Source: a virus (Duplodnaviria; Caudoviricetes). Taken from it: 55,059 nucleotides of DNA. The notes below the pieces were generated by a model that saw nothing but the letters and a program-made list of their open reading frames with translations, ran no database searches and was not told the DNA's origin. The position numbers and the translations under genes are program-made. Positions 1 to 55,059 of the stretch are shown here, one piece after another; within the stretch, counting starts at the first letter, position 1, and each line of letters opens with the position of its first letter. Where the stretch lies: the IMG/VR virus record IMGVR_UViG_3300032322_000635, positions 1-55,059 of that record; one strand, 5' to 3'.

Positions 1-123
1 ACCCAAAGCACAACAGCTTGGATATGCGTGGAGAACAAAGTGGTTAAGCCAGGCGCATGATCATCAGATATTGCCTCCAGGTGATTGGGCCATATGGTTA
101 TTGTTAGGCGGCCGCGGAGCTGG
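1..123. repeat. Terminal direct repeat, copy 1 (circular assembly overlap)
   Basis: Bases 1-123 are identical to 54937-55059 and fall inside the terL reading frame. Confidence 0.97.
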
Positions 124-1384
124 CAAGACACGAACCGCTGCAGAACAGATTGGTTGGTGGGCGTGGACGCAACCTAACACACGATGGTTAGTGTCAGCAC
201 CGACAGCAATGGATGTACGCGGTACATGTATAGAAGGTGAGTCAGGTCTGCTTAACGTGATACCCGCAGAGATGATAGCTGACTATAACAAGTCGCTGCT
301 AGAGTTGAAGCTAACGAACGGCAGCTTGATCAAAGGCATATCAGCGTCAGAGCCTGATCGATTCCGCGGAGGTCAATACCACGGAGCTTGGCTTGATGAG
401 TTAGCAGCATGGGATTACTTGCAAGACGCCTGGGACATGATCATGTTCTCAGTGCGATTAGGACAAGAGACAAAGATCATTGCCTCAACAACGCCAAGAC
501 CTAAAGACTTGATCGTTGAGTTAGTAGGCAGAGCTGAAGATGGATCAGGTGAAGTCATCATGACAACCGCATCAACGTACGCGAACATTGACAACTTAGC
601 ACCAAGCTTTCAACAGCAGATCTTGCAGTATGAGGGAACGAAGCTAGGACGCCAGGAGATCTATGCGGAACTCATAGACCCTGAAGAAGGCGGCATAGTT
701 AAGCGTGAGATGTTCAAGCTTTGGCCAGCAACAAAGCCGTTCCCCAAGTTTGAGTACATCATACAAAGTTATGACTGTGCATATACAGAGAAGACTATTA
801 ACGACCCGACAGCTTGCTTAGTGTTCGGTGTATTCAAACCACTCGATGGCCCGATGGCTGTCATGGTGATTGATGCATGGCAAGAGAGAATGCAGTACCC
901 TGACTTAAGGAAGAAGGTACGAGAAGAGTATGAAGTTAGTTACGGCGCCGACTCAGAGAATGACACAGGAGAGTTTGTCAAAGGTAAGCGAGTTGATCTC
1001 ATCCTTGTCGAAGATAAGGCTGCAGGTATCAGTCTTGTACAGGATATGCAACGGGCGCATTTACCAGTGCGTGCTTACAATCCAGGACGCGCAGACAAAG
1101 TGCAGAGACTATCGATTGTCGCAAACATTATCTCTCACGGACGCGTGTGGATTCCAGAGTCGACAGTTAGACGGGGATATGTACGTGATTGGGCTGAAGG
1201 ATTCGTCAGTCAGATCTGCAGCTTCCCTGAAGCAACGCATGATGACTATGTTGACGCATGCACTCAAGCGCTTCGGTATTTAAGAGACAGCGGATTCTTG
1301 ACGATAGATGTCGCGCCGTATGATGAGAGTGAAGACTACGTAGACGCGGGAAGAAAGCAACGTGTCAACCCGTACGCAGTATGA
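2..1384 (+). CDS. terL: Terminase large subunit (3' part; true start at 54878 across the junction)
   Basis: Walker A GGRGAGKT, Walker B AWLDE, motif III STTP, C-terminal RNase H-like nuclease (SYDCA, VEDKAAG, HDDYVD); frame is open from base 2. Confidence 0.95.
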   Translation, partial: PKAQQLGYAWRTKWLSQAHDHQILPPGDWAIWLLLGGRGAGKTRTAAEQIGWWAWTQPNTRWLVSAPTAMDVRGTCIEGESGLLNVIPAEMIADYNKSLLELKLTNGSLIKGISASEPDRFRGGQYHGAWLDELAAWDYLQDAWDMIMFSVRLGQETKIIASTTPRPKDLIVELVGRAEDGSGEVIMTTASTYANIDNLAPSFQQQILQYEGTKLGRQEIYAELIDPEEGGIVKREMFKLWPATKPFPKFEYIIQSYDCAYTEKTINDPTACLVFGVFKPLDGPMAVMVIDAWQERMQYPDLRKKVREEYEVSYGADSENDTGEFVKGKRVDLILVEDKAAGISLVQDMQRAHLPVRAYNPGRADKVQRLSIVANIISHGRVWIPESTVRRGYVRDWAEGFVSQICSFPEATHDDYVDACTQALRYLRDSGFLTIDVAPYDESEDYVDAGRKQRVNPYAV

Positions 1385-1560
1385 TTGTTTATAGGTATAA
1401 GAATCAGAACGGCTATGTAATGTGGAACTGTCGCCCTGTAAAACAAAGAAGACTAGATCCTAAAGCAAGACGTAACGTAAGAAGATTTAGACGTATATGG
1501 TGGTGGGAAGAAATGAGATGGAATCAAAGACATGGCATCAAAGATAGCAACACCGTGTAA
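1381..1560 (+). CDS. Small Arg/Trp-rich hypothetical protein (59 aa, MIVYRYKNQ...RIWWWEEMRW...)
   Basis: Manual translation; ATGA overlap with the terL stop; below the ORF-track size cutoff. Confidence 0.55.
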   Translation: MIVYRYKNQNGYVMWNCRPVKQRRLDPKARRNVRRFRRIWWWEEMRWNQRHGIKDSNTV

Positions 1561-1699
1561 ACAGATTTGTGAACTAGATACTAAACGCAACATATGCAAG
1601 ACATGCAAGCGAACAGAGGACGAGATAGCAAGTTGGTTAGATTACACACCAAGCGAACGCAAAGCTGTAATGAAACGCATCAAGGAAAGTAATGGCTGA
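1532..1699 (+). CDS. DUF1289-like small Cys-rich protein (55 aa)
   Basis: Manual translation MASKIATPCKQICELDTKRNICKTCKRTEDEIASW... fits the PC..IC.LD....C..C.RT..EI..W pattern of DUF1289. Confidence 0.75.
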   Translation: MASKIATPCKQICELDTKRNICKTCKRTEDEIASWLDYTPSERKAVMKRIKESNG

Positions 1700-4600
1700 C
1701 GTAGGCAAGATTGTTAAAGGCGGACTTAAGGTTGCAAAAGAAATTGCAGAGGGTTCTGCTGCTCGCGCTATTGGTAAGAAGCCTAGAGAAGTTCCTCCAC
1801 CATTCGAACGCGCGCCAGCTAAGTCTAAAGCAGAGATAGATGAGATTGCTAGACGCATCGCTCCACAACTTACTGGTGAGTTTGTCCGCCTCAATCCTAA
1901 ACAAAGCGTCAACCCTGTAGGTAAATCTAAAAAACGATTTGACTATGAGAAGACACTAGAGCACGACATCCGTCCATACACAGAGATCATAGAGCCTGAG
2001 AACTTTGACTATGCTGCTAACCAGGGAAGAGTGCAGCTTGGTATCTTTGGCGACCCAACCCTATCTCAACATGACATCTATTCAGTAGCAGGCCGCAAGC
2101 TTTCAACACCGTCAAGACAATTTGGCGGACCACGTTATGCTATGGACAAGCCTGAAGAAGCCTGGGCATCAAACTTTGGTGCAGCATCAGGATTACAAGC
2201 GGCCGCTAAACAAGCATCACAACAATATGGTGGCGCAGATGTTGTTGGATTGTATTCAAAGATGAGCCAAGACTCTTATGACTTCGCTCAGCATGTAACA
2301 GACACGTTAATGAAAAACATCATGCTGTCATTACCTGACATGAGCAAGAAAGATATTGCTGGCTTTAACAAGATGGTGCGTAACAATCCCGCTGCTAAAG
2401 ACTTTGCTGGTATTGAAAACCCTGACATTGCTTTAGCACAGATGGAAAAGAATCCTGAGATGCGTAAACAATTCTACTGGCGCGCAACAACTCCAACATT
2501 AACAGACGCATTCAACATGCCTAACGGACTTGATGCCGTTCACGCAACCATCATCCCTGAACTTCGCAATCTTGAGACTGGTATCACTGGTCACACTATA
2601 GTTGAGTTAGATCCTGACATAAAATATCTTCATCCAACAACTCGAGAGACTTCTACTACATACGACACAAGCATTCCTCGTAAAGCAGACACTGAAGTTA
2701 AGAAGCTTGAGGCTCTTACTCCAATTGAGATGTCGTTCCCTGATCAATTACTAGAGATTAGTAAGAATCCTAGACAGGCTGGACCAAATGCTTTCGGAAC
2801 ATTAAAAGGTCAGGGCGCACGTCAGATCATTGACCCACAACACATTGACGAGATTGGTACATACAGAGACTTCATCAAGAAGTACACAGGTAAGAAGAAA
2901 GGCGGCGCAGTCAAGATGGCTGACGGCGGTAAAGTATTCAAGGCAGCGCTTAAGTTATTAAAAGAAACAGGAGAAGAAACAACTGAAGCTGCAGCTAAGT
3001 TACCTCCAGCAGAGAACTCAGCACGTACACAAATCGTTGGCACAATTCCTACATACCACAAAGCCCGTGACATACTTAAAGGCTATGGCATTGAAGGCGA
3101 AAGAATCATAGACCTTGGCGCAGGCAAAGGATTAGGCTCAACTATTATGAAGGCACATTCTATGGAGCCTTATGCACAAGGATGGGAGCCAACGTTCACA
3201 CGCGCTGCAGACATTCCGTCAGATACATACGAAGGCCTTACAAACTTAAACGTACTCAATGTAGTTAGCCCTGAAATCAGACGCGGCATTGTTGAAGACA
3301 TCGGTCGTGTACTTAAACCACAAGGCGGCGTGGGCCTCATTACTACACGCGGTAAAGACGTAATGAATACAGTTGGTGGTAAGCCAGGTCCTGAACCTAT
3401 GTCAATGATTACATCGCGCGATACATATCAAAAAGGTTTCACACAACAAGAGTTATATGACTACATCAAAGATATCCTTGGTGACAAGTTTGAATACGAG
3501 AAATTAGATCTAGGTCCAGCAGGCGTTAAAGTAATTAAGAAAGCTAAAGGTGGCGCAGTAGAAGACGATACTGACTACATTCAAGAAGATCCAGTTGCTT
3601 ACCTTATGAATAAGATCAAGCCAGTGAAGACAGCTATAGACAGTCCTGAAGAGTTTAGCCGCCGCATAGGCAAACCAATTCCTGGAGTTAATCCAGCTAT
3701 TGCAATGTTAAAAAAAGGTATTAACCCAGTTATTGAAGCATTAAGAGAAGATGTACAAAAGATTAAACCGAGTGCAGCAATAGACATTCCTGTTAACACA
3801 GTATCAGAAATACTTGGTGCGCCAGTAGACATTGCAAACGAACTAAGAGAGCCAGTAACTCCAATCAGATCAGACATCGTAAGCTCAATAAAAGACTATA
3901 AGCTTCCGCCTTCAGAAGCGTTGCCAGGATCATCTAAAGCATTTAAGAAAGCAACGACAGACATTGGCCTCACCTCAGGTGAAGACTACCCTGCACTACA
4001 GTTTGCAGCTGGCATGGTTGGGCTGCCTGAAGTAAAAGCAGTTGGTAAACTAGCTAAGACTGGTGCTAAAGCTTACGGTAACTTAATCAAAGAAGGTATT
4101 GAGCGCAACATAGGTATGTTTGAGCCACGCATGAACATCATCAAAGACCCAGGTGGTATGTTAGTCGGTGGCGAGAAAGCTTTAGATGATGAATTAGCTT
4201 CGATGAAGAAATGGGCACCAAACTCACCTGAACCTACAGTAGCATTAAACAATTGGGTTGACACAAAAGTTAGAAAGTATTTGCGTAACCAAGCAGGCAC
4301 AGAAAAAGATCCAATACTTAAAGCTATTGAGTCAGGTGTAGAACATAATTTCCAGCCAGCTATGGGAGATACTAAATACTATGTAAAAAACAAAAGAGCT
4401 TCAGTAGGCAAACCTGAAGAAGGTATTGCCAAAACAGAATTAGGTAAAGAATGGGAATACAAAATTGACTCAATGTTTAACCCTAAAAGATCTGAGGAAA
4501 TTAGAGATATTGTAAATAACCCAATGGAGTTTGCAGACCCCTCTACAGCAAAAAGAAGAAAAGCATCACTGCTTCGTGTTGAGCATGACTTGCCAATACA

Positions 4601-5756
4601 AAACGAAGCAGACCTTGATGCACTATCACTGATTAATCAAATACCTGATAAGCATGTATACACATTAAGTGGAACTAATATTACAAACAGATTAGGACTT
4701 AATCATGTTTCTGATGTTCTTTATGAAGACTTAGCAGCTGGCCGCTTAACACCTCAACAACTTGATCAGATGTCTATCGAAAAAGCTATACGCCGCACTG
4801 CAGAGTATGACACAGAAAAAGCTAAAGCAATGACAAAGGCGCACGCAACTTCAGTAGAAGGTATGCCAATCCCTAAAGAATACAACGATGGATATAAATG
4901 GGTAGAACTTAAACACGAAACAGATCCATCGAAAACTAAATCAGCTTTGAAGTCAGAAGGTGAAATGATGGGTCACTGCGTCGGTGGTTATTGTCCTGAA
5001 GTTGAAAGCGGAGAAATTAAAATATTCTCATTACGAAGCCCTGACGGTAAATCACATGTCACTATTGAAGCGCGACCACAAATTAGCATGACCTTGTGGA
5101 GAAACGAAAACATGGATCTTATTAGCAGAAATCCTGAGTTAATGAAATTAGATTTCAATATGAGGTCTTTAGATAATGACGACAAATATGGACGTCAAAT
5201 GACAGAGCGTGATTACATAAGAATAATGACTGAGGAGATGAAAAAGCGAAATATTAATCCTATTGAACCGCCAAGCTACATGGAGCTTCATCAAGTTAAG
5301 GGTAAACAAAACAAACGCCCTGACGAAAAATATCAAAGCTATATTTCAGACTTTATTAAAAACAATCCAACTAAACATGAGATTGCTGATGTGTATGAGT
5401 TAAACAATACAAACTTAATGAGTGTGCAAGATATAGTTGATACGGGATTAGTTAATAAAAAAATTCACTTTCATCCTGACGTTATTAAAGCGCTAGAAAG
5501 CACAGTGCCTAATTATCAAAAACAAACGCCGTTACTAAAAGATGAATATACATACGGATTGATTAAAGGCATCGCTAAAGACTTTGCAAGCAAAGGTCAA
5601 TATTACATTGATAACGAAGATATTATTAACGCAGCAAAAGCAATGATCCCTCCAGGTAAAAAAGCTGGCGGACCAATTACTAAAAAAGATTTGGAGAACC
5701 AAATGAAGTTAGACGATATTGTAGACACACCAAACTTAAGGAGACGTTATGGCTGA
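1692..5756 (+). CDS. Large multidomain (polyvalent-type) protein with class I SAM-methyltransferase-like and PcfJ-like domains
   Basis: IIDLGAGKG (SAM motif I), LNVLNVV and VLKPQGG; EGEMMGHCVGGY...IFSLRS...HVTIE...QVKGKQN is PcfJ-like; domains are separated by KxGG motifs. Confidence 0.7.
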   Translation: MADVGKIVKGGLKVAKEIAEGSAARAIGKKPREVPPPFERAPAKSKAEIDEIARRIAPQLTGEFVRLNPKQSVNPVGKSKKRFDYEKTLEHDIRPYTEIIEPENFDYAANQGRVQLGIFGDPTLSQHDIYSVAGRKLSTPSRQFGGPRYAMDKPEEAWASNFGAASGLQAAAKQASQQYGGADVVGLYSKMSQDSYDFAQHVTDTLMKNIMLSLPDMSKKDIAGFNKMVRNNPAAKDFAGIENPDIALAQMEKNPEMRKQFYWRATTPTLTDAFNMPNGLDAVHATIIPELRNLETGITGHTIVELDPDIKYLHPTTRETSTTYDTSIPRKADTEVKKLEALTPIEMSFPDQLLEISKNPRQAGPNAFGTLKGQGARQIIDPQHIDEIGTYRDFIKKYTGKKKGGAVKMADGGKVFKAALKLLKETGEETTEAAAKLPPAENSARTQIVGTIPTYHKARDILKGYGIEGERIIDLGAGKGLGSTIMKAHSMEPYAQGWEPTFTRAADIPSDTYEGLTNLNVLNVVSPEIRRGIVEDIGRVLKPQGGVGLITTRGKDVMNTVGGKPGPEPMSMITSRDTYQKGFTQQELYDYIKDILGDKFEYEKLDLGPAGVKVIKKAKGGAVEDDTDYIQEDPVAYLMNKIKPVKTAIDSPEEFSRRIGKPIPGVNPAIAMLKKGINPVIEALREDVQKIKPSAAIDIPVNTVSEILGAPVDIANELREPVTPIRSDIVSSIKDYKLPPSEALPGSSKAFKKATTDIGLTSGEDYPALQFAAGMVGLPEVKAVGKLAKTGAKAYGNLIKEGIERNIGMFEPRMNIIKDPGGMLVGGEKALDDELASMKKWAPNSPEPTVALNNWVDTKVRKYLRNQAGTEKDPILKAIESGVEHNFQPAMGDTKYYVKNKRASVGKPEEGIAKTELGKEWEYKIDSMFNPKRSEEIRDIVNNPMEFADPSTAKRRKASLLRVEHDLPIQNEADLDALSLINQIPDKHVYTLSGTNITNRLGLNHVSDVLYEDLAAGRLTPQQLDQMSIEKAIRRTAEYDTEKAKAMTKAHATSVEGMPIPKEYNDGYKWVELKHETDPSKTKSALKSEGEMMGHCVGGYCPEVESGEIKIFSLRSPDGKSHVTIEARPQISMTLWRNENMDLISRNPELMKLDFNMRSLDNDDKYGRQMTERDYIRIMTEEMKKRNINPIEPPSYMELHQVKGKQNKRPDEKYQSYISDFIKNNPTKHEIADVYELNNTNLMSVQDIVDTGLVNKKIHFHPDVIKALESTVPNYQKQTPLLKDEYTYGLIKGIAKDFASKGQYYIDNEDIINAAKAMIPPGKKAGGPITKKDLENQMKLDDIVDTPNLRRRYG

Positions 5757-8325
5757 GATGCCCATTGACCCAAATTTCGGTCGCAACATACCAGGGCTTC
5801 CTGATCCACAAGGTCAGCAGGCTCAACAACCTCAAGAACAGATGCCTCCTGGTGGCATGGAAATTGACTTGCTTCAATTTGAAGAACCTCAAGAAATAGA
5901 AGAGTTAGATGATGGCTCAGCTATTGTTCACATGGACAATTACAAAGGTCCTGATGAAGATGAAGAGTTCTATTCAAACTTAGCAGAGTCAGTAAACCTT
6001 TACGATATTAATCGCATTGCAATGCGCTACTTAGATTTAATTGAAAAAGATAAGGAAGCTAGAGAGAAACGTGATAAACAATATGAAGAAGGTATTAAGA
6101 GAACTGGGCTGGGTGATGATGCTCCTGGCGGCGCGAACTTTATGGGAGCTTCTAAGGTTGTACACCCTGTTATGGCAGAAGCTTGCGTTGACTTTGCAGC
6201 GTCTGCAATCAAAGAAATGTTTCCGCCCGATGGCCCAACACGAACAAAAATCCTCGGTGAAGTAACGGAAGAAAAGACAGAGATAGCAGAACGTAAACGT
6301 GACTACATGAACTGGCAGCTCACAGAACAGATTGAAGAGTTCCGTGATGAGACAGAACAATTACTTACACAGTTACCATTAGGTGGATCACAGTTCTTAA
6401 AACTCTACTACGACGACAAGAAGAAACGTCCATGCGCAGAGTTTGTACCTATCGACAATATCTACTTACCATTCGCGTCAGCAAACTTCTACACAGCACA
6501 ACGTGTAACAGAAGTACAAGATATTACTGACTGGGAATTTAGACAACGTATTGACCGCGGCCTCTATCGTGATACGGATTACATCCGCGCAACAGCAGAG
6601 CCTGAAGAGTCTAAATCAGAACAAGCTAACAACAAAGTAGAAGGCCGTCAGTATCAAGATGGCGTTGATGGTTTACGCCGCGTCTATCACATCTATACGT
6701 ACTTAGAGTTGGATGATGACAAGCGTACCAAAGGTGAGACAGCTCCTTACATTCTTATGATCGATGACATCGACAACAAGGTGTTAGGTCTATACAGAAA
6801 CTGGGAGGAAGGCGATGAAACGTTTACTAAACTGGACTGGCTGGTCGAATTTAAGTTCATACCTTGGAGAGGTGCTTATGCCATTGGCTTGCCTCATCTT
6901 ATTGGTGGGCTTAGTGCTGCTCTTACAGGTTCTTTACGTGCTTTACTGGATACCGCTCATATCAATAATAGCGCTACAATGCTTAAGCTTAAAGGTGCGA
7001 AAATTAGCGGGCAGTCTGATCAGATAGAGATCACACAGATTGTAGAAATTGAAGGTGCACCAGGTGTAGACGATGTTCGTAAGATTGCTATGCCGTTACC
7101 ATTCAATCCACCATCACCAGTATTGTTCCAATTACTTGGTTGGTTAGATAACGCAGCTAAAGGTGTGATATCAACATCCGAAGAGAAGATTGCAGACATC
7201 AATGCAAACGCTCCAGTAGGTACAACACAAGCGTTGATTGAACAAGGCGCTAAAGTATTCTCATCTATCCACGCAAGACTTCACGAGTCACAAGGTCGAG
7301 TATTAAAAGTACTAGGCCGTATCAATCGTTGGTATCTTGACGAGCAGAAGAAGGGCGACGTTGTTGTTGACCTTCCAATTGTTAAAGAAGATTTTAATAA
7401 AAACTCTGACGTTATTCCAGTTTCTGATCCGCATATTTTCTCAGAAACACAACGTATGGCTCAGAATCAAGCTGTATTAACTTTAATGCAAACATATCCA
7501 CAATCGTTTGATGTTAACGCTGTATTACAACGCGTACTCAAACAGATGAAGGTGCCTAACGTAAATGAGTTAATGCCAGCAACTGCTAAACCTAGAGAGA
7601 TGGATGCCGCACATGAAAATGCTGCGATGGCATTAGGAAAACCTGCGTTCGCATATCCACGTCAAGAACATCTTGCGCACTTACAGTCACATTTAAACTT
7701 TGCGCTTGACCCTAACCTAGGTGGAAGCAATTTAATCGCTCCTGCGTACATACCGCAAGCTTTAGAGCATATTAAACAGCACATGATGCTCTGGTATGTA
7801 AACCAAATGAATGAGTACGCAACTGACGGTACTGGTATTGATATCAAGAAATACGACAAGAGTAAATTGGTTGAGAAAATTGATCAAGCAATTGCACTGG
7901 CTAGTGAACACGTTAAGCAAGATACGCAAGAAGTATTTGCGGGCGTTACACCAGCTCTGCAACAACTTGGTGAAATTATGAAGAAATTCCAACAACAACC
8001 ACAGATTCCTCCAGCTGATCAAGCGATCCTACAAGCGTCACTTGCTGAAACGCAAAGACGTCAAGCTAAAGATCAACTTGATGCTCAGTATGATCAAGCA
8101 AAACTACAATCTGACAATCAGAACATTGATAAGAAGCTTGTGTTTGAAGCTCAAGAATCTCAGAAGAAACGCGATATTGATATTGCGATGAACGCTGAAA
8201 ACAACTTAACGCAAGAACGAATCAAGTCAGCAGAACTTACTATTGATGAGATTCGCTTACGTAAAGAGCAGGAGCAGACTGCTATAAAACTGCAAAATGA
8301 AGCTCAACGTAACTTAGGGAGATAG
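5749..8325 (+). CDS. Portal protein (podovirus type, long C-terminal coiled coil)
   Basis: 858 aa; position after terminase; HPVMAEACVDFAA and PVGTTQALIEQG motifs; Gln/Glu-rich helical C-terminus. Confidence 0.85.
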   Translation: MAEMPIDPNFGRNIPGLPDPQGQQAQQPQEQMPPGGMEIDLLQFEEPQEIEELDDGSAIVHMDNYKGPDEDEEFYSNLAESVNLYDINRIAMRYLDLIEKDKEAREKRDKQYEEGIKRTGLGDDAPGGANFMGASKVVHPVMAEACVDFAASAIKEMFPPDGPTRTKILGEVTEEKTEIAERKRDYMNWQLTEQIEEFRDETEQLLTQLPLGGSQFLKLYYDDKKKRPCAEFVPIDNIYLPFASANFYTAQRVTEVQDITDWEFRQRIDRGLYRDTDYIRATAEPEESKSEQANNKVEGRQYQDGVDGLRRVYHIYTYLELDDDKRTKGETAPYILMIDDIDNKVLGLYRNWEEGDETFTKLDWLVEFKFIPWRGAYAIGLPHLIGGLSAALTGSLRALLDTAHINNSATMLKLKGAKISGQSDQIEITQIVEIEGAPGVDDVRKIAMPLPFNPPSPVLFQLLGWLDNAAKGVISTSEEKIADINANAPVGTTQALIEQGAKVFSSIHARLHESQGRVLKVLGRINRWYLDEQKKGDVVVDLPIVKEDFNKNSDVIPVSDPHIFSETQRMAQNQAVLTLMQTYPQSFDVNAVLQRVLKQMKVPNVNELMPATAKPREMDAAHENAAMALGKPAFAYPRQEHLAHLQSHLNFALDPNLGGSNLIAPAYIPQALEHIKQHMMLWYVNQMNEYATDGTGIDIKKYDKSKLVEKIDQAIALASEHVKQDTQEVFAGVTPALQQLGEIMKKFQQQPQIPPADQAILQASLAETQRRQAKDQLDAQYDQAKLQSDNQNIDKKLVFEAQESQKKRDIDIAMNAENNLTQERIKSAELTIDEIRLRKEQEQTAIKLQNEAQRNLGR

Positions 8326-8327
8326 AT

Positions 8328-8504
8328 ATGGCAACAACTGACAAAGAACAATCTGGTGAATTAGTCAATATGCACAAGCGCATTAATCACGGTGCATGGT
8401 TAGATGGCGAAACACTACAAGAATCTGGAAGTGCAACAATGCCGAAAGCTAATAGCGATCACGGCAACTTCGAGTCAAGTGCTATCAAAAAAGATAACGC
8501 ATGA
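8328..8504 (+). CDS. Hypothetical protein (58 aa, MATTDKEQSG...)
   Basis: Manual translation; GGGAGA RBS; fills the gap between portal and the next ORF, with ATGA overlap. Confidence 0.65.
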   Translation: MATTDKEQSGELVNMHKRINHGAWLDGETLQESGSATMPKANSDHGNFESSAIKKDNA

Positions 8505-8689
8505 GGTACGTATCCGACATTATCAGTGCTGTAAAAGCGCGTCAGGCGGAGATTGAAAAGTCGTTAGCAAGTGGCAACGCTGCTAATTATGATTCTTATC
8601 AACGCTTGGTCGGAGAGTATGCAGGCTTATCAACTGCGATAGATATTATTAACAACCTTCTAAAAGAAGAGGAAGACAAAGAACTATGA
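8501..8689 (+). CDS. Small helical head-module protein
   Basis: ORF track; coupled overlaps on both sides; YQRLVGEYAGL motif. Confidence 0.7.
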   Translation: MRYVSDIISAVKARQAEIEKSLASGNAANYDSYQRLVGEYAGLSTAIDIINNLLKEEEDKEL

Positions 8690-9108
8690 GTAACAATCCA
8701 GTAGCTGGTAGTACGGCTGATTTACAGGATGCTTTTCCTGTTGTAGACCCTGGTGCAGTTCCTTTAGGCGCAAGAGTACTTGTACAAATGCGTTTACCAA
8801 AAAAAAGAATGACCTCATCGGGAATTATTCTCGCTGCAGAAACAGTGGATACAGAGAAAGCGCAAAATCCTGTCGGCAAAGTAGTAGCCATCGGACCATT
8901 AGCGTTTAAAAAACGCGACACAATGGAATCATGGCCAGAAGGTTCATGGGTAGAAGTGGGCGATTTCGTCCGCGTACCACGTTGGACTGGAGACAGATGG
9001 GAAATCCCAGTTAGCAAAGATGACGTAGTGCAGTTCATGCTTATGAACGACCATGAAATTATTGCTAAATTAACAAGCGATCCACTAGAAATGAGGGCAT
9101 TTGTATGA
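8686..9108 (+). CDS. groES: GroES/Cpn10-like co-chaperonin
   Basis: PLGARVLV, mobile loop TSSGIIL, GKVVAIGP, VEVGDFV, C-terminal MNDHEIIA. Confidence 0.85.
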   Translation: MSNNPVAGSTADLQDAFPVVDPGAVPLGARVLVQMRLPKKRMTSSGIILAAETVDTEKAQNPVGKVVAIGPLAFKKRDTMESWPEGSWVEVGDFVRVPRWTGDRWEIPVSKDDVVQFMLMNDHEIIAKLTSDPLEMRAFV

Positions 9109-10082
9109 GTATTGATGACAAAGATGTAAAAGATACAGAAGTTATTGAAGTAGAAGAGGCTGGAGATGGTTCTGCTATTGCAGAATTACCTGAAAGCATC
9201 CCTTCACCACAAGGAGATGGAAGCGATGAAGCAGACGAACGTGCTGCCAAAGCTGAAATCATGGCTACAGGCTCTGTTGATCCTGATGCTGAAGCCCTTC
9301 GTGAAGCAAAGCGCGAAAAGAGACGCATGCGCAAAGAGTATCATAAGAAGGTTTCGGTTGAAAAAGACCATAAACTCTCTTATTTAGAGCGTCAAAACCA
9401 AGAATTGCTAGAAAGATTAGCGGTTGTTGAGAGAAAAACCCACGGATCAGAGATTGCCCGCTTAAATAAGGCAATTGAAGACCAAGAAACAAAGATTTTG
9501 TATGCTAAACAGCGTATTAAGGAAGCTACAGAGACTGGCAACGGTGATTTACTCACTTCTGCACAGGAAATGTGGTTTGAGGCACGTAGAGACTTTGAAG
9601 CTTTAGATAATTTGAAGCGTCAATCAGTCAATATACAGCCTAGACAGACAATTCAAGCGCCAGATCCAATGGTTCAGCGTTATGCAACGGATTGGATGTC
9701 AGAAAATCCTTGGTACGACCCTAATGGCCGTGATCCTGACTCAAAAGTAGCTCTTACTATTGACCAGGCAATGGCTGACGAGGGTTGGAGCCCACAAACT
9801 CAAGATTACTGGGAAGAACTCGATAATCGCTTGCAAAAGTATTTACCTCATCGTTATAATGGGGTGGTAGAAAGCGTAAGTCCATCTACAAGAAGACCTA
9901 GAAATGTTATTACAAGTTCTGGTCGGGAAAGCATGGCATCGAGTGGAGGTGGTAAAAACACATTCACATTAAGCCCAGACCAAGTCAGGGCAATGAAAGA
10001 TGCAGGCATGTGGGATGATCCCGATAAACGAGCAAAGATGATTAAACGCTATGCTCAAGACCAACGTAACAACAAACTATAG
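9105..10082 (+). CDS. Probable capsid scaffolding protein
   Basis: Acidic N-terminus, long coiled coil, NPWY motif, short C-terminal helical hairpin (LSPDQVRAMKDAGM); lies between portal and capsid. Confidence 0.65.
   Translation: MSIDDKDVKDTEVIEVEEAGDGSAIAELPESIPSPQGDGSDEADERAAKAEIMATGSVDPDAEALREAKREKRRMRKEYHKKVSVEKDHKLSYLERQNQELLERLAVVERKTHGSEIARLNKAIEDQETKILYAKQRIKEATETGNGDLLTSAQEMWFEARRDFEALDNLKRQSVNIQPRQTIQAPDPMVQRYATDWMSENPWYDPNGRDPDSKVALTIDQAMADEGWSPQTQDYWEELDNRLQKYLPHRYNGVVESVSPSTRRPRNVITSSGRESMASSGGGKNTFTLSPDQVRAMKDAGMWDDPDKRAKMIKRYAQDQRNNKL
9831..9860 (+). promoter_or_regulatory. Sigma70-like promoter inside the scaffold gene, facing the capsid genes
   Basis: TTGCAA-N18-TATAAT. 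Confidence 0.45.
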
Positions 10083-10092
10083 GAGAATTAAA

Positions 10093-10632
10093 ATGGATTC
10101 ACGTTTAAAAAAATCATTATCTGCTGGTGGACGCGAAAATCGCGCGAGTCTTGATTCGGTTCGAGAGGCACCTGAGGATACGTTCGTATCGGCTGAAGAG
10201 CGTCGCAAGATGTGGAAAGACGAATGGACACAAAGCGCACTGCCAAACGTCCCTGAAATGAAGGGTTGGCACTTATGCTGGTTGTCATCAAACAATAGTT
10301 ATGACAGCATCGATAAACGTATCAGATTAGGATATACGCCTGTAAAGGTTGAAGAGATTCCAGGATTTGAAAATTATCGAGTCAAAGCAGGTCAATATGA
10401 TGGTTATATTGCTTGCAATGAAATGCTCTTATTCAAGATACCAGAAGATGTGTATCTCGATATTATGACGCATTTCCACCACGATGCACCGTTTGAAGAA
10501 GCGAATAAAATCAAAATTCAAGCAGAGCAACAACTTGGCGGACGAGACAGCAATGGTAAGTCACTCGGTCAGATAGAAGGCGACGGTATGGACAGTATAG
10601 ACAAACCAAATGTTGCGCCTAACTTTAGTTAG
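10093..10632 (+). CDS. Head-module hypothetical protein
   Basis: ORF track; start moved to ATG 10093 behind an AGGAG RBS. Confidence 0.75.
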   Translation: MDSRLKKSLSAGGRENRASLDSVREAPEDTFVSAEERRKMWKDEWTQSALPNVPEMKGWHLCWLSSNNSYDSIDKRIRLGYTPVKVEEIPGFENYRVKAGQYDGYIACNEMLLFKIPEDVYLDIMTHFHHDAPFEEANKIKIQAEQQLGGRDSNGKSLGQIEGDGMDSIDKPNVAPNFS

Positions 10633-10666
10633 AGCAGCATATTAAAATTAATATTTAGGAGACTAT

Positions 10667-11266
10667 ATGTCAGCAACTTTAGCTCCGTTTGGTTTACGTC
10701 CTGCGTTCCATCCTTCTGGTTTGGACCGCGCACAGGCGTTAGCCAACGGTATCCCAAGTACATATGCTTCAGACATTCTTAAAGGCCAAGCCGTTAAGTA
10801 TGTAGCTGGTGCAGGTGTAATTGAGCCTGTTGATGCAGCTGGTGACGCTCTTTCTGGCGCTTTCGCTGGAGTAGAGTGGACAGACACAACAGGTAGACGC
10901 CGCGTATCAAACTATTGGCCTGCTAACACAGCATACCAAACAGGTTCATGCGTAGCTTATTTTTATAACGACCCAAGCATTGTTTACGAGATTCAAGCAG
11001 ACGGCGCTGTAGAGCAAACAGCTCTTGGCCACGATGCTAATCTTAACAACTTTGCAGCTGGTTCTAACGTAACAGGTTTATCACAAGCAACATTAAACAA
11101 CGTTACATTAGCAACAGGCGTACAAGGTCAAGTACAGATTCTTGATATTGCTCCATACCCAGGCAACAACTGGTCAAATGGTGGATCTCCAGAAGCTGAT
11201 CCGTATCCAATTCTCCGAGTACAAATTGCACGACGTCAAATCGCTGCTGTTGTACCTGGCATTTAA
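10667..11266 (+). CDS. Probable capsid decoration/minor head protein
   Basis: Directly upstream of the MCP; AGGAG RBS; N-terminal APFGLRP and DPSIVYEIQ motifs. Confidence 0.6.
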   Translation: MSATLAPFGLRPAFHPSGLDRAQALANGIPSTYASDILKGQAVKYVAGAGVIEPVDAAGDALSGAFAGVEWTDTTGRRRVSNYWPANTAYQTGSCVAYFYNDPSIVYEIQADGAVEQTALGHDANLNNFAAGSNVTGLSQATLNNVTLATGVQGQVQILDIAPYPGNNWSNGGSPEADPYPILRVQIARRQIAAVVPGI

Positions 11267-11285
11267 TTAAAGGAAGGAATAAACC

Positions 11286-12200
11286 ATGGCAGCTCCAATG
11301 CGTAGTACGGACTTCCGAAGTATCGTTGAACCTATCCTTAACGAATGCTTCGACGGAGTCTATGATCAACGTACCGACGAATGGTCACGTGTTTTCCGTG
11401 AACAAGAAGGTATACCAAGAAATTACCACGAAGAACCAGTTCTTTATGGTTTCGGTGCAGCACCACAACTACCTGACGGTACACCAGTAACGTACCAACA
11501 AGGTGGCGTGCTCTTCTTAAAACGCTATGTATACAAAGTATACGGTTTAGCGTTTGCTTTAACGAAAGTTTTAGTTGAAGACGGTGACCACATCAGAATC
11601 GGTCAAGTTTATGCTAGACATTTAGCACAATCATTGATTGAAACAAAAGAAACATTATCTGCAAACGTTCTTAACGTTGCATTCAATAACGCTTACCCAG
11701 GTGGTGACGGTGTTGCTTTAAACAGCGCATCACACCCAATCGTAAACGGTACTGCAAGCAACTTATTAGCAACTGCAGCTAACTTATCACAAACATCACT
11801 TGAACAAATGTTAATTCAAATCAGACAAGCTGTTGACAACAACGGCAAGAAGATTCGTTTAGTTCCAAGACAACTCGTAGTTGCTCCTGGTAACATTTTC
11901 CAAGCTGAAGTATTGCTTAAATCTGTTTTAAGATCAGGCACTGCTGACAACGATGTCAACCCAATTAAATCAATTGGCTTGCTCGATGAAGGTGCTGCAG
12001 TTCTTTCACGTTTAACATCTGCTACAGCATGGTGGGTTCAAACTGATGCTCCTGAAGGCATGAAGCTTCTCATGAGACGTAAGTTAGAAAAAACTATGGA
12101 AGGCGACTTCGAAACAGACTCAATGCGTTACAAAGCAACAGAGCGTTACGATGTGGGCTTCACCGACTGGCGTGCAATGTACGGCACACCTGGCGTGTAA
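11286..12200 (+). CDS. Major capsid protein
   Basis: 304 aa; strongly biased codon use; GFGAAP, YGLAFALTK, PRQLVVAP, EGDFETDSMRYKATERY, DWRAMYGTPG; followed by a hairpin. Confidence 0.9.
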   Translation: MAAPMRSTDFRSIVEPILNECFDGVYDQRTDEWSRVFREQEGIPRNYHEEPVLYGFGAAPQLPDGTPVTYQQGGVLFLKRYVYKVYGLAFALTKVLVEDGDHIRIGQVYARHLAQSLIETKETLSANVLNVAFNNAYPGGDGVALNSASHPIVNGTASNLLATAANLSQTSLEQMLIQIRQAVDNNGKKIRLVPRQLVVAPGNIFQAEVLLKSVLRSGTADNDVNPIKSIGLLDEGAAVLSRLTSATAWWVQTDAPEGMKLLMRRKLEKTMEGDFETDSMRYKATERYDVGFTDWRAMYGTPGV

Positions 12201-12213
12201 TAAAACTTGGTGC

Positions 12214-12241
12214 GGGGGAGAGCAATCTCCCTCCATCATTT
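12214..12241 (+). terminator. GC-rich hairpin after MCP (possible weak terminator or processing stem)
   Basis: GGGGGAGA-GCAA-TCTCCCTC, GNRA loop, only a short T tail. Confidence 0.55.
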
Positions 12242-12246
12242 AGGTT

Positions 12247-12317
12247 CTAGGGAAATACTGCTTATCTCGACTGCCCTAGCAGACGTTATAGAGACGATAT
12301 AAGCTATATGCTATAAC
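12247..12317 (+). ncRNA. Candidate structured RNA (double pseudoknot) in the 5' leader of the gene at 12335
   Basis: CTAGGG/CCCTAG, GCTTATCTC/GATATAAGC and GTTATAG/CTATAAC pairings interleave; three GAC junction triplets. Confidence 0.55.
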
Positions 12318-12334
12318 ATGAAAAGGAATTAATA

Positions 12335-12919
12335 ATGGCACAAACAACCTTTAGCGGCCCAGTCAAATCTTTAAATGGATTTATTGGTGGCACAGCAACA
12401 AGTCCAATTGCAGTAACAACTGCACAAAACATTAACTCATCATACGGTACAACATCTGCAACAACAGGTGATACACGTTTGGTGTATGACAGATTAACAT
12501 TCACAAGCACAGGTTCAGGCGAAACATACAGAGCTTTCTCTGTAGTAACAGGCGCAGGCGGTGCTACAGGCGGTACAATTAACGGCGCTCACATCTCAAT
12601 GTCGGTGACAGGTAGTGGTACTATTTCAGGTGCAGGTAACGCATTACGCGCTACTTTAGGTTTAGGTGCATCAACAAACGCAGGCGGTACATTATCAGCA
12701 TTACAAGTTGATTCTGATATTTCAAGTACAGCAACTGTTCCTGCTACAGCTTCATTCATTCGCATCACTAACAGCAACACAGGTACAATTTCTAATTTAT
12801 TTAATTTACCTGATGCAATGGTTCAAGCTATTGGTGGTACAAGCACAACACCTACACAAAAAATCAGATTTGTAGATTCAGCAGGTACAGCTTATTTCTT
12901 ATACGCTGTTGAGGCTTAA
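12335..12919 (+). CDS. Probable virion structural protein (head fibre/decoration)
   Basis: N-terminal MAQTTFSGPVKS; Thr/Gly/Ser-rich beta-type body; AAGGA RBS. Confidence 0.65.
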   Translation: MAQTTFSGPVKSLNGFIGGTATSPIAVTTAQNINSSYGTTSATTGDTRLVYDRLTFTSTGSGETYRAFSVVTGAGGATGGTINGAHISMSVTGSGTISGAGNALRATLGLGASTNAGGTLSALQVDSDISSTATVPATASFIRITNSNTGTISNLFNLPDAMVQAIGGTSTTPTQKIRFVDSAGTAYFLYAVEA

Positions 12920-13092
12920 TGGAAATTACGAAAGAATTTCTACTTTCTGAAATTAAACGCCTTGAAGGCGAACGTAACCAAGCGTCAAGTTTTGTTACAG
13001 CGGCTCAAGGAGCAATTGATGCTTACACAGCATTAGTTGAGAGAATAGACACACAAACCGACCAACAAGGAGAAAATAATGGGTCAATTTAA
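12919..13092 (+). CDS. Small coiled-coil protein (57 aa, MEITKEFLLSEIKRL...)
   Basis: Manual translation; TAATG coupling with the upstream stop. Confidence 0.6.
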   Translation: MEITKEFLLSEIKRLEGERNQASSFVTAAQGAIDAYTALVERIDTQTDQQGENNGSI

Positions 13093-14239
13093 ACCGATGG
13101 TAAAAATGGAGACTACAGAACCTTCAGTAATTTTAAAACTGAAAAAAGGCGGTTCAGTAGCTCACAAGAAAATGAAAGATGGTGGTGGTTGTTCTGACCA
13201 TAAACCAATGAAAAAAATGATGGATGGTGGCGTTATGGAAGCTTTAGCAGCTCAACCAGCTTTAGTTGGCAAACCTGCTGGCCCAGTTGGCGCTGTATCA
13301 AGACCAAAAAAACCATCAATGGCAGCACGTCGTATGGCCATGATGAGAAAAGGTAAGCGCCCATTTAAAGAAGGTGGCGAGTCAAAAGCTGTACACACAG
13401 CTGAGATGAAGAAGATTAATAAAGTCGAAGGTGAATTAAAATCTCACGAAGGCAAACCAGCTTCTAAAGCTCATAAAGGTTATGCTAACGGCGGCATTAT
13501 TAAATCTACATCAGGCAAATCAACAATCAACACAGCAGAACACACTACTAAGACTAGTGGCAAAACTGGTGACGTTAAGTATGGCAATGGTGGCGGTTAT
13601 AAAACTGGCGGCGTTGTTTTAGGTAACGGCGGTGGTTACAAAACTGGTGGTGTTGCTCTTGGTAATGCAGGTGGTTACAAAAAAGGCGGCAGCTCAAAAA
13701 AAGCGTATGCTAACGGTGGTTCAGTGCAAAATGAAGGCAAAGCCGTTAGTATGCCACAAGGAAATAAAAAGCCTTCAAGCCCTGTAAGTATCAGTAAACT
13801 TTCAGGCACTTTTAAAAATGGTGGCAACGTATCGTCTAAAGCGTTACAAGCTATGTTTAAAAAGGAAAATGCTCCAGCTTTAAAATCTGCCAAAAAAGAC
13901 TCTAATGAAGTTTATAGCGTCTATGCTGGCAAAAAAAAAGATAAGCATTTTGTAGGTGGTGGTCATGCTGAAGGTGATGCTTCAGATAATGTAAGTGACT
14001 TAGCTTATGAAGCTGTTATGAAAGCCGAGAAATCTGGTAAAAAAACCATGATTGATCCTAAAAAAGGCTCAGTAACAGAATCAGAAAGAGAAGTTGTTCG
14101 CAAAACTACGCCAGCTGATAAAGAATATCCGTCAGGAATGACTGATAAACAGATAGATGACTTTTTAAGGCAAGATCTAATGAGAAGGCTTTATGAGCGT
14201 CATATCGATAAAAAAAATGGCGGTAAAGTAGGCAAGTAA
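13079..14239 (+). CDS. Basic Lys/Gly-rich protein built from ~12 xKxGG/xAxGG motifs
   Basis: LKKGG, MKDGG, MMDGG, FKEGG, YANGG x2, YKTGG x2, YKKGG, FKNGG, FVGGG, KKNGG; AAGGAG RBS. Confidence 0.75.
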   Translation: MGQFKPMVKMETTEPSVILKLKKGGSVAHKKMKDGGGCSDHKPMKKMMDGGVMEALAAQPALVGKPAGPVGAVSRPKKPSMAARRMAMMRKGKRPFKEGGESKAVHTAEMKKINKVEGELKSHEGKPASKAHKGYANGGIIKSTSGKSTINTAEHTTKTSGKTGDVKYGNGGGYKTGGVVLGNGGGYKTGGVALGNAGGYKKGGSSKKAYANGGSVQNEGKAVSMPQGNKKPSSPVSISKLSGTFKNGGNVSSKALQAMFKKENAPALKSAKKDSNEVYSVYAGKKKDKHFVGGGHAEGDASDNVSDLAYEAVMKAEKSGKKTMIDPKKGSVTESEREVVRKTTPADKEYPSGMTDKQIDDFLRQDLMRRLYERHIDKKNGGKVGK

Positions 14240-14246
14240 CTAGGAT

Positions 14247-14275
14247 GGGGAGGTAACTCCCCTCCACTAATTTTT
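14247..14275 (+). terminator. Probable intrinsic terminator
   Basis: GGGGAG-GTAA-CTCCCC stem-loop with a T5 run slightly downstream. Confidence 0.6.
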
Positions 14276-14287
14276 AAAGGATTAATT

Positions 14288-15067
14288 ATGGCAACAACAA
14301 TTTCATCTATCACACGCCAAGGCACTTTTGAGCCATTTGGCTTGCAGGTTTCGCGCGGTCAAATTCAAGGTCACAGCACGGTCATCGTGTTTGGCTACAA
14401 CCCAGATGTGGACACATCTGAAGAAACTGTTTGGCCTGATGGCGGCACTATTCCGCATCCAACCGTTGCGTCCGTTCTGAAGATCAGTTCATCTAGTGCC
14501 AACGACACATCTGCTGGAACTGGTGCGCGTACTGTCTACATCGAAGGCGTGGACGGGAACTATGAAGTAGTCAGTGAGACGGTGACATTGAATGGTCAAA
14601 CAGAGGTCAACACTACAAACTCATATTTGTATGTGAACAGCTTCTATGTAGTCACCGCTGGCTCTGGTGGTTCAAACGCAGGCAACATAAATGCTGGCAC
14701 AGGCACAGTGACATCTGGCGTCCCAGCCGTGCTATACGACATTATTGCGGCTGGCTATAACAACCGCACCACAGGTCATTACTGCGTACCCGCAGGCTAC
14801 ACAGGCTATATGACTGAAGGCCTTTTGTCTGCTGGGCAAGCCTCTGGCTCAACTTCTGTTACTGGCTTTCTAAGGCAACATGGACCCGACAATATTTTGC
14901 GTGTTGGCGCAGTTACTACTGTGAACAACAGCTCCGCTGTGTTTATGTTTGAACAACCTTACATAATTCCAGAAAAGAATTGTGTTGGTGCAACTGCAAT
15001 AGGTGCTGCTGCTAATAATGCTGTAAGCTCATTTTTTAATATTATTTTAATTAAAACAGGTCCGTAA
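14288..15067 (+). CDS. Probable virion structural protein
   Basis: 259 aa, beta-rich; FGYNPDV and GTGARTVYIEG motifs; late-operon position. Confidence 0.6.
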   Translation: MATTISSITRQGTFEPFGLQVSRGQIQGHSTVIVFGYNPDVDTSEETVWPDGGTIPHPTVASVLKISSSSANDTSAGTGARTVYIEGVDGNYEVVSETVTLNGQTEVNTTNSYLYVNSFYVVTAGSGGSNAGNINAGTGTVTSGVPAVLYDIIAAGYNNRTTGHYCVPAGYTGYMTEGLLSAGQASGSTSVTGFLRQHGPDNILRVGAVTTVNNSSAVFMFEQPYIIPEKNCVGATAIGAAANNAVSSFFNIILIKTGP

Positions 15068-15069
15068 TC

Positions 15070-15222
15070 ATGCCGCTTATTAAAAGCAAATCACCGAAAG
15101 CATTTAAGGCAAATATTAAGGCCGAAATTAAAGCTGGCAAGCCACAAAAGCAAGCCGTAGCTATTGCTTACGCTGTAAAAAGATCTGCTAAAAAATCTAA
15201 TGGCGGATCATGCAAATGGTAA
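15070..15222 (+). CDS. Small basic protein (50 aa, MPLIKSKSPKAFKANIKAEIKAGKPQKQAVAIAY...)
   Basis: Manual translation; GKPQKQAVAIA motif recurs in phage head modules; ends KSNGGSCKW. Confidence 0.7.
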   Translation: MPLIKSKSPKAFKANIKAEIKAGKPQKQAVAIAYAVKRSAKKSNGGSCKW

Positions 15223-15614
15223 AGAGAGGATTATATGAAAATATTCATAGAAAACGTCAAAGAATTGCTGAAGGCAGCGGTGAAAAAATGCGCAAAGTTG
15301 GATCAGCAGGAGCTCCAACCGCAGCAGACTTTAGACAATCAGCAAAAACCGCAAGAAGAGCAGATGGCGGAGGAGTCAGCCTCTCCGTTGGAAGAGGAGA
15401 AAAACTCCCAACCGATAGAGGAGCAGGGCTCACCAATAAAGGAAGACTAAAATATAACAGAGAAACAGGAAGTAATTTAAAAGCACCACAACCTCAGGGA
15501 GGTTCACGTAAGAATAGTTTTTGTGCACGCATGTCAGGTGTTGTAGAACACGCTAAAGGCGATGCACCAAGAGCTAAAGCTTCTTTAAGACGTTGGAAAT
15601 GCTCAGGCTGGTAA
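15210..15614 (+). CDS. Basic hypothetical protein (C-terminal RKNSFCARM...SLRRWKC domain)
   Basis: ORF track; two small modules (GLYENIH... and GAGLT...SFCARM) joined by an RRADGG motif. Confidence 0.65.
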   Translation: MQMVKRGLYENIHRKRQRIAEGSGEKMRKVGSAGAPTAADFRQSAKTARRADGGGVSLSVGRGEKLPTDRGAGLTNKGRLKYNRETGSNLKAPQPQGGSRKNSFCARMSGVVEHAKGDAPRAKASLRRWKCSGW

Positions 15615-15623
15615 AGGGAAAAT

Positions 15624-16718
15624 ATGGCTTACTCAGGCACAATTGGTACAACCGTAATCAAGGTACAGGACTTTATTGATGAAGGCGCAAGACGTTGTGG
15701 TAAATTAGCTGAAGAATTAACTTCAGAACAACAAATCTCCGCAAGAAGATCATTAAACTTCTTACTTTCGCATTTAATTAATATTGGTATTCAATATTGG
15801 GCTATTGACAAGAAGGTTTTTGGCCTCAATGCCAATCAATATATCTATGAGCTACCTCTAGGTTCTAATGACGTTTTAAATGCGTTATATCGTACCATAA
15901 CACGCCCTACACCTAACGCTGATGGCGCTTACATTACATCAGTAGCTTTATCTACGGGAAACTTAGCAAATGTTTTTGACAGTGACATTGATACTTATGC
16001 CATACAAAGTGCAGCTAATGGATATTTTGCCCTCAATTATGGCCTTAATAATTATGTATATGCTGGATCAATAGGATTCATGCCATACATAGCGAATCAA
16101 GGCACTGCAACTTGGTCGTTTACATATGAATACTCTACTGACGGTACAACATGGCTAACTTTAAAAGATATGCCAGATACAGTTGTGACTGATAAACAAT
16201 GGATATGGACAGACATTGACCCTGGCCAAACAGTGCAATACTACCGCGTTAGAGGCTACAACGGCACTACTTTAGCGTTACGTGAGTGGTATGTAGGTGA
16301 CAATACAACTGAAGTCATGATGTCTCGTTTAAATCGTGATGACTACACTAACTTACCAAATAAAAACTTTACTGCTAATCAGCCGTTTCAATTTTGGTTT
16401 GATCGCACAATTCCTAAACCATCTATCTATTTATGGCCAACTCCAAGTGATCCGTTTGTTCAAATGACTGTATGGTACTCACGTCAAATCATGGATGTAG
16501 GTGCTTTAACTGATGAATTAGAAGTGCCACAACGTTGGTATGAAGCTGTCGTTATGATGTTAGCTCATAGAATGGCATTGTCATTACCACAAATTCCTAT
16601 GGATCGCATCATGTATTTAGAGAAAATGGCTGCACAATATCTCAATGACGCAGAACAAGAAGAAAGAGATAGATCGCCAGTTTATTTTGCGCCTAACATA
16701 AGTGTATATACTAGATAA
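15624..16718 (+). CDS. Probable head-tail connector/tail adaptor with an inserted discoidin-like domain
   Basis: SARRSLNFLL, LNRDDYTNLPNK, LWPTP and VPQRWYEA adaptor-type motifs; central EYSTDGTTW...YYRVR beta-sandwich. Confidence 0.55.
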   Translation: MAYSGTIGTTVIKVQDFIDEGARRCGKLAEELTSEQQISARRSLNFLLSHLINIGIQYWAIDKKVFGLNANQYIYELPLGSNDVLNALYRTITRPTPNADGAYITSVALSTGNLANVFDSDIDTYAIQSAANGYFALNYGLNNYVYAGSIGFMPYIANQGTATWSFTYEYSTDGTTWLTLKDMPDTVVTDKQWIWTDIDPGQTVQYYRVRGYNGTTLALREWYVGDNTTEVMMSRLNRDDYTNLPNKNFTANQPFQFWFDRTIPKPSIYLWPTPSDPFVQMTVWYSRQIMDVGALTDELEVPQRWYEAVVMMLAHRMALSLPQIPMDRIMYLEKMAAQYLNDAEQEERDRSPVYFAPNISVYTR

Positions 16719-17080
16719 TGCCAAAATGGTTAGATACAACAGGCATGGCATCACTTGCGATTGCCGTATGCGACCGATGCAAAATGAAAAGGCCTTTCTC
16801 GGACCTTCAATCTGATTTTAATTTCCCTGGCCTACGAGTATGTAGCTATGGCTGTAAAGATCAGATGGACCCATATCGTCTTGCTGCCAGAAAAACAGAG
16901 CGTATTAATTTAAGATTTCCACGCCCAGATGTAAGTGTAGCAACTAACCCTAATGAGCTTATTACAGGCGAATACGGAGGTTACGTTATATCTACCGAAG
17001 GCAACAACAATGTTATTCAAAACGATGGAAACAATGATGGTTTAGTAGTAACTCCTCCATTATTACCAGAACAAGACTAG
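16718..17080 (+). CDS. Small Zn-finger (CDRC...CSYGC) tail-module protein
   Basis: AVCDRC, GLRVC..GC.D, LRFPRPD. Confidence 0.65.
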   Translation: MPKWLDTTGMASLAIAVCDRCKMKRPFSDLQSDFNFPGLRVCSYGCKDQMDPYRLAARKTERINLRFPRPDVSVATNPNELITGEYGGYVISTEGNNNVIQNDGNNDGLVVTPPLLPEQD

Positions 17081-17087
17081 GACTAAA

Positions 17088-20000
17088 ATGGCAAACGTAC
17101 AGATAACCCAATTACCTAATGCCAACCCTCTTGTAGGTAACGAGCAAGTACCTATAGTACAAAGCGGCATTACTGTAAAGACTACTACTGGTGCTATTGC
17201 AGCGGCTTCAGGCCCGTTATTAAATGCTGAGTTTATACTAGTTAATTCCGATCCATTACTTCCAAATAGTAGATATTTAAGTACTGTCTTACCTATTGAT
17301 TCTGTAGATAATGGTGCTGGATCAAATATTGTTATTTCATTAAGAAACTCAAACGTCACGCCTGGTTCGTACACAAACGCCAACATTACAGTCAATTCAA
17401 AAGGTCTTATTACTGCAGCATCTAACGGAACTGGACCCACAGGAACTGTTAGTCAAATTAATACGGGTACTGGACTTACTGGTGGCCCAATTACAACAAC
17501 TGGCACAATATCAATTGATCCAACTGTAACAGCTACACTTACAGACATACAGACACTTACAAATAAAACAATTAGCGGCACAAACAATACGCTCACTAAT
17601 ATTGGTAACGCATCGCTTACAAATAATTCTGTTACATATAACGGCGTAACAGTAGCGTTAGGTAGCTCTGGCACTATATCAGCCGCAAGTCCTTTTTCAC
17701 TATCTACTGGAACAGGATTAACTGGTGGCCCGTACGACGGATCATCTGCAGTTACAATTACTATTGATTCTACTGTAGCAACGATTACAGGCGCTCAATC
17801 ATTTACAAATAAAACAATTAATGCATCACTCAACACATTAACAAGTATTCCAAATGCGTCATTAGATAACAGCACAATTACAATTAACAGCTCTCCAGTA
17901 AGTTTGGGCGGAACCATCACTGTAACTGCAACTGTAACAAATCCACTTACCATTGGCACAGGTTTATCTGGCACAAGTTTTGATGGATCAAGCCCTGTTA
18001 CTATTGCTATTGACTCTACAGTTGTTACGTTAACTGACAATCAAACTTTAACTAACAAATCTATTAGTGGCGCTACAAATACATTATCTGCTATACCTAA
18101 TGTTGCATTAGATAATAGTTCTATCACAATTAATGGCAGCCCTGTAAGCCTTGGTGGATCTATTACAGTTACAGCTTCAATTAGTACATTGACTATTGGA
18201 ACAGGCCTCACAGGCACAAGCTATAACGGAACTGCTCCAGTTACTATAGCTATTGACACTACTGTTGTTGCTACAACTAACAACTCATTAACACTGACTA
18301 ATAAGTCAATCAGCGGATCAACTAATACATTAAGTAACATTGCAAACAGTTCACTTACAAATAGCTCTGTTACATTTAATGGCTCAACTGTAAGTCTTGG
18401 TGGTTCTGCAACCATCACAGCTGCAAATCCTAATGCGTTAACTATAGGAACTGGATTAACTGGTTCTTCATATAATGGCTCATCTGCGGTCACAATTGCA
18501 ATTGATAATACTGTTGTTGCAACAACTAATAATTCATTGACATTTACTAACAAGTCAATCAGTGGAGCAACTAATACATTAAGCAACATTGGTAACAGCT
18601 CATTAACTAACAGCTCTGTAACAATTAACGGATCTTCAGTTAGCCTTGGTGGATCAACGACTGTTACAGCAACTGCAACTAACGCGTTAACGATTGGCAC
18701 AGGTTTATCTGGTACATCTTACAATGGTTCAAGCGCCGTAACTATTGCAATTAACTCTACGGTAGCAACGTTAACTGGTACTCAAACCCTAACAAATAAA
18801 ACACTTACTACACCTGTAATCTCTAGCATTACAAATACAGGGACCATTACATTACCTACTTCTACAACAACTTTAGTAGGTAGAGATACTACAGATACAC
18901 TTACCAATAAGTCTATTAGCGGCTCTACAAACACACTAACTAATATTGGTAATGGCTCATTAACAAATAGCTCAGTTACATTCAATGGAACTACAGTAAG
19001 TTTAGGTAGTTCTGGAACTATTACTGCAGCAAATCCTAACGCACTAACAATTGGAACTGGACTAACTGGAACGTCTTATACAGGAGCTTCATCAGTAACA
19101 ATAGCCATTGATAGCACAGTAGCTACTTTAACTGGCGCCCAGACTCTTACTAATAAATCGATTAGCGGATCAACCAATACATTATCAAATATTGGTAATG
19201 CATCACTGACAAATAGTTCTGTAACCATTGGATCTACAAGTGTTGCATTGGGCGCAACTACTTCTACATTGTCAGGATTAACAACCGTCACTGTAACTCA
19301 AGATCCAACAACAGCACTTCAATTAGCAACTAAACAATATGTAGACGGTTTGGTTGCTTCTGGAATTCACTTCCACGAGCCAGTGCGCGTTGAGTCGCCT
19401 ATCAATCTGAACGCAACCTACAACCAACCTGGTGGAGCTGGTAATGGTGTTGGCGCAACATTAACCAATGCGGGCACACAAGCTGCCTTGGTAATTGATG
19501 GAGTTACCCTTTCAGTCAATGACCGTGTTCTAATTTATTTACAAACAACGCAAACTCAAAATGGTGTTTACGTTGTAACAAGCGTAGGTTCTGCTTCAAC
19601 AAACTGGATTTTAACTCGTTCTGCCGATACTGATACATACGGGCTTACTAGTTCAACAACGCTAGGCGAAGGTTCAACTTTCTTTGTCCAGCAAGGCGCA
19701 ACTGGCGCTGGTACATCCTACACCTGTAATACAAGTGGCGTTATTACTTTTGGCACAACTAACATTACGTTTGCTGAAATTAGTTCTACGCAAATTTACA
19801 GCGCTGGTACAGGATTAACTTTAACAGGCACACAATTTAGTATCACAAACACAAGTGTAACGGCCGCTACATATGGTTCTGCATCATCAGTTCCAGTGAT
19901 TGCAGTTAATGCACAAGGCCAAATTACTTCTGCTACAAATACATCAATTGCTATTGCAGCAAACCAAATTACTTCTGGCACTATATCTGTATCACAAGGT

Positions 20001-21446
20001 GGTACTGGAGCAACTACATTAACTGGCTATGTTAAAGGAAGCGGAACATCAGCATTAACAGCTTCAGCAACAATACCTACTACAGACTTGTCAGGAACAG
20101 TTAGTAATGCCCAATTAACTAATAGCTCAATTACCATTAATGGTAGCTCTATAAGCTTGGGTGGATCAGCCACAGTTACTGCAGTAAACCCAAATGCATT
20201 AACTATTGGAACTGGGTTATCAGGCGCATCCTATAATGGATCAGCTGCTATTACAATTGCTATTGACAGCACAGTTGCAACACTTACTGGAATCCAAACT
20301 TTAACTAATAAATCAATAAGTGGGTCAACAAACACATTATCAAATATTGCAAATGCATCGCTTACCAATAGCTCTATTACTATTAACGGCAATTCTGTAA
20401 GCTTAGGTGGGTCTACTACAGTTACTGCAACTGCAACCAATGCATTAACTATTGGAACTGGATTAACGGGAACTTCTTACAACGGATCAAGTGCTGTTAC
20501 GATTGCTATTGATAGTACAGTTGCAACCCTTACTGGTATTCAGACGCTGACTAACAAATCAATTAGTGGGTCAACTAACACGTTAAGTAATATTGGAAAT
20601 TCATCACTTACAAATAGTGCAATAACCGTTAATGGTAATTCAGTTTCGCTAGGTGGATCAACTACAGTAACTGCAAATACTACAAACGCAGTTACATTTA
20701 ACAATGGTGGATCAGGCGATGCGTCAGGCACTACGTTTAATGGCTCAGCCGCTAGAACAATTTCCTACAATACTTTAGGCGCTCCAAAGGCCGATGGTAC
20801 TGGTGCTAGTGGAACTTGGGGGATTAGCATATCTGGCAGTGCAGCTACTGCAACATCAGCCACAACAGCCACTTCCGCTACAACTGCTACTAATTTAGCT
20901 GGCGGCGCCGCTAATTCAATACCATATCAAACAGGTTCTGGCACTACATCATTTATCGGAATTGGATCAAATAGCCAAGTTTTAACTGTAGTTGCAGGCG
21001 TTCCAACATGGGCTGCACCAGGAGCTGTTACAGCTGTAACTTCATTTAGCGCTGATGCAACTGGATTTACACCTAACACACCTACTACAGGAGCTATCAC
21101 TCTCGGAGGTACATTAAATGTAACTCATGGCGGTACTGGAACCACAAGTATTACTGGCATCATTTATGGTAACGGAACATCAGCATTTACAGCTGCAACC
21201 GCATCCGATGTAGTGACATTAATAGGTACTACAGCCGTTACAAACGCTACTAACGCTACTAACGCAACAAACACAACTAATACAGGTATCACTAACGATA
21301 CCTCAACAAACGCGACAGTTTACCCAACTTGGGTAACTGCTAATACTGGTAACTTACCGCAAAGAGTTACCTCAACAAAATTGACTTTTAACCCGTCCAC
21401 TGGTGTGTTAACATCAACTGGCGGTATCTCTGGAGGAAGTTTCTAA
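17088..21446 (+). CDS. Long repetitive tail fibre/adhesin
   Basis: 1452 aa, Thr/Ser/Gly/Asn-rich; nine ~82-aa repeats (LTIGTGL...QTLTNKSISG...SVSLGG); central ATKQYVD...IDGVTL...DRVL...QNGVY fibre domain. Confidence 0.8.
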   Translation: MANVQITQLPNANPLVGNEQVPIVQSGITVKTTTGAIAAASGPLLNAEFILVNSDPLLPNSRYLSTVLPIDSVDNGAGSNIVISLRNSNVTPGSYTNANITVNSKGLITAASNGTGPTGTVSQINTGTGLTGGPITTTGTISIDPTVTATLTDIQTLTNKTISGTNNTLTNIGNASLTNNSVTYNGVTVALGSSGTISAASPFSLSTGTGLTGGPYDGSSAVTITIDSTVATITGAQSFTNKTINASLNTLTSIPNASLDNSTITINSSPVSLGGTITVTATVTNPLTIGTGLSGTSFDGSSPVTIAIDSTVVTLTDNQTLTNKSISGATNTLSAIPNVALDNSSITINGSPVSLGGSITVTASISTLTIGTGLTGTSYNGTAPVTIAIDTTVVATTNNSLTLTNKSISGSTNTLSNIANSSLTNSSVTFNGSTVSLGGSATITAANPNALTIGTGLTGSSYNGSSAVTIAIDNTVVATTNNSLTFTNKSISGATNTLSNIGNSSLTNSSVTINGSSVSLGGSTTVTATATNALTIGTGLSGTSYNGSSAVTIAINSTVATLTGTQTLTNKTLTTPVISSITNTGTITLPTSTTTLVGRDTTDTLTNKSISGSTNTLTNIGNGSLTNSSVTFNGTTVSLGSSGTITAANPNALTIGTGLTGTSYTGASSVTIAIDSTVATLTGAQTLTNKSISGSTNTLSNIGNASLTNSSVTIGSTSVALGATTSTLSGLTTVTVTQDPTTALQLATKQYVDGLVASGIHFHEPVRVESPINLNATYNQPGGAGNGVGATLTNAGTQAALVIDGVTLSVNDRVLIYLQTTQTQNGVYVVTSVGSASTNWILTRSADTDTYGLTSSTTLGEGSTFFVQQGATGAGTSYTCNTSGVITFGTTNITFAEISSTQIYSAGTGLTLTGTQFSITNTSVTAATYGSASSVPVIAVNAQGQITSATNTSIAIAANQITSGTISVSQGGTGATTLTGYVKGSGTSALTASATIPTTDLSGTVSNAQLTNSSITINGSSISLGGSATVTAVNPNALTIGTGLSGASYNGSAAITIAIDSTVATLTGIQTLTNKSISGSTNTLSNIANASLTNSSITINGNSVSLGGSTTVTATATNALTIGTGLTGTSYNGSSAVTIAIDSTVATLTGIQTLTNKSISGSTNTLSNIGNSSLTNSAITVNGNSVSLGGSTTVTANTTNAVTFNNGGSGDASGTTFNGSAARTISYNTLGAPKADGTGASGTWGISISGSAATATSATTATSATTATNLAGGAANSIPYQTGSGTTSFIGIGSNSQVLTVVAGVPTWAAPGAVTAVTSFSADATGFTPNTPTTGAITLGGTLNVTHGGTGTTSITGIIYGNGTSAFTAATASDVVTLIGTTAVTNATNATNATNTTNTGITNDTSTNATVYPTWVTANTGNLPQRVTSTKLTFNPSTGVLTSTGGISGGSF

Positions 21447-21447
21447 A

Positions 21448-22350
21448 ATGGCACAAGCAGGCTTTACGCCCATACAATTATATTTCAGCACCACTTCTAC
21501 AAATACGCCTACTGCAGGTAATTTAGTAAATGGTGAATTAGCTATCAACATACCTGACGGTAAACTATTCTATAACGATGGTGGTACTGTTAAGCTTCTT
21601 GCCTCAAACGCAAGCTCAACAGGCACAGTTCAATCAGTCTCGGTTGTTTCAGCTAATGGATTTGCAGGCACAGTTGCTACCTCCACAACAACGCCAGCAA
21701 TTACATTAACAACAACAATTACAGGAATTTTAAAAGGCAACGGTACAGCTATTTCCGCTGCAGTTTCAGGTACCGACTATGCGCCAGCCACATCAGGCAC
21801 ATCAATTCTTTATGGTAACGGTTCTGGTGGCTTTAGTAATGTAACTGTAAGCACAGGCTTATCATTTACTACAGGCACACTTACTAACAGTTCACCAATG
21901 ACCTATCCATCTGGATCAGGTATTGCAGTCGTATCATCAGGAACTTCATGGGGAACTACACTAACCGCGCCTTCTGGTGCAATTGTAGGTACCACAGATA
22001 CTCAGACATTAACTAACAAACGTATCACCGCAAGATCACTTGCAGCAGCTTCAGCTACTGGCACATTGACACCCGACTCAGATTTATACGATCAAGTTAA
22101 CTATTTACTTACTGGCACAGTAGCGTTTGCAGTACCAAGTGGTACACCGACAAACGGACAAAAACTATCAATTCGTTTATATGCAGCATCAACACAAACC
22201 GTATCATGGACGACAACAGCTGGAGGTTATAGAGTTATCGGCACAACACTTCCATTATCAGTTGCATCAACAAAAACTGTGTATGTTGGCTGTGTATACA
22301 ATTCAACTGACTCATTCTGGGATGTTGTTGCAGTAGCAACAGAAGCATAA
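21448..22350 (+). CDS. Tail fibre component with Mtd-N-like N-terminus
   Basis: IQL...GELAINIPDGKLFY N-terminal motif; QTLTNK repeat; C-terminal YNSTDSFWDVVA. Confidence 0.6.
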   Translation: MAQAGFTPIQLYFSTTSTNTPTAGNLVNGELAINIPDGKLFYNDGGTVKLLASNASSTGTVQSVSVVSANGFAGTVATSTTTPAITLTTTITGILKGNGTAISAAVSGTDYAPATSGTSILYGNGSGGFSNVTVSTGLSFTTGTLTNSSPMTYPSGSGIAVVSSGTSWGTTLTAPSGAIVGTTDTQTLTNKRITARSLAAASATGTLTPDSDLYDQVNYLLTGTVAFAVPSGTPTNGQKLSIRLYAASTQTVSWTTTAGGYRVIGTTLPLSVASTKTVYVGCVYNSTDSFWDVVAVATEA

Positions 22351-22353
22351 TAA

Positions 22354-25300
22354 ATGGCAATAGCATTCGTAGCCGCTAGTGCAGCCGCAACTGGATCAAA
22401 CCCATTAATAACAATACCTGCTGGGTTTGCTGAAGGTAACTTATTAGTTCTTGTATCAACAGGCACTGCCACATCTCCTACACCTACTGGATGGACACTA
22501 AGATACGCTCAAGGTGCTGGGCGATTTATTACTATTTTTACTAGATACGCAGGGTCTCAAGACACAACAGTAACTCTTAGTGGGCTAGGAACCTCAGGAA
22601 AATCAGCCGTGCTTTGTTATAGTGGCGCTGGTAGTTATGATGTTGTAGGTACAGTTGCAACTGGATCGTCTACATCAGCCGCTACAACTTCACAAACCAC
22701 AACTTACAATAATGATTTTGTTATAAGTATTTTTGCAAGGGCTTCTGGCGCTAATTCTACGTTCACTGTGCCAGCAAGTACCACATCAAGAGTTAACTCT
22801 GGCTCAAACCCTCTTATTAACGGGCTTTTATTAGTTGACGAATTACAAGCCACAGCTGGAGCAACCGCTGTAAGAACAAGCACATTAAGTGCGTCTGGTA
22901 ATTGGGCAGCTATTAACATATCGTTTGTACCAACTCGTACACTTTATTGGGTAGGTGGTACAGGTACTTGGAATACAACAACAACAGGTAATTGGGCAAA
23001 CACGTCAGGTGGCACTCCTGGAACTATTAAACCTCCAGTACAAAATGAAATTGTTAACATTGATACATCGTCTGGTACAGGCACTATCACGTGTACAGGA
23101 GGTGTTTGTGGAGACTTATCTGTTACTGCGTCTCAAGCTATTGTATTAGGTGCTGCAGCATCTACATTATCTGTATTTGGTAATTTAACGTTTCCATCTG
23201 GCGGATCATTTAGTGCGTCAACTAATGCATGGACCATCACTATGGCTGCAACATCAGCCAAGACTATTACAACCAATGGAAAATCTTTCGTAGGATTAAC
23301 ATTTGATGGCGTGACTGGAAACTGGACATTACCTAGTGCTATTACAGCAAGTGGGGTTGTAGCCTTAACTAACGGAACTATAACACTTAGCACTAATACT
23401 ACAACATTCACATGTCTTACGTTCAATTCTGCTAATTCTAATACCCGTGCCATAGCTTTTGGTACAGGCCAAATAATTTTAACTGGAAACAATGCTACAG
23501 TTTGGAATAATGCAACATCCACAAATTTCACTACTACTGGTACCTTTAAAATAGTTTCAACACCAACTACTTATTCAGGCACAAGAACATTTGCATTAAG
23601 CACATCATCGGCATTACACACCATTGGTCCAGGATCTGGAAATCAAATATCTTTTGGTAATACTGGAGGAGATTCTGTAGCTATTAGTGGTGTGGTAACA
23701 GCTCTTGACTTTACAGGATATTTAGGAACATGGGCTCAAGGTACTAATACATTATCTATCACTACAGGTAACTTAACACTATCCGCTGGTATGACGTGTA
23801 CAGCAAGTACAGGAGTTATATCATTTACTGCAACCTCTGGCACACAAATAGTTACATCAGCTGGAAAAAGTATAAACTCAGTAACTAAAGTTGGAGTTGG
23901 AGGCACTCTTAGATTAGCTGATAACCTGACGATTCCCAGTGGACCATTTACACTAACATCGGGTGCATTAGATTTAGGTACCAACAATAGAACACTATCA
24001 TGTCAATCATTCGCTTCTGCTAATTCTAATACACGCTCCATAGCTTTTGGTACAAGCGGAAATATCACAACTACACTTTCAGGTGGTGGAACAGTTTGGT
24101 CTACAGCAACTACAACTGGCCTTACTAACTCTGGAACTCCTACTGTTAACATATCTTGTAACTCTTCTTCTACCATAGAAGTAAGCGCTCCATTAGCAAC
24201 CGTAACTGGTGGAAACTTTAACTTTAATTTCACCACAGGTACTTATACATTAACAATACCTACCTCTACTTTTCTTGGAAGTTTAAATTTTACAGGCTTT
24301 GCAGGTACTTGGGCGCCTGGTGCTAATACATATAGCATTAGTGGATCTGTATTTACTTTATCTAGTGGAATGACGTTTACTACAAATACAGGTTTGTTTA
24401 CATTTAACCGTGGTGCCACAGTAACCATTAATTTAGGCGGCAAAACAATTGGCCCAACATCATTTAGTGGTGGTACAAATATTACACTTGCAGGCAACTT
24501 TACTTCAAACAGCACAATGTTTATTGATTCTAATTGTGCAATTAACCTTGCTGGGTTTACAACATCTGGCATTACTGCTATTACTACTAGCAGTGCAAGC
24601 GGAAGTCCAGGAATTTCTATTTCTAATGGTGTTTTAAACTGTGCTTCTTACAATCAATCATTTAATGCAGATCTAACTATCAACGCAAATTCAGCTATCG
24701 TTACAACTGGCAATTTTACATATAATGGTGCAACAACATCAATTTTGTCTATTGCAGCCACTGGAGCATACATTACATGTGGCGGACTGTTCACTTTGAC
24801 AAGAGGTACATTAAATTTAGGCAACAATACATTAACAACTAGTACGTTTGCATCTAGCAATGGCAATACAAGATCTATAACATTTGGCTCTGGAAGCATT
24901 ACTACCACATCTACTGGAGGTGGTACTGTGTTTAATATGGCAAATTCTAATGCATTTACTTATACTAACCCGCCAATAATTAATATCTCTGGTGGTGGAA
25001 CCGTTAATTTGGGATCATCTAATGCATTTACAGAATCTAATGCGCTTTCATTTAATATCTCTGGTGGAACAGCTTTTAATGTCATTACACCTAGCCAAGT
25101 TAAATCATTAGTTTTTACAGGCTTTACAAGCAATTGGAGTCCTGGTATTGATGCTTTAACATTTTATGGTAATTTAACTCTTGAATCTGGGATGGTATTT
25201 AATACTGGGTCTACTGCGTGGAATTTTTCTGCTACATCTGGCACACAGATAATAACATCAGCTGGGAAGTCTTTATTTTCAATTACTCAAAACGGTGTAG

Positions 25301-25977
25301 GTGGAACTGTGTCTTTAGGTGATGCACTTACATTAACCAGTACCTACACATTGACTAACGGGACATTTAATGCAAACAATCAAAATGTTACTGTAGGAAC
25401 CTTTTCTAGCAATAATAGTAATACCAGAACAATTACTATGGGTTCTGGTACCTGGACACTTACTATTGCAGGAACTATTTGGAACTTAGCCACTACAACA
25501 GGACTTACATTCAATAAAGATACAGCTAACATTGTGACATCCAGCGTCTCAACAAATGCTAGAACATTTGCAGGTGGCGGCCTTACTTACAATAATTTAA
25601 CTATAGGTGGAGCTACAGGAACATCTACATTCACGTTTACAGGTGCTAATACCTTTGCCACATTAGCAAGCACAAAAACAGTTGCTCACACTATTGTATT
25701 TCCTAATGTTACAACAACAGTAAGTGATTGGACTATTACAGGAACGGCAGGCAATGTTGTTACGCTTACCAGAACAGGAGCTTCTGGCACATTTACTCTT
25801 GCTAAAACAGGCGGCGGTATAATATCAGGAATAAATTATTTAAGTATTAGCAATTCTACTGCTTCTCCTGCAGATACTTGGTATGCAGGCGCAAACTCTA
25901 CTAATGGTGGAGGCAATACTGGATGGATATTTGCAAATTTTGGTGTGACTACTGGTAACTACTTTTTATTATTTTAG
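22354..25977 (+). CDS. Large beta-helix-type receptor-binding/fibre protein
   Basis: YWVGGTGTW motif; repeated FASSNSNTRSI.FG and TSGTQI.TSAGKS units; terminal GGNTGWIF. Confidence 0.7.
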   Translation: MAIAFVAASAAATGSNPLITIPAGFAEGNLLVLVSTGTATSPTPTGWTLRYAQGAGRFITIFTRYAGSQDTTVTLSGLGTSGKSAVLCYSGAGSYDVVGTVATGSSTSAATTSQTTTYNNDFVISIFARASGANSTFTVPASTTSRVNSGSNPLINGLLLVDELQATAGATAVRTSTLSASGNWAAINISFVPTRTLYWVGGTGTWNTTTTGNWANTSGGTPGTIKPPVQNEIVNIDTSSGTGTITCTGGVCGDLSVTASQAIVLGAAASTLSVFGNLTFPSGGSFSASTNAWTITMAATSAKTITTNGKSFVGLTFDGVTGNWTLPSAITASGVVALTNGTITLSTNTTTFTCLTFNSANSNTRAIAFGTGQIILTGNNATVWNNATSTNFTTTGTFKIVSTPTTYSGTRTFALSTSSALHTIGPGSGNQISFGNTGGDSVAISGVVTALDFTGYLGTWAQGTNTLSITTGNLTLSAGMTCTASTGVISFTATSGTQIVTSAGKSINSVTKVGVGGTLRLADNLTIPSGPFTLTSGALDLGTNNRTLSCQSFASANSNTRSIAFGTSGNITTTLSGGGTVWSTATTTGLTNSGTPTVNISCNSSSTIEVSAPLATVTGGNFNFNFTTGTYTLTIPTSTFLGSLNFTGFAGTWAPGANTYSISGSVFTLSSGMTFTTNTGLFTFNRGATVTINLGGKTIGPTSFSGGTNITLAGNFTSNSTMFIDSNCAINLAGFTTSGITAITTSSASGSPGISISNGVLNCASYNQSFNADLTINANSAIVTTGNFTYNGATTSILSIAATGAYITCGGLFTLTRGTLNLGNNTLTTSTFASSNGNTRSITFGSGSITTTSTGGGTVFNMANSNAFTYTNPPIINISGGGTVNLGSSNAFTESNALSFNISGGTAFNVITPSQVKSLVFTGFTSNWSPGIDALTFYGNLTLESGMVFNTGSTAWNFSATSGTQIITSAGKSLFSITQNGVGGTVSLGDALTLTSTYTLTNGTFNANNQNVTVGTFSSNNSNTRTITMGSGTWTLTIAGTIWNLATTTGLTFNKDTANIVTSSVSTNARTFAGGGLTYNNLTIGGATGTSTFTFTGANTFATLASTKTVAHTIVFPNVTTTVSDWTITGTAGNVVTLTRTGASGTFTLAKTGGGIISGINYLSISNSTASPADTWYAGANSTNGGGNTGWIFANFGVTTGNYFLLF

Positions 25978-26063
25978 GAATAGAATGAAGTTATTTTTTA
26001 CTAAAGTAATTCAAAAAGTTAAGTTATACTTGGATTACTTTTTTTAATAAACAGGAGCCTTTT

Positions 26064-26228
26064 ATGGACAAAAAACTTGAATTATCACTTGACTTAGCAA
26101 ACAAAATTACAGGGTATTTAGGTACCAGACCTTACCAAGAAGTTTTTTATTTAATTACAGCTCTACAAGAGGCAGCTAAAGAACAAGGTTTAGTAGCTCC
26201 AGAGGAAGAGCATAAATCGGAAGAATAA
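26064..26228 (+). CDS. Small hypothetical protein (54 aa, MDKKLELSLDL...GYLGTRPYQEV...)
   Basis: Manual translation; AGGAG RBS. Confidence 0.65.
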   Translation: MDKKLELSLDLANKITGYLGTRPYQEVFYLITALQEAAKEQGLVAPEEEHKSEE

Positions 26229-26231
26229 AGC

Positions 26232-26399
26232 ATGGTTACACCAAAAGTAGATGACATAGATCATCGTTTAAGTACACATGAAGAAGTTTGTGCATTACGT
26301 TACGAGGCAATTAATGCCCGCCTTAAAAGATTAGAAGGTATTTTAATGGCAAGTGCTGGTGCAATTATCATTTTATTATTAAGCATTGTGTTGAAATAA
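26232..26399 (+). CDS. Small coiled-coil protein with C-terminal TM helix (XhlA/holin-like lysis accessory)
   Basis: Manual translation ...HEEVCALRYEAINARLKRLEGILMASAGAIIILLLSIVLK; directly upstream of holin and endolysin. Confidence 0.65.
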   Translation: MVTPKVDDIDHRLSTHEEVCALRYEAINARLKRLEGILMASAGAIIILLLSIVLK

Positions 26400-26400
26400 T

Positions 26401-26766
26401 ATGGATCCAGTAACGATATTAGCTGCTTTAGGACCTTTAGCTGTTGACTTGGGTAAGTCATTAATTAATAGGTTTGTAGCGCCTGATCAATTCAAGCCAG
26501 CTACGATAGAGCAATATGCTCAAATGAAACAGATTGACTTAGAGTTTTTCAAAGTCATGAATGAAGCTGGTGGCGGTAATCCATCTTATCCGTGGGTAGA
26601 AGCTATTGTAAGGCTTATGCGACCAGCTATAGGCTTATTAGTTTTATCTACATGGGTCATTATGCACTTACAAGGTATTGCAACACCTGAGGTAGATAAC
26701 TTTGCAAGCGCTGTAGGATTCTATTTATTTGGTGAACGTAGTTTATTTTATGTTAAGAAAAAATGA
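26401..26766 (+). CDS. Probable holin (3TM-holin-like)
   Basis: Hydrophobic segments, MRPAIG and FYLFGERS motifs, basic C-terminus; adjacent to endolysin. Confidence 0.7.
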   Translation: MDPVTILAALGPLAVDLGKSLINRFVAPDQFKPATIEQYAQMKQIDLEFFKVMNEAGGGNPSYPWVEAIVRLMRPAIGLLVLSTWVIMHLQGIATPEVDNFASAVGFYLFGERSLFYVKKK

Positions 26767-27197
26767 AATTAAGCCCAAACTTTACTTTAGAGGAGTTAAT
26801 ACATAGTGAAATTGCAGAACGCAAAGGATTGGATAACACACCAAACGAAGAAGTTAAAGCAAACCTTGTTAGGTTGGCTCGCTTCCTTGAAGAAGTAAGA
26901 AAATTATTAGGAAGACCTATTTTAGTTAATTCTGCATATAGGTCTTTAAAAGTTAATGAAGCTGTAGGCGGTAAACCTACATCACAACATGTATTAGGAT
27001 GCGCCGCAGATATTAGAGTGCCTGGCATGACACCTAATGATGTAGTAAAAGAAATTTTAAAAAGCAATATTGAGTATGATCAAGTAATCAGAGAATTTGA
27101 TTCTTGGACACATATTTCAATACCAAAGAATTTTGCAGATAAGCCAAGAAAAATGGCTTTAATTATCGATAAATCTGGAACGAGGAATTTTGTATGA
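26763..27197 (+). CDS. Endolysin, peptidase M15 family
   Basis: LSPNFTLEE, SAYRS, SQHVLGCAAD and WTHIS Zn-binding motifs. Confidence 0.9.
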   Translation: MKLSPNFTLEELIHSEIAERKGLDNTPNEEVKANLVRLARFLEEVRKLLGRPILVNSAYRSLKVNEAVGGKPTSQHVLGCAADIRVPGMTPNDVVKEILKSNIEYDQVIREFDSWTHISIPKNFADKPRKMALIIDKSGTRNFV

Positions 27198-27829
27198 CAG
27201 TCGCAGCAGTAATGACATATGACAGTTTAGTTGAAAATATTCAGTCATACTTGGAACGTACAGACACAGCTACATTAGATAAGATACCTCTTTTCATTAT
27301 GTTGGCTGAGCAAGTGATTGCTTCAGAGATTAAGTTCTTAGGCAACTTAACAGTTGTTGAAGCAAACATGACTGCTAGTAACCCTATCATTAATAAGCCA
27401 GTTCGTTGGCATAAAACGGTATCTATGAACGTTACTGTAGACGGCGTAAAACAACCAGTGCTACTTCGTAAATATGAATACTTAAGAGAGTATTGGCCTG
27501 ATCAATCACAAACAGACGTACCTAAATTCTACTGTGATTACGATTATGAAAACTGGTTAGTAGCTCCTACACCAACAAGTAATTATGATTTTGAAGTATT
27601 GTATTACGAACGTGTACAGCCATTAGACTCATCTAATCAAACTAATTGGTTTACTCAATACGCTCCACAAGCGTTGCTTTATGGTTGCTTATTACAAGCA
27701 ATGCCATTCCTTAAAAACGATGAGCGTACACCTATTTGGCAAGCACAGTATCAAGCCATTATGCAAACACTGAAAGCCGAAGATGTTCAACGTATCGGTG
27801 ATCGTCAAGCTACTGTATTGGATAGTTAA
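27194..27829 (+). CDS. Tail adaptor/tubular protein A-like
   Basis: FIMLAE, VAPTP, TNWFTQYAPQALLYGCL motifs; position at the start of the tail module. Confidence 0.65.
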   Translation: MTVAAVMTYDSLVENIQSYLERTDTATLDKIPLFIMLAEQVIASEIKFLGNLTVVEANMTASNPIINKPVRWHKTVSMNVTVDGVKQPVLLRKYEYLREYWPDQSQTDVPKFYCDYDYENWLVAPTPTSNYDFEVLYYERVQPLDSSNQTNWFTQYAPQALLYGCLLQAMPFLKNDERTPIWQAQYQAIMQTLKAEDVQRIGDRQATVLDS

Positions 27830-29061
27830 TGACTTCATACATCTCACCATTTACTGGAGACGTAATACAGGCCACTGACGTAAGCTACGCGTCTTATACG
27901 CTTACAGTTAATCTTCAGCTTGACTGGCCTTCAAATACTATACCCCCAGAGAGTCCAGCGGCACGTATTATGGACATTACACCAGGAGCTGGCTATTTGG
28001 CTATGCCTCCTGCAAACCAAGTATCCGTAGGTCAAGATGCTTTAATTCGTAACTTAGGTGGAACATCATTTACCGTTAGAAACTTTACTGGCGGAACTAT
28101 TGCTTCTGTTCCTGCAGGAAAATCAGTTTATATTTATGTTACCGACAATAGCACTACAACTGGAACTTGGGGAGTTATTGATTTTGGTGCTGGCACATCA
28201 GGTGGAACTGCATCAGAACTTGCAGGCTTAGGTTTACTTGCAATATCTCAAACGCTTAACCAAGCACATCCAGTGGAAACATTTCTTACTGGATACACAT
28301 TTGTAGCCGCAGATCGCGCGCAAAATAAACTATGGGAAGGTGGAGCTGGCACAGTCAACTTACCTCTTGCATCTACATTAGGTGATAACTGGTTTACTAT
28401 TTTAAAAAATAACGGTACTGGTACATTAACAATAGCCGTAGCATCGCCAGACACAATTGACTTGCAAGTTACTAAAACAGTTAACCCTGACGAGTCAGCA
28501 TTTATTATGTGCGATGGCACACAGTACTTTACTGTAGGTTACGGACAGAGTCCTAATTTCTTATTTACAGCGCTTGTTAAATCAGTATCAACTGGCACTG
28601 TTACATTAACAACTCAAGAAGCTACATCTACTATTCAAGAATATGTCGGCAATCTTACAGGCAACGTTACCGTTGTGTATCCTCCCGTAGTGGCGTTTTA
28701 TGTTATTAGTAATCAAACTACAGACAACGGGTTTGCTTTAACTGTTACGACAGCCACTCCTGGGGGAGCTACAGTACTTATCCCAGTAGGGCAGCAAGCA
28801 TCAGTTATTACTGATGGCGTTAATTTTTATAACGCTAACACAGTGCAAGCTGGCGGATCAACATCTCAACTTTTAAACGGAAGTGTTGGTGCTCCATCTT
28901 TAAATTTTGTTAGCGAGCCATCAACTGGTATGTATAGGCCAGGCGCAACTAACATTGGATTTACAGTTGTTGGAACTCAAAGATTAAATATTAATGCAAG
29001 CGGTGTTCAAGTGACTGGGTCAGGTAACTTTACTGGTGGTATTGCAGGCGGTACTTACTAA
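27829..29061 (+). CDS. Tail structural protein
   Basis: Beta-rich; GSVGAPSLNF...TGMYRPG fibre-type motif; C-terminal GGIAGGTY. Confidence 0.6.
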   Translation: MTSYISPFTGDVIQATDVSYASYTLTVNLQLDWPSNTIPPESPAARIMDITPGAGYLAMPPANQVSVGQDALIRNLGGTSFTVRNFTGGTIASVPAGKSVYIYVTDNSTTTGTWGVIDFGAGTSGGTASELAGLGLLAISQTLNQAHPVETFLTGYTFVAADRAQNKLWEGGAGTVNLPLASTLGDNWFTILKNNGTGTLTIAVASPDTIDLQVTKTVNPDESAFIMCDGTQYFTVGYGQSPNFLFTALVKSVSTGTVTLTTQEATSTIQEYVGNLTGNVTVVYPPVVAFYVISNQTTDNGFALTVTTATPGGATVLIPVGQQASVITDGVNFYNANTVQAGGSTSQLLNGSVGAPSLNFVSEPSTGMYRPGATNIGFTVVGTQRLNINASGVQVTGSGNFTGGIAGGTY

Positions 29062-31079
29062 TGACAAAAAAAGTTTTTGCACTTGATACCCAACCTGGCA
29101 TTCAAAGAGACGGTACATTAACCGATAAAATCTATTATGAAGATGGTCGTTGGGTAAGATTTCAACGTGGCCGTCCAAGAAAAATTTTAGGCTTCCGTGA
29201 AATTACTGCTATTTTAGCAGGGCCTAGCCGCGGCATATTTCTTGATCCTAATGATGGATTTAATAATATTTTTAGTGGCTATAACGATGGCCTTCAAGTT
29301 GTAGGTATTAACGAACTTGGTATTGGTTCTGGAATATTAGATTTTACCTTAACTGGATTCACTCCAAACAATAATAATCTTTGGCAGATGGATTCAGAGT
29401 TTGATTCAGGCGGAACAAATCAGCAAACATTACTGGCTCATCCTGGACAAAACTTAACAAAGATTGATAACACAGTAGACACGCCTGTATTAGGTGGTGA
29501 TATCAACGGAACATCTTTATCTCCTATTGGAGTTTTTACAGCAACTGGATCAACTAATTCAACTACTACAATCACTTTAGGTGCTATTAACCCTCTTGTA
29601 GGGCCTGGACAGTTAGTGACTGACGCTGCGGGAGATATTCCAGCAGGAACTACAGTCGTGTCAGTATCGACCACATCGGTAGTTTTATCTGCTGCAGCCA
29701 CAGGAACAACAGTAAGTAATACATTTACTTTTGATAATCAAATATCGGTGTCAGGTGGTGTAGTGGTTTTACATCCATATACATTTGTATACGGTAATAA
29801 TGGCCTTATAAAAAATTGTTCAGCAGGAAATATTAATGATTGGGTTTCGGCTGATTCGAACGAAACAAACGTATCAGCTACAAAAGTAGTCAAGGGACTT
29901 CCTGTTAGAGGTGGTTCTAATGCTCCATCGGGTCTCTTCTGGTCTCTTGACTCTCTTATCCGAGTATCTTATACACCTACAACAATCACAGCTGGCGGCA
30001 CTGCTTCCACATTCTTTTGGCGTTATGACATCATATCATCTCAATCATCTATTCTTTCTTCGTCATCTGTTATTGAATACGATGGTATTTATTACTGGTG
30101 TGGCGTTGACCGATTCATGCTTTATAACGGTGTTGTAAAAGAAATTCCAAATACATTTAATCAAAACTATTTCTTTGACAATCTTAATTACGCACAGCGT
30201 CAAAAAGTTTACGCAACTAAAGTATCTCGTTACGGTGAAATTTGGTGGTTCTATCCACGCGGTGATTCTACAGAATGCAATGACGTTATTATTTACAACG
30301 TTCGTGAAAATGTTTGGTATGACGCTGGTCAAGCAATAGGAGCAAGACGCTCAGCTGGTTACTTCTCACAAGTTTTCCCATATCCAATTAATGCTGGATG
30401 GGAAATTAATGCAACTGGTGGTGTTAATGCATTTAATATTGTAGACGCTGGCACTGGCTATACAGACGGAGTTTACCCATACGAAGTATTAGAAAATGGT
30501 ACTGGAAACGATAGTGCAATTGCTACAATTACAGTAGTTGGTGGAGTTGTGACTGAAGTAGTTATTACTTCACACGGTCAAGACTATGCAGTGGGTAATA
30601 TATTAACCGCTCCTACACTTCCTGGCGGAGCTGACTTTGAAATTATAGTAACATCGCTCATGAGTTATGTATCTCTATTCCAACATGAGATTGGTACAGA
30701 TGCTATTTACACAGGCCCATCAGGCATTATTCAAACAGCTGTTCAAAGTTATTTTGAAACATCTAATTTAGGATGGGTATCAGGTGGCCCGTCACAACAA
30801 ACTCCAGTGGGAGATAATTACTGGCTAAGACTAGAACGCCTTGAGCCTGATTTTATCATGACTGGAAACATGACCTTAACCGTAACAGGTAGACCATTCG
30901 CCCAATCAGACGACCAAGCATCAAGCCCATATACGTTTAATCAAGACACATCAAAAATCGATATGCGCGAACAACGAAGAGAGCTAAGATTAAAGTTTGA
31001 AAGCAATGTACTTGGTGGTAACTATCAAACTGGTTACATCATGTTGAACGCAGACGTTGGTGACGTAAGGCCTTATTAA
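29061..31079 (+). CDS. Tail nozzle/DNA-stabilisation protein (P22 gp10 / tubular protein B-like)
   Basis: PGIQRDGT...WVRFQRGRPRKI N-terminus; EIWWFYP, YNVRENVWY beta-propeller-type motifs; 672 aa. Confidence 0.7.
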   Translation: MTKKVFALDTQPGIQRDGTLTDKIYYEDGRWVRFQRGRPRKILGFREITAILAGPSRGIFLDPNDGFNNIFSGYNDGLQVVGINELGIGSGILDFTLTGFTPNNNNLWQMDSEFDSGGTNQQTLLAHPGQNLTKIDNTVDTPVLGGDINGTSLSPIGVFTATGSTNSTTTITLGAINPLVGPGQLVTDAAGDIPAGTTVVSVSTTSVVLSAAATGTTVSNTFTFDNQISVSGGVVVLHPYTFVYGNNGLIKNCSAGNINDWVSADSNETNVSATKVVKGLPVRGGSNAPSGLFWSLDSLIRVSYTPTTITAGGTASTFFWRYDIISSQSSILSSSSVIEYDGIYYWCGVDRFMLYNGVVKEIPNTFNQNYFFDNLNYAQRQKVYATKVSRYGEIWWFYPRGDSTECNDVIIYNVRENVWYDAGQAIGARRSAGYFSQVFPYPINAGWEINATGGVNAFNIVDAGTGYTDGVYPYEVLENGTGNDSAIATITVVGGVVTEVVITSHGQDYAVGNILTAPTLPGGADFEIIVTSLMSYVSLFQHEIGTDAIYTGPSGIIQTAVQSYFETSNLGWVSGGPSQQTPVGDNYWLRLERLEPDFIMTGNMTLTVTGRPFAQSDDQASSPYTFNQDTSKIDMREQRRELRLKFESNVLGGNYQTGYIMLNADVGDVRPY

Positions 31080-31080
31080 T

Positions 31081-31329
31081 ATGGCACTAGCAGTCGTATA
31101 TGATCCAAGATTTCACACCTTCAACTCATGGGCATCTCTTATGGTTGAAGCGTATGGCGGACAACAATTAGCAATACCAGGCAGTGAAGATGAATGGAAA
31201 ACTTGGGCGTCAGGATTAAAAGCAATTGATATTTTTACTAACGAGGGTATACCAGGCCCTTACATTTACGATAACTGGCAAGACTGGGCTGAAGCTTTAG
31301 TTAATGCCGTAAACCAAAGGGTAGAGTAA
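31081..31329 (+). CDS. Hypothetical tail-module protein
   Basis: ORF track; Trp-rich (WQDWA); tightly packed in the operon. Confidence 0.65.
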   Translation: MALAVVYDPRFHTFNSWASLMVEAYGGQQLAIPGSEDEWKTWASGLKAIDIFTNEGIPGPYIYDNWQDWAEALVNAVNQRVE

Positions 31330-31745
31330 TGGAAGAAAATCAAAAAGATTTCAATGTTGACTATGATCAAATGTCTACACAAGACATTGTGCAACAAAGC
31401 ATGGCAAGAACTAATCCAGGAGAAGATTGGGAAAAGACGTACGCTTACATGTACCATGGATTGCAATCGCCTCATTTTAGACTTATACGTAGACGCAATT
31501 CTTTATTATTTTTTCAAGTTACGCCTCCAGTTGCAAGTCATGCTCATTTATTTACTGCGGATGATCAAGAAGAAGTAAAAATTTCATTACAAGAATTTGT
31601 AAAAGCATTAAAAATTGCTGGATATAAAAAAATTACTTCAAAAGTTAAAAATCCATCAATTATAAGATTAATTAGAATGGCTAAGCTTCCAGTTAAAGAA
31701 ACAAAAATTCCTGGTGGATATAGCATTGAAGTGGAGATTAAATAA
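31329..31745 (+). CDS. Hypothetical protein, possibly a GNAT-like assembly factor
   Basis: Sits between nozzle and ejection genes, where P22 gp14 and T7 gp13 lie; no decisive motif. Confidence 0.45.
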   Translation: MEENQKDFNVDYDQMSTQDIVQQSMARTNPGEDWEKTYAYMYHGLQSPHFRLIRRRNSLLFFQVTPPVASHAHLFTADDQEEVKISLQEFVKALKIAGYKKITSKVKNPSIIRLIRMAKLPVKETKIPGGYSIEVEIK

Positions 31746-34057
31746 TGGGATTCGTTGGTGATATTTTTGAAAGTGTAGTGGACTTTGTAGGTGACGTAGT
31801 AGGTGGCATAGTTGACACCGTTAAAGCCATTATAAAAAACCCTCTTCCAGCAATTGCATCATTTGCACTTAGTTACTTTGCTCCAGGATGGGGAACTGCC
31901 TTAGGTAGAACATTAGGTATAGGTGCTGATTTAGCCACTACAGCCATTAGATCTGTTGGTAGCGCTGCAATTACTGCCCTTAACGGCGGAGATATGAGAA
32001 ACATTTTAACTGCTGGATTAATGCCAGTTGTTATGTCTCCAACTATTCAAAAATCTGTATTCGGTGCAATTGGAATAAAAGACTTTACCGTTACTGGCAA
32101 AGACGGACTTCTTACAAAAATTACAAACCCTATAACAAGCGCTATTGGTAACGTACTAGGAGATAATTCATTTTCTAGAATGATTCAAGACGCTGCTGGC
32201 TCTGCAACTATTAGCGGAGCTATGGCATTAGTCACAGGCGAAGACATTAAAAAAGCTGCATTAGGTGCTGGAGTTAGTGCAATATCATCTGATTTGGTAG
32301 GTAAGCTATTTAATACCGTTCAAGAAACTGTAACAAAATCAGAGAAGATTGCAATTGATTATTCAAATGCTCAAACACAAGCTCAGGAATTGTTATCTAA
32401 AGATCCAAACTTACAAAGAATTGCTGCAGCACAAAAACTTCAATATACCCAAGCTCAAGAAATCAATGTAGATATTGAGGAATATGAAAAGGTAAAAAAA
32501 CGAATTGAAGACAGCATTGCCGCAACCAATACTTACTCTCAAGCAGACGCAGATGCTGCTAATGCTTTGGCTACTAAAATTAACGATGTATCTTATCCAA
32601 AATATGAAAAAACTACTAGCTTAGTAGATGAGCTAATTGCCGCAAACAAGCCAGCATACGATCAACTTAGTGCTGTTACCTCAAATATGTCAGGCATGGC
32701 TAATTCTTATGAAGAACTTATTGCCGACATTCAAGATCAATATGCAGAGTATGTTGCTACAACTGACGTTCCTAAATATCAAGAGCTATATAAAGAACAG
32801 CAAGATGCTCTACAATCTGGTGACATGGCAAAAGCAACTTCACTACAGATGCAGATGAATGATTTAAAAGATGATATTAAGGCCTCAACTTACGAGGGAG
32901 TATTGCCAGGAAGCAATACATCCAGAAGGATTAGTGAGCGTGACCCAACTTTTAAGTTGCAAAAAGAACTTGATATTCTTACAGGTGAAACAGCTCCTAA
33001 CCGATTGACAAGTAGATTTTTCGGCCCTACAGACGCTGCAAACGTTACATTCCAAAAACTTAGTCAAGAGATTAATACTTTACAAGTGCAATTAGACAAG
33101 GCTTTAGTCGACGGAAATATGGCAAAAGCGGCTCAGTTGCAAGACCAAATTAAATTTAAAGGTGAGCTTTTAACAGCAGCCATTCCTGATGCACAAGCTG
33201 CTAATACAGCAAGAGCCGAAGCTATACGAACTCAGATAGCTAACATTGAAAATCAAAATCTAATTAATAAGGTTCCTAAAACAGGAGTTTCTAATCCAAG
33301 CTTTATTGAATCATTTTTAAGTACTGTACCTAAAGACATATTAACTACAGCCCTTACAGCAACTATTACTAATGCATTATTAGGTAATGATTTAAACAAA
33401 GCAAAAAAAATTGTTGATCAAGCTAAAAACCCACCTAGACAGCCTGGAGGACCTAATAGGCCAACTACGCCGACTACACCAACTACGCCGACAACGCCTA
33501 CTACACCTACTACACCAACAACTCCGCCTGCTAAAGTTGATGTAACAAAATTAACTCCAATTAACTTTGATCCAAAAACTGGAACTATTAAACCTGTTAC
33601 ACCAACTACACCTACAACGCCAATAACTACGCCTACAACGCCGACTACGCCAATAACTACTCCTACTACACCAACAACACCAACAACGCCTCCTGGAGGC
33701 TTGCCAACCACTGGAGGCACCACTACTGGAGCAACAACTGGTACTACAACTGGTACTACAACTGGCACTACTACAGGTGGTTTAAATTCAACAACAGCGC
33801 CTACAAAGGTTGATATTAGTAGCTTGACACCTTACACGGGTTCCGTTAACTTGGGAGCATCGGGTAATAATGTGCCTAGAGATAATAGATTTGGAAATAA
33901 CAGGTTTGGTAATAATAGACAAGCTGGACTAGGTTCTGTTTCTACGCCAACAACAGCTCCAACAAACACAAACAGCACTGCTCCGCAGCGTGCTGATATT
34001 AACACATTAACCCCAGTAACAGACCCAAGTTTGTTACCGACTAGCTTAAGAACTTAG
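31745..34057 (+). CDS. Probable ejection (DNA transfer) protein with Pro-Thr-Thr repeats
   Basis: MGFVGDIFESVVD amphipathic N-terminus, Gly/Ala hydrophobic segment, coiled coil, (PTT)n tail. Confidence 0.6.
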   Translation: MGFVGDIFESVVDFVGDVVGGIVDTVKAIIKNPLPAIASFALSYFAPGWGTALGRTLGIGADLATTAIRSVGSAAITALNGGDMRNILTAGLMPVVMSPTIQKSVFGAIGIKDFTVTGKDGLLTKITNPITSAIGNVLGDNSFSRMIQDAAGSATISGAMALVTGEDIKKAALGAGVSAISSDLVGKLFNTVQETVTKSEKIAIDYSNAQTQAQELLSKDPNLQRIAAAQKLQYTQAQEINVDIEEYEKVKKRIEDSIAATNTYSQADADAANALATKINDVSYPKYEKTTSLVDELIAANKPAYDQLSAVTSNMSGMANSYEELIADIQDQYAEYVATTDVPKYQELYKEQQDALQSGDMAKATSLQMQMNDLKDDIKASTYEGVLPGSNTSRRISERDPTFKLQKELDILTGETAPNRLTSRFFGPTDAANVTFQKLSQEINTLQVQLDKALVDGNMAKAAQLQDQIKFKGELLTAAIPDAQAANTARAEAIRTQIANIENQNLINKVPKTGVSNPSFIESFLSTVPKDILTTALTATITNALLGNDLNKAKKIVDQAKNPPRQPGGPNRPTTPTTPTTPTTPTTPTTPTTPPAKVDVTKLTPINFDPKTGTIKPVTPTTPTTPITTPTTPTTPITTPTTPTTPTTPPGGLPTTGGTTTGATTGTTTGTTTGTTTGGLNSTTAPTKVDISSLTPYTGSVNLGASGNNVPRDNRFGNNRFGNNRQAGLGSVSTPTTAPTNTNSTAPQRADINTLTPVTDPSLLPTSLRT

Positions 34058-34064
34058 GACAAAT

Positions 34065-36698
34065 ATGGCAACTAATCTAACTACTCCATTAATGAGCCAA
34101 CCCACTGGCGTTCCAATCACATCTCCTGGAAGTGGAACTGGCGCAATTCCAGGCGTAAATTATCAAAATCAAACAACCGATAATACCGCTGCTGGCGCTT
34201 TATTAGGTGGTTTAACTGGACTGGCTTTAAGCAAAGCATTTAAAGCTCCTGCCACACAAAATAAACCACAAGCTCCTAAATCTGTAGACGCTCCTAGCAT
34301 TTCTAATTTACCCTCTAAAAAGACAAAATCACCTGGCGCGGCTAGTATAGGTTCAGCTGCAGGAACTCCTGTCGGTGGAGGCTCCACTGGAGCTGTAGGT
34401 GGTTTAGCTTTCCCTAAAGGCACAACACAAGAACAAGTTGATGCTTATCATGGTAAATCAAACGGTCAATCTAATTACGTTATTGCAGGTGTTAACCCAT
34501 CTAATGGTGACATTATTGCTCAACCAAGTACAAGCATTGGTGGCGGAAACTTAACTGGCACTGGCTCAGGACCAACAGAGACAGCAACTCCTCCTGCTGA
34601 CCAAGACCCTGGAACATACTTTCAAGATCCGTACGGAAATGTATATGATGGAGACGGAAATCTTTATGCGGTAAAGAGTGGAGACACTTACTATGTGAAA
34701 GATCCTTCATCTTCTGATTCTTGGATCAATGCAAACAATCCACAGGAAGTCATTACAACGGATGAGCTATATAGCTCTACTGGTGGTGGTTATGAAACTC
34801 CATCTACAGACATATCACTTCCAGATATTGATGTTGGCGGTAGCGATTGGGATTATTCAAATAATGATCTTTATTACCCAACAGACCCATACGAATATTA
34901 CACACCTCCTGATGAGAATAGTTATTACACACCTCCAACAGACACTGGAAATTATTATCCTGATTATGGTTATGAAACTCCTTCATATGATACTAGCATC
35001 TACTCACCAATTGACACTACTGGCGGTATGTTTAGTAGTTTCTTTAAAAAAGGCGGTTTAGCAACTCCATTATTTAAAAGAGGCGGCTCTGTTAGAGGTT
35101 ATGCAGACGGTTCTCTTGTGGAAGCAGCTGAAGACATGGCTCCAAGCTCAACATTAAATCAAGAGCCAGTTGCTATGGAAACTACAAGCGAAACTAATCC
35201 ATTAGTGCGTACGCTTACTGATCTTCTTACTAACCCAACTGTTATAGGCGCTGGCGCTGGTGCGGCATTAGGTAACTTATCAGGCGGAAGTACTAATCAA
35301 GTTAATCAAGGTATTGACATGTCGCAGCTTGGCTTAAAACCAAGAACAACGACGTTTGGCATGGGCCCTGCAAATTTCGTGCCTTACGAAGATTACAGTC
35401 AACCATATGCTTTAACTACATCTCAAAATACAGGTGGCCTAGGTGCTGCAACATATCAACCTACAATACCTAATATGAGCGCACCTGGTGGAGGCACAAC
35501 AACAACGCCAACCACGCCAACAACGCCAACAACAACTGGCGGCATGACTACTGAACAGTTAACAGCTCTTATCAATTCTATTTTAAGTAATCAAAATACT
35601 GGCGGTGGAACCACTACAGGCGGCGGTACAACTACAGGTGGAGGTACAACCACGGGCGGAGGTACAACAACTGGTGGAGGTGCTACTACAGGTGGCGGAA
35701 CTACAACACCACAATACTACACAGATGGCAAAGGTAATATATACGACGCTAATGGTAATCTAGTCAAAGCCGCAAACACAGGTGGTAGAGATGACGATGA
35801 CGATGATGATGATGACAGAGATAGAGATAGATATAGAGATAGAGATAGAAGACCTTCTACAACAGCTCCACAATACTTCACGGATGGCAAAGGAAACATC
35901 TATGATGCTAACGGCAATTTAGTTAAAGCTGCTGGATCTACAACGGGAACGACAACTGGAACTGGGACAACAACTAGTGGCGGTGGATTGCCTACAACCA
36001 CAGGAACTACAACACCTGCTCCAATTAACCCTGGTTATGCAAATTTAGTAAACACTTACAATACTCAATTAAAGACTCTTCAAGACAAACTTGCTTTAGC
36101 TCCAGCAGCTGAAAAAGGAAGCATAAACTCTCAAATATTCCAGGTACAAAAGCTTTTAAGCAATTTAAATACAAAATTTAATCCAGCAACTGGAAAAGAA
36201 TATACTAGAAGAGAACTAAGTGAGATAGAACACGCCGCAAAGGAAGCTAAAAAAAATGCAGCAAGATCTACCTCCTCTTCAAGCCAACCTGCTAGACAAG
36301 CATCGTATAATTACGGCACTCGAGTAAGCCCATCTTCTGTATTAAATCGCTTTCTGGGAAGAGGAATGGCTGAAGGTGGATTAGCGTATGATATGCATCC
36401 TGACAATATGGTTGATCACGTGCCTATTATGGATGGTCGACATGATTACAGAGCTGGTGCTCGTGTAGAAGGCGCTGGCGATGGCCAGTCTGATGACATT
36501 CCAGCAATGCTTGCGGACGGTGAATACGTAATTGATGCTGAAACTGTGGCGCAATTAGGTAACGGATCTAATAAAGCTGGCGCTAAAGTGCTTGATCAAT
36601 TTAGAGAAAACATTCGCGAACATAAACGCAGCGCACCATTACATAAAATACCGCCAAAGAGTAAATCTCCATTGGCTTATCTCAAAGGAGCTAAATAA
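34065..36698 (+). CDS. Probable ejection protein, low complexity, with tape-measure-like C-terminal domain
   Basis: GALLGGLTGLAL segment; GGGTTT and poly-Asp/RD repeats; C-terminal GAGDGQSDDIPAMLADGEYVIDAETV. Confidence 0.6.
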   Translation: MATNLTTPLMSQPTGVPITSPGSGTGAIPGVNYQNQTTDNTAAGALLGGLTGLALSKAFKAPATQNKPQAPKSVDAPSISNLPSKKTKSPGAASIGSAAGTPVGGGSTGAVGGLAFPKGTTQEQVDAYHGKSNGQSNYVIAGVNPSNGDIIAQPSTSIGGGNLTGTGSGPTETATPPADQDPGTYFQDPYGNVYDGDGNLYAVKSGDTYYVKDPSSSDSWINANNPQEVITTDELYSSTGGGYETPSTDISLPDIDVGGSDWDYSNNDLYYPTDPYEYYTPPDENSYYTPPTDTGNYYPDYGYETPSYDTSIYSPIDTTGGMFSSFFKKGGLATPLFKRGGSVRGYADGSLVEAAEDMAPSSTLNQEPVAMETTSETNPLVRTLTDLLTNPTVIGAGAGAALGNLSGGSTNQVNQGIDMSQLGLKPRTTTFGMGPANFVPYEDYSQPYALTTSQNTGGLGAATYQPTIPNMSAPGGGTTTTPTTPTTPTTTGGMTTEQLTALINSILSNQNTGGGTTTGGGTTTGGGTTTGGGTTTGGGATTGGGTTTPQYYTDGKGNIYDANGNLVKAANTGGRDDDDDDDDDRDRDRYRDRDRRPSTTAPQYFTDGKGNIYDANGNLVKAAGSTTGTTTGTGTTTSGGGLPTTTGTTTPAPINPGYANLVNTYNTQLKTLQDKLALAPAAEKGSINSQIFQVQKLLSNLNTKFNPATGKEYTRRELSEIEHAAKEAKKNAARSTSSSSQPARQASYNYGTRVSPSSVLNRFLGRGMAEGGLAYDMHPDNMVDHVPIMDGRHDYRAGARVEGAGDGQSDDIPAMLADGEYVIDAETVAQLGNGSNKAGAKVLDQFRENIREHKRSAPLHKIPPKSKSPLAYLKGAK

Positions 36699-38119
36699 TG
36701 GCTGATCTATTTCAAGGTTCGCTACTACCCTCAACAACCACGACCACGTCGACGCAACAAACTGCGCCTGAGTTTTATACTAATTACTTACAAGACGTTG
36801 CAAATCTTGGACAAAATGCAGTTCAACAAGGTGGTGTAGCAGGTTTTAGCCCATTACAAACTCAAGCATTTAACATGGCTCCATCAACTGCGTTCTCAGG
36901 ACAGGGTGCAGCAACACAAGCCCAAGCTTTAACAAACGCAGCTGGCACAACATCAGCTCCAAGCATCATTAATGACTACATGAATCCATACACTGGCAAA
37001 GTGGTGGATGAAATGGCGCGTCTACAGCAACAAAACTTGCAACGTAATGTATTGCCAACAATTGCAGGCGGCGGCGTAGGCACAGGATCATTCGGATCAC
37101 GCAGACAACAACAAGCTTTAGGCCAATCTTTATCTGATATGCAAGCTAACCTTACTGGCCAACAATATGGTGCTTTAAATACTGGCTATCAAAACGCTAT
37201 GCAATCTGCACAAGCTGACTTAAACCGTCAATTACAAGCTGGCCAAGGTATGAGTAACGTTGCACAACAACAATATCAAATTGGCAGCGGCGGATTAAAT
37301 ACATTGTCTTCACTTGGTTCTTTACAGCAAGCTCAAGGCCAAAGACAACTTGATTATCCAATGGTGCAAGCACAAAACTATGCAAACTTATTGCAAGGCC
37401 TAAACATTCCTACTGGCCAAGTACAACAAACCGTAGCACCAGGACAGCAAGGTCAATACACTAACAGTCCATTATCACAAATTGCTGGTATAGGCTCATT
37501 ACTTGCTGCTATCTCTGGCACTGGCACAACCAATAGCACAAGTATTGTTAATGATCTCATAAACGCAATCAGAGGCACTTCATCAACTCCTGCAGCAACT
37601 CCTCCAGCAACTGGTAAAGAAGGCGGCAGTGTTGTTGGTTATGCAGACGGTGGAACGGTTGAGCCAATAGACATGCAAGGGATGACAAAGCCATACGACT
37701 TGAGTCAAGGTGGAACAGAGATGTTTGAAAATAACCCAGTAGACCCAATCGTGTATACAGGCGGCACTCCAAACTTTGATGAAACAACTGGTGAATATAT
37801 TAACCCAGAAGTCAAGCCTTTAAATCCTGAAGTCACAGATATGCCAGTAGCTATGCCAACAGAAGCTCCAACCGACATGCCTGTGCGCAATACAAATACA
37901 CCATTGCCATACGAAAGAACTAATACACCAACACAGCAAGGTAAAACAAACCCAAGATTTCCATTTAAAATAAGAGACTTTAGTAATATGAATTTAGCTC
38001 CTAGAAATCTTATTAAAAACCTTGATAGAGTTCGTAACAGACCACAACGTGTTGAGCGGCCACAAATGCCTAGACGACCTTTAGCTGGCCTTAATTTTAT
38101 GAATAGAGGAAAAAGATAA
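36698..38119 (+). CDS. Probable ejection protein (Gln/Gly-rich, P22 gp7-like role)
   Basis: VAGFSPLQTQA, YMNPYT, GSFGSRRQ and SPLSQIAGIG motifs. Confidence 0.65.
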   Translation: MADLFQGSLLPSTTTTTSTQQTAPEFYTNYLQDVANLGQNAVQQGGVAGFSPLQTQAFNMAPSTAFSGQGAATQAQALTNAAGTTSAPSIINDYMNPYTGKVVDEMARLQQQNLQRNVLPTIAGGGVGTGSFGSRRQQQALGQSLSDMQANLTGQQYGALNTGYQNAMQSAQADLNRQLQAGQGMSNVAQQQYQIGSGGLNTLSSLGSLQQAQGQRQLDYPMVQAQNYANLLQGLNIPTGQVQQTVAPGQQGQYTNSPLSQIAGIGSLLAAISGTGTTNSTSIVNDLINAIRGTSSTPAATPPATGKEGGSVVGYADGGTVEPIDMQGMTKPYDLSQGGTEMFENNPVDPIVYTGGTPNFDETTGEYINPEVKPLNPEVTDMPVAMPTEAPTDMPVRNTNTPLPYERTNTPTQQGKTNPRFPFKIRDFSNMNLAPRNLIKNLDRVRNRPQRVERPQMPRRPLAGLNFMNRGKR

Positions 38120-39786
38120 TGGCTGAAGAATTTTTAGACGAACAACCTATGGGTGGATTAGGTTCAGTTCAGCCTGAAACCACAAAAAAAGAAGAGTTTG
38201 TTGAATCTCCAAAAGCTTCAGAATCAGAGAAGAAAATCTCTGCTGCTCAAAAACTTCGCGATCAAAATTTAAAATTAAATGCTCAGATTGAAAAGCTAAT
38301 GAGTAGTTTAGATAGTAGGAATACGTCTCCTATTAATGAAAAATTACTAGCACTGTCTGAGGGCTTTTTAGCTCCTACAAAAACTGGTGGATTTGGTGAG
38401 TCAGCTGGTGCAGCTGCTGGCAAATATAGAGAAGTTGCTGGCGAAGAGAGAAAACGTTTAACGGAAGCAGAAAAAACTAAACTTGACTTCATGATCCAAC
38501 AATATGGTTTAAGCCAAAAAGATTACGAGCTTCAAAAGAAAATTGAAGGTCAAGAATTCATGCGTGATTACTTTAATAAAGGCCAACCTGGCGGTAAAAT
38601 TAATACTGCTGCTACTGAAGCTACCGCTGCAAGTGGCGAACCTAGCTTACAAGACATGATAGGCAGAGGTCAGCCAACTGGTGGAATCAGAACTATCACT
38701 TTATCTGACATCGCTAACGCTCCTGAAGAAGCTAGACCAACACTTGAGAAGCTTTATGATAATCAACAAAATGCACTTAAAATTGGCCAAGGTGAATTTG
38801 GCGCAACTAAAACATTCTTACCAGTGCTTAACGAATCTACAGATACATTAACTGTTCAACAAGCACGTGAATTAAATGCGTTGAAAAATGCCACAAGAGG
38901 CATGCCTATAGATCAAAAAGAAAAATACTTTATGGAGTGGTACGCTGAGAACGGTCTCGTCAAAGGCCCTGCTAAGGGAGCTGCTCATCCATACGCTACA
39001 GAAGAAATTGAAACGCCAAAACAAAAAGAGAAGCGCTTGAAAATTTCAGAAGCTATAGACACGGAGCGCGGTAAAGAAACTGTCAAACGTCAAGCTGCAG
39101 ACATTACTGCATATAACGATGAAGCTAAGCTTGGTTCAAACATTGCTATTAGCGCTAAGCAAATGTATGACTATGCAAGCGATCCAAACTTAGAAGGCAT
39201 GTTTGGTTTACTAGCCAAGAAAGGCATGACAAACGCATTCTTTACAGCTATGAAAGAGCCAGTAAAAATTGGTAGCGTATCTATTGGCGTAGGTAACATT
39301 GAAGACGTTATTAGAACTGCTGGCGGTACAGACGAACAAATCGCGGCCGCAGCTGCATTCAAGAAACCAGCGTCAGAATCTGAATTAGCTTTCACACGTA
39401 TCTATCTTGCTAAACAAGGTGCTATTACAGAAGGCGAACGTGCAATTGTTAGAAACATCATGCCTAGCCTATCAGACCCAGCTAAGATTGTAAGACTTAA
39501 ATCTGAGTTAATGATTGCTAGAGCTCAATTTGATCAACAAAAAGCAGATTTGTTTAATTCTTATGTTAGACAGAATCCGTCTGCTACAGCGTTTGATTTT
39601 GAGCACGATGCAAGCTCACCATATAAATCATTACTTAAAAATTACGCTGAGCATACGGCTGAGATATCTAATGAATATATGCCAGGCGCTGTTAAAGATC
39701 CGCTCAAAGGTGTATCGTCAACAAAAGACAAGGCAAGAAAAGGCTCAAGCCTTTGGAATAAAGTACAAGAACAATACAAGGACTAA
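38119..39786 (+). CDS. Probable ejection protein (helical)
   Basis: LAPTKTGGFGES and QGAITEGER motifs; coiled coil; position in the ejection cluster. Confidence 0.6.
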   Translation: MAEEFLDEQPMGGLGSVQPETTKKEEFVESPKASESEKKISAAQKLRDQNLKLNAQIEKLMSSLDSRNTSPINEKLLALSEGFLAPTKTGGFGESAGAAAGKYREVAGEERKRLTEAEKTKLDFMIQQYGLSQKDYELQKKIEGQEFMRDYFNKGQPGGKINTAATEATAASGEPSLQDMIGRGQPTGGIRTITLSDIANAPEEARPTLEKLYDNQQNALKIGQGEFGATKTFLPVLNESTDTLTVQQARELNALKNATRGMPIDQKEKYFMEWYAENGLVKGPAKGAAHPYATEEIETPKQKEKRLKISEAIDTERGKETVKRQAADITAYNDEAKLGSNIAISAKQMYDYASDPNLEGMFGLLAKKGMTNAFFTAMKEPVKIGSVSIGVGNIEDVIRTAGGTDEQIAAAAAFKKPASESELAFTRIYLAKQGAITEGERAIVRNIMPSLSDPAKIVRLKSELMIARAQFDQQKADLFNSYVRQNPSATAFDFEHDASSPYKSLLKNYAEHTAEISNEYMPGAVKDPLKGVSSTKDKARKGSSLWNKVQEQYKD

Positions 39787-39789
39787 GCC

Positions 39790-41064
39790 ATGGAAATGGA
39801 TTTCACCAAAGCAGATCTTACTGAAGATCAAATTGCTAATATTAAAAAGATTGGAGCCAAGGCCGAGGAATATGGCATTGACCCTGATTTAGCATTGGCT
39901 GTCGCTTGGAGAGAAAACCGTTTTACTATGGGTGCAGACTCACCTAAAGGTGCTATTGGCATTATGCAAGTTATGCCTGGCAACGCTAAAGGCCTTGGAG
40001 TTAAGGTTGAAGACTTACGCAATCCTGATATCAACATTGACGCTGGCATGAAAATATTGAGAGAAAATCTTGATATGTTTGATGGCAATGAAAGAGCTGC
40101 GCTTGTAGCGTATAACGCCAGCCCTAACACAGCAAAGCGTTACATGAAGAACAAAGAAAATCCCGATACAATTCCTGAAGAGACAAGAATATATTTAGAA
40201 GATATCCACTCTGTACGTCCATTGATTGCTGACGCAGAAGAAGAAGAGATGGAAGGCCCATCTTTTGAAAGGCCAACTGCATCAGCTGTAGAAAAACCAT
40301 CTTTTTCATCAGCGGAAGAAGAGGCTGCTTGGATAGCAGAACATCCTGGACTTGCTGGCGCAGGTGCTGGAGCTGCTTCAGGTATTGGAGAGAAGCTATA
40401 TAAGTACGGACAAGAATCTGTATCAAAAGCAAGGCCTGATATCATTTCTGACGAAGCTATGAAAGAAGCTATGAAAAGCACTAGTTCAGGTGATAAGTGG
40501 GCTAAAGCTATTGGTGGCCCAGGTGGACAAGATGTAACAACCGCCGCAAAAAACTTACAGCTAAGCAAGGGCCTAGAGGGCGGTGAGACCCTAACTAAAT
40601 CAGGCATCATATTACCTGCTGGAGAACAAGAAAAATTAGATGCTGAGCTTGCTAAAAAACAAGCTGAGCTTGAAGAAAGACTTACAACAAAAAGAGCCAA
40701 AGCAAGTAAATATTTAAAAGAAAAAGTGCCATTCTATGAAAAAGGCGTTGCAGCTGGTAAGGTTATGAGCAAGGGCGCAGCTAAGATTTTATCTAAACTA
40801 GCGCCAGTGTCTACAACCGCTACAGGCTTGATTGGTGGATCCCAGTTAGGTGAGTCAGCAGAAAGATTTAAACGTGGAGACATTAAAGGCGGATTGTTAT
40901 CAGGCGTGACAGGCGCAACTAATCTTATAGCTACACAACCATTCTTTCCAGTGGCCCGCGGAGCTGCAGGACTTGCATCTATACCACTAGATATTGCTGA
41001 TTATATGTACGACCCTGAACAATACAGCGTAGTCAAAGAATCCATCAAAAAGAAAAAAGATTAA
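39790..41064 (+). CDS. Virion-associated lytic transglycosylase (SLT domain) ejection protein
   Basis: DPDLALAVAWREN, SPKGAIGIMQVMP, NIDAG, ALVAYNA, ETRIY. Confidence 0.88.
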   Translation: MEMDFTKADLTEDQIANIKKIGAKAEEYGIDPDLALAVAWRENRFTMGADSPKGAIGIMQVMPGNAKGLGVKVEDLRNPDINIDAGMKILRENLDMFDGNERAALVAYNASPNTAKRYMKNKENPDTIPEETRIYLEDIHSVRPLIADAEEEEMEGPSFERPTASAVEKPSFSSAEEEAAWIAEHPGLAGAGAGAASGIGEKLYKYGQESVSKARPDIISDEAMKEAMKSTSSGDKWAKAIGGPGGQDVTTAAKNLQLSKGLEGGETLTKSGIILPAGEQEKLDAELAKKQAELEERLTTKRAKASKYLKEKVPFYEKGVAAGKVMSKGAAKILSKLAPVSTTATGLIGGSQLGESAERFKRGDIKGGLLSGVTGATNLIATQPFFPVARGAAGLASIPLDIADYMYDPEQYSVVKESIKKKKD

Positions 41065-41405
41065 AGCTCTTTCGGATCATAGCCATAGATCGTGGCAATC
41101 TTATGAGTCCATTTCTTAAAAGTTTTATCATGCTTCTCATAATTGGCTTTGCCTTGGAGATAAAGCAGCATATGGACCATCTCATGGAGGATTGTCTTAC
41201 AGATATTGTCGAAGTGAGTTTGTCTTGCTAATGATATTGTAATGACGTGCGGGGAAGGTTGATACATACCCAGTATCTCAGGATCGTTCACTATAATCCA
41301 CTCTATCTGGGATGGGAGTGGCATCTGAATCTTATCAAACGGCGGCAGCTTACAGAACAATGCATACATTGCTTTTACATGCTCTATTGTGCCTAAGTTT
41401 GTCAT
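41061..41405 (-). CDS. SprT-like HExxH metallopeptidase domain protein
   Basis: TILHEMVH followed by HDKTF. Confidence 0.7.
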   Translation of the reverse strand: MTNLGTIEHVKAMYALFCKLPPFDKIQMPLPSQIEWIIVNDPEILGMYQPSPHVITISLARQTHFDNICKTILHEMVHMLLYLQGKANYEKHDKTFKKWTHKIATIYGYDPKEL

Positions 41406-41608
41406 GACTTAAATAATCTCCAATCGCTATTTGCACCAGGTTTAATTTTCTTGGGAAGCTTGATAAGCCCAAGGCTTTCTAATTCGTTAAGTCTAGCATT
41501 GTTTATACCACATGCGATAACAATTTTTTTGCGGTTGGTATTAGGGTATTTTTCCATATACTCTGTAATTTCTTGAATCAGTTCATCTTTTGATCTTTTT
41601 CTTGGCAT
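41402..41608 (-). CDS. Small basic protein, possible winged helix
   Basis: ORF track; LNELESLGLIKL. Confidence 0.55.
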   Translation of the reverse strand: MPRKRSKDELIQEITEYMEKYPNTNRKKIVIACGINNARLNELESLGLIKLPKKIKPGANSDWRLFKS

Positions 41609-41610
41609 AA

Positions 41611-41976
41611 TTAGTAGAAAATGTGGTTTTGGATAACTACTTTGGCTGGCTTGCTTTTAGCCCAAATAGGTTTAGGTTTGAGATTGACTTCATGAAAGTA
41701 GTAGGCTCCCTTAGAGGTGTCTTTGACTTTAAAATTTAGCACTTGATGCGCTATGTTTAAGAACGGTCGCAATTCCGCAGCGCTTCGTTCAGGTGGCTTA
41801 ATTTTACCATACCAAGAAAATTGATAAGGCCTACGCAGCTCCTTACAAATATTCTCAGGTTTAAACTCAGCCCTTCGATACAACACCATCATCACGGCCT
41901 GCTGGCCAATCAGTGGCTCACCTCTTGCTTCCATGTACCCGACCTGGGCCAGGCACACTAATGCTGCTTCTAACAT
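41611..41976 (-). CDS. SleB/CwlJ-like cell wall hydrolase (Hydrolase_2)
   Basis: CLAQVGYMEARGEP..GQ.AV, QFSW, GAYYFH, P.WA, NHIFY. Confidence 0.85.
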   Translation of the reverse strand: MLEAALVCLAQVGYMEARGEPLIGQQAVMMVLYRRAEFKPENICKELRRPYQFSWYGKIKPPERSAAELRPFLNIAHQVLNFKVKDTSKGAYYFHEVNLKPKPIWAKSKPAKVVIQNHIFY

Positions 41977-42011
41977 ACTACCTCCTTACTAAAGTCTCTT
42001 TGCGTGAGAGA

Positions 42012-42236
42012 TTACTTGCGATCCTCCAAGAGCCTTGCGACGTCTCTATTAACCGACTTCACAATTTCCACGCAGCGAGCATGCTCTTCCAATCGAATGC
42101 GATCAGCTATGACCGCTTCAATCTTGTTAGCAAATTCCAGTACATCTAGTGACTCATCCGTTGGGTCTGTATACAAACCTTTAGGATCATTGTTCTTACA
42201 ATAGAAAAATATTTGTTTTACTAACTCTTCATTCAT
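42012..42236 (-). CDS. Hypothetical protein
   Basis: ORF track; packed in the leftward operon. Confidence 0.6.
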   Translation of the reverse strand: MNEELVKQIFFYCKNNDPKGLYTDPTDESLDVLEFANKIEAVIADRIRLEEHARCVEIVKSVNRDVARLLEDRK

Positions 42237-42448
42237 TCTTGCTCTCTTTTCATTCTAAACAACTCCCAATTGATAACCACGTTACGGGCCAAGCCCTTTT
42301 GTGCCATCGTTTGGTAAGGGTTAAAATCGCTATGTAGAAACTCTTCAAACACATCGTGCTTAGCTAACTGCATTTCATGAAGGTCAGCTTCAGTTTGAGT
42401 TTCAAAAATCTTGCCATCTTTAGTTTTAAATGCGCTGATAATGTCCAT
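42233..42448 (-). CDS. Hypothetical protein (MDIISAFKTKDGKIFET...)
   Basis: Start moved to ATG 42448, just after the upstream stop; DGK.F...EA..HE motif. Confidence 0.6.
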   Translation of the reverse strand: MDIISAFKTKDGKIFETQTEADLHEMQLAKHDVFEEFLHSDFNPYQTMAQKGLARNVVINWELFRMKREQE

Positions 42449-42449
42449 A

Positions 42450-43277
42450 TTATTTATGTTTATTCTTAAGTTGCCAAAAATACAGAAGATGCGTAAACAT
42501 CTCCCACCCACGTTGCAAGTCTTCTTCAGACCATTCAATTATTTTACAAGGAACTGTTTTTTTGCCGTCAACTTCTAGCTCTTGCCTGGCTACAAAAATA
42601 TTGGCACAACGCGCATTAGGAATACCTAGCCCTACTCGGTATGCCGCTAACTGCATGAGATGATCTTCGTATGCTACCACATCTTTAGGGTCAGTAAAAT
42701 CTTTAGTTTTGACGTCAACCACAATCCCACCTTCTATGACTTCATTTGGTGCATGTAAGTCACATTTTCCAGCAAAACCTAATTCATGACCGAAAGATCG
42801 CTCAGCAACCCATCCAATTCTTCCATAATGAGCTTCTAACGCATTAACTGTACATTGGACATGGATAGGGTACCCAGGATGAGAAATGCCCTCAAAAAAC
42901 GATTCTATGGCTGCATGGATAGCCGTACCTTTATCAGCCGCATCTCGACCTTGTTGTTTAGAGTCAGAGATAATTCGGTCAATATAGACTTGCTCATCTT
43001 CGCCATGGCGTCTTGTTGAGGTTAAGGCTGCCATAAGTACCTGAGTTTGCATCCAGGCCACTAAAGCTGGCTTAGCCGCAACTCCAAGTATAGTAGTCAC
43101 AGACGGAACTAAGTCCATTGTGCGAGCGTCTCTTAAAGTTGTATTACGTTCTTTACCGTTCTTGCCAGTAATAGTGTACTGCGGTATGCCGTCTCGAGTG
43201 TACCAATGATTAGATTCTGAAGCTCTAACCTTTGGAGATTCAGATAAATACATAAAGCTCTTCTTTTCTTCAGTCAT
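42450..43277 (-). CDS. PD-(D/E)xK exonuclease
   Basis: PSVTTIL, GTAIH, FAGKCDL, VDVKT, QLAAY. Confidence 0.85.
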   Translation of the reverse strand: MTEEKKSFMYLSESPKVRASESNHWYTRDGIPQYTITGKNGKERNTTLRDARTMDLVPSVTTILGVAAKPALVAWMQTQVLMAALTSTRRHGEDEQVYIDRIISDSKQQGRDAADKGTAIHAAIESFFEGISHPGYPIHVQCTVNALEAHYGRIGWVAERSFGHELGFAGKCDLHAPNEVIEGGIVVDVKTKDFTDPKDVVAYEDHLMQLAAYRVGLGIPNARCANIFVARQELEVDGKKTVPCKIIEWSEEDLQRGWEMFTHLLYFWQLKNKHK

Positions 43278-43533
43278 CTTTAAACTCCATATCTAGTTGA
43301 TCACTATCAGTGATGACATCATCAAACTCTGTATCTGTTGTGCCTCTACATATATGATGCATTGCATTCATTTGCACTTGGCCTTCATGCACATCTAATG
43401 CGCCGTCAAATATAAATCCACACCCTTTTAAAAAGAGTTCCATGTTCGCAATCACATCACTTAAGTCATCAGATTCAAACTCTAATTTATTTTTATAGCC
43501 GTCGTCTTTCATTTCTAATTTATACTTAACCAT
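43270..43533 (-). CDS. Acidic hypothetical protein
   Basis: ORF track; FLKGCGF motif. Confidence 0.6.
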   Translation of the reverse strand: MVKYKLEMKDDGYKNKLEFESDDLSDVIANMELFLKGCGFIFDGALDVHEGQVQMNAMHHICRGTTDTEFDDVITDSDQLDMEFKDD

Positions 43534-43542
43534 GATTATCCT

Positions 43543-44046
43543 TTATTTAAAGCGAGCGAATGAGCCGTGAAGATCAACTCTAGTTTTTTGTAAAAATTTA
43601 ATAGCAGATAGTTTGTCTTTAAATAATTTAACAATTGGAACATTGTCACGATAAATAGAAGCTCTGTAATAAATATAAACTTTGTTGTTTAACTTAACTT
43701 TTTGTATGCTCATGCCTTTGACGCCAGTTTTGTTATCTTTGTTTATACGCCTATTATGTTGATTTTGGCTTGGATTTGCTATGCGCAAATTTTTGATGTC
43801 ATTGTTTAATTTATTTCCATCAATGTGGTCAATCATTTTAGGAAGGTAGCCATGGTGGTACATCCAAATTACTCGATGGGCCATCGTTGTTCTGCCATTA
43901 ATAGACACTGCCAAATAACCAGCGCTATGCGGATGCTCAGCTTTGGCTCCCTTTTTCTTTCCATACTTTCCATCTTCTCTGTAAAACAAACTTCCATTTT
44001 GGTAATAAAACATCTCTTGCATTTTTTCTTGTGTTAATTGACTCAT
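43543..44046 (-). CDS. HNH homing endonuclease
   Basis: AHRVIW, IDHIDGNKLNNDIKNLR, NKTGVKG, terminal LHGSFA (AP2-like tail). Confidence 0.9.
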   Translation of the reverse strand: MSQLTQEKMQEMFYYQNGSLFYREDGKYGKKKGAKAEHPHSAGYLAVSINGRTTMAHRVIWMYHHGYLPKMIDHIDGNKLNNDIKNLRIANPSQNQHNRRINKDNKTGVKGMSIQKVKLNNKVYIYYRASIYRDNVPIVKLFKDKLSAIKFLQKTRVDLHGSFARFK

Positions 44047-44055
44047 ATGTATCTC

Positions 44056-44724
44056 CTATCCCTCTCTTAAAAATCGATGTAATTCTTTTGAATAAAATTC
44101 AATCTTTGCAGCTTCTTGAACTGAGTCATCTTTAAGGCCAATACGTGTATTATATTTTTCAATATTGCCACGTAAGAATCCTATGTATTGCTCAGGTGGA
44201 AACTTAGCTCTAATGTAATCAAGCATCTCAATCCCGCCCTGAGTGTAGTGAGGTGGGTGATTGATCATGTCAGGTTTAGGTTTTTCTTCTCTATCCAATT
44301 CGGCATGCCTTTCTCTATGATGATATTTACAAAGCCATACAACTTCTAAAGGTTTGTTATAGTCTTCATGATGTCCAACTACATGTTCGGTAGTGCCACA
44401 CTTCTCACAAGGCTGCCTAACTAACTCACCTTTTTGGATTGCATAAGCAACCTTTTGATGGGCCGTCTTCTTTAATTTATTTTCTGCGAGCCAAAACTTT
44501 TTATGTGGAGCTACTTGTTTGAAGGAAAGTAATTTCTTACCTTCCCTCCGTTCTTTGTAGTACGTTGACTTGCATGATATACAATAACTTTCCACACCAT
44601 CCCTAGTAAGAACATTTTTATAGAACTCATCTACTGACTTCTCTATTTTGCATCTAGTGCAAAACTTTGTAGACGCTAGTTTAAATGGCAATGGATCTTT
44701 TGCGTTATCTGCAATATTTTCCAT
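44056..44724 (-). CDS. Zn-finger/HNH-like plus DUF3310 fusion protein
   Basis: CTRC...CISC; PCEKCG...HHEDYNKPLEVVWLCKYHH; DMINHPPHYTQGGIE...GNIEKY. Confidence 0.7.
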   Translation of the reverse strand: MENIADNAKDPLPFKLASTKFCTRCKIEKSVDEFYKNVLTRDGVESYCISCKSTYYKERREGKKLLSFKQVAPHKKFWLAENKLKKTAHQKVAYAIQKGELVRQPCEKCGTTEHVVGHHEDYNKPLEVVWLCKYHHRERHAELDREEKPKPDMINHPPHYTQGGIEMLDYIRAKFPPEQYIGFLRGNIEKYNTRIGLKDDSVQEAAKIEFYSKELHRFLREG

Positions 44725-44726
44725 AG

Positions 44727-45386
44727 TTAGAAAGGTAAATCACTTTCCATGTCATCAAAAGAAGCTCCTCCAACGGCAACCTCAGTAAAGCCATTATCAT
44801 AACTAGCCTTACCATGAATCTTTTCCCACTCAGGTGACAATCTAATTTTATCTTTAAGACCATCAGAAAATGATTCAAACAACTCCATATCAGCTTCATC
44901 AATTTCAAAGATTTTTAATTCATTATATCCATCAGGTAATCCTGCTTTTTTAATGTTAGCTGGGACTGGATTGATATTAAGAATGTTGGTGTATGTCTTA
45001 CCATTATTTTCAGATTGTCCGACAGTGATCATTGCCCATTGACCTAAAATGTTTTTTAATTCAAAACCATTCTTTTCAGACTCAGTAAAAGGTCTACCGC
45101 GCCAAGCTTCAAGGTCTTTACGCAACGCTGCCTTCTCAACCAAAAACGCAGAATAGTTTTTAGACATGGTCATTGGTTTGCCATCTGCGGTAGTAAGCGG
45201 ATTGCCCTCTGAATCTTCTGAATGCACCTCAAATTGAATCATGACTTTCTTAACGTGTTTAACGTTACCCATGTATTCTGATTTTTGAGTGCCTAGTTCA
45301 ATGATTCTATAACATCTAGCAAGATGCATGCCAGGTGGCACTGGTATAAAACTTGATGTACTGCTGTCTTTAACTACTAAACTCAT
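44727..45386 (-). CDS. Probable single-stranded DNA-binding protein
   Basis: OB-fold-type PGMHLARC..IIELGTQ; acidic C-terminus ending DDMESDLPF; same operon as the exonuclease. Confidence 0.65.
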   Translation of the reverse strand: MSLVVKDSSTSSFIPVPPGMHLARCYRIIELGTQKSEYMGNVKHVKKVMIQFEVHSEDSEGNPLTTADGKPMTMSKNYSAFLVEKAALRKDLEAWRGRPFTESEKNGFELKNILGQWAMITVGQSENNGKTYTNILNINPVPANIKKAGLPDGYNELKIFEIDEADMELFESFSDGLKDKIRLSPEWEKIHGKASYDNGFTEVAVGGASFDDMESDLPF

Positions 45387-45588
45387 TCTGTTCTCCTAGG
45401 TTTGTATTAAAAGTTACTTCTCTAAATTTACCGTCAGACAGCCCACACTCAAATCGAATGTGATTCCAATCGTCAGGCGTTGCTACTCCATTTATGGCCC
45501 GACCCATAGCCTGTATCAGCTTTTCTTGTCGTTCCAACATGTCCTGGTGTTGCGCAGCTTGTTGCCAATCATCTTCATAGGAGACCAT
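45370..45588 (-). CDS. Hypothetical protein
   Basis: Start moved to ATG 45588 behind a GGAGGT RBS. Confidence 0.6.
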   Translation of the reverse strand: MVSYEDDWQQAAQHQDMLERQEKLIQAMGRAINGVATPDDWNHIRFECGLSDGKFREVTFNTNLGEQNEFSS

Positions 45589-45817
45589 ATATACCTCCAA
45601 AGACAATTGCTATTAACCCTAAAACCGAGATAGCCACAATTAAAAAATCAACTGTTATTGGCTTGCTTGGTTTATACAATCTTTTCTCTAGCAACACTTG
45701 TTGCAATGCGTCCGCATCTTTACTAGCTCTAGTTTCAAAAGGCTCTTGATATAACAAACCTATTTGAACGCCTGCCTTTGTCATGTACGGCGGTGTTTTT
45801 CTGTAATGCTGTTTCAT
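45575..45817 (-). CDS. Hypothetical protein with C-terminal TM helix; first gene of the leftward operon
   Basis: GAGGAG RBS; hydrophobic C-terminus FLIVAISVLGLIAIVFGGIYGLL. Confidence 0.65.
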   Translation of the reverse strand: MKQHYRKTPPYMTKAGVQIGLLYQEPFETRASKDADALQQVLLEKRLYKPSKPITVDFLIVAISVLGLIAIVFGGIYGLL

Positions 45818-45850
45818 TTGTATCTCCTCTTTTAAGTGAATTGCCCAAAC

Positions 45851-45913
45851 ACATTAACATGTTTAAATAAAAAATACAATACCATTGCAATTAATTAAGA
45901 TTCGTGTAATAGT
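45851..45913. promoter_or_regulatory. Divergent sigma70-like promoter pair
   Basis: Minus strand TTGTAT-N17-TAATGT with extended TG (45879-45851); plus strand TTGCAA-N17-AATAGT with TG (45885-45913); AT-rich strand-switch region. Confidence 0.55.
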
Positions 45914-45940
45914 CACGTAAACATTCTTAAGGAGGATGGT

Positions 45941-46165
45941 ATGATTTTATTAACGCAAACAGAACGGCAATATTTAAAAATGGCTTCAAGCAATATGACG
46001 CCTGAAAATTTTACTAGCTTGTCAGACGAAGCTAGAGATGATCACACGCGAAATCTTGACAAGGTTATTTATGGGCTTATGGAAGAAAACCCAAACGCTT
46101 TTACGGAAGAAGCATTGGCTGACCATAAGAAGAAAAACAGATTAGTTTATAAACTAGGATCATAA
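45941..46165 (+). CDS. Hypothetical protein
   Basis: AAGGAGG RBS; first gene of the rightward operon. Confidence 0.65.
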   Translation: MILLTQTERQYLKMASSNMTPENFTSLSDEARDDHTRNLDKVIYGLMEENPNAFTEEALADHKKKNRLVYKLGS

Positions 46166-46166
46166 C

Positions 46167-46391
46167 ATGAATTTATACGAGTACTTTCAAGACAAACCTC
46201 GAGGATTTAAAACACAGTTTGCAAAGAAGGTAGGCATTACTAAGACCTGGCTGTCACAAATTATTAGTGGCAGACAAATTCCTAGTTCACCTTTATGCAA
46301 TGCGATAGAAAGATTTACGGACGGCCATGTAAAGAGAGAGGAACTTAGGCCTGACATTTTTCTTAGGCCTGACATTTTTGGAGATACATAA
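46167..46391 (+). CDS. Cro/YdaS-like HTH transcriptional regulator
   Basis: FAKKVGITKTWLSQIISGRQIPS HTH; IERFTDGHV.REELRPD C-terminus typical of YdaS/Cro. Confidence 0.85.
   Translation: MNLYEYFQDKPRGFKTQFAKKVGITKTWLSQIISGRQIPSSPLCNAIERFTDGHVKREELRPDIFLRPDIFGDT
46344..46379 (+). repeat. Perfect 18-bp tandem duplication
   Basis: CTTAGGCCTGACATTTTT x2, encoding LRPDIF twice. Confidence 0.95.
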
Positions 46392-46392
46392 T

Positions 46393-47070
46393 ATGCATTG
46401 GTACAAATTTAATATAGCTGATTACAAAAAAGATACAGACCACCTAACTATGTTGGAGCATGGCGCTTATCTTAAATTACTTAACAAATATTATTTAAAC
46501 GAAGAACCACTTCCATTAGAAGAAACACAACTTTTTAGACTTATAGGAGTAAGAGGCGATGATGAAGCGACTGCGATTAGAAGTGTACTACAAGATTTTT
46601 TCACTAAGAGTGAGATGGGTTTTATTCACAAACGATGTGATGTTGTTATTGAAGAGTATAAAGAGAAGTCTTACAAAGCTAGTCAATCTGCTAAAGCAAA
46701 GTGGGATAAGATAAATAATGCGAATGCTATGCGAACGCAGTGCGATGGCAATGCTAACTCAGTAACTCAAGAACTAAAGAACTCATCTATAGGCGCGTCT
46801 TTAAGATTCGAAGAATTTTGGTCTGTATGGCCTCGAGGTGAAAGAAAGATGGCTAAGGCAGCTCTCAAGAAAAAATGGGAGAAGGAAGGCCTGGATGAAA
46901 TTGCCGATAAGATCATATCGCATGTTGAGAAGATGAAATTAACTGATCAGTGGACCCGAGGCTTTGAGCCCATGCCAGCAACCTACATTAATCAAAAGCG
47001 TTATTTGGACGCTGATGATGTTGACACACAAGCTGGAGTTCCTCTGAACATGTTAAGGAAAGCAATATGA
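46393..47070 (+). CDS. DUF1376/YdaU-like replication initiator (lambda O analogue)
   Basis: MHWYKFNIADYKKDT.HL...EHGAY..LL..YY..E.PL; C-terminal FEEFWSVWPR...PATYINQKRY; internal iterons. Confidence 0.8.
   Translation: MHWYKFNIADYKKDTDHLTMLEHGAYLKLLNKYYLNEEPLPLEETQLFRLIGVRGDDEATAIRSVLQDFFTKSEMGFIHKRCDVVIEEYKEKSYKASQSAKAKWDKINNANAMRTQCDGNANSVTQELKNSSIGASLRFEEFWSVWPRGERKMAKAALKKKWEKEGLDEIADKIISHVEKMKLTDQWTRGFEPMPATYINQKRYLDADDVDTQAGVPLNMLRKAI
46719..46762. repeat. Putative replication-origin iterons (four 11-bp units)
   Basis: TGCGAATGCTA / TGCGAACGCAG / TGCGATGGCAA / TGCTAACTCAG in the linker of the initiator gene. Confidence 0.6.
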
Positions 47071-47426
47071 TTGGATTAGATAAGTTACTAGACGTTAGGA
47101 AGGATGGCGTGACGCCCGAGGTAGTTAACATATGGGTAGGCAATGATAAAGATCCACATTACGAGGGCGTATGGCACAAGTACTCAGACACTCAAAAGTA
47201 CCCATGCATTCTTATCGAGCCTGAAGACAATTTAGATGCGCTTGATTTTAGATCAATGTTTGGCATGACAATATTTATCAGAGGTGACATGCCTGACAAG
47301 ATGTTAAAGGTTTATGAAAAGATTGAGAAGTGCAAGCCAGGACGAGTATTTATATTTAACCACGGACAAGTTGACATTGAAATTTTAGATAGCGAGGGAT
47401 TATTAAGTGGAATTATTGCAGCCTAA
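47067..47426 (+). CDS. Hypothetical replication-module protein
   Basis: ORF track; overlaps both initiator and helicase. Confidence 0.65.
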   Translation: MIGLDKLLDVRKDGVTPEVVNIWVGNDKDPHYEGVWHKYSDTQKYPCILIEPEDNLDALDFRSMFGMTIFIRGDMPDKMLKVYEKIEKCKPGRVFIFNHGQVDIEILDSEGLLSGIIAA

Positions 47427-48357
47427 TGATATAGATTTTGAGAAGTACTTACATGAGACAGAACAGTATCAGAAGGTTCGTCCAGTAAGTGTATTCATTG
47501 ATGAGCTTGAAGAGAATATTAAAAACCCTAAGCCTGATCTTAAATGTTTTATGCCTTGGGCCAATGCTGAACACTCATTTCATTTTAGGCCAGGAGAGGT
47601 AACAGTTTATGCGGGCAGTAACGGTGGAGGTAAGTCGCTTATTACAGGCCAGGTTGCATTGAGCTTAATTAAGCAGAATCAACGCGTATGTATAGCATCG
47701 TTCGAGATGAAACCAATGAAGACTATCCAGCGCATGATGCGTCAGTTTTCTGGAGAAGATTTAGAGAACCCTCTTATCAAAGATAGAGCTAATCATTTTA
47801 AATCAGTGATTGAAAGATTTAAGAAATTTACAAGTGAAAAGCTTTGGCTATACGATCAGCAAGGAACGATGACGCCCGAACAGATTATTGCGGTGACTAG
47901 ATACTGTGCTATTGAATTAAAAATGCAGCATATGTTTATCGACTCACTTATGAAATGTATGAAGGCAGAAGATGATTACAATTCACAGAAGTCTTTTGTC
48001 GATGAACTTACAGCAATCGCACGCGACCACAATATGCATATACATTTAGTTCATCATATTCGTAAGTTAGGACATCAAGATTTGATGCCATCTAAAACAG
48101 ATTTGAAAGGTAGCGGAGCTATTGCAGATCAAGTGGATAACGTCTTACTTATGCACCGTAACAAAAAGAAAGAGCATGACATAAGCCAAGGAAAAGAAGT
48201 ATCTGATGATGTACCTGACGCTTATCTTATGTGCGAGAAGCAACGTAACGGTGAGCATGAAGATTGGTTCAAGCTTTGGTATCACAATGAGAGTCAACAA
48301 TTTTTAGATAGTGCAGGCGCATTTGTTATGGCGTTTGAGGATGGCGGTAAGTTTTAG
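47407..48357 (+). CDS. DnaB/SF4-like replicative helicase
   Basis: RPGEVTVYAGSNGGGKS (Walker A), SFEM, FIDSL (Walker B), LVHHIRK, DLKGSGAIADQVDN, EKQRNG. Confidence 0.9.
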   Translation: MELLQPNDIDFEKYLHETEQYQKVRPVSVFIDELEENIKNPKPDLKCFMPWANAEHSFHFRPGEVTVYAGSNGGGKSLITGQVALSLIKQNQRVCIASFEMKPMKTIQRMMRQFSGEDLENPLIKDRANHFKSVIERFKKFTSEKLWLYDQQGTMTPEQIIAVTRYCAIELKMQHMFIDSLMKCMKAEDDYNSQKSFVDELTAIARDHNMHIHLVHHIRKLGHQDLMPSKTDLKGSGAIADQVDNVLLMHRNKKKEHDISQGKEVSDDVPDAYLMCEKQRNGEHEDWFKLWYHNESQQFLDSAGAFVMAFEDGGKF

Positions 48358-48563
48358 TGGTAGATAAAGGCAATTGCAGCAAAGAGTTTTTGTATCAATG
48401 CTTAGTGCGCGATGTAATTCAAAAGCGCCTTAAGGATAGATCAGTAGCTCATAACTTTTTAAACGGATGGGAAGATAAGCATCCAAAATCAACATTAAGG
48501 GAGGATGTTATGAATCAATGGCAAAAAGGCAATAGAGGAAGGAAGGGTGAATGGTATGAGTGA
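48357..48563 (+). CDS. Hypothetical protein
   Basis: ORF track; YQCLVR...QW.KGNRG..GEW motif. Confidence 0.6.
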   Translation: MVDKGNCSKEFLYQCLVRDVIQKRLKDRSVAHNFLNGWEDKHPKSTLREDVMNQWQKGNRGRKGEWYE

Positions 48564-48834
48564 TCCAAATAAAAAACTAGTGGAAGCGTTGGAAGCAATG
48601 TGTGAAATCTATGAGCCTGACGACGAGAGTCATGAGAATGATGCAGTAGCTGGTTATGCTATGAACATTCTTGAGACAGTCAAGAAGGAAGTAGAGCTAT
48701 ACAAAGCTAAACCATTGCCTGAAGACGATGTATGGCTATTAGCGCAGGAAATTAATTTGCATGATCCAATGTATCCAATAAATTTTGCAAGAGCTGTAGA
48801 ACGTAAACATGGCATAGGAGATAACAATGGCTGA
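48547..48834 (+). CDS. Hypothetical protein
   Basis: ORF track; FARAVERKHGIG motif. Confidence 0.6.
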   Translation: MNGMSDPNKKLVEALEAMCEIYEPDDESHENDAVAGYAMNILETVKKEVELYKAKPLPEDDVWLLAQEINLHDPMYPINFARAVERKHGIGDNNG

Positions 48835-49087
48835 AGAAAAGAAAAGTAATTTTGCAGACGTATTCTTAGGAAAGACAATTCCACATAACCCTGACTTCAT
48901 TTCAGTTGAAGAGCATAACAGGGAAATGTCTCAATCGTTTGAAGACTTCTTGGCAGTTGTTGATGAAGCTATTGCTAAGGAACGTGAAGCATGCGGAAAG
49001 ATTTGCACTGATAACCCTGAGATGAATGGAAAAGATTTAGCTGACATCATTCTTAGACGCAAGCCAAAGATTGAAGTCCATGATTGA
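48827..49087 (+). CDS. Hypothetical protein
   Basis: AGGAG RBS; EREAC..IC motif. Confidence 0.6.
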   Translation: MAEEKKSNFADVFLGKTIPHNPDFISVEEHNREMSQSFEDFLAVVDEAIAKEREACGKICTDNPEMNGKDLADIILRRKPKIEVHD

Positions 49088-49433
49088 GCTTGAGCTGCCG
49101 TTCCCTCCCTCAGTGAATACTTATTGGCGCAACTTCCAAGGGCGCATGTTGATTAGTAAAAAGGGTCGCGAGTATCGCAAGACAGTGGCCGATATAGTTT
49201 TACTTAATAGAGCTGCAAAACATTATCAGGGCAAAATTAAGATGACTATTGAGGCCTGGCGTCCCGATGAAAGGAAAAGAGACTTAGATAATTTATTGAA
49301 GGCACCACTTGACGCATTGACCCATGCTGGCGTATATTTAGATGATCATTTAATAGTACATTTAACAATATACTGGGCAGATGATAAAGGCGGTAAATTA
49401 AACGTTAAAATAGAGGAGATACAAAATGTATAA
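49080..49433 (+). CDS. rusA: RusA-like Holliday junction resolvase
   Basis: LPFPPSVNTYWR, RDLDNLLKA..DAL..AG...DD. Confidence 0.9.
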   Translation: MIELELPFPPSVNTYWRNFQGRMLISKKGREYRKTVADIVLLNRAAKHYQGKIKMTIEAWRPDERKRDLDNLLKAPLDALTHAGVYLDDHLIVHLTIYWADDKGGKLNVKIEEIQNV

Positions 49434-49758
49434 AGGAAGAGACCCACACAAAGCAGTAGACTGGATGATAGAGAATGCTGAAAACATTTCTAAAGCCAAA
49501 GGAACATTAACGCAGCTCGAAGAGTATACAAAATCTTTAAGAGCTATTCTTATGAAGCAAAGCATGGAGACGTCATTAGGCGCCCAGGAACGTGAAGCTT
49601 TAGCACATCCACAATATATAGACCATCTCAAGTCAGTTGCAATAGCTGTAGAAGAATACGAAAAGCTTCGTCACTTCTATTCAGTTGCACAAACTGTTAT
49701 TGATGTATGGCGTACAGAACAATCAAATTTAAGAGCTGAGGGAAGGGTAACAATATGA
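49426..49758 (+). CDS. Conserved coiled-coil phage protein
   Basis: AGGAG RBS; QEREALAHPQY and IDVWRTEQ motifs. Confidence 0.65.
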   Translation: MYKGRDPHKAVDWMIENAENISKAKGTLTQLEEYTKSLRAILMKQSMETSLGAQEREALAHPQYIDHLKSVAIAVEEYEKLRHFYSVAQTVIDVWRTEQSNLRAEGRVTI

Positions 49759-50018
49759 TAAAAAAATCATTTAAAGTAAAAGAAAAAGTAGATATAGATT
49801 TTACAGACGTCTTGTTATTTATATTGGTTATTCCAGTATACGTAGGATTGGTAGACGCTTTTGTTTATGCAGTTTCAGGACGCACACTTTCAGATATGGA
49901 ATGGACCTGGCAGCGCGTATTGCTTGTAATCTTCTTTTTAGTTTTTCGTATTATGGCAGTTAAAGGACGCGAACAAGCTAGGGCTAAAAAAGAAGGAGAG
50001 ATTAAAGATGTCAACTAA
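49755..50018 (+). CDS. Two-TM membrane protein
   Basis: Two hydrophobic stretches. Confidence 0.6.
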   Translation: MIKKSFKVKEKVDIDFTDVLLFILVIPVYVGLVDAFVYAVSGRTLSDMEWTWQRVLLVIFFLVFRIMAVKGREQARAKKEGEIKDVN

Positions 50019-50235
50019 TCAAGAACCAATGAATAATGTTGAGTTGCGTGAATACTACACAACACACGCTCTTAAAAATAAAATTAACATTGATTACGAT
50101 AAGTTTGTAATGTTGGTTAGAAGTATTGAAGAGCATCATGACATTTATCAAGACTTAGCAGCACAAGATGCATTGGAAAACATTGAGCATCAAATTATAG
50201 CCAGAGCATGTCGCAATGGCGTTTGTGAGGATTAA
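50008..50235 (+). CDS. Hypothetical protein
   Basis: AAGGAG RBS; ends ACRNGVCED. Confidence 0.6.
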   Translation: MSTNQEPMNNVELREYYTTHALKNKINIDYDKFVMLVRSIEEHHDIYQDLAAQDALENIEHQIIARACRNGVCED

Positions 50236-50238
50236 ATC

Positions 50239-50421
50239 ATGGCAGAATTTGTAGCAGTATTCTTGTTGTACACATTTAAAGCAGCATGGTATTGGTGGTT
50301 TGCATTTGCAGCCTTAATTAGCTTGGAAGCTTGGGCCGAGTATCGTAAAATTATGAGAACTTGGAAGCTGAGAGAAAAAGCGCAGCCTAAAAAAACTTGG
50401 AAAGAAACTAAACATGATTAA
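50239..50421 (+). CDS. Small membrane protein
   Basis: GAGGA RBS; hydrophobic N-terminal half. Confidence 0.55.
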   Translation: MAEFVAVFLLYTFKAAWYWWFAFAALISLEAWAEYRKIMRTWKLREKAQPKKTWKETKHD

Positions 50422-50623
50422 GTTAACTAACATGTCACAGGGCCACAGACATAACACGCTTCTTCTAAACCCAAGGCACATACTATCTGTGTTTGAGATA
50501 GAACTTGATGAAGAGAAGCAAACTTCTGTGTATACAGTAACACAGCAATCATGGAATGTTAAAGAGTCGCTTGATGAAATTTATACGATGATAAATAAAG
50601 GAAACTATGATGACGCTTCTTAA
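50414..50623 (+). CDS. FlbD/SwrD-like small protein
   Basis: MIKLT...LLNP.HI..V....T.V......VKES.DEI pattern. Confidence 0.55.
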   Translation: MIKLTNMSQGHRHNTLLLNPRHILSVFEIELDEEKQTSVYTVTQQSWNVKESLDEIYTMINKGNYDDAS

Positions 50624-50699
50624 AATTATTTTATTCGCATTGGTTGTTTTAATTTTTTGCGCTGTAGTAAATTCTATAAACTAAAGTCTTTAACTAGTT

Positions 50700-50990
50700 T
50701 TGACTAAAGACGAAAAGAAACATCTATCAAATCTTGCAGATTTAGGCTGCATACTTTGTGCAGTCCAGGGCAACCCAGGAACCCCAGCAGAGATTCATCA
50801 TCCGCGCAAGGGAACTGGGATGTCTATGAAGGCAAGTCACTTTGACGCAATCCCATTATGTGTATATCATCATAGAAGCTCAGAAGGTTTACATGGCCTA
50901 GGCACCAAAGGATTTAAGCGCGTGTACAGTCTTGATGAAGCAGAGTTGTTAATATTAACTAAGAAAGCATTGGAGCTAAATCATGGATGA
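50700..50990 (+). CDS. Ref-like (RecA-dependent) HNH-type nuclease
   Basis: LGCILC, PAEIHH, IPLC..HH, HG.G motifs; TTG start. Confidence 0.65.
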   Translation: MTKDEKKHLSNLADLGCILCAVQGNPGTPAEIHHPRKGTGMSMKASHFDAIPLCVYHHRSSEGLHGLGTKGFKRVYSLDEAELLILTKKALELNHG

Positions 50991-51180
50991 AGAAGTTAAA
51001 AAAGCAGATTTATTTTTGGATAGTAATGGCGATATGATCTTCGTTGATGAAGATGGTAAAGAATATTTACTGACACCAATACGTGAAGAACAAGAGCTAG
51101 CAGAGCTAGAAGAAAGTCTCCGCAAAAAAGAAGCCTTTAGCAGTTACATTGATATTATCTCTTCAAGAACTCTTCACTAG
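50983..51180 (+). CDS. Acidic hypothetical protein
   Basis: ORF track; GGAG RBS. Confidence 0.55.
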   Translation: MDEEVKKADLFLDSNGDMIFVDEDGKEYLLTPIREEQELAELEESLRKKEAFSSYIDIISSRTLH

Positions 51181-51273
51181 TGACAACGTTTGACATTTTT
51201 TTGTTAGTCATCTTCTTGACGTTTTTTTTAATAGGCTTCGTATCGGGCTACGTTATTCATAAGGAGTTTGGCG

Positions 51274-51516
51274 ATGGCGAGAGTACTGATTAATCATTAT
51301 CGCAACGTAGCTATCGAATGCAGCCGCAAAGATAAGTGGTCAGTCCTAGTCGTAGGATGGGCGCCAGTAAGAAGAGTTAAGGTGCTTAACAGCGAAGTCG
51401 ACAAAGAGTGGAAGACGTTTGACTACGATTTAAATAGCGCGATTGATCGTATGGTTAACAGTGCGATAGAAGATACGGCCGCCGCAGAGCTCAAAAAGAT
51501 TAGGCAGCATTCATGA
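51274..51516 (+). CDS. Hypothetical protein
   Basis: AAGGAG RBS 7 nt before ATG 51274. Confidence 0.6.
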   Translation: MARVLINHYRNVAIECSRKDKWSVLVVGWAPVRRVKVLNSEVDKEWKTFDYDLNSAIDRMVNSAIEDTAAAELKKIRQHS

Positions 51517-51595
51517 TTTTACTGATGGTTTTGTCTGTATAAACAGATAATCTTATTTTTACAGGCAAATTGCTTGGATAACAAAGGATAATATT

Positions 51596-51667
51596 ATGTG
51601 GACAACTCCAGCTGCAACAGAAATGAGATTTGGCTTCGAAGTAACTATGTACGTAATGAACAAGTAA
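51596..51667 (+). CDS. pqqA: Pyrroloquinoline quinone precursor peptide PqqA (23 aa)
   Basis: Manual translation MWTTPAATEMRFGFEVTMYVMNK: W.xP...RFGFEV.xY consensus with the E-x3-Y pair; AAAGGA RBS; not in the ORF track. Confidence 0.95.
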   Translation: MWTTPAATEMRFGFEVTMYVMNK

Positions 51668-51712
51668 TTGATATTTACAGGCTCATAGCTAGTCTATGTG
51701 ACTGTGTTTAAG

Positions 51713-51733
51713 GGGAGCTTCGGCTCCCTTTTT
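51713..51733 (+). terminator. Intrinsic terminator after pqqA
   Basis: GGGAGC-TTCG-GCTCCC followed by TTTTT. Confidence 0.85.
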
Positions 51734-51828
51734 ATTGCCTATTTTTTAAGCAATTATCCCTACACCCTATTTTCCCAAAAAGCAACATATTTATATAATA
51801 TTTTATTAAATTATTTACCTCCAGGGTA

Positions 51829-51857
51829 TTGTAATCCTTACTTGTTTAACCTAATAT
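51829..51857 (+). promoter_or_regulatory. Sigma70-like promoter for the small-ORF block
   Basis: TTGTAA-N17-TAATAT with a very AT-rich upstream tract. Confidence 0.6.
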
Positions 51858-51908
51858 TACACATAGCAACACATTATTAACTTAAATACAAAGAAAGAGA
51901 AGATACAT

Positions 51909-52193
51909 ATGAATACATTAGTAAACTATAAAGTACCAGCAGTAGATACTTTAGGTGACCTCCTAGCTCGTATATCTGAATTACAAGCTGAAGCTGACCT
52001 TATCAAAGACGCTTTAAAAGCTGAAGGCCCAGGCGCTTACGAAGGCTCACAATTCAAAGCCAACGTAATCGTTTCAAACCGTTCAAACATCGACTTCAAA
52101 CAAGTATTTGCAGAATGCTCAGTACCAGCTGAGGTTATTGCCCGCAATACTAAGGTTCAAGAAGTTGTTTCAGTCAAACTAACATCAAGATAA
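51909..52193 (+). CDS. Hypothetical protein (first of the early-type small-ORF block)
   Basis: ORF track; VDTLGDLLARISEL coiled coil. Confidence 0.7.
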   Translation: MNTLVNYKVPAVDTLGDLLARISELQAEADLIKDALKAEGPGAYEGSQFKANVIVSNRSNIDFKQVFAECSVPAEVIARNTKVQEVVSVKLTSR

Positions 52194-52203
52194 GGGGAAG
52201 ATC

Positions 52204-52386
52204 ATGACAGCAAAAAGATACACAGTAACATTGTTTGGATTAGGTGGTGCGCTTGCTACAGTTGACTCAGAACATCCTTGGCATCCAACTAACTGGTCCA
52301 CAGAGCGTGGTGACCTTGTGCAAGTGTACGATCGTTTAGAAGGCGATTTTCTTCCTGACTATTACATTCAAAAGGACGGTGAATAA
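52204..52386 (+). CDS. Hypothetical protein
   Basis: AAGGGG RBS. Confidence 0.6.
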   Translation: MTAKRYTVTLFGLGGALATVDSEHPWHPTNWSTERGDLVQVYDRLEGDFLPDYYIQKDGE

Positions 52387-52679
52387 TGACTACATTAAAA
52401 CTACAACTTATGCAAATCTTAAACAAACTACCATCACGCAAACACGCGATGGTTTTTGTTGACGCTTTAAAAGAAGCTGAGCACAACATCAAAAAAGAAG
52501 GCATCGTAGATCCAACGCTCAATGAAGTAATGTCAGAAGTTGTTGGCGTGCTTGATGGCTGGATAGAATCAATTAATTACAGATACGCTGACCCAACTGA
52601 CAGCCACAAAAAAGGTAAGTTTGACGACGCAATCGGCGAAACTTTTAACATTTTTCAAAGCCTTGGCTTTAACTATTAA
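52386..52679 (+). CDS. Hypothetical protein
   Basis: TAATG coupling; AAGGA RBS. Confidence 0.6.
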   Translation: MTTLKLQLMQILNKLPSRKHAMVFVDALKEAEHNIKKEGIVDPTLNEVMSEVVGVLDGWIESINYRYADPTDSHKKGKFDDAIGETFNIFQSLGFNY

Positions 52680-52689
52680 GGAGCTGCAC

Positions 52690-52959
52690 ATGAAAACATT
52701 TTCAAGATCACAATTAATGAAGGCCATGGGTAAAAAGTACCCTGGCGTATGGACTAAAGAAAGCGAGCTCTTCAACGGATCTAAGGGCGCTATATGGACT
52801 GGCGAAGGTGCAGAAATGCCTGACGATGACGAGGCCTTTAATCATTATCGCCGCGACTTTGAGATGGGTGTCCATCCTGAGTTGTACGAATACCTCAACG
52901 CACGTGGATGGCACTGCGAGTGGCACGACGGCGGCACAATCTTAATCTATAAAAACTAA
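52690..52959 (+). CDS. Hypothetical protein
   Basis: Start moved to ATG 52690 behind AAGGAG; GW..EW.D.GT C-terminal motif. Confidence 0.65.
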   Translation: MKTFSRSQLMKAMGKKYPGVWTKESELFNGSKGAIWTGEGAEMPDDDEAFNHYRRDFEMGVHPELYEYLNARGWHCEWHDGGTILIYKN

Positions 52960-52969
52960 GGAGATCAAC

Positions 52970-53164
52970 ATGCAATATTATTATGCGATTACAGACAGCG
53001 ACATAATTGACCTAGGCATGCACAGTTCGCCAAGCAAGGCTGATTACTTAGCCGTTGATACATACAACATACATTGCGCTCGTTTTGGTTATGTTGTTGT
53101 TAGTCACAAACAATTAGAAGCAATTAAAAATAAACTTGAAACCCGTGGCGTTGGAATTTACTAA
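52970..53164 (+). CDS. Hypothetical protein
   Basis: AAGGAG RBS. Confidence 0.6.
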   Translation: MQYYYAITDSDIIDLGMHSSPSKADYLAVDTYNIHCARFGYVVVSHKQLEAIKNKLETRGVGIY

Positions 53165-53174
53165 GGAGATTAAT

Positions 53175-53345
53175 ATGAATCAACAAAAATATAATTGGAT
53201 TGCAATAACGATTGAGACGGCGGTTGAGAAGGGTATCATGTTAGATGCTAAAGCAATATCAAATGTGTTTAACGTGACGCTCAAAGAAGCTAACGATATT
53301 ATCTGTGACTATTTTGAATACAAATTAAGCGAGGGTACAAAATGA
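53175..53345 (+). CDS. Hypothetical protein
   Basis: Start moved to ATG 53175 behind AAGGAG. Confidence 0.6.
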   Translation: MNQQKYNWIAITIETAVEKGIMLDAKAISNVFNVTLKEANDIICDYFEYKLSEGTK

Positions 53346-53590
53346 TTTCAACTAACGATATTAAAAAAGGCATGCCAATCAAACTTAAAAGCGGTTGGTG
53401 TGCAGTGATGATGGATAACAAACGCGGCAACGTGCGCATGGCTGAAGTAGACGGCATATTCAAAGAGATCGGCAGCATCTATGCATCCGAGATCATAGAA
53501 GCGTTTGTGGATGGTCAATGGCAATATGTAACGCACTCAATGCGCAAGGGCCACGCTCAAATACCTAACTTTTTATACGGAGGATTTTAA
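53342..53590 (+). CDS. Hypothetical protein (SH3-like beta fold possible)
   Basis: DIKKG..I.L..GW...MMDNKRGN.R..EV.G...E.GS.Y pattern. Confidence 0.6.
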   Translation: MISTNDIKKGMPIKLKSGWCAVMMDNKRGNVRMAEVDGIFKEIGSIYASEIIEAFVDGQWQYVTHSMRKGHAQIPNFLYGGF

Positions 53591-53591
53591 A

Positions 53592-53816
53592 ATGAATCAA
53601 GACGACTTAGATGTACTAAAGCAATACATAGACGCACGTGCTAGGAACGGTTACTCAGACGAAGAGTTGTTTGAGATGCAAGCATCGTTCGGGCCCGACG
53701 AAGAAGTGGTTGACATCTTCACTGGCCAAACTATTGACCTGCATCGAAAGAATATGGTTGATGCATTGGTTGACATGGGTAAATTTGAAATGATCTTTAT
53801 TAAAGACAAGTCATAG
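53592..53816 (+). CDS. Hypothetical protein
   Basis: GGAGGA RBS; EMQASFG...VVDIFTG motif. Confidence 0.6.
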   Translation: MNQDDLDVLKQYIDARARNGYSDEELFEMQASFGPDEEVVDIFTGQTIDLHRKNMVDALVDMGKFEMIFIKDKS

Positions 53817-53953
53817 TGGATTCACTTGCTTTTTGGGGTAGTTGCGTTATATTTATATTCTTCGGTGGCGCTTTAATTCTAATGATCATCATTTCAATAA
53901 TACAAGTTGAACTCACAGAATGGCGCCGTCGAAAACTTAAAAAAAGAAAATGA
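53816..53953 (+). CDS. Small single-TM protein (45 aa)
   Basis: Manual translation; GTG overlaps the upstream stop; hydrophobic helix then RRRKLKKRK. Confidence 0.45.
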   Translation: MDSLAFWGSCVIFIFFGGALILMIIISIIQVELTEWRRRKLKKRK

Positions 53954-54132
53954 TTCCATTCAAATACATTGTGTACATAGATGGCATGGCAATAAGAAAG
54001 TTTCGCGATAAAAACGCAGCTCAATATTTCTGCGATGGCAATGCGAACGCATCCCTCGAAAGAATCCCGCAAGAAAAAATTCCCCCGAAAGAAAAACTCA
54101 ATACAAACGATTATCCTGAATGCTTATTCTAA
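53950..54132 (+). CDS. Hypothetical protein
   Basis: ORF track; contains the second iteron pair. Confidence 0.55.
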   Translation: MIPFKYIVYIDGMAIRKFRDKNAAQYFCDGNANASLERIPQEKIPPKEKLNTNDYPECLF

Positions 54133-54140
54133 TAAATCAC

Positions 54141-54169
54141 TAGACATAACTCATTAGTTGCTTTAGCTT
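54141..54169 (+). promoter_or_regulatory. Candidate promoter for the terS/late operon
   Basis: TAGACA-N17-TAGCTT upstream of the AAGGA RBS of terS. Confidence 0.4.
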
Positions 54170-54196
54170 TACTGAATTCTATTAAGGACTGAAAAT

Positions 54197-54745
54197 ATGT
54201 CTGAATCAAGTAAAGAACAAGTAAGTGCATCCTCTACAGTAGAGAGTAACAACTCATCTCCTACCCAATCCAAACATGCAGGTGGTAGACCTACCAAATA
54301 CAATCTTAAGATTGCTCTCGAGATCTGCGATAGGCTATCAGACGGTGAGTCTCTTGCAACTATTTGCAAGGACGAGCGTATGCCGAAGAAGACGGCTGTG
54401 TATGAGTGGCTGCTGCGCCACCAAGAGTTTACGGACATGTACGCGCGCGCGAGGGAAGACCAAGCTGACTCCATGGCTGATTCGATTGTGGCCATAGCTG
54501 ACGAGAAGCCAACGCTGCTGTACGACGATAAAGGTAACGGCAAGGTGGATAACGCATTCGTGGCCTGGCAGAAGAACCGCATAGACGCACGCAAGTGGAC
54601 GGCTGCTAAGTTGAAGCCGCGCAAATACTCTGATCGCATTGCTCACGAAGGTGTGGCCGATGGTGATCCAATTAAGTTAGACGTATCTATCTTTGACGCA
54701 CTCGTACAGAACTTAGAGTTGAAGCGTCAGAACAAAGACGAATGA
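54197..54745 (+). CDS. terS: Terminase small subunit (Sf6/P22-like)
   Basis: GRPTKY...ICDRLSDGESL..IC....MP...VYEWL...F..MYARARE.QAD, RIDARKW.AAKLKPRKY; upstream of terL. Confidence 0.9.
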   Translation: MSESSKEQVSASSTVESNNSSPTQSKHAGGRPTKYNLKIALEICDRLSDGESLATICKDERMPKKTAVYEWLLRHQEFTDMYARAREDQADSMADSIVAIADEKPTLLYDDKGNGKVDNAFVAWQKNRIDARKWTAAKLKPRKYSDRIAHEGVADGDPIKLDVSIFDALVQNLELKRQNKDE

Positions 54746-54894
54746 TCCCCGAGAAAGAAGAGATCGAGTCATACGAGCTAGATGATGGACAGCTTGATGA
54801 GAAGCAGCACGCAAAGATAAAGAAGCTTGTAAGCTACGAGCTAGATAAGTCGACAGGCGAGGTCGTAAGGTTGTTTGATGACGAGCGTAGCTGA
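54742..54894 (+). CDS. Small acidic hypothetical protein (50 aa) between terS and terL
   Basis: Manual translation; ATGA overlap with the terS stop. Confidence 0.45.
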   Translation: MIPEKEEIESYELDDGQLDEKQHAKIKKLVSYELDKSTGEVVRLFDDERS

Positions 54895-55059
54895 GTTACT
54901 TAAAGACGATGATGTAAAGCGTAAGTTCTTAGCGTTACCCAAAGCACAACAGCTTGGATATGCGTGGAGAACAAAGTGGTTAAGCCAGGCGCATGATCAT
55001 CAGATATTGCCTCCAGGTGATTGGGCCATATGGTTATTGTTAGGCGGCCGCGGAGCTGG
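54878..55059 (+). CDS. terL: Terminase large subunit (5' part, continues into the start of the window)
   Basis: ATG 54878 opens MTSVAELLKDDDVKRKFLALPKAQQLGYAW...HQILPPGDW, in frame with the ORF at the start of the window. Confidence 0.9.
   Translation, partial: MTSVAELLKDDDVKRKFLALPKAQQLGYAWRTKWLSQAHDHQILPPGDWAIWLLLGGRGA
54937..55059. repeat. Terminal direct repeat, copy 2
   Basis: Identical to 1-123. Confidence 0.97.

Follow-up and report, generated by a model that had tools for sequence, protein, structure and literature searches.

The late genes of this phage raise the question of why otherwise non-homologous proteins carry the same short di-glycine motif. The window, that is, the whole stretch of 55,059 nucleotides that was analysed, is a complete podovirus genome, and the first-pass annotation had described about 24 copies of the motif in six late proteins, proposing a common cleavage or capsid-loading signal. 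We believe that one part of this proposal stands, namely the shared tag on late internal-type proteins; the functions assigned to it, cleavage and capsid loading, are candidates. The motif has seven residues, a hydrophobic one (F/Y/M/L) followed by [K/A]-x-G-G-x-[V/I/A]. The features concerned are the following.

1692..5756 (+): multi-domain cargo-type ("polyvalent") protein of 1354 aa, encoded between terminase and portal
2892..2936 (+): motif pair KKKGGAV-KMADGGKV in the 1354-aa protein
3537..3560 (+): motif copy KKAKGGAV, behind the methyltransferase-like domain of the 1354-aa protein
5655..5678 (+): motif copy GKKAGGPI, ~30 aa before the C-terminus of the 1354-aa protein
9105-10082 (+): scaffold-like ORF9105, with degenerate copy MATGSV at 9261..9278 in an acidic N-terminal region
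13079..14239 (+): ORF13079, 386 aa, pI 10.0, 16.6% Lys, 14.8% Gly
15070..15222 (+): ORF15070, 50 aa, Lys-rich, C-terminal copy, ends KKSNGGSCKW
15210..15614 (+): ORF15210, 134 aa, copy RRADGGGV at 15357-15377
34065..36698 (+): ORF34065, 877 aa, ejection-type, 3 copies observed vs 0.38 expected
35043-35114 (+): triple module of ORF34065, FKKGGLATPLFKRGGSVRGYADGS, with FKKGGLA at 35043, FKRGGSV at 35073 and degenerate YADGS at 35100-35114
36366-36386 (+): MAEGGLA copy of ORF34065, upstream of the C-terminal tape-measure-like segment
36462..36695 (+): tape-measure-like C-terminal segment, aa ~800-877 of ORF34065, G-x-G-D-G-Q-SDDIPAMLADGEYV...
36698..38119 (+): ORF36698, 473 aa, weakly matching a family of DNA-ejection proteins
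37616-37660 (+): motif pair KEGGSV-VGYADGGTV of ORF36698, separating the N-terminal domain from a Pro/Thr-rich tail

Frequency of the motif in this genome and its relatives

The pattern of the first-pass annotation, [FYMLK][KA].GG, and a stricter form, [FYMLK][KA].GG[^G][VIAL], were compared with 2000 within-protein shuffles that kept the composition of each ORF (70 ORFs, 17,574 aa). The first pattern was observed 20 times against 4.08 ± 1.97 in the shuffles (maximum 12), and the strict one 15 times against 0.97 ± 0.98 (maximum 5). Two of the 20 matches, the single copies in ORF22354 and ORF39790, are compatible with chance, being reached in 552 and 413 of the 2000 shuffles, respectively; the copies of ORF15070 and ORF15210 match only under a still looser pattern. 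In all, 22 clear and one or two degenerate copies were counted, close to the earlier figure, and all coordinates given earlier for the copies were correct on re-check. The Gly codons at the motif (GGC, GGT and GGA) and the neighbouring codons vary, and therefore the signal lies at the protein level. Because the pattern was derived from this genome itself, the strict form was fixed and re-run on seven other genomes, using their late-strand ORFs and 1000 shuffles each.

MW202545: 14 strict copies vs 0.99 expected; 0/1000 shuffles reach 14
DSL-LC04: 8 vs 0.99 expected; 0/1000 shuffles reach 8
Pag-Yong1: 4 vs 0.79 expected; 6/1000 shuffles reach 4
HTVC027P: 3 vs 0.92 expected; 66/1000 shuffles reach 3; borderline
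HTVC023P: 2 vs 0.95 expected; 250/1000 shuffles reach 2; no enrichment
Caulobacter phage RW: 1 vs 0.69 expected; 495/1000 shuffles reach 1; no enrichment
CRP-901: 0 vs 0.81 expected; no enrichment

The enrichment against Gly/Lys composition, suggested earlier as a check, was thus found here and in MW202545, DSL-LC04 and Pag-Yong1. These results support the motif as a real, selected, protein-level feature. No published description of it was found in the literature.

Carriers and placement of the copies

The 1354-aa protein has 4 copies against 0.35 expected from the shuffles. Pfam places PcfJ (PF14284) at aa 1041-1130, and a weak methyltransferase-like match covers aa 467-597; each of its three domains has a copy behind it (the pair at aa 401-415, then aa 617-623 and 1323-1329), and a near-copy, IVKGGLK, lies at aa 7-13.

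ORF13079, with no family match in Pfam, PHROG or NCBIfam, carries 11 copies, one at its extreme C-terminus: 10 match [FYMLK][KA].GG (0.65 expected), and the other is MMDGG. Its relatives number at least 4952 at E<=1e-3 among 8000 scored candidates. In alignments of 15 and 67 sequences, the motif columns are invariant and the spacers variable, and insertions add further copies; the MW202545 homologue, 32% identical, has kept the copies and changed the spacers. The full-length homologues (n = 76) have 6-12 copies (median 8), and 76 of 81 homologues have a copy within the last 15 aa. Duplication is clearly the origin of the tandem repeats. ORF15070 homologues are conserved, with C-termini ..GGSCKW or ..GGKVSW, and in MW202545 an ORF15070-like N-terminus sits in a 171-aa protein ending FKKGGKVNW. 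In ORF15210, RRADGGGV is flanked by an N-terminal phrog_16028 segment and a C-terminal DUF6321 domain; 98 homologous ORFs contain 21 strict copies.

In ORF34065, the triple module is kept across the family with a commonest spacing of 10, and at least 90% of 87 sequences retain G771/G772. In the AF2 monomer model, the motif regions have pLDDT <50 and adjoin confident domains. For ORF9105, the column of MATGSV reads E-[ML]-A-x-G-G-x-[VI] in most homologues; 17 of the 45 homologues match the strict pattern, and the strongly acidic context of these copies speaks against an origin in Lys/Gly composition or DNA binding alone. The scaffold-like protein of this genome has just the degenerate MATGSV, a point against the docking role considered below.

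Among 80 related viral contigs, the strict copies per 1000 aa were 22.4 in the ORF13079 family, 3.69 in the 1354-aa protein family, 1.76 in the ORF15210 family and 1.22 in the scaffold-like family. The portal (25,735 aa), the MCP (17,236 aa) and GroES had 0 strict copies in these contigs, and the earlier remark that MCP, portal and replication proteins lack the motif was true of this genome and of the 80 contigs. Of 33 unclassified ORFs with 450 aa or more, 24 had the motif. It is common to non-homologous late proteins, both in this phage and in many of its uncultured relatives; conserved in homologues, it also recurs in unrelated proteins that fill the same genome slot (a 900-aa protein in MW202545, a PcfJ-like protein in DSL-LC04, gp41/gp42 in HTVC027P). 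Judged by family and gene position, the carriers are probably internal, cargo or ejection proteins, a single functional class to which the motif is confined.

The copies sit in flexible, low-confidence segments after, before or between folded domains and near C-termini, frequently in tandem (2-3 together, 8-13 residues apart); domain matches, the structure model and homologues thus bore out the description of often paired copies at domain boundaries and termini. Outside the ORF13079 family, 33 carriers have a copy among their final 30 residues, where 20.4 would be expected. Copies only 5-15 aa short of the C-terminus are numerous, and some relatives have N-terminal copies at aa 7-16. V/I at +2 is conserved, and most copies have just one hydrophobic residue after Gly-Gly. 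Flank charge is +1.3 to +2.4 in basic settings and averages a net -4.4 in the scaffold-like N-terminus; acidic proteins such as ORF34065 (pI 4.8) also carry the motif. Since the flanks are both basic and acidic, a recognised peptide fits better than an effect of charge or composition.

Possible roles of the motif

A real and conserved motif on non-homologous late proteins makes a shared reader a reasonable inference. We tentatively favour, with less than even confidence, the view that the motif serves internal proteins as a multivalent tag for docking or co-assembly. It would be a short linear element, recognised by a partner, and would mark proteins that are packed in the head and, for the most part, then expelled into the cell. 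Each copy may weakly bind one common partner that is available while the procapsid assembles; another internal protein, the scaffold, portal or shell, or the tape-measure-like C-terminal segment of ORF34065 are candidates. A tagged domain would be recruited into the particle and leave together with the ejection proteins, and ORF13079 is a candidate multivalent hub, possibly with many arms. The enrichment over composition, the confinement to one class of proteins, the positions of the copies, the mixed charge of their flanks and the failure to find a prohead protease family speak for this view, and the T4 internal proteins offer a precedent. No binding partner was identified by any of our analyses. 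RW shares the MCP (76% identical), portal, scaffold-like and GroES genes, yet has one strict copy only, so nothing obviously requires the reader to be one of the conserved head proteins.

The motif may instead be a maturation site at or beside whose Gly-Gly a phage or host protease cuts, which we consider unlikely. Such cuts would free the domains of the 1354-aa protein, trim the ejection and scaffold-like proteins, and chop ORF13079 into small basic peptides staying with the DNA, comparable to T4 core peptides or adenovirus core proteins. The exact inter-domain positions in the 1354-aa protein, the single basic protein with many sites and the N-terminal copies of relatives, which look like short propeptides, favour this explanation. 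A motif common to scaffold-like and internal proteins is also the expected look of a maturation protease site, as for T4 gp21 (PMC9026906). The proteases themselves speak against it. No prohead protease family (S77, S78, S80 or ClpP-like) was found among 30 late ORFs searched against PHROGs and 40 ORFs against Pfam, nor was any cysteine protease family; the latter 40 likewise gave no adenain-/ASFV-type or clan-CE match, and the model of the conserved ORF10051 (193 aa) gave no protease-like fold match (best Foldseek E 1.4). The first-pass annotation had recognised no prohead protease, which holds by Pfam, PHROGs and NCBIfam; it had missed the following gene, which with the M15 endolysin makes up the protease candidates of this genome.

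41061..41405 (-): small gene for an SprT-like zincin peptidase with HEMVH; PF10263 scores 36.7 bits (cut-off 25.6)

This zincin counts in favour of cleavage, but it occurs in one of nine genomes searched and is missing from the motif-rich MW202545, DSL-LC04 and Pag-Yong1; it therefore does not track the motif and is probably not its reader. Cleavage also fits poorly with the absence of copies from MCP and portal, with the many near-terminal copies, where a cut would remove almost nothing, and with the tandem spacing and conserved +2 V/I, which exceed the needs of a single scissile site.

Another possibility, to which we likewise give a low probability, is an ejection-related element that helps extended proteins refold, oligomerise or tether during or after tail passage, and is not a head-loading signal. 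Stand-alone copies could, for instance, associate in trans with the C-terminal segment of ORF34065, so that cargo would be drawn out along with the ejection proteins. That segment matched 9405 clusters at E<=1e-3 and 17 phage records, annotated tape-measure proteins among them, and matches PDB 8zdo_S, the Douge tape-measure protein, at two sites. MAEGGLA and the segment following it match a composite unit ([FY]-A-x-G-G-x-x, 8-40 aa, then G-x-G-x-SD-x-IPA-x-LS-x-GE-[FY]-V) common to the siphophage tape-measure proteins of mycobacteriophage Douge (two units) and Nitrincola phage 1M3-16 and to a protein of DSL-LC04 that is annotated as tape measure. No Pfam family covers the unit, and the Douge structure, which models only aa 1658-1699, does not resolve it (PMC13033339). 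In the tape-measure proteins examined, the motif occurs inside the unit only (1-2 copies in 1472-1732 aa), unlike in this phage group, where it has spread to many other proteins.

Its presence in tape-measure proteins suggests ejection no less than capsid loading; these proteins are in the tail and not the head, so that copy at least may serve ejection. ORF34065 and ORF36698 are, moreover, ejection-type proteins. HMM matches to the segment were found in six of nine other genomes or regions (domain i-E<=2e-7), with one weak match in HTVC023P (0.029). All five motif-rich or borderline genomes have the segment and CRP-901 lacks both, but this comparison comprises nine mutually related genomes only, and RW has the segment without dispersed copies. 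The scaffold-like protein, for which no ejection is expected, has a copy in many relatives. In the AF2 monomer model, the SD-IPA segment is, like the motif, of low confidence, as would be expected of parts whose folding depends on an assembly, but the motif gave no sign of packing in cis against the C-terminal segment.

We think it improbable that there is no specific reader and that the motif is a flexible linker or turn, with Gly-Gly set between a hydrophobic residue and Val, which disordered, Lys/Gly-rich internal proteins favour, or a generic nucleic-acid or membrane-contact element, spread through duplication and similar physico-chemical demands. Large ejected proteins are thought to move as beads on a string (PMC13434306), which would suit such linkers. 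ORF13079, ORF15210, ORF34065 and ORF36698 are Gly-rich (10.6-14.8%), two carriers are very basic, the copies lie in regions modelled at low confidence, and the ORF13079 repeats clearly stem from duplication. However, shuffles that keep composition yield 4-15 times fewer copies, motif columns are invariant against variable spacers, the bias at positions -1, 0 and +2 relative to Gly-Gly is seen in cargo-type and not in folded structural proteins, and strongly acidic flanks are unexpected for a basic patch binding DNA or membrane.

That the copies imitate a host peptide read by a conserved host machine, such as the GroEL-binding mobile loop of GroES, which the motif may resemble, and that the tagged proteins would so engage this machine, is very improbable: a GroES (Cpn10) gene lies beside the head genes in all relatives compared, and no phage gene matches the presence/absence pattern of the motif, which leaves room for a host reader, but the phage's own GroES loop reads TSSGIILAAE, RW and CRP-901 have GroES with no motif enrichment, and a single hydrophobic residue follows Gly-Gly in most copies.

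Comparison with known systems

In encapsulins, unrelated cargo enzymes likewise bear short loading peptides, usually at the C-terminus and rich in Gly and small hydrophobic residues, which the HK97-fold shell recognises on its inner face; binding to the shell has been demonstrated, and each cargo has one tag and no tandem array. The copies described here differ in being also internal and N-terminal. Adenovirus and ASFV sites have a hydrophobic residue before Gly-Gly and occur in basic core proteins. In the adenovirus consensus quoted by the first-pass annotation, this residue stands two positions before Gly-Gly; here it stands three before, one position farther, which speaks against cleavage. 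The cleavage motifs of T4 and phiKZ end in Glu, as in the "LIE" and "ARE" sites.

SPN3US gp245/phiKZ and T4 cleavage motifs resemble the present one in that a single motif occurs in scaffold, internal and ejection proteins, and prohead-protease motifs are repeated within some propeptides (PMC10052503). Those systems come with an identifiable protease gene, and cleavage extends to MCP and portal, unlike here, where MCP and portal have no copy and no such protease was found. TP901-1/Tuc2009 Tal, a proteolytically processed structural protein, has a glycine-rich processing site at a domain junction, which lends cleavage some support; this site is one poly-Gly/Ser stretch (NGGGNSGGGD) of a single tail protein (PMC11409707), in contrast to hydrophobic-K/A-x-GG-x-V in many proteins here. 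The 1354-aa protein is similar to polyvalent proteins, being a multi-domain late protein encoded beside portal and terminase genes. Iyer et al. (2017) predicted that polyvalent proteins are packaged and injected, and proposed processing through built-in zincin peptidase domains; "glycine" and "linker" each occur 0 times in the main text, so a Gly-Gly inter-domain tag is not described there (PMC5512222).

T4 internal proteins share a short head-targeting peptide, the CTS, which brings the otherwise unrelated IPI-III and Alt into the prohead and can also bring in foreign proteins; its carriers are basic, abundant and ejected (PMC9026906). The T4 CTS occurs once per protein, as an N-terminal propeptide of 10-19 residues that gp21, the prohead protease, cuts off, whereas here most copies are internal or at the C-terminus, they often come in tandem or in larger numbers, Gly-Gly is part of the motif, and no prohead protease is recognisable. 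The motif is a member of neither the T4 nor the encapsulin class, and the logic of a docking tag for internal proteins would resemble that of the T4 capsid-targeting sequence and of the encapsulin cargo-loading peptides.

Occurrence of the Gly-Gly motif in the window and in related phages

The first-pass annotation had described a short di-glycine motif in late proteins of the window; its full form is a heptad, hydrophobic-[K/A]-x-G-G-x-[V/I/A]. All of the motif coordinates given there proved correct when re-checked, and we counted 22 clear copies across six proteins, as well as one or two that are degenerate. The pattern proposed there, [FYMLK][KA].GG, was enriched over composition, with 20 matches in 70 ORFs compared with 4.08 ± 1.97 (maximum 12) in 2000 shuffles that kept the composition of each protein. 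A strict pattern, [FYMLK][KA].GG[^G][VIAL], which adds a non-Gly residue and then V, I, A or L after Gly-Gly, matched 15 times compared with 0.97 ± 0.98 (maximum 5) in the same shuffles. The single matches in ORF22354 and ORF39790 were compatible with chance. The variable motif codons (first Gly, GGC 11 and GGT 8; second Gly, GGC 8, GGT 7 and GGA 4) led us to reject a signal in the DNA, be it a repeat, a Chi-like sequence or a slippery site; because the Gly and flanking codons differ among copies, the signal lies in the protein and not in the DNA.

The 55,059 bases make up a complete virus record, direct terminal repeats included, and the plus strand carries a single long late operon.

Features of the window
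2-1384, +, large terminase
1692-5756, +, 1354-aa multi-domain protein (PcfJ domain at aa 1041-1130; weak methyltransferase-like match at aa 467-597, below cut-off)
5749-8325, +, portal
8686-9108, +, GroES (Cpn10) homologue, between the portal and the scaffold-like gene
9105-10082, +, scaffold-like protein, acidic, coiled-coil
between the scaffold-like gene and the MCP, +, two conserved proteins, each of about 195 aa
11286-12200, +, major capsid protein (MCP), HK97-type
after the MCP, +, ORF13079, ORF14288, ORF15070 and ORF15210, in that order
after ORF15210, +, adaptor, fibre and tail proteins
ORF31745, ORF34065, ORF36698, ORF38119 and ORF39790, +, four or five internal or ejection-type proteins
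41061-41405, -, SprT-like zincin metallopeptidase, 114 aa (PF10263, 36.7 bits; intact HEMVH)

The large terminase frame runs off the left end, the record being cut inside the gene (1-1384); within 54197-55059, a Sf6-type small terminase lies at 54197-54745, and one ORF runs off the right end. ORF36698 has a weak DNA-ejection-protein match, and ORF39790 has an SLT transglycosylase domain. The SU10 adaptor family was matched strongly by ORF27194 (27194-27829, +; E 7e-23) and weakly by ORF15624 (15624-16718, +; 26.7 bits, just below the cut-off of 27), which suggests that the adaptor may be duplicated or two-layered. ORF15070 (50 aa) and ORF15210 overlap by 13 bases (15070-15614, +), and in phage MW202545 an ORF15070-like N-terminus forms part of a 171-aa protein. 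ORF15210 consists of a 50-aa phrog_16028 segment and a DUF6321 domain, which in other PHROG families is the C-terminus of much larger proteins.

By portal similarity, the relatives are the uncultured phage MW202545 (62%), Caulobacter phage RW (48%), Roseobacter phage CRP-901, Pelagibacter phages HTVC027P and HTVC023P, DSL-LC04, and Planktothrix phage Pag-Yong1. The head-gene order, including GroES, is identical in all of them; the mobile-loop region of the phage GroES reads TSSGIILAAE, and the position of its gene is kept in all relatives compared. Because the strict pattern had been defined on the window, it was fixed and then re-tested on these seven genomes, on late-strand, non-overlapping ORFs, which leaves out small overlapping genes such as HTVC027P gp46 and gp47; the scan covered 50 kb per record for RW, CRP-901, HTVC027P, HTVC023P, Pag-Yong1 and MW202545. 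Clear enrichment was found in MW202545 (14 vs 0.99), DSL-LC04 (8 vs 0.99) and Pag-Yong1 (4 vs 0.79, a count reached in 6 of 1000 shuffles). HTVC027P was borderline (3 vs 0.92, reached in 66 of 1000 shuffles), and the late-strand ORFs of HTVC023P, RW and CRP-901 showed no enrichment over shuffles. As a possible trace of a reader evolving together with the motif, genome-specific flavours were sought; HTVC027P tends to GG-R-[IV]-G-[YF] and DSL-LC04 to GG-I-[AV], in numbers too small to count.

The distribution was then measured on 80 viral contigs with a homologue of ORF13079, the Lys/Gly-rich multi-copy protein, whose non-overlapping plus-strand ORFs of at least 45 aa were sorted by BLAST to the window proteins.

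Strict copies per 1000 aa in the 80 contigs
ORF13079 family, 22.4 (678 copies in 81 ORFs)
1354-aa family, 3.69 (31 copies in 10 ORFs)
ORF15210 family, 1.76
scaffold-like family, 1.22 (17 of 45 ORFs, always in the same column)
unclassified ORFs, 1.10

As noted at first pass, the portal and MCP lack the motif, with no copies in 25,735 aa of portal and 17,236 aa of MCP; the GroES of these contigs has no strict copies either. The adaptor- and fibre-family matches (YIAGGGSA and WATGGTV) appear coincidental, each being confined to a single conserved position in folded sequence. Most of the 33 unclassified ORFs that are 450 aa or longer correspond to the large gene next to the portal, and 24 of the 33 contain the motif. 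The large portal-adjacent proteins of MW202545, DSL-LC04 and HTVC027P carry copies, yet they have no BLAST-detectable homology to the 1354-aa protein.

Arrangement of the copies and the tape-measure link

ORF13079 belongs to a very large family, at least 4952 of the 8000 scored candidates being relatives at E<=1e-3. Two alignments, taking 14 and 66 of the 120 relatives listed, contained 15 and 67 sequences; the motif columns were invariant in both, so that the motif is kept in homologues, and insertions in the family bring additional copies. A His-rich helical module of about 40 aa (13364-13495, +; alignment A1 of the family) lies between two motif copies and is present zero, one or two times; its copy number varies among members, and ORF13079 therefore grows or shrinks by whole motif-bounded modules. 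A copy lies within the last 15 residues in 76 of 81 ORF13079 homologues. Of the other carriers, 33 have a copy within the last 30 residues compared with 20.4 expected, with many copies still internal, and small Lys-rich proteins such as ORF15070 end in ...GGSCKW or ...GGKVSW. Every recognisable domain of the 1354-aa protein has a copy after it, which bears out the placement at domain boundaries reported in the first-pass annotation.

When only [K/A]-x-G-G was used as the seed, position -1 in the cargo-type proteins was M, K, F or L and V was the commonest residue two places after Gly-Gly, while folded structural proteins seeded in the same way gave a different residue pattern. The mean net charge of the 16 flanking residues was +1.3 to +2.4 in the cargo families and -4.4 in the scaffold-like family, and the ejection-type proteins ORF34065 and ORF36698 are acidic; the motif is not bound to a basic sequence context.

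For ORF34065 (34065-36698, +), the alignment took 86 of the 150 proteins listed (length 560-1100 aa). Among 150 representatives of its family, the commonest tandem spacing was 10 residues (22 cases), with 8 or 9 in 11 cases, and a triple module is conserved, [FYW]-K-x-G-G-[LM]-A-T-P-[LM]-[FM]-K-x-G-G-x-V-x-x-[YF]-A-D-G-G. In the full-length AF2 model (87-row alignment), the mean pLDDT was 56.9; the motif regions 329-346 and 763-782 had pLDDT below 50 and adjoin a confident beta domain at 110-235. Residues 500-660 hold nine consecutive Asp and then alternating Arg and Asp, as well as repeats resembling (GGGTTT)n; a module Y-[YF]-TDGKGNIYDANGNLVKAA occurs there twice and forms confident small beta units in the model. 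Long (PTT)n tracts are found in both ORF31745 and ORF34065.

A search with the last 138 residues of ORF34065 matched two sites in the mycobacteriophage Douge tape-measure protein (PDB 8zdo_S), with an overall E of 9.2e-6, the matching region being aa 768-822 against Douge gp16. Both Douge sites have a Y-A-x-G-G copy and then G-x-G-T-G-R-SD-S-x-x-A-x-V-S-N-GE-F-I. The composite unit, [FYM]-A-x-G-G followed within about 8-40 aa by G-x-G-x-SD-x-IPA-x-LS-x-GE-[FY]-V, was found here, and it also occurs in the tape-measure protein of Nitrincola phage 1M3-16 and in a DSL-LC04 protein annotated as tape measure. According to the accessible part of PMC13033339, the Douge structure models only residues 1658-1699 of the tape-measure protein and therefore gives no structural information on the composite unit. 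Seventeen phage records contain the C-terminal segment, tape-measure proteins of Rhodococcus phages among them, as do 9405 clusters (E<=1e-3) in a library of 1.84 billion proteins. The HMM of the segment matched the window, MW202545 (twice), RW, Pag-Yong1, DSL-LC04 and HTVC027P, HTVC023P weakly, and CRP-901 not at all. Sequence searches of the PDB gave no matches for the triple module (43 aa), the ORF13079 repeat core (84 aa) or profile A2, and profile A1 gave one weak compositional match (4iry_B, E 0.067).

Search for a protease or another reader of the motif

The first-pass annotation had recognised no prohead protease. This statement stood in searches with PHROGs (30 late ORFs), Pfam (40 ORFs) and NCBIfam (10 ORFs), which found neither a prohead protease nor a cysteine protease; a SprT-like peptidase gene, convergent with the end of the late operon, had been missed. 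No peptidase was found besides this gene and an M15 endolysin. No clan-CE cysteine protease was matched by Pfam in the 40 ORFs, those of the early region being of about 110 aa or more. The PHROG matches of the MCP to "protease" families span only the capsid-protein part of fused proteins. The SprT-like peptidase is unlikely to be a common reader because PF10263 occurs in one of nine related genomes (the window only) and is absent from the motif-rich MW202545, DSL-LC04 and Pag-Yong1.

Two further genes were considered. The conserved ORF10051 (193 aa; 10051-10632, +), between the scaffold-like gene and the MCP, was rejected as a hidden prohead protease, with no protease fold match: its AF2 model had a mean pLDDT of 66.7, Foldseek against the PDB gave no match at E<=0.001 (best E 1.4), and the ESM Atlas returned unnamed viral clusters only. 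Invariant residues of the family include His, Ser, Asp and Cys, and the model matches no solved fold; from an alignment of 36 homologues, translation probably starts at Met 15 (MDSRLKK...). The gene that follows ORF13079, ORF14288, was dismissed as a partner of the motif, its homologues lacking a motif-rich neighbour in DSL-LC05 and in cyanomyoviruses. This gene (14288-15067, +) is phrog_8198, of unknown function; homologues occur in DSL-LC05, an unrelated phage of 37.6 kb (65% identity), and in many cyanomyoviruses (25-33%; annotated "virion protein" in S-SCSM1), a record that bears the name Nitrosopumilaceae spindle-shaped virus matches at 35%, and ORF14288 looks like a widely exchanged virion protein.

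A three-chain complex prediction of the MCP (A4), the scaffold-like protein (A5) and residues 1-260 of ORF13079 (A6), run without controls, gave a score of 0.00 and a mark of 0.32 and says nothing for or against binding. A possible likeness of the motif to the mobile loop of GroES, or to the N-terminus of a ribosomal protein, carries no weight.

Readings of the motif and comparison with known systems

The results showed that the heptad is a selected peptide motif restricted to one functional class of late proteins, that its copies are multivalent and sit in flexible segments at termini and domain junctions, and that it is conserved across non-homologous carriers and distant relatives. We infer that something reads it. 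We tentatively favour a docking or co-assembly tag, which may well prove wrong, for several reasons: cleavage would be pointless at the place of many copies, their tandem arrangement hints at avidity, the motif occurs amid both positive and negative charge, no protease follows its distribution, and T4 offers a precedent for a shared head-targeting peptide (PMC9026906). Phage RW poses the greatest difficulty for any model with a reader: its MCP is 76% identical and its head genes are the same, yet it has essentially no copies.

A maturation-cleavage site is a rather unlikely reading. The motif marks the domain junctions of polyprotein-like cargo and occurs in scaffold-like proteins too, and the accessible part of PMC11409707 describes glycine-rich processing sites in phage structural proteins; a prohead-protease cleavage motif should co-occur with its protease gene, whereas the SprT-like gene, the one peptidase found besides the M15 endolysin, does not track this motif. 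If it were a cleavage site, an unrecognised protease, possibly of the host, would act in head maturation. We also doubt an ejection-related role, which includes pairing in trans of stand-alone copies with the C-terminal segment of ORF34065 and rests on the tape-measure link; the pairing in cis in the AF2 model is uninformative, since both regions are of low confidence. A pure linker or composition effect is quite improbable, being disfavoured by the shuffles and the position-specific biases.

Returning to the docking tag, we speculated that the motif could be a portable, modular "internal-protein address" of a very large, mostly uncultured group of aquatic podoviruses, a complete scheme that we regard as unlikely to hold as a whole. 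A domain with one to three copies after it would be drawn into the procapsid by weak contacts, many at a time, with a hub, the disordered, 6-12-valent ORF13079 family; the tape-measure-like segment of the ejection protein may be a partner with the hub or instead of it, and the recruited domain would then enter the host together with the DNA. Such a system would explain the free swapping of cargo domains in these phages. The 1354-aa protein, with several unrelated domains encoded by a late gene between TerL and portal, has the features of a polyvalent protein, and judged by gene position it may be packaged in the virion and injected.

To our knowledge, how podoviruses select proteins for the head and for the host is largely unknown outside T4. 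Being simple in sequence and statistically robust, the motif flags candidate internal proteins and offers a way into the question of cargo choice. If it is a loading or ejection tag, cargo and anti-defence effectors would be predictable from sequence in uncultured phages, the rapid domain swapping in the portal-adjacent gene would be accounted for, and a short tag for packing foreign proteins into phage particles would be at hand. The tape-measure unit is conserved but unnamed, and the link suggests a feature common to the ejected proteins of long- and short-tailed phages.

No account of the motif appeared among the papers listed in literature searches, which covered this phage group by name, the targeting of proteins to capsids, ejection and cargo proteins, and short linear, tape-measure and glycine-rich motifs or proteins. 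It is absent from the accessible parts of the ejection-protein review PMC8954989 ("motif" once, "glycine" never) and the polyvalent-protein paper PMC5512222, and no proteomic study of virions from this phage group was among the papers listed. T4 and giant phages already provide examples of internal head proteins that share a short signal; the motif sequence, the multivalent architecture, the hub-like ORF13079 family and the tape-measure link appear to be new.

The T4-type capsid targeting sequence is a single N-terminal propeptide of 10-19 residues, able by itself to bring a foreign protein into the prohead and cut off by a prohead protease encoded next to the scaffold, whereas here the copies are mostly internal or C-terminal and often multiple, and no such protease family was found; a few relatives of this phage have a copy at aa 7-16. 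In the GG-X sites of adenain and ASFV, the hydrophobic residue stands two before Gly-Gly (by the consensus quoted in the first-pass annotation) and the virus encodes a clan-CE cysteine protease, whereas here it stands three before and no such protease was matched. The encapsulin-type cargo-loading peptide is C-terminal on its cargo and binds the HK97-fold shell protein on its inner face; the present motif shows a C-terminal bias, yet many copies are internal. The recruitment scheme speculated here, a scaffold-by-sticker system, would be closer to the repeat-motif organiser proteins of bacterial microcompartments than to any known phage targeting signal.

What the first reader, a model, noticed from the sequence alone, without database searches (positions are those of the whole stretch)
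12247..12317. Compact double-pseudoknot RNA-like element with three GAC junctions after the capsid gene
Seen in 71 non-coding nt: CTAGGG (12247-52) pairs with CCCTAG (12274-79); GCTTATCTC (12260-68) pairs with GATATAAGC (12296-304) at 8 of 9 positions; GTTATAG (12285-91) pairs with CTATAAC (12311-17). The helices interleave, so both inner segments pair outside the central stem, one upstream and one downstream. The inner segments are punctuated by GAC at 12269, 12282 and 12293, and TGC/GCA could close a short inner hairpin. The element ends a few nt before the RBS of the MAQTTFSGPVKS gene and follows a GNRA hairpin. Inference: a structured cis-regulatory RNA that sets the ratio of MCP to downstream structural proteins, or a nuclease-resistant or catalytic RNA. 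I could not match it by eye to hammerhead, HDV-like, twister or tRNA folds.
Basis: partly seen in the sequence, partly recalled or inferred. Interest (0 to 1): 0.78.

Follow-up and report, generated by a model that had tools for sequence, protein, structure and literature searches.

The report
Pseudoknotted leader RNA before fibre gene
About 75 bases between the capsid gene and the next gene of an uncultured freshwater phage fold into an intricate, evolutionarily conserved knotted RNA that sits against the ribosome-binding site of a fibre-like virion gene and matches no described RNA family.

Summary
All three interleaved pairings stand at the stated coordinates. An equally long interleaved triple arose in 1 of 3000 dinucleotide shuffles.

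The element is conserved. 78 of 79 usable upstream regions of homologous genes carry it, and further copies lie in IMG/VR contigs.

Covariation supports five helices, not three:
- D (CNG/CN'G) is a hairpin whose loop is the 3' strand of A.
- E is a 3-bp hairpin whose loop is the 3' strand of C. Its 3' arm is the first three bases of the Shine-Dalgarno sequence in 92 of 132 unique elements.

The "three GAC" are not equivalent. Two of their bases close helix D, and two form the innermost pair of B (G-C or A-U). That leaves invariant junction purines A | AC | AGA.

G·U outnumbers A·C 81 to 7, so the fold is an RNA of the + strand. It has no Rfam match.

The element travels with a gene for a predicted intertwined homotrimer, not with the capsid gene. 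I read it as a cis-acting translational control leader. Its function is untested.

The parts
11286..12200 (+). Major capsid protein gene (upstream neighbour; not part of the element)
   Evidence: Pfam Phage_capsid_4 at 9.1e-13 and PHROG major head families. In relatives, DNA similarity ends at its stop codon.
12214..12233 (+). GC-rich hairpin with a GCAA loop after the capsid stop; no T-run follows
   Evidence: Fold. The terminator scan finds no canonical terminator in 11900-12700.
12247..12252 (+). A5': 5' strand of helix A; pairs with the loop of hairpin D (12274-12279)
   Evidence: 6 of 6 pairs in the window. The 5 core pairs are 99.5% paired, all with double-sided changes, on A4. They are 90.8% paired on an alignment not fitted to A.
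12253..12259 (+). J1: variable linker
   Evidence: Length is 0-12 nt in 132 unique elements (mode 7), and the sequence is not conserved.
12260..12269 (+). B5': 5' strand of long-range helix B; pairs with 12295-12304 (9 of 10, mismatch 12266/12298). G12269 is the 'G' of the first GAC.
   Evidence: On a structure-blind MAFFT alignment, 87% of cells are paired against 30-44% when slid, and 8 of 9 pairs show double-sided changes. The innermost pair G12269-C12295 covaries G-C/A-U across scans.
12270..12270 (+). Junction A between helices B and D
   Evidence: Opposite A in 132 of 132 elements and never paired. It is fixed by the search patterns, so its invariance is partly by selection.
12271..12273 (+). 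D5' (CUG): pairs with D3' at 12280-12282 (CAG)
   Evidence: The middle pair is Watson-Crick in 132 of 132 elements: UA 65, AU 49, CG 16, GC 2. On A4 it is UA 36, AU 3, CG 3. L044 has GAU/AAC at the outer pair, a compensating change.
12274..12279 (+). Loop of hairpin D, which is A3', the 3' strand of helix A
12280..12282 (+). D3' (CAG); its G is the 'G' of the second GAC
12283..12285 (+). Junction A-C-(G) between helices D and C
   Evidence: AC is present in all elements collected (the search patterns require it). The proposed pair G12285-C12317 is not conserved (23 of 132).
12286..12291 (+). C5' (UUAUAG): pairs with the loop of hairpin E (12311-12316)
   Evidence: 25 distinct 6-mers occur, each with its complement. 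83.8% of cells are paired, and 6 of 6 pairs show double-sided changes, on an alignment not fitted to C.
12292..12294 (+). Junction A-G-A between helices C and B
   Evidence: AGAC in 130 of 132 elements, GGAC in 1 and CGAC in 1.
12295..12304 (+). B3': 3' strand of helix B; C12295 is the 'C' of the third GAC
12305..12307 (+). J5: variable linker
   Evidence: 2-13 nt in the family.
12308..12310 (+). E5' (AUG): pairs with E3' at 12317-12319 (CAU)
   Evidence: Flanking pairs are paired in 129 of 132, 129 of 132 and 119 of 132 elements. Types are CUC/GAG, CUU/AAG, GUG/CAC and AUG/CAU.
12311..12316 (+). Loop of hairpin E, which is C3', the 3' strand of helix C
12317..12319 (+). E3' (CAU): the last base-paired bases of the element
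   Evidence: In 92 of 132 elements these three bases are the start of the Shine-Dalgarno sequence (GAGGA/AAGGA). In the window's type the Shine-Dalgarno sequence lies 4 nt further on.
12324..12328 (+). Shine-Dalgarno sequence AGGAA, 6 nt before the ATG at 12335
   Evidence: Read directly from the sequence.
12335..12919 (+). Downstream gene: 194-aa protein MAQTTFSGPVKS..., a predicted intertwined homotrimer (fibre or decoration-like)
   Evidence: No Pfam or PHROG family. 3665 homologues at E<=1e-3 among 5700 candidates, all named hypothetical. The monomer model is extended, pLDDT 77. Three copies score 0.97 against a best control of 0.00. There is a weak likeness to phage HylP fibres at E about 0.1.

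Best explanation
The element is the structured 5' leader of the mRNA of the downstream fibre-like gene. It is a compact RNA of about 73 nt (12247-12319) built on a three-way junction.

Architecture:
- Helix B (9-10 bp) closes the junction.
- Hairpin D (3 bp) sticks out of it. Its 6-nt loop captures the 5'-most strand, forming helix A, the first pseudoknot.
- The third arm is helix C. It forms between a junction strand and the 6-nt loop of a small downstream hairpin E, the second pseudoknot.
- The unpaired junction purines A | AC | AGA stay the same while every helix changes sequence.

Hairpin E abuts the ribosome-binding site. In about two thirds of the family its 3' arm is the first three bases of the Shine-Dalgarno sequence.

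I commit to this mechanism: the fold acts in cis on translation initiation of this one gene. When fully folded, the stacked C/E arm holds or crowds the Shine-Dalgarno sequence and limits 30S entry. A partner that reads the invariant junction stabilises that state.

My preferred partner is unassembled protein of the same gene, through its conserved N-terminal module. That would be autogenous feedback coupling synthesis to virion assembly.

Shown: the structure, its strand, its conservation, its fixed position at the ribosome-binding site, and its exclusive link to this gene family.

Inferred: any effect on translation (about 0.6), repression by the folded state (about 0.4), and the autogenous partner (about 0.2).
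For: Structure:
- Helix B on a structure-blind alignment of 46 sequences: 87% paired against at most 44% slid, covariation 0.947 against at most 0.168.
- A, B, C and D on a CM alignment of 44 rows: 95% paired against at most 38% slid, with 21 of 24 pairs changed on both sides.
- A and C on an alignment built from a model that knows only B, D and E (84 rows): 87.6% paired against 21-53% slid, with 9 of 11 pairs changed on both sides.
- Middle pair of D: 132 of 132 Watson-Crick, four pair types.
- Helix E: 129, 129 and 119 of 132 paired.

RNA of the + strand: G·U 81 against A·C 7 in helices.

Link to the gene:
- 78 of 79 upstream regions of homologues carry it.
- Of 99 structure-passing pattern matches, 84 precede an M..TTF.GP open reading frame. 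Most of the others precede related N-termini.
- 8 of 27 matches in bacterial and archaeal assemblies pass all helices, and all 8 precede such a gene.
- The window, a complete phage genome, holds one copy.

Link to the ribosome-binding site: E3' starts 6-18 nt before the first ATG (mode 12), and the Shine-Dalgarno sequence overlaps E3' in 92 of 132 elements.

Not a terminator or promoter in the window.

A contig from an RNA library (run X2) bridges 11787-12363, from the capsid gene through the element into the gene start. It carries compensating changes 12260G>A with 12304C>T and 12269G>A with 12295C>T, and 12266C>A repairs the window's mismatch. DNA carry-over in that library cannot be excluded.
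Against: - No experiment or expression data bear on function.
- In 40 of 132 elements, the window's among them, the Shine-Dalgarno sequence lies outside helix E. Direct masking cannot be the universal mechanism.
- Helix E has only 3 bp, and in the window it has no stability of its own (+0.8 kcal/mol).
- One homologous gene (L095, 78% identical protein) lacks the element altogether. It is therefore dispensable in some contexts.
- The 132-element set was selected with a pattern and with helix tests. "Invariant" positions and 100% figures are partly by construction.
- Cross-sequence controls show that short arms find G·U-tolerant complements fairly often: A 22%, C 9.7%.
- The autogenous-partner idea rests only on the co-inheritance of the RNA with the N-terminal peptide.
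Confidence: 0.6

Rival explanations
1. mRNA-stabilising or exoribonuclease-blocking 5' cap-like fold. The element sits at, or a few bases from, the 5' end of the transcript. It tucks the 5' strand into a pseudoknot (helix A), so that 5'-end-dependent RNases (RNase E entry, RNase J) cannot start. This gives a long-lived mRNA for an abundant virion protein. It works like viral xrRNAs, without being one.
For: - In contexts away from the capsid gene, a terminator is followed by a promoter-like -10 whose end lies about 8-10 nt before A5'. L083 has TTGCAA-16-TATTAT ending 8 nt before A5'. L086 and L094 have a terminator about 20 nt upstream. A TG-n-TATA(A/T)T-like motif is seen by eye in many loci.
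- The 5'-most strand is base-paired (helix A).
- A three-way junction with two pseudoknots and invariant junction purines is also what xrRNAs have (recalled knowledge).
Against: - In the window and ten further loci the element lies inside a longer transcript, behind the capsid gene, with no promoter. A 5'-end role cannot hold there unless the RNA is processed.
- The strand order differs from flavivirus-type xrRNA.
- There is no Rfam hit.
- A plain 5' hairpin would suffice for RNase E protection.
- The constant contact with the Shine-Dalgarno sequence is left unexplained.
Confidence: 0.17
2. Orphan riboswitch. The junction purines and the pseudoknots form a pocket for a small molecule or ion. 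Binding locks helix C/E and turns translation off or on.
For: Several features are typical of translational pseudoknot riboswitches such as preQ1-II or SAM-II (recalled knowledge):
- compact size (59-77 nt from A5' to C3');
- pseudoknots;
- invariant unpaired purines;
- the Shine-Dalgarno sequence in the 3'-most helix in 92 of 132 elements.
Against: - The controlled gene is a predicted structural homotrimer with no metabolic or transport link.
- Only one gene family is controlled.
- No candidate ligand follows from the context.
- No Rfam riboswitch model matches.
Confidence: 0.1
3. Self-cleaving ribozyme or RNase-processing site that separates the capsid message from the downstream message.
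For: - A double pseudoknot with about a dozen highly conserved bases.
- An intergenic position in phages, where small ribozymes are common (recalled knowledge).
- The helix order resembles the pistol ribozyme's hairpin-loop pseudoknot.
Against: - No hit to any Rfam ribozyme model, even at E<=10.
- The fixed distance to one gene's Shine-Dalgarno sequence, and a frequent position at the transcript start rather than between genes.
- An RNA-library contig runs across the element uninterrupted (weak, because contigs and possible DNA carry-over are involved).
Confidence: 0.05
4. Not an RNA structure at all: chance complementarity, a DNA-level protein site, or a recombination joint of a mobile gene cassette.
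For: - The nested fold energy is ordinary (z = -0.36).
- The site after the capsid gene is a swap point for different genes.
Against: - Compensatory changes occur in all five helices across hundreds of copies.
- G·U 81 against A·C 7.
- 1 of 3000 shuffles matches the window's triple.
Confidence: 0.01

Closest known systems
Pseudoknotted translational operators of autogenously controlled genes (T4 gene 32 leader; E. coli rpsO/S15 and alpha-operon/S4 leaders). Recalled knowledge; PMC10690425 notes that the gp32 leader has no Rfam model (passages read).
   Same: A cis-acting pseudoknot in the 5' leader, next to or including the ribosome-binding site of a single gene. The protein product, or a partner, binds the folded leader and holds back initiation.
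   Different: The architecture differs: here a three-way junction with two hairpin-loop/strand pseudoknots. No binding protein is known. There is no sequence or model similarity. The controlled gene is a virion fibre-like protein.
Translational pseudoknot riboswitches (preQ1-II, SAM-II/V) and the kissing-loop expression platform of cobalamin riboswitches (recalled knowledge)
   Same: A small pseudoknotted leader. The Shine-Dalgarno sequence lies in the 3'-most helix, and a hairpin carrying the ribosome-binding site docks its loop onto the sensing domain.
   Different: No Rfam model matches. There is no ligand-related gene. The Shine-Dalgarno sequence lies outside the helix in 40 of 132 elements.
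Exoribonuclease-resistant RNAs (xrRNA) of flaviviruses and plant viruses (recalled knowledge; abstract of PMC12397905 seen in a search listing)
   Same: A three-way junction, two pseudoknots, a 5' strand engaged in a pseudoknot, and conserved junction bases.
   Different: The partners are swapped. Here the 5' strand pairs with a hairpin loop and a junction strand pairs with a downstream loop. In xrRNA the 5' strand pairs with the junction and a hairpin loop pairs with a downstream strand. The host is a DNA phage of bacteria. Nuclease resistance is untested.
Pistol self-cleaving ribozyme (Rfam; abstract of PMC4604425 seen in a search listing)
   Same: A hairpin loop forms a pseudoknot of about 6 bp with a strand of a second domain. 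The size is similar, and it is common in phage-rich metagenomes.
   Different: No P3 helix, no G-U cleavage-site context, and no match to the Rfam model at E<=10. Here two loop-strand pseudoknots enclose a long-range helix.
Automated catalogue of 8495 candidate structured RNAs from IMG/VR intergenic regions (PMC10690425; passages read, supplements closed)
   Same: The data source is the same (IMG/VR), and the kind of object is the same (a covarying intergenic motif upstream of a gene). This abundant motif may well be among the unnamed DNAVirus_N entries.
   Different: The main text passages I read do not describe it. That pipeline reports nested structures from automated folding, without pseudoknots or a functional reading. 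I could not check the alignments or model files.

Membership tests
Any Rfam 15 family (4227 models) | Score at or above the family's gathering threshold | tested here: not met
   No matches in the whole window at gathering thresholds. At E<=10 in 12100-12450 there are only three weak hits. None covers 12256-12319. The nearest is Clostridiales-2 at 18.6 bits against a 58.6-bit threshold, on the upstream hairpin at 12200-12255.
Kissing-hairpin / ABACBC pseudoknot topology (a structural class, not a family) | Strand order A5' B5' A3' C5' B3' C3' with all three helices real | tested here: met
   The order is read from the sequence. All three helices covary.
Pistol ribozyme | P1 hairpin-loop pseudoknot plus P2/P3 with a G-U cleavage site and about 10 conserved bases (recalled); match to the Rfam model | tested here: not met
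   No Rfam hit. There is no hairpin between B3' and C3', where J5 is 2-13 nt.
Pistol or any self-cleaving ribozyme | Site-specific self-cleavage | not testable with these tools
   Needs an in-vitro transcript assay. One RNA-library contig spans the element.
HDV-like ribozyme | Nested double pseudoknot with P1 3' strand following the P3 hairpin, and a P4 hairpin (recalled) | tested here: not met
   Here the 3' strand of A lies inside the loop of hairpin D, and helix C crosses B. No Rfam hit.
Flavivirus-type xrRNA | Three-way junction in which the 5' strand pairs with the junction and the P3 loop pairs with a downstream strand (recalled) | tested here: not met
   A junction is present, but the partners are swapped. 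No Rfam hit.
Flavivirus-type xrRNA | Blocks a 5'-3' exoribonuclease | not testable with these tools
   Biochemical assay needed.
Translational pseudoknot riboswitch | Shine-Dalgarno sequence sequestered in the 3'-most helix | tested here: inconclusive
   Overlaps helix E in 92 of 132 elements and lies 1-4 nt downstream in 40 of 132, including the window.
Translational pseudoknot riboswitch | Specific small-molecule ligand; gene context related to the ligand | not testable with these tools
   The gene is a predicted structural homotrimer with no family. That argues against a riboswitch but is not a test.
Autogenous translational operator | The gene's own product binds the leader and represses translation | not testable with these tools
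   Only circumstantial: the RNA is co-inherited with the N-terminal peptide M..TTF.GP while the rest of the protein varies.
Intrinsic terminator or sigma-70 promoter | GC stem plus T-run; or -35/-10 hexamers | tested here: not met
   No terminator-like and no promoter-like sites in window 11900-12700.
tRNA / tmRNA / tRNA-like | Cloverleaf recognised by ARAGORN | tested here: not met
   No genes in 12000-12500.

The most novel reading that the evidence does not exclude
The element is a new class of sensor or shield RNA in DNA phages. It would be either a riboswitch-like switch that couples synthesis of a virion fibre to a signal (a host metabolite, a second messenger, or the fibre's own unassembled N-terminus), or the first xrRNA-like, nuclease-blocking knotted fold described for a bacteriophage mRNA. 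In both cases the invariant A | AC | AGA junction is the functional core.
Probability: 0.25. Interest if true: 0.9.

Novelty: new variant of a known kind. Interest (0 to 1): 0.75.

Why it matters
Structured leaders that control phage late or structural genes are few, and most are simple. This one is a five-helix, double-pseudoknot fold whose stems have turned over completely while a handful of junction purines stayed fixed. That pattern is the usual signature of a specific tertiary fold or a binding partner.

It is abundant in uncultured freshwater phages. It is absent from 50,697 deposited phage genomes and from Rfam.

It offers a ready-made, small, testable RNA. The covariation already defines the compensatory mutants. 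Possible outcomes are a new translational operator, an orphan riboswitch or a nuclease-resistant fold.

It also marks a mobile cassette: leader, conserved N-terminus and variable fibre body. That cassette may help explain how these phages swap surface proteins.

Tried and rejected
- Rfam at gathering and at E<=10: nothing relevant.
- Nested MFE z-scores are ordinary. They are not informative for a pseudoknot.
- ARAGORN: no tRNA or tmRNA.
- Promoter and terminator scan of the window: none.
- Earlier notes of this scan, by place and by sequence: empty.
- GenBank phage records:
  - tblastn with the protein found no match.
  - blastn with two element variants gave only hits at E>=3 that cover at most 52% of the query, or none.
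- PDB sequence profile of the protein: only E 0.32.
- Foldseek against PDB and BFVD: no hit at E<=0.001. The best are HylP fibres at E about 0.1 and an unnamed viral protein at 0.06.
- Atlas leads (HylP 0.80, Phage_cement_2 0.78) fall below the 0.9 level that the tool treats as more than a lead.
- Model R1 gave one extra weak hit (L142:2114-2177, 24 bits). It lacks the junction motif, and I set it aside as chance.
- R1 missed L044, L153 and L158, which have the element by eye.
- Model R2 aligned hairpin E badly outside the seed subfamily. I therefore used its alignment only as a test of A and C that leans against them.
- I first drew helix D as five positions (G-C, A·A, C-G, N-N', G-C). I rejected the outer G-C after the A..T / G..C scans showed that this G pairs with the C of AGAC instead.
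- The window's 7th pair of helix C was rejected (23 of 132).
- The mutual-information scan found no pairing between the first codons and the element.
- Read laying:
  - Beyond 12363, apart from a 39-nt piece at 12626-12664 in X2, and in three of the four runs beyond about 12245, nothing was laid. I draw no conclusion from that.
- Literature: three full-text searches found no description of this motif. Passages were read in PMC10690425, PMC5737381 and 10.64898/2026.09.22.753630.
- The supplements of PMC10690425 (alignments and models of 8495 candidates) could not be seen and may hold it.

Full report
**Setting.** The window is a complete 55,059-bp virus record with direct terminal repeats. The major capsid protein gene lies at 11286-12200 (Pfam Phage_capsid_4). 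A 134-nt spacer follows, and then a 194-aa gene at 12335-12919 that begins MAQTTFSGPVKS. The nearest deposited genomes are an uncultured spring-water phage (capsid gene 75% identical in DNA) and the Caulobacter phage RW group (66%).

**The observation.**
- Helix A: 12247-52 with 12274-79, 6 of 6 pairs.
- Helix B: 12260-68 with 12296-304, 8 of 9 pairs.
- Helix C: 12285-91 with 12311-17, 7 of 7 pairs.
- The strands are interleaved.
- A GCAA-loop hairpin precedes the element (12214-33), and the Shine-Dalgarno sequence follows it.

A nested fold of the sequence alone is unremarkable, with z = -0.36. Nested folding cannot see pseudoknots. An interleaved triple of at least these lengths appeared in 1 of 3000 dinucleotide shuffles of the spacer. 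A relaxed 5/7/6 triple appeared in 77 of 3000.

**Relatives of the capsid gene.** A scan with the capsid protein kept 80 IMG/VR loci with 93-99% identical protein. In almost all of them DNA similarity stops at the capsid stop codon, and a different gene follows. At least six gene types occur there, among them an Endonuclease_7 gene. Seven of the 80 (L003, L014, L015, L037, L044, L059, L061) carry an MA.TTF.GP gene. Exactly these have a counterpart of the element in which the arms of B and C are different sequences yet still complementary.

**Relatives of the downstream gene.** The downstream protein brought 80 more loci. Of 79 usable upstream regions, the window's included, 78 contain the motif, in 53 distinct versions. 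L095 lacks it.

- On a plain MAFFT alignment of 46 distinct elements, helix B is 87% paired against 30-44% when the partner is slid. 8 of 9 pairs changed on both sides. The covariation score is 0.947 against at most 0.168.
- A covariance model that knows only A and C (R1) aligned 44 rows. On these, A, B and C are 94% paired against at most 39% slid, and 20 of 20 pairs changed on both sides.
- That alignment is fitted to A and C. I therefore built a second model that knows only B, D and E (R2). On its 84-row alignment A and C are still 87.6% paired against 21-53% slid. 9 of 11 pairs changed on both sides, although the alignment is poor around helix E in many rows.

**Two further helices.** I collected 132 distinct elements (183 instances) with an anchored parse. 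The parse selected on the junction pattern and on helix tests, so the 100% figures are partly by construction.
- A mutual-information scan showed that the bases flanking the 3' strand of A pair with each other. This is helix D, C-N-G with C-N'-G. The middle pair is Watson-Crick in 132 of 132: UA 65, AU 49, CG 16, GC 2. On A4 it is UA 36, AU 3, CG 3. L044 changes the outer pair from C-G to U-A.
- The bases flanking the 3' strand of C pair likewise. This is helix E, paired in 129, 129 and 119 of 132. Its types are CUC/GAG, CUU/AAG and GUG/CAC, with AUG/CAU in the window.
- So the 3' strands of A and C are the 6-nt loops of two small hairpins.

**What the three GACs are.** A contig from an RNA library (run X2) spans 11787-12363. 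It carries 12269G>A together with 12295C>T, besides 12260G>A with 12304C>T and 12266C>A. That suggested the G of the first GAC pairs with the C of the third. Four pattern scans of IMG/VR tested this. The counts below are matches that also pass three helix tests:

| First G / third C | Passing matches | Scan |
|---|---|---|
| A..C | 8 of 50 | complete |

. The pair is real and is the innermost pair of B. The C of the first GAC and the G of the second form the outer pair of D. What remains unpaired at the three-way junction is A, then AC, then AGA.

**Strand and molecule.** In the helices G·U occurs 81 times and A·C 7 times, against 3187 Watson-Crick pairs and 25 other cells. That fits an RNA read from the + strand, the sense strand of the downstream gene. 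It does not fit a DNA cruciform or an antisense RNA.

**Position.** The first base of E3' lies 6-18 nt before the first ATG, with a mode of 12. In 92 of 132 elements E3' is the start of the Shine-Dalgarno sequence (GAGGA or AAGGA). In 40, the window's among them, the Shine-Dalgarno sequence begins 1-4 nt further on.

**Upstream context.**
- The window has no promoter-like or terminator-like site near the element, so there it lies inside a transcript coming from the capsid gene.
- In other contexts a terminator hairpin and a -10-like motif precede it. These would place the transcript start a few bases before A5' (by eye).
- The window holds one copy.

**Distribution.**
- Of 27 pattern matches in 596 billion bases of bacterial and archaeal assemblies, 8 pass all helix tests, and all 8 precede an M..TTF.GP gene. 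They lie on MAG contigs assigned to many phyla, probably binned phage DNA. My own arithmetic expects about 17 chance matches for that pattern.
- No deposited phage genome holds the protein or the element.
- Rfam has no match.
- Three full-text searches found no description.
- An automated catalogue of 8495 IMG/VR candidates (PMC10690425, passages read) may include it. Its supplements were closed.

**The gene.**
- The protein has no Pfam or PHROG family. It has 3665 homologues at E<=1e-3 among 5700 candidates, all named hypothetical, and 331 representatives at 50% clustering.
- The monomer model is an extended chain with almost no secondary structure, at pLDDT 77.
- Three copies fold into one intertwined body with about 1300 contacts.
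  - The score is 0.97 against a best of three controls of 0.00.
  - That mark was reached by 20 of 30 proteins solved as pairs of one chain and by 1 of 23 solved as single chains.
  - The runs agree in at least 89% of contacts, and the partner's pLDDT is at least 95.
  - My own alignment and three copies differ from the calibration.
- Weak likeness to phage HylP triple-stranded fibres (E about 0.1) means the pass may partly reflect memory of such folds.
- I read the protein as a trimeric fibre-like or decoration-like virion protein. That is an inference.
- Across the RNA family the N-terminal peptide M-x-x-T-T-F-x-G-P, or a related one, is kept while the rest of the protein varies.

**Mechanism.** The fixed contact with the ribosome-binding site, the one-gene specificity and the invariant junction point to a cis-acting control of translation initiation. 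A partner that reads the junction is likely. The co-inherited N-terminus makes the gene's own unassembled product my preferred candidate.

**Rival readings.** The rivals are a 5'-end shield or xrRNA-like stabiliser, an orphan riboswitch, and a ribozyme. None is excluded. None of these functions has been tested here.

Noticed in passing
window 12201 onward; L003-L082 just after the capsid stop: The slot after the capsid gene is a swap point. Relatives with at least 93% identical capsid protein lose DNA similarity at the stop codon. They carry at least six other gene types there: MAQTYFGS.., MPQYSDDLFLG.., MSNLLVTRFPNG.., MLTNFPNG.., MGNIVTNIGG.., and an Endonuclease_7 gene in L009, L017 and L032 (PF02945, E 6.8e-22 for L009:3975-4643).
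   Followed up: partly
L083, L084, L143, L146, L150, L151 and other CCGGG/CCAGG-type elements: A copy of the A3' strand sits directly 5' of B5' (for example CCGGG-TTA-CCCGG, CCAGG-AACAC-CCTGG). The A5' strand could therefore form a local hairpin instead of helix A. This may be a folding intermediate or an alternative state. It is absent from the window's type.
   Followed up: no
window 12240-12246 (TTAGGTT); L085-L130 and the L083 group just upstream of A5': A second A5'-like strand (TTAGGT, or TTGGGA in CCGGG-type elements) lies 1-2 nt upstream of A5'. It changes together with A3', through A-U to G-C at one position. It could be an alternative partner of the D loop.
   Followed up: no
L095:1400-1503: A 78% identical homologue of the downstream gene has no element. 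It follows another gene directly and has a plain AGGAG ribosome-binding site.
   Followed up: no
L311, L314, L317, L319, L329, L337 and others: The same RNA precedes genes with other N-termini (MAVSTTQSIWRSGGGD.., MGFATHLGPWLLGT..). These were mostly found in the scan for the A-U version of the innermost B pair: 20 STTQSIW-type and 10 ATHLGPW-like among 85 passing elements, against 1 and 3 among the 99 passing elements of the G-C scan.
   Followed up: partly
window 8686-9108: A phage-encoded Cpn10/GroES-like co-chaperonin (PF00166, E 4.6e-09) lies just upstream of the scaffold-like and capsid genes. It is annotated likewise in relatives.
   Followed up: partly
window 13079-14239: A 386-aa Gly/Lys-rich protein with repeated GNGGGYKTGG units and no family match. 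In L030 a homologue follows the capsid gene directly.
   Followed up: no
L142:2114-2177: A weak hit of model R1 (24 bits, E 0.004) about 2 kb downstream of the true element in that contig. It lacks the junction motif and is probably chance.
   Followed up: partly

What the first reader, a model, noticed from the sequence alone, without database searches (positions are those of the whole stretch)
51517..51735. Hidden phage-encoded pqqA (PQQ cofactor precursor) in a self-contained expression cassette
Seen: a 23-codon ORF below the track cutoff, MWTTPAATEMRFGFEVTMYVMNK, with its own RBS (AAAGGA), a candidate promoter (TTGTCT-N17-TATTTT from 51531, overlapping an inverted repeat TCTGT-ATAA-ACAGA) and a C(UUCG)G terminator. 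No other pqq gene is present. Known: PqqA is the ribosomal peptide whose Glu and Tyr (E-x3-Y) are cross-linked by PqqE/PqqD to make PQQ, the cofactor of MxaF/XoxF methanol dehydrogenases, and it is consumed stoichiometrically. From memory the sequence resembles Methylophilaceae PqqA. Inference: the phage supplies only the substrate of a host RiPP pathway to sustain methanol oxidation during infection, and the host is a methylotroph such as Methylopumilus or Methylotenera. Phage pqqA may already have been noted in freshwater viromes, so novelty needs a literature check.
Basis: partly seen in the sequence, partly recalled or inferred. Interest (0 to 1): 0.85.

Follow-up and report, generated by a model that had tools for sequence, protein, structure and literature searches.

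The report
Phage-borne PQQ precursor gene pqqA
A complete 55-kb phage of methanol-eating freshwater bacteria carries a tiny unannotated 23-codon gene for the peptide that its host turns into the cofactor PQQ, and the same overlooked gene turns up in many other phages of these bacteria.

Summary
Window 51596-51667 (+) encodes a 23-aa peptide that scores well above the curated PqqA cut-offs (Pfam 40.3 bits against 21.1; TIGR02107 38.8 against 20). It is identical to PqqA copies in 27 Methylophilaceae loci, one of which heads a canonical pqqABCDE operon. The window is a complete phage genome with direct terminal repeats, no pqqB-E and no integrase.

Coutinho et al. 2020 reported PqqA in one Lake Baikal T4-like virus predicted to infect Methylophilaceae.

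What I did not find in print:
- The same gene lies unannotated in nine GenBank records of cultured Methylophilales or Methylophilaceae phages: P19250A, MEP301, MEP401, MEP402, Venkman and four Melnitz records.
- It occurs in at least 120 IMG/VR contigs, always without pqqB-E.
- It is under purifying selection (pN/pS about 0.27).
- In a sister lineage it sits just behind the capsid-gene terminator.

The host is placed in the family Methylophilaceae; the genus is unresolved. The terminator is convincing. The promoter is weak on its own (8 of 12) but lies in a conserved upstream block, and the inverted repeat is not conserved. No expression data exist, so the function as a precursor-supplying auxiliary gene remains an inference (about 0.7).

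The parts
51511..51522 (+). Upstream box TCATGATTTTAC, at the left edge of the block that travels with pqqA. It overlaps the TGA stop of the upstream ORF 51268-51516.
   Evidence: The strict motif ATG[AG]TTTT lies at -100..-60 in 44 of 122 viral cassettes, 0 of 125 host cassettes and 0 control windows. The related core TCATG[AG] lies at -125..-60 in 26 of 51 host Methylophilaceae copies (2.1 expected) and 31 of 122 viral copies (3.6 expected). Function unknown.
51531..51559 (+). Candidate sigma-70-type promoter TTGTCT-N17-TATTTT (8 of 12). The inverted repeat TCTGT-ATAA-ACAGA (51534-51547) lies inside it.
   Evidence: Read. The consensus scan did not call it. The homologous site in L137 is TTGCCT-N17-TATATT, 9 of 12. 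The block is conserved in L137, L148, L145, L230, L218 and L130. The inverted repeat is not conserved in L137.
51565..51595 (+). Leader with the Shine-Dalgarno AAAGGA (51583-51588), 7 nt before the ATG.
   Evidence: The leader ACAGGCAAATTGCTTGGAT is shared with L137, L148, L005 and L174. An SD-like motif lies at -16..-4 in 125 of 125 viral and 123 of 127 host copies, against 3 of 125 and 5 of 127 in a control window.
51596..51667 (+). pqqA, 23 codons plus stop. The peptide has the Glu15-x3-Tyr19 pair that is cross-linked to make PQQ.
   Evidence: PF08042 40.3 bits (cut-off 21.1) and TIGR02107 38.8 bits (cut-off 20). It is identical to 29 genome ORFs and 23 IMG/VR ORFs and to the ORF of phage P19250A. 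pN/pS is 0.27.
51710..51736 (+). Intrinsic-terminator-like hairpin (9-bp stem, UUCG loop) with a T-rich tail, 43 nt after the stop codon.
   Evidence: Fold; called by my scan. A sub-threshold Rfam match to the 3' end of the CrcZ model (positions 339-366 of 398) covers 51707-51734. Analogous hairpins follow 57 of 123 viral and 98 of 122 host pqqA copies.

Best explanation
The ORF is a genuine, translated pqqA that was captured from a Methylophilaceae host and is kept by the phage as a very small auxiliary metabolic gene.

Proposed mechanism (inferred, not shown): during infection the phage makes the 23-aa precursor, which is identical to the host's own. The host's PqqD chaperone and PqqE radical-SAM enzyme cross-link Glu15 to Tyr19. 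Host peptidases, PqqB and PqqC then finish PQQ, which loads the periplasmic methanol dehydrogenases (XoxF/MxaF).

Why only pqqA? The hosts themselves raise its dosage with 3-12 copies against a single pqqBCDE set.

In the window the gene ends a run of small same-strand genes that follows the replication genes. It has a strong ribosome-binding site and a terminator. It is transcribed either from a weak promoter of its own, inside a conserved upstream block, or by read-through from the upstream genes.
For: Identity:
- Both curated PqqA models are passed over their full length, and E-x3-Y is present.
- The same peptide heads a verified pqqABCDE operon in L009: PqqB 405 bits, PqqC 330, PqqD 92.5, PqqE 509, all over their cut-offs.

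Phage context:
- The record is a complete virus with direct terminal repeats (an exact 123-bp repeat).
- It has terminase, portal, capsid, tail and replication genes.
- It has no pqqB-E and no integrase or resolvase.

Selection:
- 118 viral 23-codon ORFs (107 distinct DNA sequences) give pS 0.50, pN 0.13 and pN/pS 0.27 on the 13 codons not fixed by my search pattern.
- 52 ORFs encode the identical peptide yet differ from the window by 6-12 nt, all synonymous.
- An SD-like motif precedes 125 of 125 viral copies.

Recurrence:
- Of 8 kb of the window, only the stretch around pqqA (window 51560-51674) matches GenBank phages. That is 6 records, 5 of them cultured Methylophilales or Methylophilaceae phages.
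- tblastn adds 4 Melnitz records.
- 7 of 7 phage ORFs tested (one per phage: six plus one Melnitz) pass TIGR02107.
108 of those 120 ORFs are at least 19/23 identical to the window's peptide.
- 0 of 126 viral loci have PqqB-E, against 46 of 120 genome loci that have PqqB.
- 85 of 126 viral loci share at least one phage protein with the window.

Dosage logic:
- Methylophilaceae carry 3-12 pqqA copies and one pqqBCDE set (PMC4109929, passages). I found the same: 3, 4, 3, 12 and 6 copies with one true PqqE each in five genomes, and 24 orphan against 15 clustered copies among 39 that could be judged.
- In a related methylotroph, stand-alone pqqA copies are among the most highly expressed (PMC9851590, passages).
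Against: - There is no expression or biochemical evidence. No RNA run holds the stretch.
- PQQ is a reusable, non-covalently bound cofactor (established knowledge). It is therefore unproven that extra precursor matters within one latent period, especially in hosts that already have 3-12 copies.
- The nearest TerL relative in GenBank (MW202545, 65% identity) is not among the 12 records with a pqqA-like match, so the gene is dispensable in that lineage.
- Other named phages of this host group (MEP431-434, HIM624-A, phiMB624-A, Venkman EXVC038S, MG-MTP1, RSA-MFP1) were not among the matches. I could not tell whether they are in the collection.
- The pN/pS figure rests on 13 codons, on pairs that are not independent, and on ORFs chosen by a pattern for the core.
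- 41 of 126 'viral' loci share no protein with the window, and some could be misfiled host fragments.
- The promoter matches only 8 of 12.
Confidence: 0.7

Rival explanations
1. The gene is the same and does the same job, but it is not a self-contained cassette. pqqA is simply the last cistron of the upstream same-strand gene run (49755-51516) and is transcribed by read-through; the 'promoter' is a chance match.
For: - The upstream ORFs are tightly packed on the + strand, and no + strand terminator was called between them and pqqA.
- The promoter matches 8 of 12 and was not called.
- The inverted repeat is not conserved.
Against: - The roughly 85-nt upstream block accompanies pqqA in other genomic contexts (L137, L148, L145, L230).
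- In 15 of 16 capsid-adjacent loci a terminator-like hairpin separates pqqA from the gene before it.
- In MEP301 and Venkman pqqA lies antisense to both neighbours, so it must have its own promoter there.
Confidence: 0.35
2. The stretch is a remnant of an attachment or recombination site. The phage keeps DNA homologous to the host's multi-copy pqqA for integration or recombination, not for the peptide.
For: - The homology to host genomes is short, about 80-105 nt at 84-94% identity.
- Hosts offer 3-12 target copies.
- Similarity in metagenome contigs stops at the edges of the ORF.
Against: - The complete genome has no tyrosine or serine recombinase, and the controls for those searches worked.
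- The whole ORF plus its SD is kept, not a 3' part.
- None of the 52 ORFs that encode the identical peptide is identical in DNA to the window's ORF (6-12 synonymous differences each). The constraint is on the protein, pN/pS 0.27.
- T4-like Melnitz myophages (Kyanoviridae) carry it too.
Confidence: 0.04
3. The gene is a neutral passenger: a recently captured piece of host DNA with no role for the phage.
For: It is very small and cheap to carry, and the nearest TerL relative lacks it.
Against: - It is present in at least four unrelated phage groups: Zobellviridae MEP401/402, Kyanoviridae Melnitz, the P19250A/Venkman type, and the window's own type.
- It is intact with an SD in 125 of 125 viral copies.
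- Synonymous change is near saturation while the protein is conserved.
- It occupies a recurrent position behind the capsid gene in 16 of 19 loci.
Confidence: 0.06
4. The peptide is made, but it serves the phage in some way other than raising PQQ. For example, it might saturate PqqD/PqqE, alter a pqq-linked regulatory circuit, or supply PQQ for a purpose other than methanol oxidation.
For: - Nothing in the data fixes the physiological outcome.
- A phage-specific upstream box (44 of 122 viral against 0 of 125 host cassettes) suggests regulation that differs from the host copies.
Against: - The viral peptides are the same variants as the host's; the two commonest are shared. There is no sign of a dominant-negative change.
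- The simplest outcome of making more of an identical substrate is more product.
Confidence: 0.1

Closest known systems
Chromosomal PqqA of Methylophilaceae (Methylotenera, Ca. Methylopumilus, Methylophilus), including their stand-alone 'orphan' copies
   Same: - The peptide is identical in 27 Methylophilaceae loci.
- The SD, the 23-codon length and the E-x3-Y pair are the same.
- A terminator-like hairpin follows most copies (98 of 122).
- Many host copies are also solitary (24 of 39; 3-12 copies per genome, PMC4109929).
   Different: - It lies in a phage genome between phage genes.
- DNA identity to host copies is only about 87-94% and stops at the SD and the stop codon.
- The upstream block is phage-specific: ATG[AG]TTTT in 44 of 122 viral against 0 of 125 host cassettes.
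PqqA in the Lake Baikal viral population VP_266 (Coutinho et al. 2020, Microbiome, PMC7678222)
   Same: A virus-encoded PqqA in a virus predicted to infect Methylophilaceae, interpreted as an auxiliary gene that boosts methanol oxidation (passages read).
   Different: - VP_266 is described as T4-like and as also encoding methanol dehydrogenase. The window phage is a 55-kb genome with direct terminal repeats and an unrelated terminase, and pqqA is its only pqq gene.
- I did not search the window specifically for a methanol dehydrogenase gene. The 30 larger ORFs that I scanned showed none.
- I could not compare the sequences, because the paper's supplements are closed.
Unannotated pqqA ORFs in cultured phages P19250A, MEP301, MEP401, MEP402, Venkman and Melnitz
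   Same: - They are 23-24-aa ORFs at 73-100% identity to the window's peptide, and the seven tested pass TIGR02107.
- They are solitary and preceded by an SD.
- P19250A and MEP301 also carry the upstream ATGATTTTA box.
   Different: - They belong to different phage families and sit at different genomic positions.
- The GenBank records have either no feature or an opposite-strand 'hypothetical protein' at the site.
- The main texts of four papers on these phages never name a phage pqq gene: 0 occurrences of 'pqq' in three of them, and only a growth-medium ingredient in the Melnitz paper.
Cyanophage psbA-type auxiliary metabolic genes (established knowledge, recalled, not tested here)
   Same: The phage carries a copy of the fast-consumed component of the host's energy-generating machinery, presumably to keep energy flowing after host gene expression declines.
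   Different: psbA encodes a structural protein subunit. Here the product is a consumable RiPP precursor that needs four or more host enzymes to become useful, and the gene is only 72 nt long.

Membership tests
PqqA (PF08042 / TIGR02107) | Scores above the curated cut-off of the family models over their full length | tested here: met
   PF08042: 40.3 bits against 21.1, positions 1-19 of 19. TIGR02107 (equivalog): 38.8 bits against 20, positions 1-21 of 21.
PqqA (PF08042 / TIGR02107) | Conserved Glu-x-x-x-Tyr pair that becomes PQQ | tested here: met
   E15-V-T-M-Y19 in the translation.
PqqA (PF08042 / TIGR02107) | The same peptide serves a pqqBCDE system | tested here: met
   The identical peptide heads pqqABCDE in locus L009, and PqqB, C, D and E there all score over their NCBIfam cut-offs.
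PqqA (PF08042 / TIGR02107) | pqqB-E in the same genome | tested here: not met
   None in the complete phage genome. For an auxiliary gene the host is expected to supply them; five candidate host genomes each have one true PqqE.
PqqA (PF08042 / TIGR02107) | Converted to PQQ by PqqD/PqqE and the later enzymes | not testable with these tools
   This needs biochemistry or genetics. The peptide is too short (23 aa) for the complex-prediction tool, which asks for chains of 30 residues or more.
Phage auxiliary metabolic gene | Host-like metabolic gene inside a bona fide phage genome, flanked by phage genes | tested here: met
   Complete record with direct terminal repeats. Helicase at 47407-48357 and a RecA-dependent nuclease family protein at 50700-50990 lie upstream; terminase at 71-1384 lies across the genome ends.
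Phage auxiliary metabolic gene | Kept by selection in phage lineages | tested here: met
   pN/pS 0.27 on unconstrained codons; 6-12 synonymous-only differences among ORFs with the identical peptide.
Phage auxiliary metabolic gene | Expressed during infection and changes host metabolism | not testable with these tools
   No run on record as RNA holds the stretch.
Moron (independent transcription unit inserted between phage genes) | Own terminator | tested here: met
   Hairpin plus T-run at 51710-51736.
Moron (independent transcription unit inserted between phage genes) | Own promoter | tested here: inconclusive
   An 8-of-12 match that the scan did not call. Against that, the upstream block is conserved across contexts, and pqqA is bracketed by terminator-like hairpins in related loci (15 of 16 before it, 11 of 16 after it).
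Moron (independent transcription unit inserted between phage genes) | Different insertion sites in related phages | tested here: met
   Directly behind the capsid gene in 16 of 19 loci with a window-type capsid gene. Upstream of terL in the window and in L141.
attP / integration-site remnant | A recombinase encoded by the phage | tested here: not met
   No PF00589 or PF00239 match in the complete genome; the controls rang in 14 and 13 of 14 genomes.

The most novel reading that the evidence does not exclude
pqqA may be the signature auxiliary gene of phages that infect Methylophilaceae. On this reading it is kept independently in at least four unrelated phage groups, including the cultured model phages in which nobody annotated it. 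It moves as a moron of about 160 nt with a phage-specific upstream box, often parked just behind the capsid-gene terminator. It would show that the supply of precursor peptide, rather than any enzyme, is the step of PQQ-dependent methanol oxidation that phages must prop up. That would be a case of viruses feeding only the substrate into a host RiPP cofactor pathway.
Probability: 0.5. Interest if true: 0.7.

Novelty: new member of a known kind. Interest (0 to 1): 0.55.

Why it matters
Methylophilaceae (LD28/Methylopumilus, OM43, Methylotenera) are major methanol and C1 oxidisers in lakes and coastal seas.

- **What it suggests about the pathway.** A phage gene that supplies only the consumable precursor of their key cofactor points to precursor supply as a bottleneck of methylotrophy during infection.
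- **Use as a host marker.** The gene is a cheap sequence marker for assigning uncultured phages to this host family.
- **It can be tested now.** The same gene is present, unannotated, in phages that are already in culture with their hosts, so the auxiliary-gene hypothesis can be tested directly.
- **A caution for gene calling.** ORFs below the usual length cut-offs hide real auxiliary genes in deposited phage genomes.

Tried and rejected
- **Word-index protein search and related-locus search.** Both turned the 23-aa query away as too short. I instead used tools whose stated limits accept it: family HMM scans, tblastn in search_dna_similar, and degenerate DNA pattern scans.
- The query was 60 bases over the limit. 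I shortened it and re-sent it to the same tool.
- **PqqC HMM search of the window.** It had no working control (nothing rang anywhere). I replaced it with tblastn using a verified PqqC.
- **Expression.** No RNA holder is listed, so nothing can be said either way.
- **Contigs of four DNA runs laid on 50500-52500.** Summed contig depth rises from about 0-50 to 194-861 over 51572-51705, with loose ends at 51590-51599 and 51668-51670. I read this only as many different contigs sharing the ORF. Contig depth is not copy number and says nothing about expression.
- **Rfam.** Nothing reached a gathering score. The only hit with E < 0.01 is a match of the terminator hairpin to the 3' end of the CrcZ model.
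- **Host genus.** The best DNA match of the ORF is Ca. Methylopumilus universalis (93% over 88 nt), and 29 of the top 30 listed matches lie in genomes of 1.8 Mb or less. But the window's GC content (40.6%) matches the Methylotenera loci (40%) and not the Methylopumilus loci (34-37%). The genus is left open. In one search only 2 candidates per genome were scored and 414 matches were not listed, so CRISPR spacers or other short matches could have been missed.
- **Prophage origin of host orphan copies.** No genome locus shares a protein with the window.
- **Terminator strand control.** The reverse-complement strand also gave hairpin-plus-T-run calls in 31 of 123 viral and 65 of 122 host cassettes. 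Many of these hairpins are therefore two-sided, and the counts do not prove strand-specific termination.
- **'All cultured Methylophilales phages carry it'.** Rejected as a claim. NCBI taxonomy lists further named phages that were not among the matches.
- **Complex prediction.** Not attempted, because the peptide is under 30 residues.
- **Supplements.** Table S1 of PMC7678222 and the annotation tables of the OM43 phage papers might list pqqA; I could not see them.
- **'Not in print'.** This rests on searches of the held library only. The P19250A paper (a subscription journal, recalled) was not available.
Full report
**1. The observation**

Its parts are at these places:
- AAAGGA at 51583-51588, 7 nt before the ATG.
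- The hexamers TTGTCT and TATTTT at 51531-51536 and 51554-51559, 17 nt apart.
- The small inverted repeat at 51534-51547.
- A hairpin with a 9-bp stem and a UUCG loop at 51710-51731, followed by a T-rich tail. In one search the 91-nt region folds at -24.7 kcal/mol, z = -2.64.

The consensus scan called neither the promoter (it matches 8 of 12; the threshold is 9) nor the hairpin. A scan of my own, which tries shorter stems so that the T-run stays in the tail, does call the hairpin.

**2. What it is**

The peptide passes both curated PqqA models over their whole length. PF08042 gives 40.3 bits against a cut-off of 21.1. TIGR02107, an equivalog model, gives 38.8 bits against 20. It has the Glu15-x3-Tyr19 pair.

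The window is one complete viral record of 55,059 bp with direct terminal repeats; the repeat is 123 bp and exact. Its genes include:
- Large terminase, portal, virion and tail proteins, a lytic transglycosylase, an exonuclease, a primosomal protein and a DnaB-like helicase.
- A major capsid protein at 11286-12200, PF25209 at 49.5 bits.
- A RecA-dependent nuclease family protein at 50700-50990.

It has no PqqB, C, D or E. The PqqC search lacked a working control, so I repeated all four by tblastn with proteins from a verified operon; the best E-value was 0.33. It has no tyrosine or serine recombinase and no tRNA gene.

**3. Whose PqqA it is**

I scanned one genome per prokaryotic species for DNA that could encode the core RFGFEVTMY. 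They hold 130 ORFs.
- 29 ORFs are identical to the window's peptide: 27 in Methylophilaceae (14 labelled Methylotenera, 1 Ca. Methylopumilus, 1 Methylophilus, the rest named only to family) and 2 in unclassified Pseudomonadota MAGs.
- 19 ORFs are 21-22/23 identical: 18 Methylophilaceae and 1 unclassified.
- Of the 69 most distant ORFs, only 3 are Methylophilaceae. Among those with a family label, most are gammaproteobacterial methylotrophs (16 Methylococcaceae, 9 Piscirickettsiaceae); 29 carry no family label.

One identical copy (L009) heads an operon whose PqqB, C, D and E all pass their NCBIfam cut-offs.

I also searched 301 Methylophilaceae genomes with 20 kb of the window (35060-55059). 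284 had a match, and all 150 listed matches fall at window 51570-51688, that is on pqqA alone. 414 further matches were not listed, and only two candidates per genome were scored.

The family-level host call is therefore well supported, though it rests on pqqA itself. The genus is open. The best DNA match is Ca. Methylopumilus universalis (93% over 88 nt), and 29 of the top 30 listed matches lie in genomes of 1.8 Mb or less. The window's GC content (40.6%), however, equals that of the Methylotenera loci and exceeds that of the Methylopumilus loci, which are 34-37%.

**4. Other phages**

This was the most informative result.
- blastn of window 47100-55059 against 50,697 GenBank phage records found 6 records, and in each the match is confined to window 51560-51674. 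They are P19250A (host: LD28-clade strain IMCC19250), MEP301, MEP401, MEP402, Venkman and one uncultured spring-water podovirus.
- tblastn with the peptide found 12 records. These are the same six, four T4-like Melnitz records, and two 'Acinetobacter phage MD-2021a' contigs. The Acinetobacter contig I inspected is really bacterial chromosome with ppk and pqqBCDE.
- In every true phage record the ORF is unannotated. There is either no feature or an opposite-strand hypothetical protein.
- 7 of 7 phage ORFs tested (one per phage) pass TIGR02107 at 34-40.9 bits. P19250A's peptide is identical to the window's.
- These phages are not relatives of the window phage. Its terminase is nearest to an uncultured record (65%) and then to Caulobacter phages (43.5%); its helicase is nearest to ES18-like Salmonella phages (37%).
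- The same pattern scan of IMG/VR again stopped at 120 contigs. 108 of those 120 ORFs are at least 19/23 identical to the window's peptide, and 85 of 126 viral loci share at least one other protein with the window.
- 0 of 126 viral loci have PqqB-E at E <= 1e-5, while 46 of 120 genome loci have PqqB.

I cannot say that all phages of this host group carry the gene. NCBI taxonomy lists further named phages that were not among the matches, and I could not establish whether they are in the collection. The nearest TerL relative, MW202545, is also absent from the matches.

**5. Is it functional in phages?**

- On the 13 codons that my pattern did not fix, 107 distinct viral ORF sequences give pS 0.50, pN 0.13 and pN/pS 0.27.
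- 52 ORFs encode the identical peptide but differ from the window by 6-12 nt, all synonymous.
- An SD-like motif lies at -16..-4 in 125 of 125 viral and 123 of 127 host copies, against 3 and 5 in a control window.

This argues for a translated, selected peptide. It argues against a DNA-level role such as an attachment site, which the absence of any recombinase also disfavours.

**6. Anatomy and mobility**

Homology boundaries:
- Homology to host copies (about 90%) starts about 13 nt before the ATG and stops at the stop codon.
- A subset of viral copies (L137, L148, L145, L230, L218, L130) shares a further 85-100 nt upstream with the window. L005 and L174 share only about 36 nt of leader.
- The longer shared block begins at ...ATGATTTTACTGATGG and includes the -35-like hexamer. 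In L137 the promoter-like site scores 9 of 12. Upstream of about 51510 the sequences are unrelated.

The upstream box:
- ATG[AG]TTTT lies at -100..-60 in 44 of 122 viral cassettes, including P19250A and MEP301. It is in 0 of 125 host cassettes and 0 control windows.
- Host copies carry a related palindromic TTCATGAA box further upstream. TCATG[AG] lies at -125..-60 in 26 of 51 host Methylophilaceae copies against 2.1 expected.
- I cannot explain this element. A regulator site or an UP-like element just upstream of the -35 is possible.

Terminators: hairpins with a T-run follow 57 of 123 viral and 98 of 122 host copies, against 1 and 6 in shuffles. The opposite strand also scores in 31 and 65 cases.

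Position in the genome:
- In 16 of 19 viral loci with a homologue of the window's capsid gene, pqqA lies 49-585 nt (mostly 136-187) downstream on the same strand.
- In those 16 loci a terminator-like hairpin lies between the two genes in 15, and another follows pqqA in 11.
- The window and its closest relative L141 (capsid 68% identical, 17 shared ORFs) instead have pqqA upstream of terL.
- In MEP301 and Venkman it lies antisense to both neighbours.

Together this is the behaviour of a moron: a small, separately bracketed unit that moves between phage genomes. For the window itself, read-through from the upstream same-strand genes remains a live alternative to a promoter of its own.

**7. How it most likely works**

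Shown:
- A selected, SD-preceded pqqA identical to the host's, in a phage without maturation genes.
- Candidate hosts with one PqqE and 3-12 pqqA copies each (PMC4109929, passages).
- In the 1.3-Mb Ca. Methylopumilus genome the three pqqA copies lie at 416, 457 and 1186 kb and pqqE at 578 kb, so all three are unlinked to it.

Established knowledge: PqqE with PqqD cross-links Glu and Tyr within PqqA, and each PQQ consumes one peptide. I saw Barr et al. 2016 and Zhu and Klinman 2020 only as titles in the reference lists.

Inferred: the phage tops up the consumable precursor so that host enzymes keep making PQQ for methanol dehydrogenase while the phage replicates. I put this at about 0.7. The main doubts are the lack of any expression data and the fact that PQQ is a reusable cofactor.

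**8. Novelty**

- The kind is known. Coutinho et al. 2020 describe PqqA in the Baikal population VP_266, a T4-like virus predicted to infect Methylophilaceae, and give the same interpretation (passages).
- A 2026 paper lists viral pqqA, pqqE and pqqD among phosphate-solubilising genes (passages).
- The main texts of the papers on MEP401/402, MEP301 and Venkman contain 'pqq' 0 times. The Melnitz paper names PQQ only as a medium ingredient.
- Seven library searches found no other report. Supplements were closed, and the P19250A paper was not available.

So the window's gene is a new member of a known kind. The following appear not to be in the searched literature: its breadth across unrelated phages of this host family, its absence from the annotation of cultured isolates, its strict solitude, and its usual place behind the capsid terminator.

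**9. Verdict**

The function is plausible but untested. Interest is moderate (0.55), mainly because the hypothesis can now be tested in phage-host pairs that are already in culture.

Noticed in passing
Viral loci L139, L151, L153, L161, L164, L168, L184, L193, L197, L199, L203, L214, L215, L219, L229, L245; window 11286-12200 for comparison: In 16 of 19 pqqA-bearing viral loci that have a homologue of the window's major capsid gene, pqqA lies 49-585 nt downstream of it on the same strand. A terminator-like hairpin lies between the two genes in 15 of those 16 loci, and another follows pqqA in 11 of 16. The window itself has no pqqA behind its capsid gene.
   Followed up: partly
window 51511-51522; L002, L003 and many IMG/VR loci, about 75-95 nt upstream of pqqA: A phage-specific upstream box ATG[AG]TTTT is in 44 of 122 viral and 0 of 125 host cassettes. 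Methylophilaceae host copies carry a related palindromic TTCATGAA box further upstream (26 of 51 against 2.1 expected). Function unknown.
   Followed up: partly
window 51772-51799: The best promoter-like site of the region (TTCCCA-16-TATAAT, 10 of 12) lies in the AT-rich gap just after the pqqA terminator and before ORF 51909-52193. It looks like the start of the next transcription unit.
   Followed up: no
L249 (CAKLQF020000010.1, 'Acinetobacter phage MD-2021a'): This 144-kb record, filed as a phage, carries ppk, pqqB, pqqC, pqqD and a radical-SAM pqqE-like gene next to an unannotated pqqA. It looks like bacterial chromosome.
   Followed up: partly
G001 (Ca. Methylopumilus universalis, reached through L068): All three pqqA copies (416, 457 and 1186 kb) are far from the single pqqE (578 kb). 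In this streamlined genome, therefore, no precursor gene is linked to pqqE.
   Followed up: no
window 44056-44724 (-): This ORF combines endonuclease VII/HNH-like and nucleotide-kinase-like PHROG matches. It is the window protein most widely shared among pqqA-bearing viral loci, in 27 of 126.
   Followed up: no
window 50500-52500 in runs X2, X4, X6, X12: Contigs 85-99% like the flanks of pqqA occur in runs of three other studies labelled freshwater or lake water (X4, X6, X12). One X4 contig bridges the upstream gene into pqqA (51253-51610). Relatives of this phage therefore seem widespread in lakes.
   Followed up: partly
IMG/VR loci among L128-L247 with more distant peptides: 12 of 120 viral ORFs are less like the window's peptide (under 19/23, or a different length). 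Several are of the MKWETP... or ...YIANR type seen in gammaproteobacterial and other methylotroph genomes. This suggests that phages of other methylotroph groups also carry pqqA.
   Followed up: no
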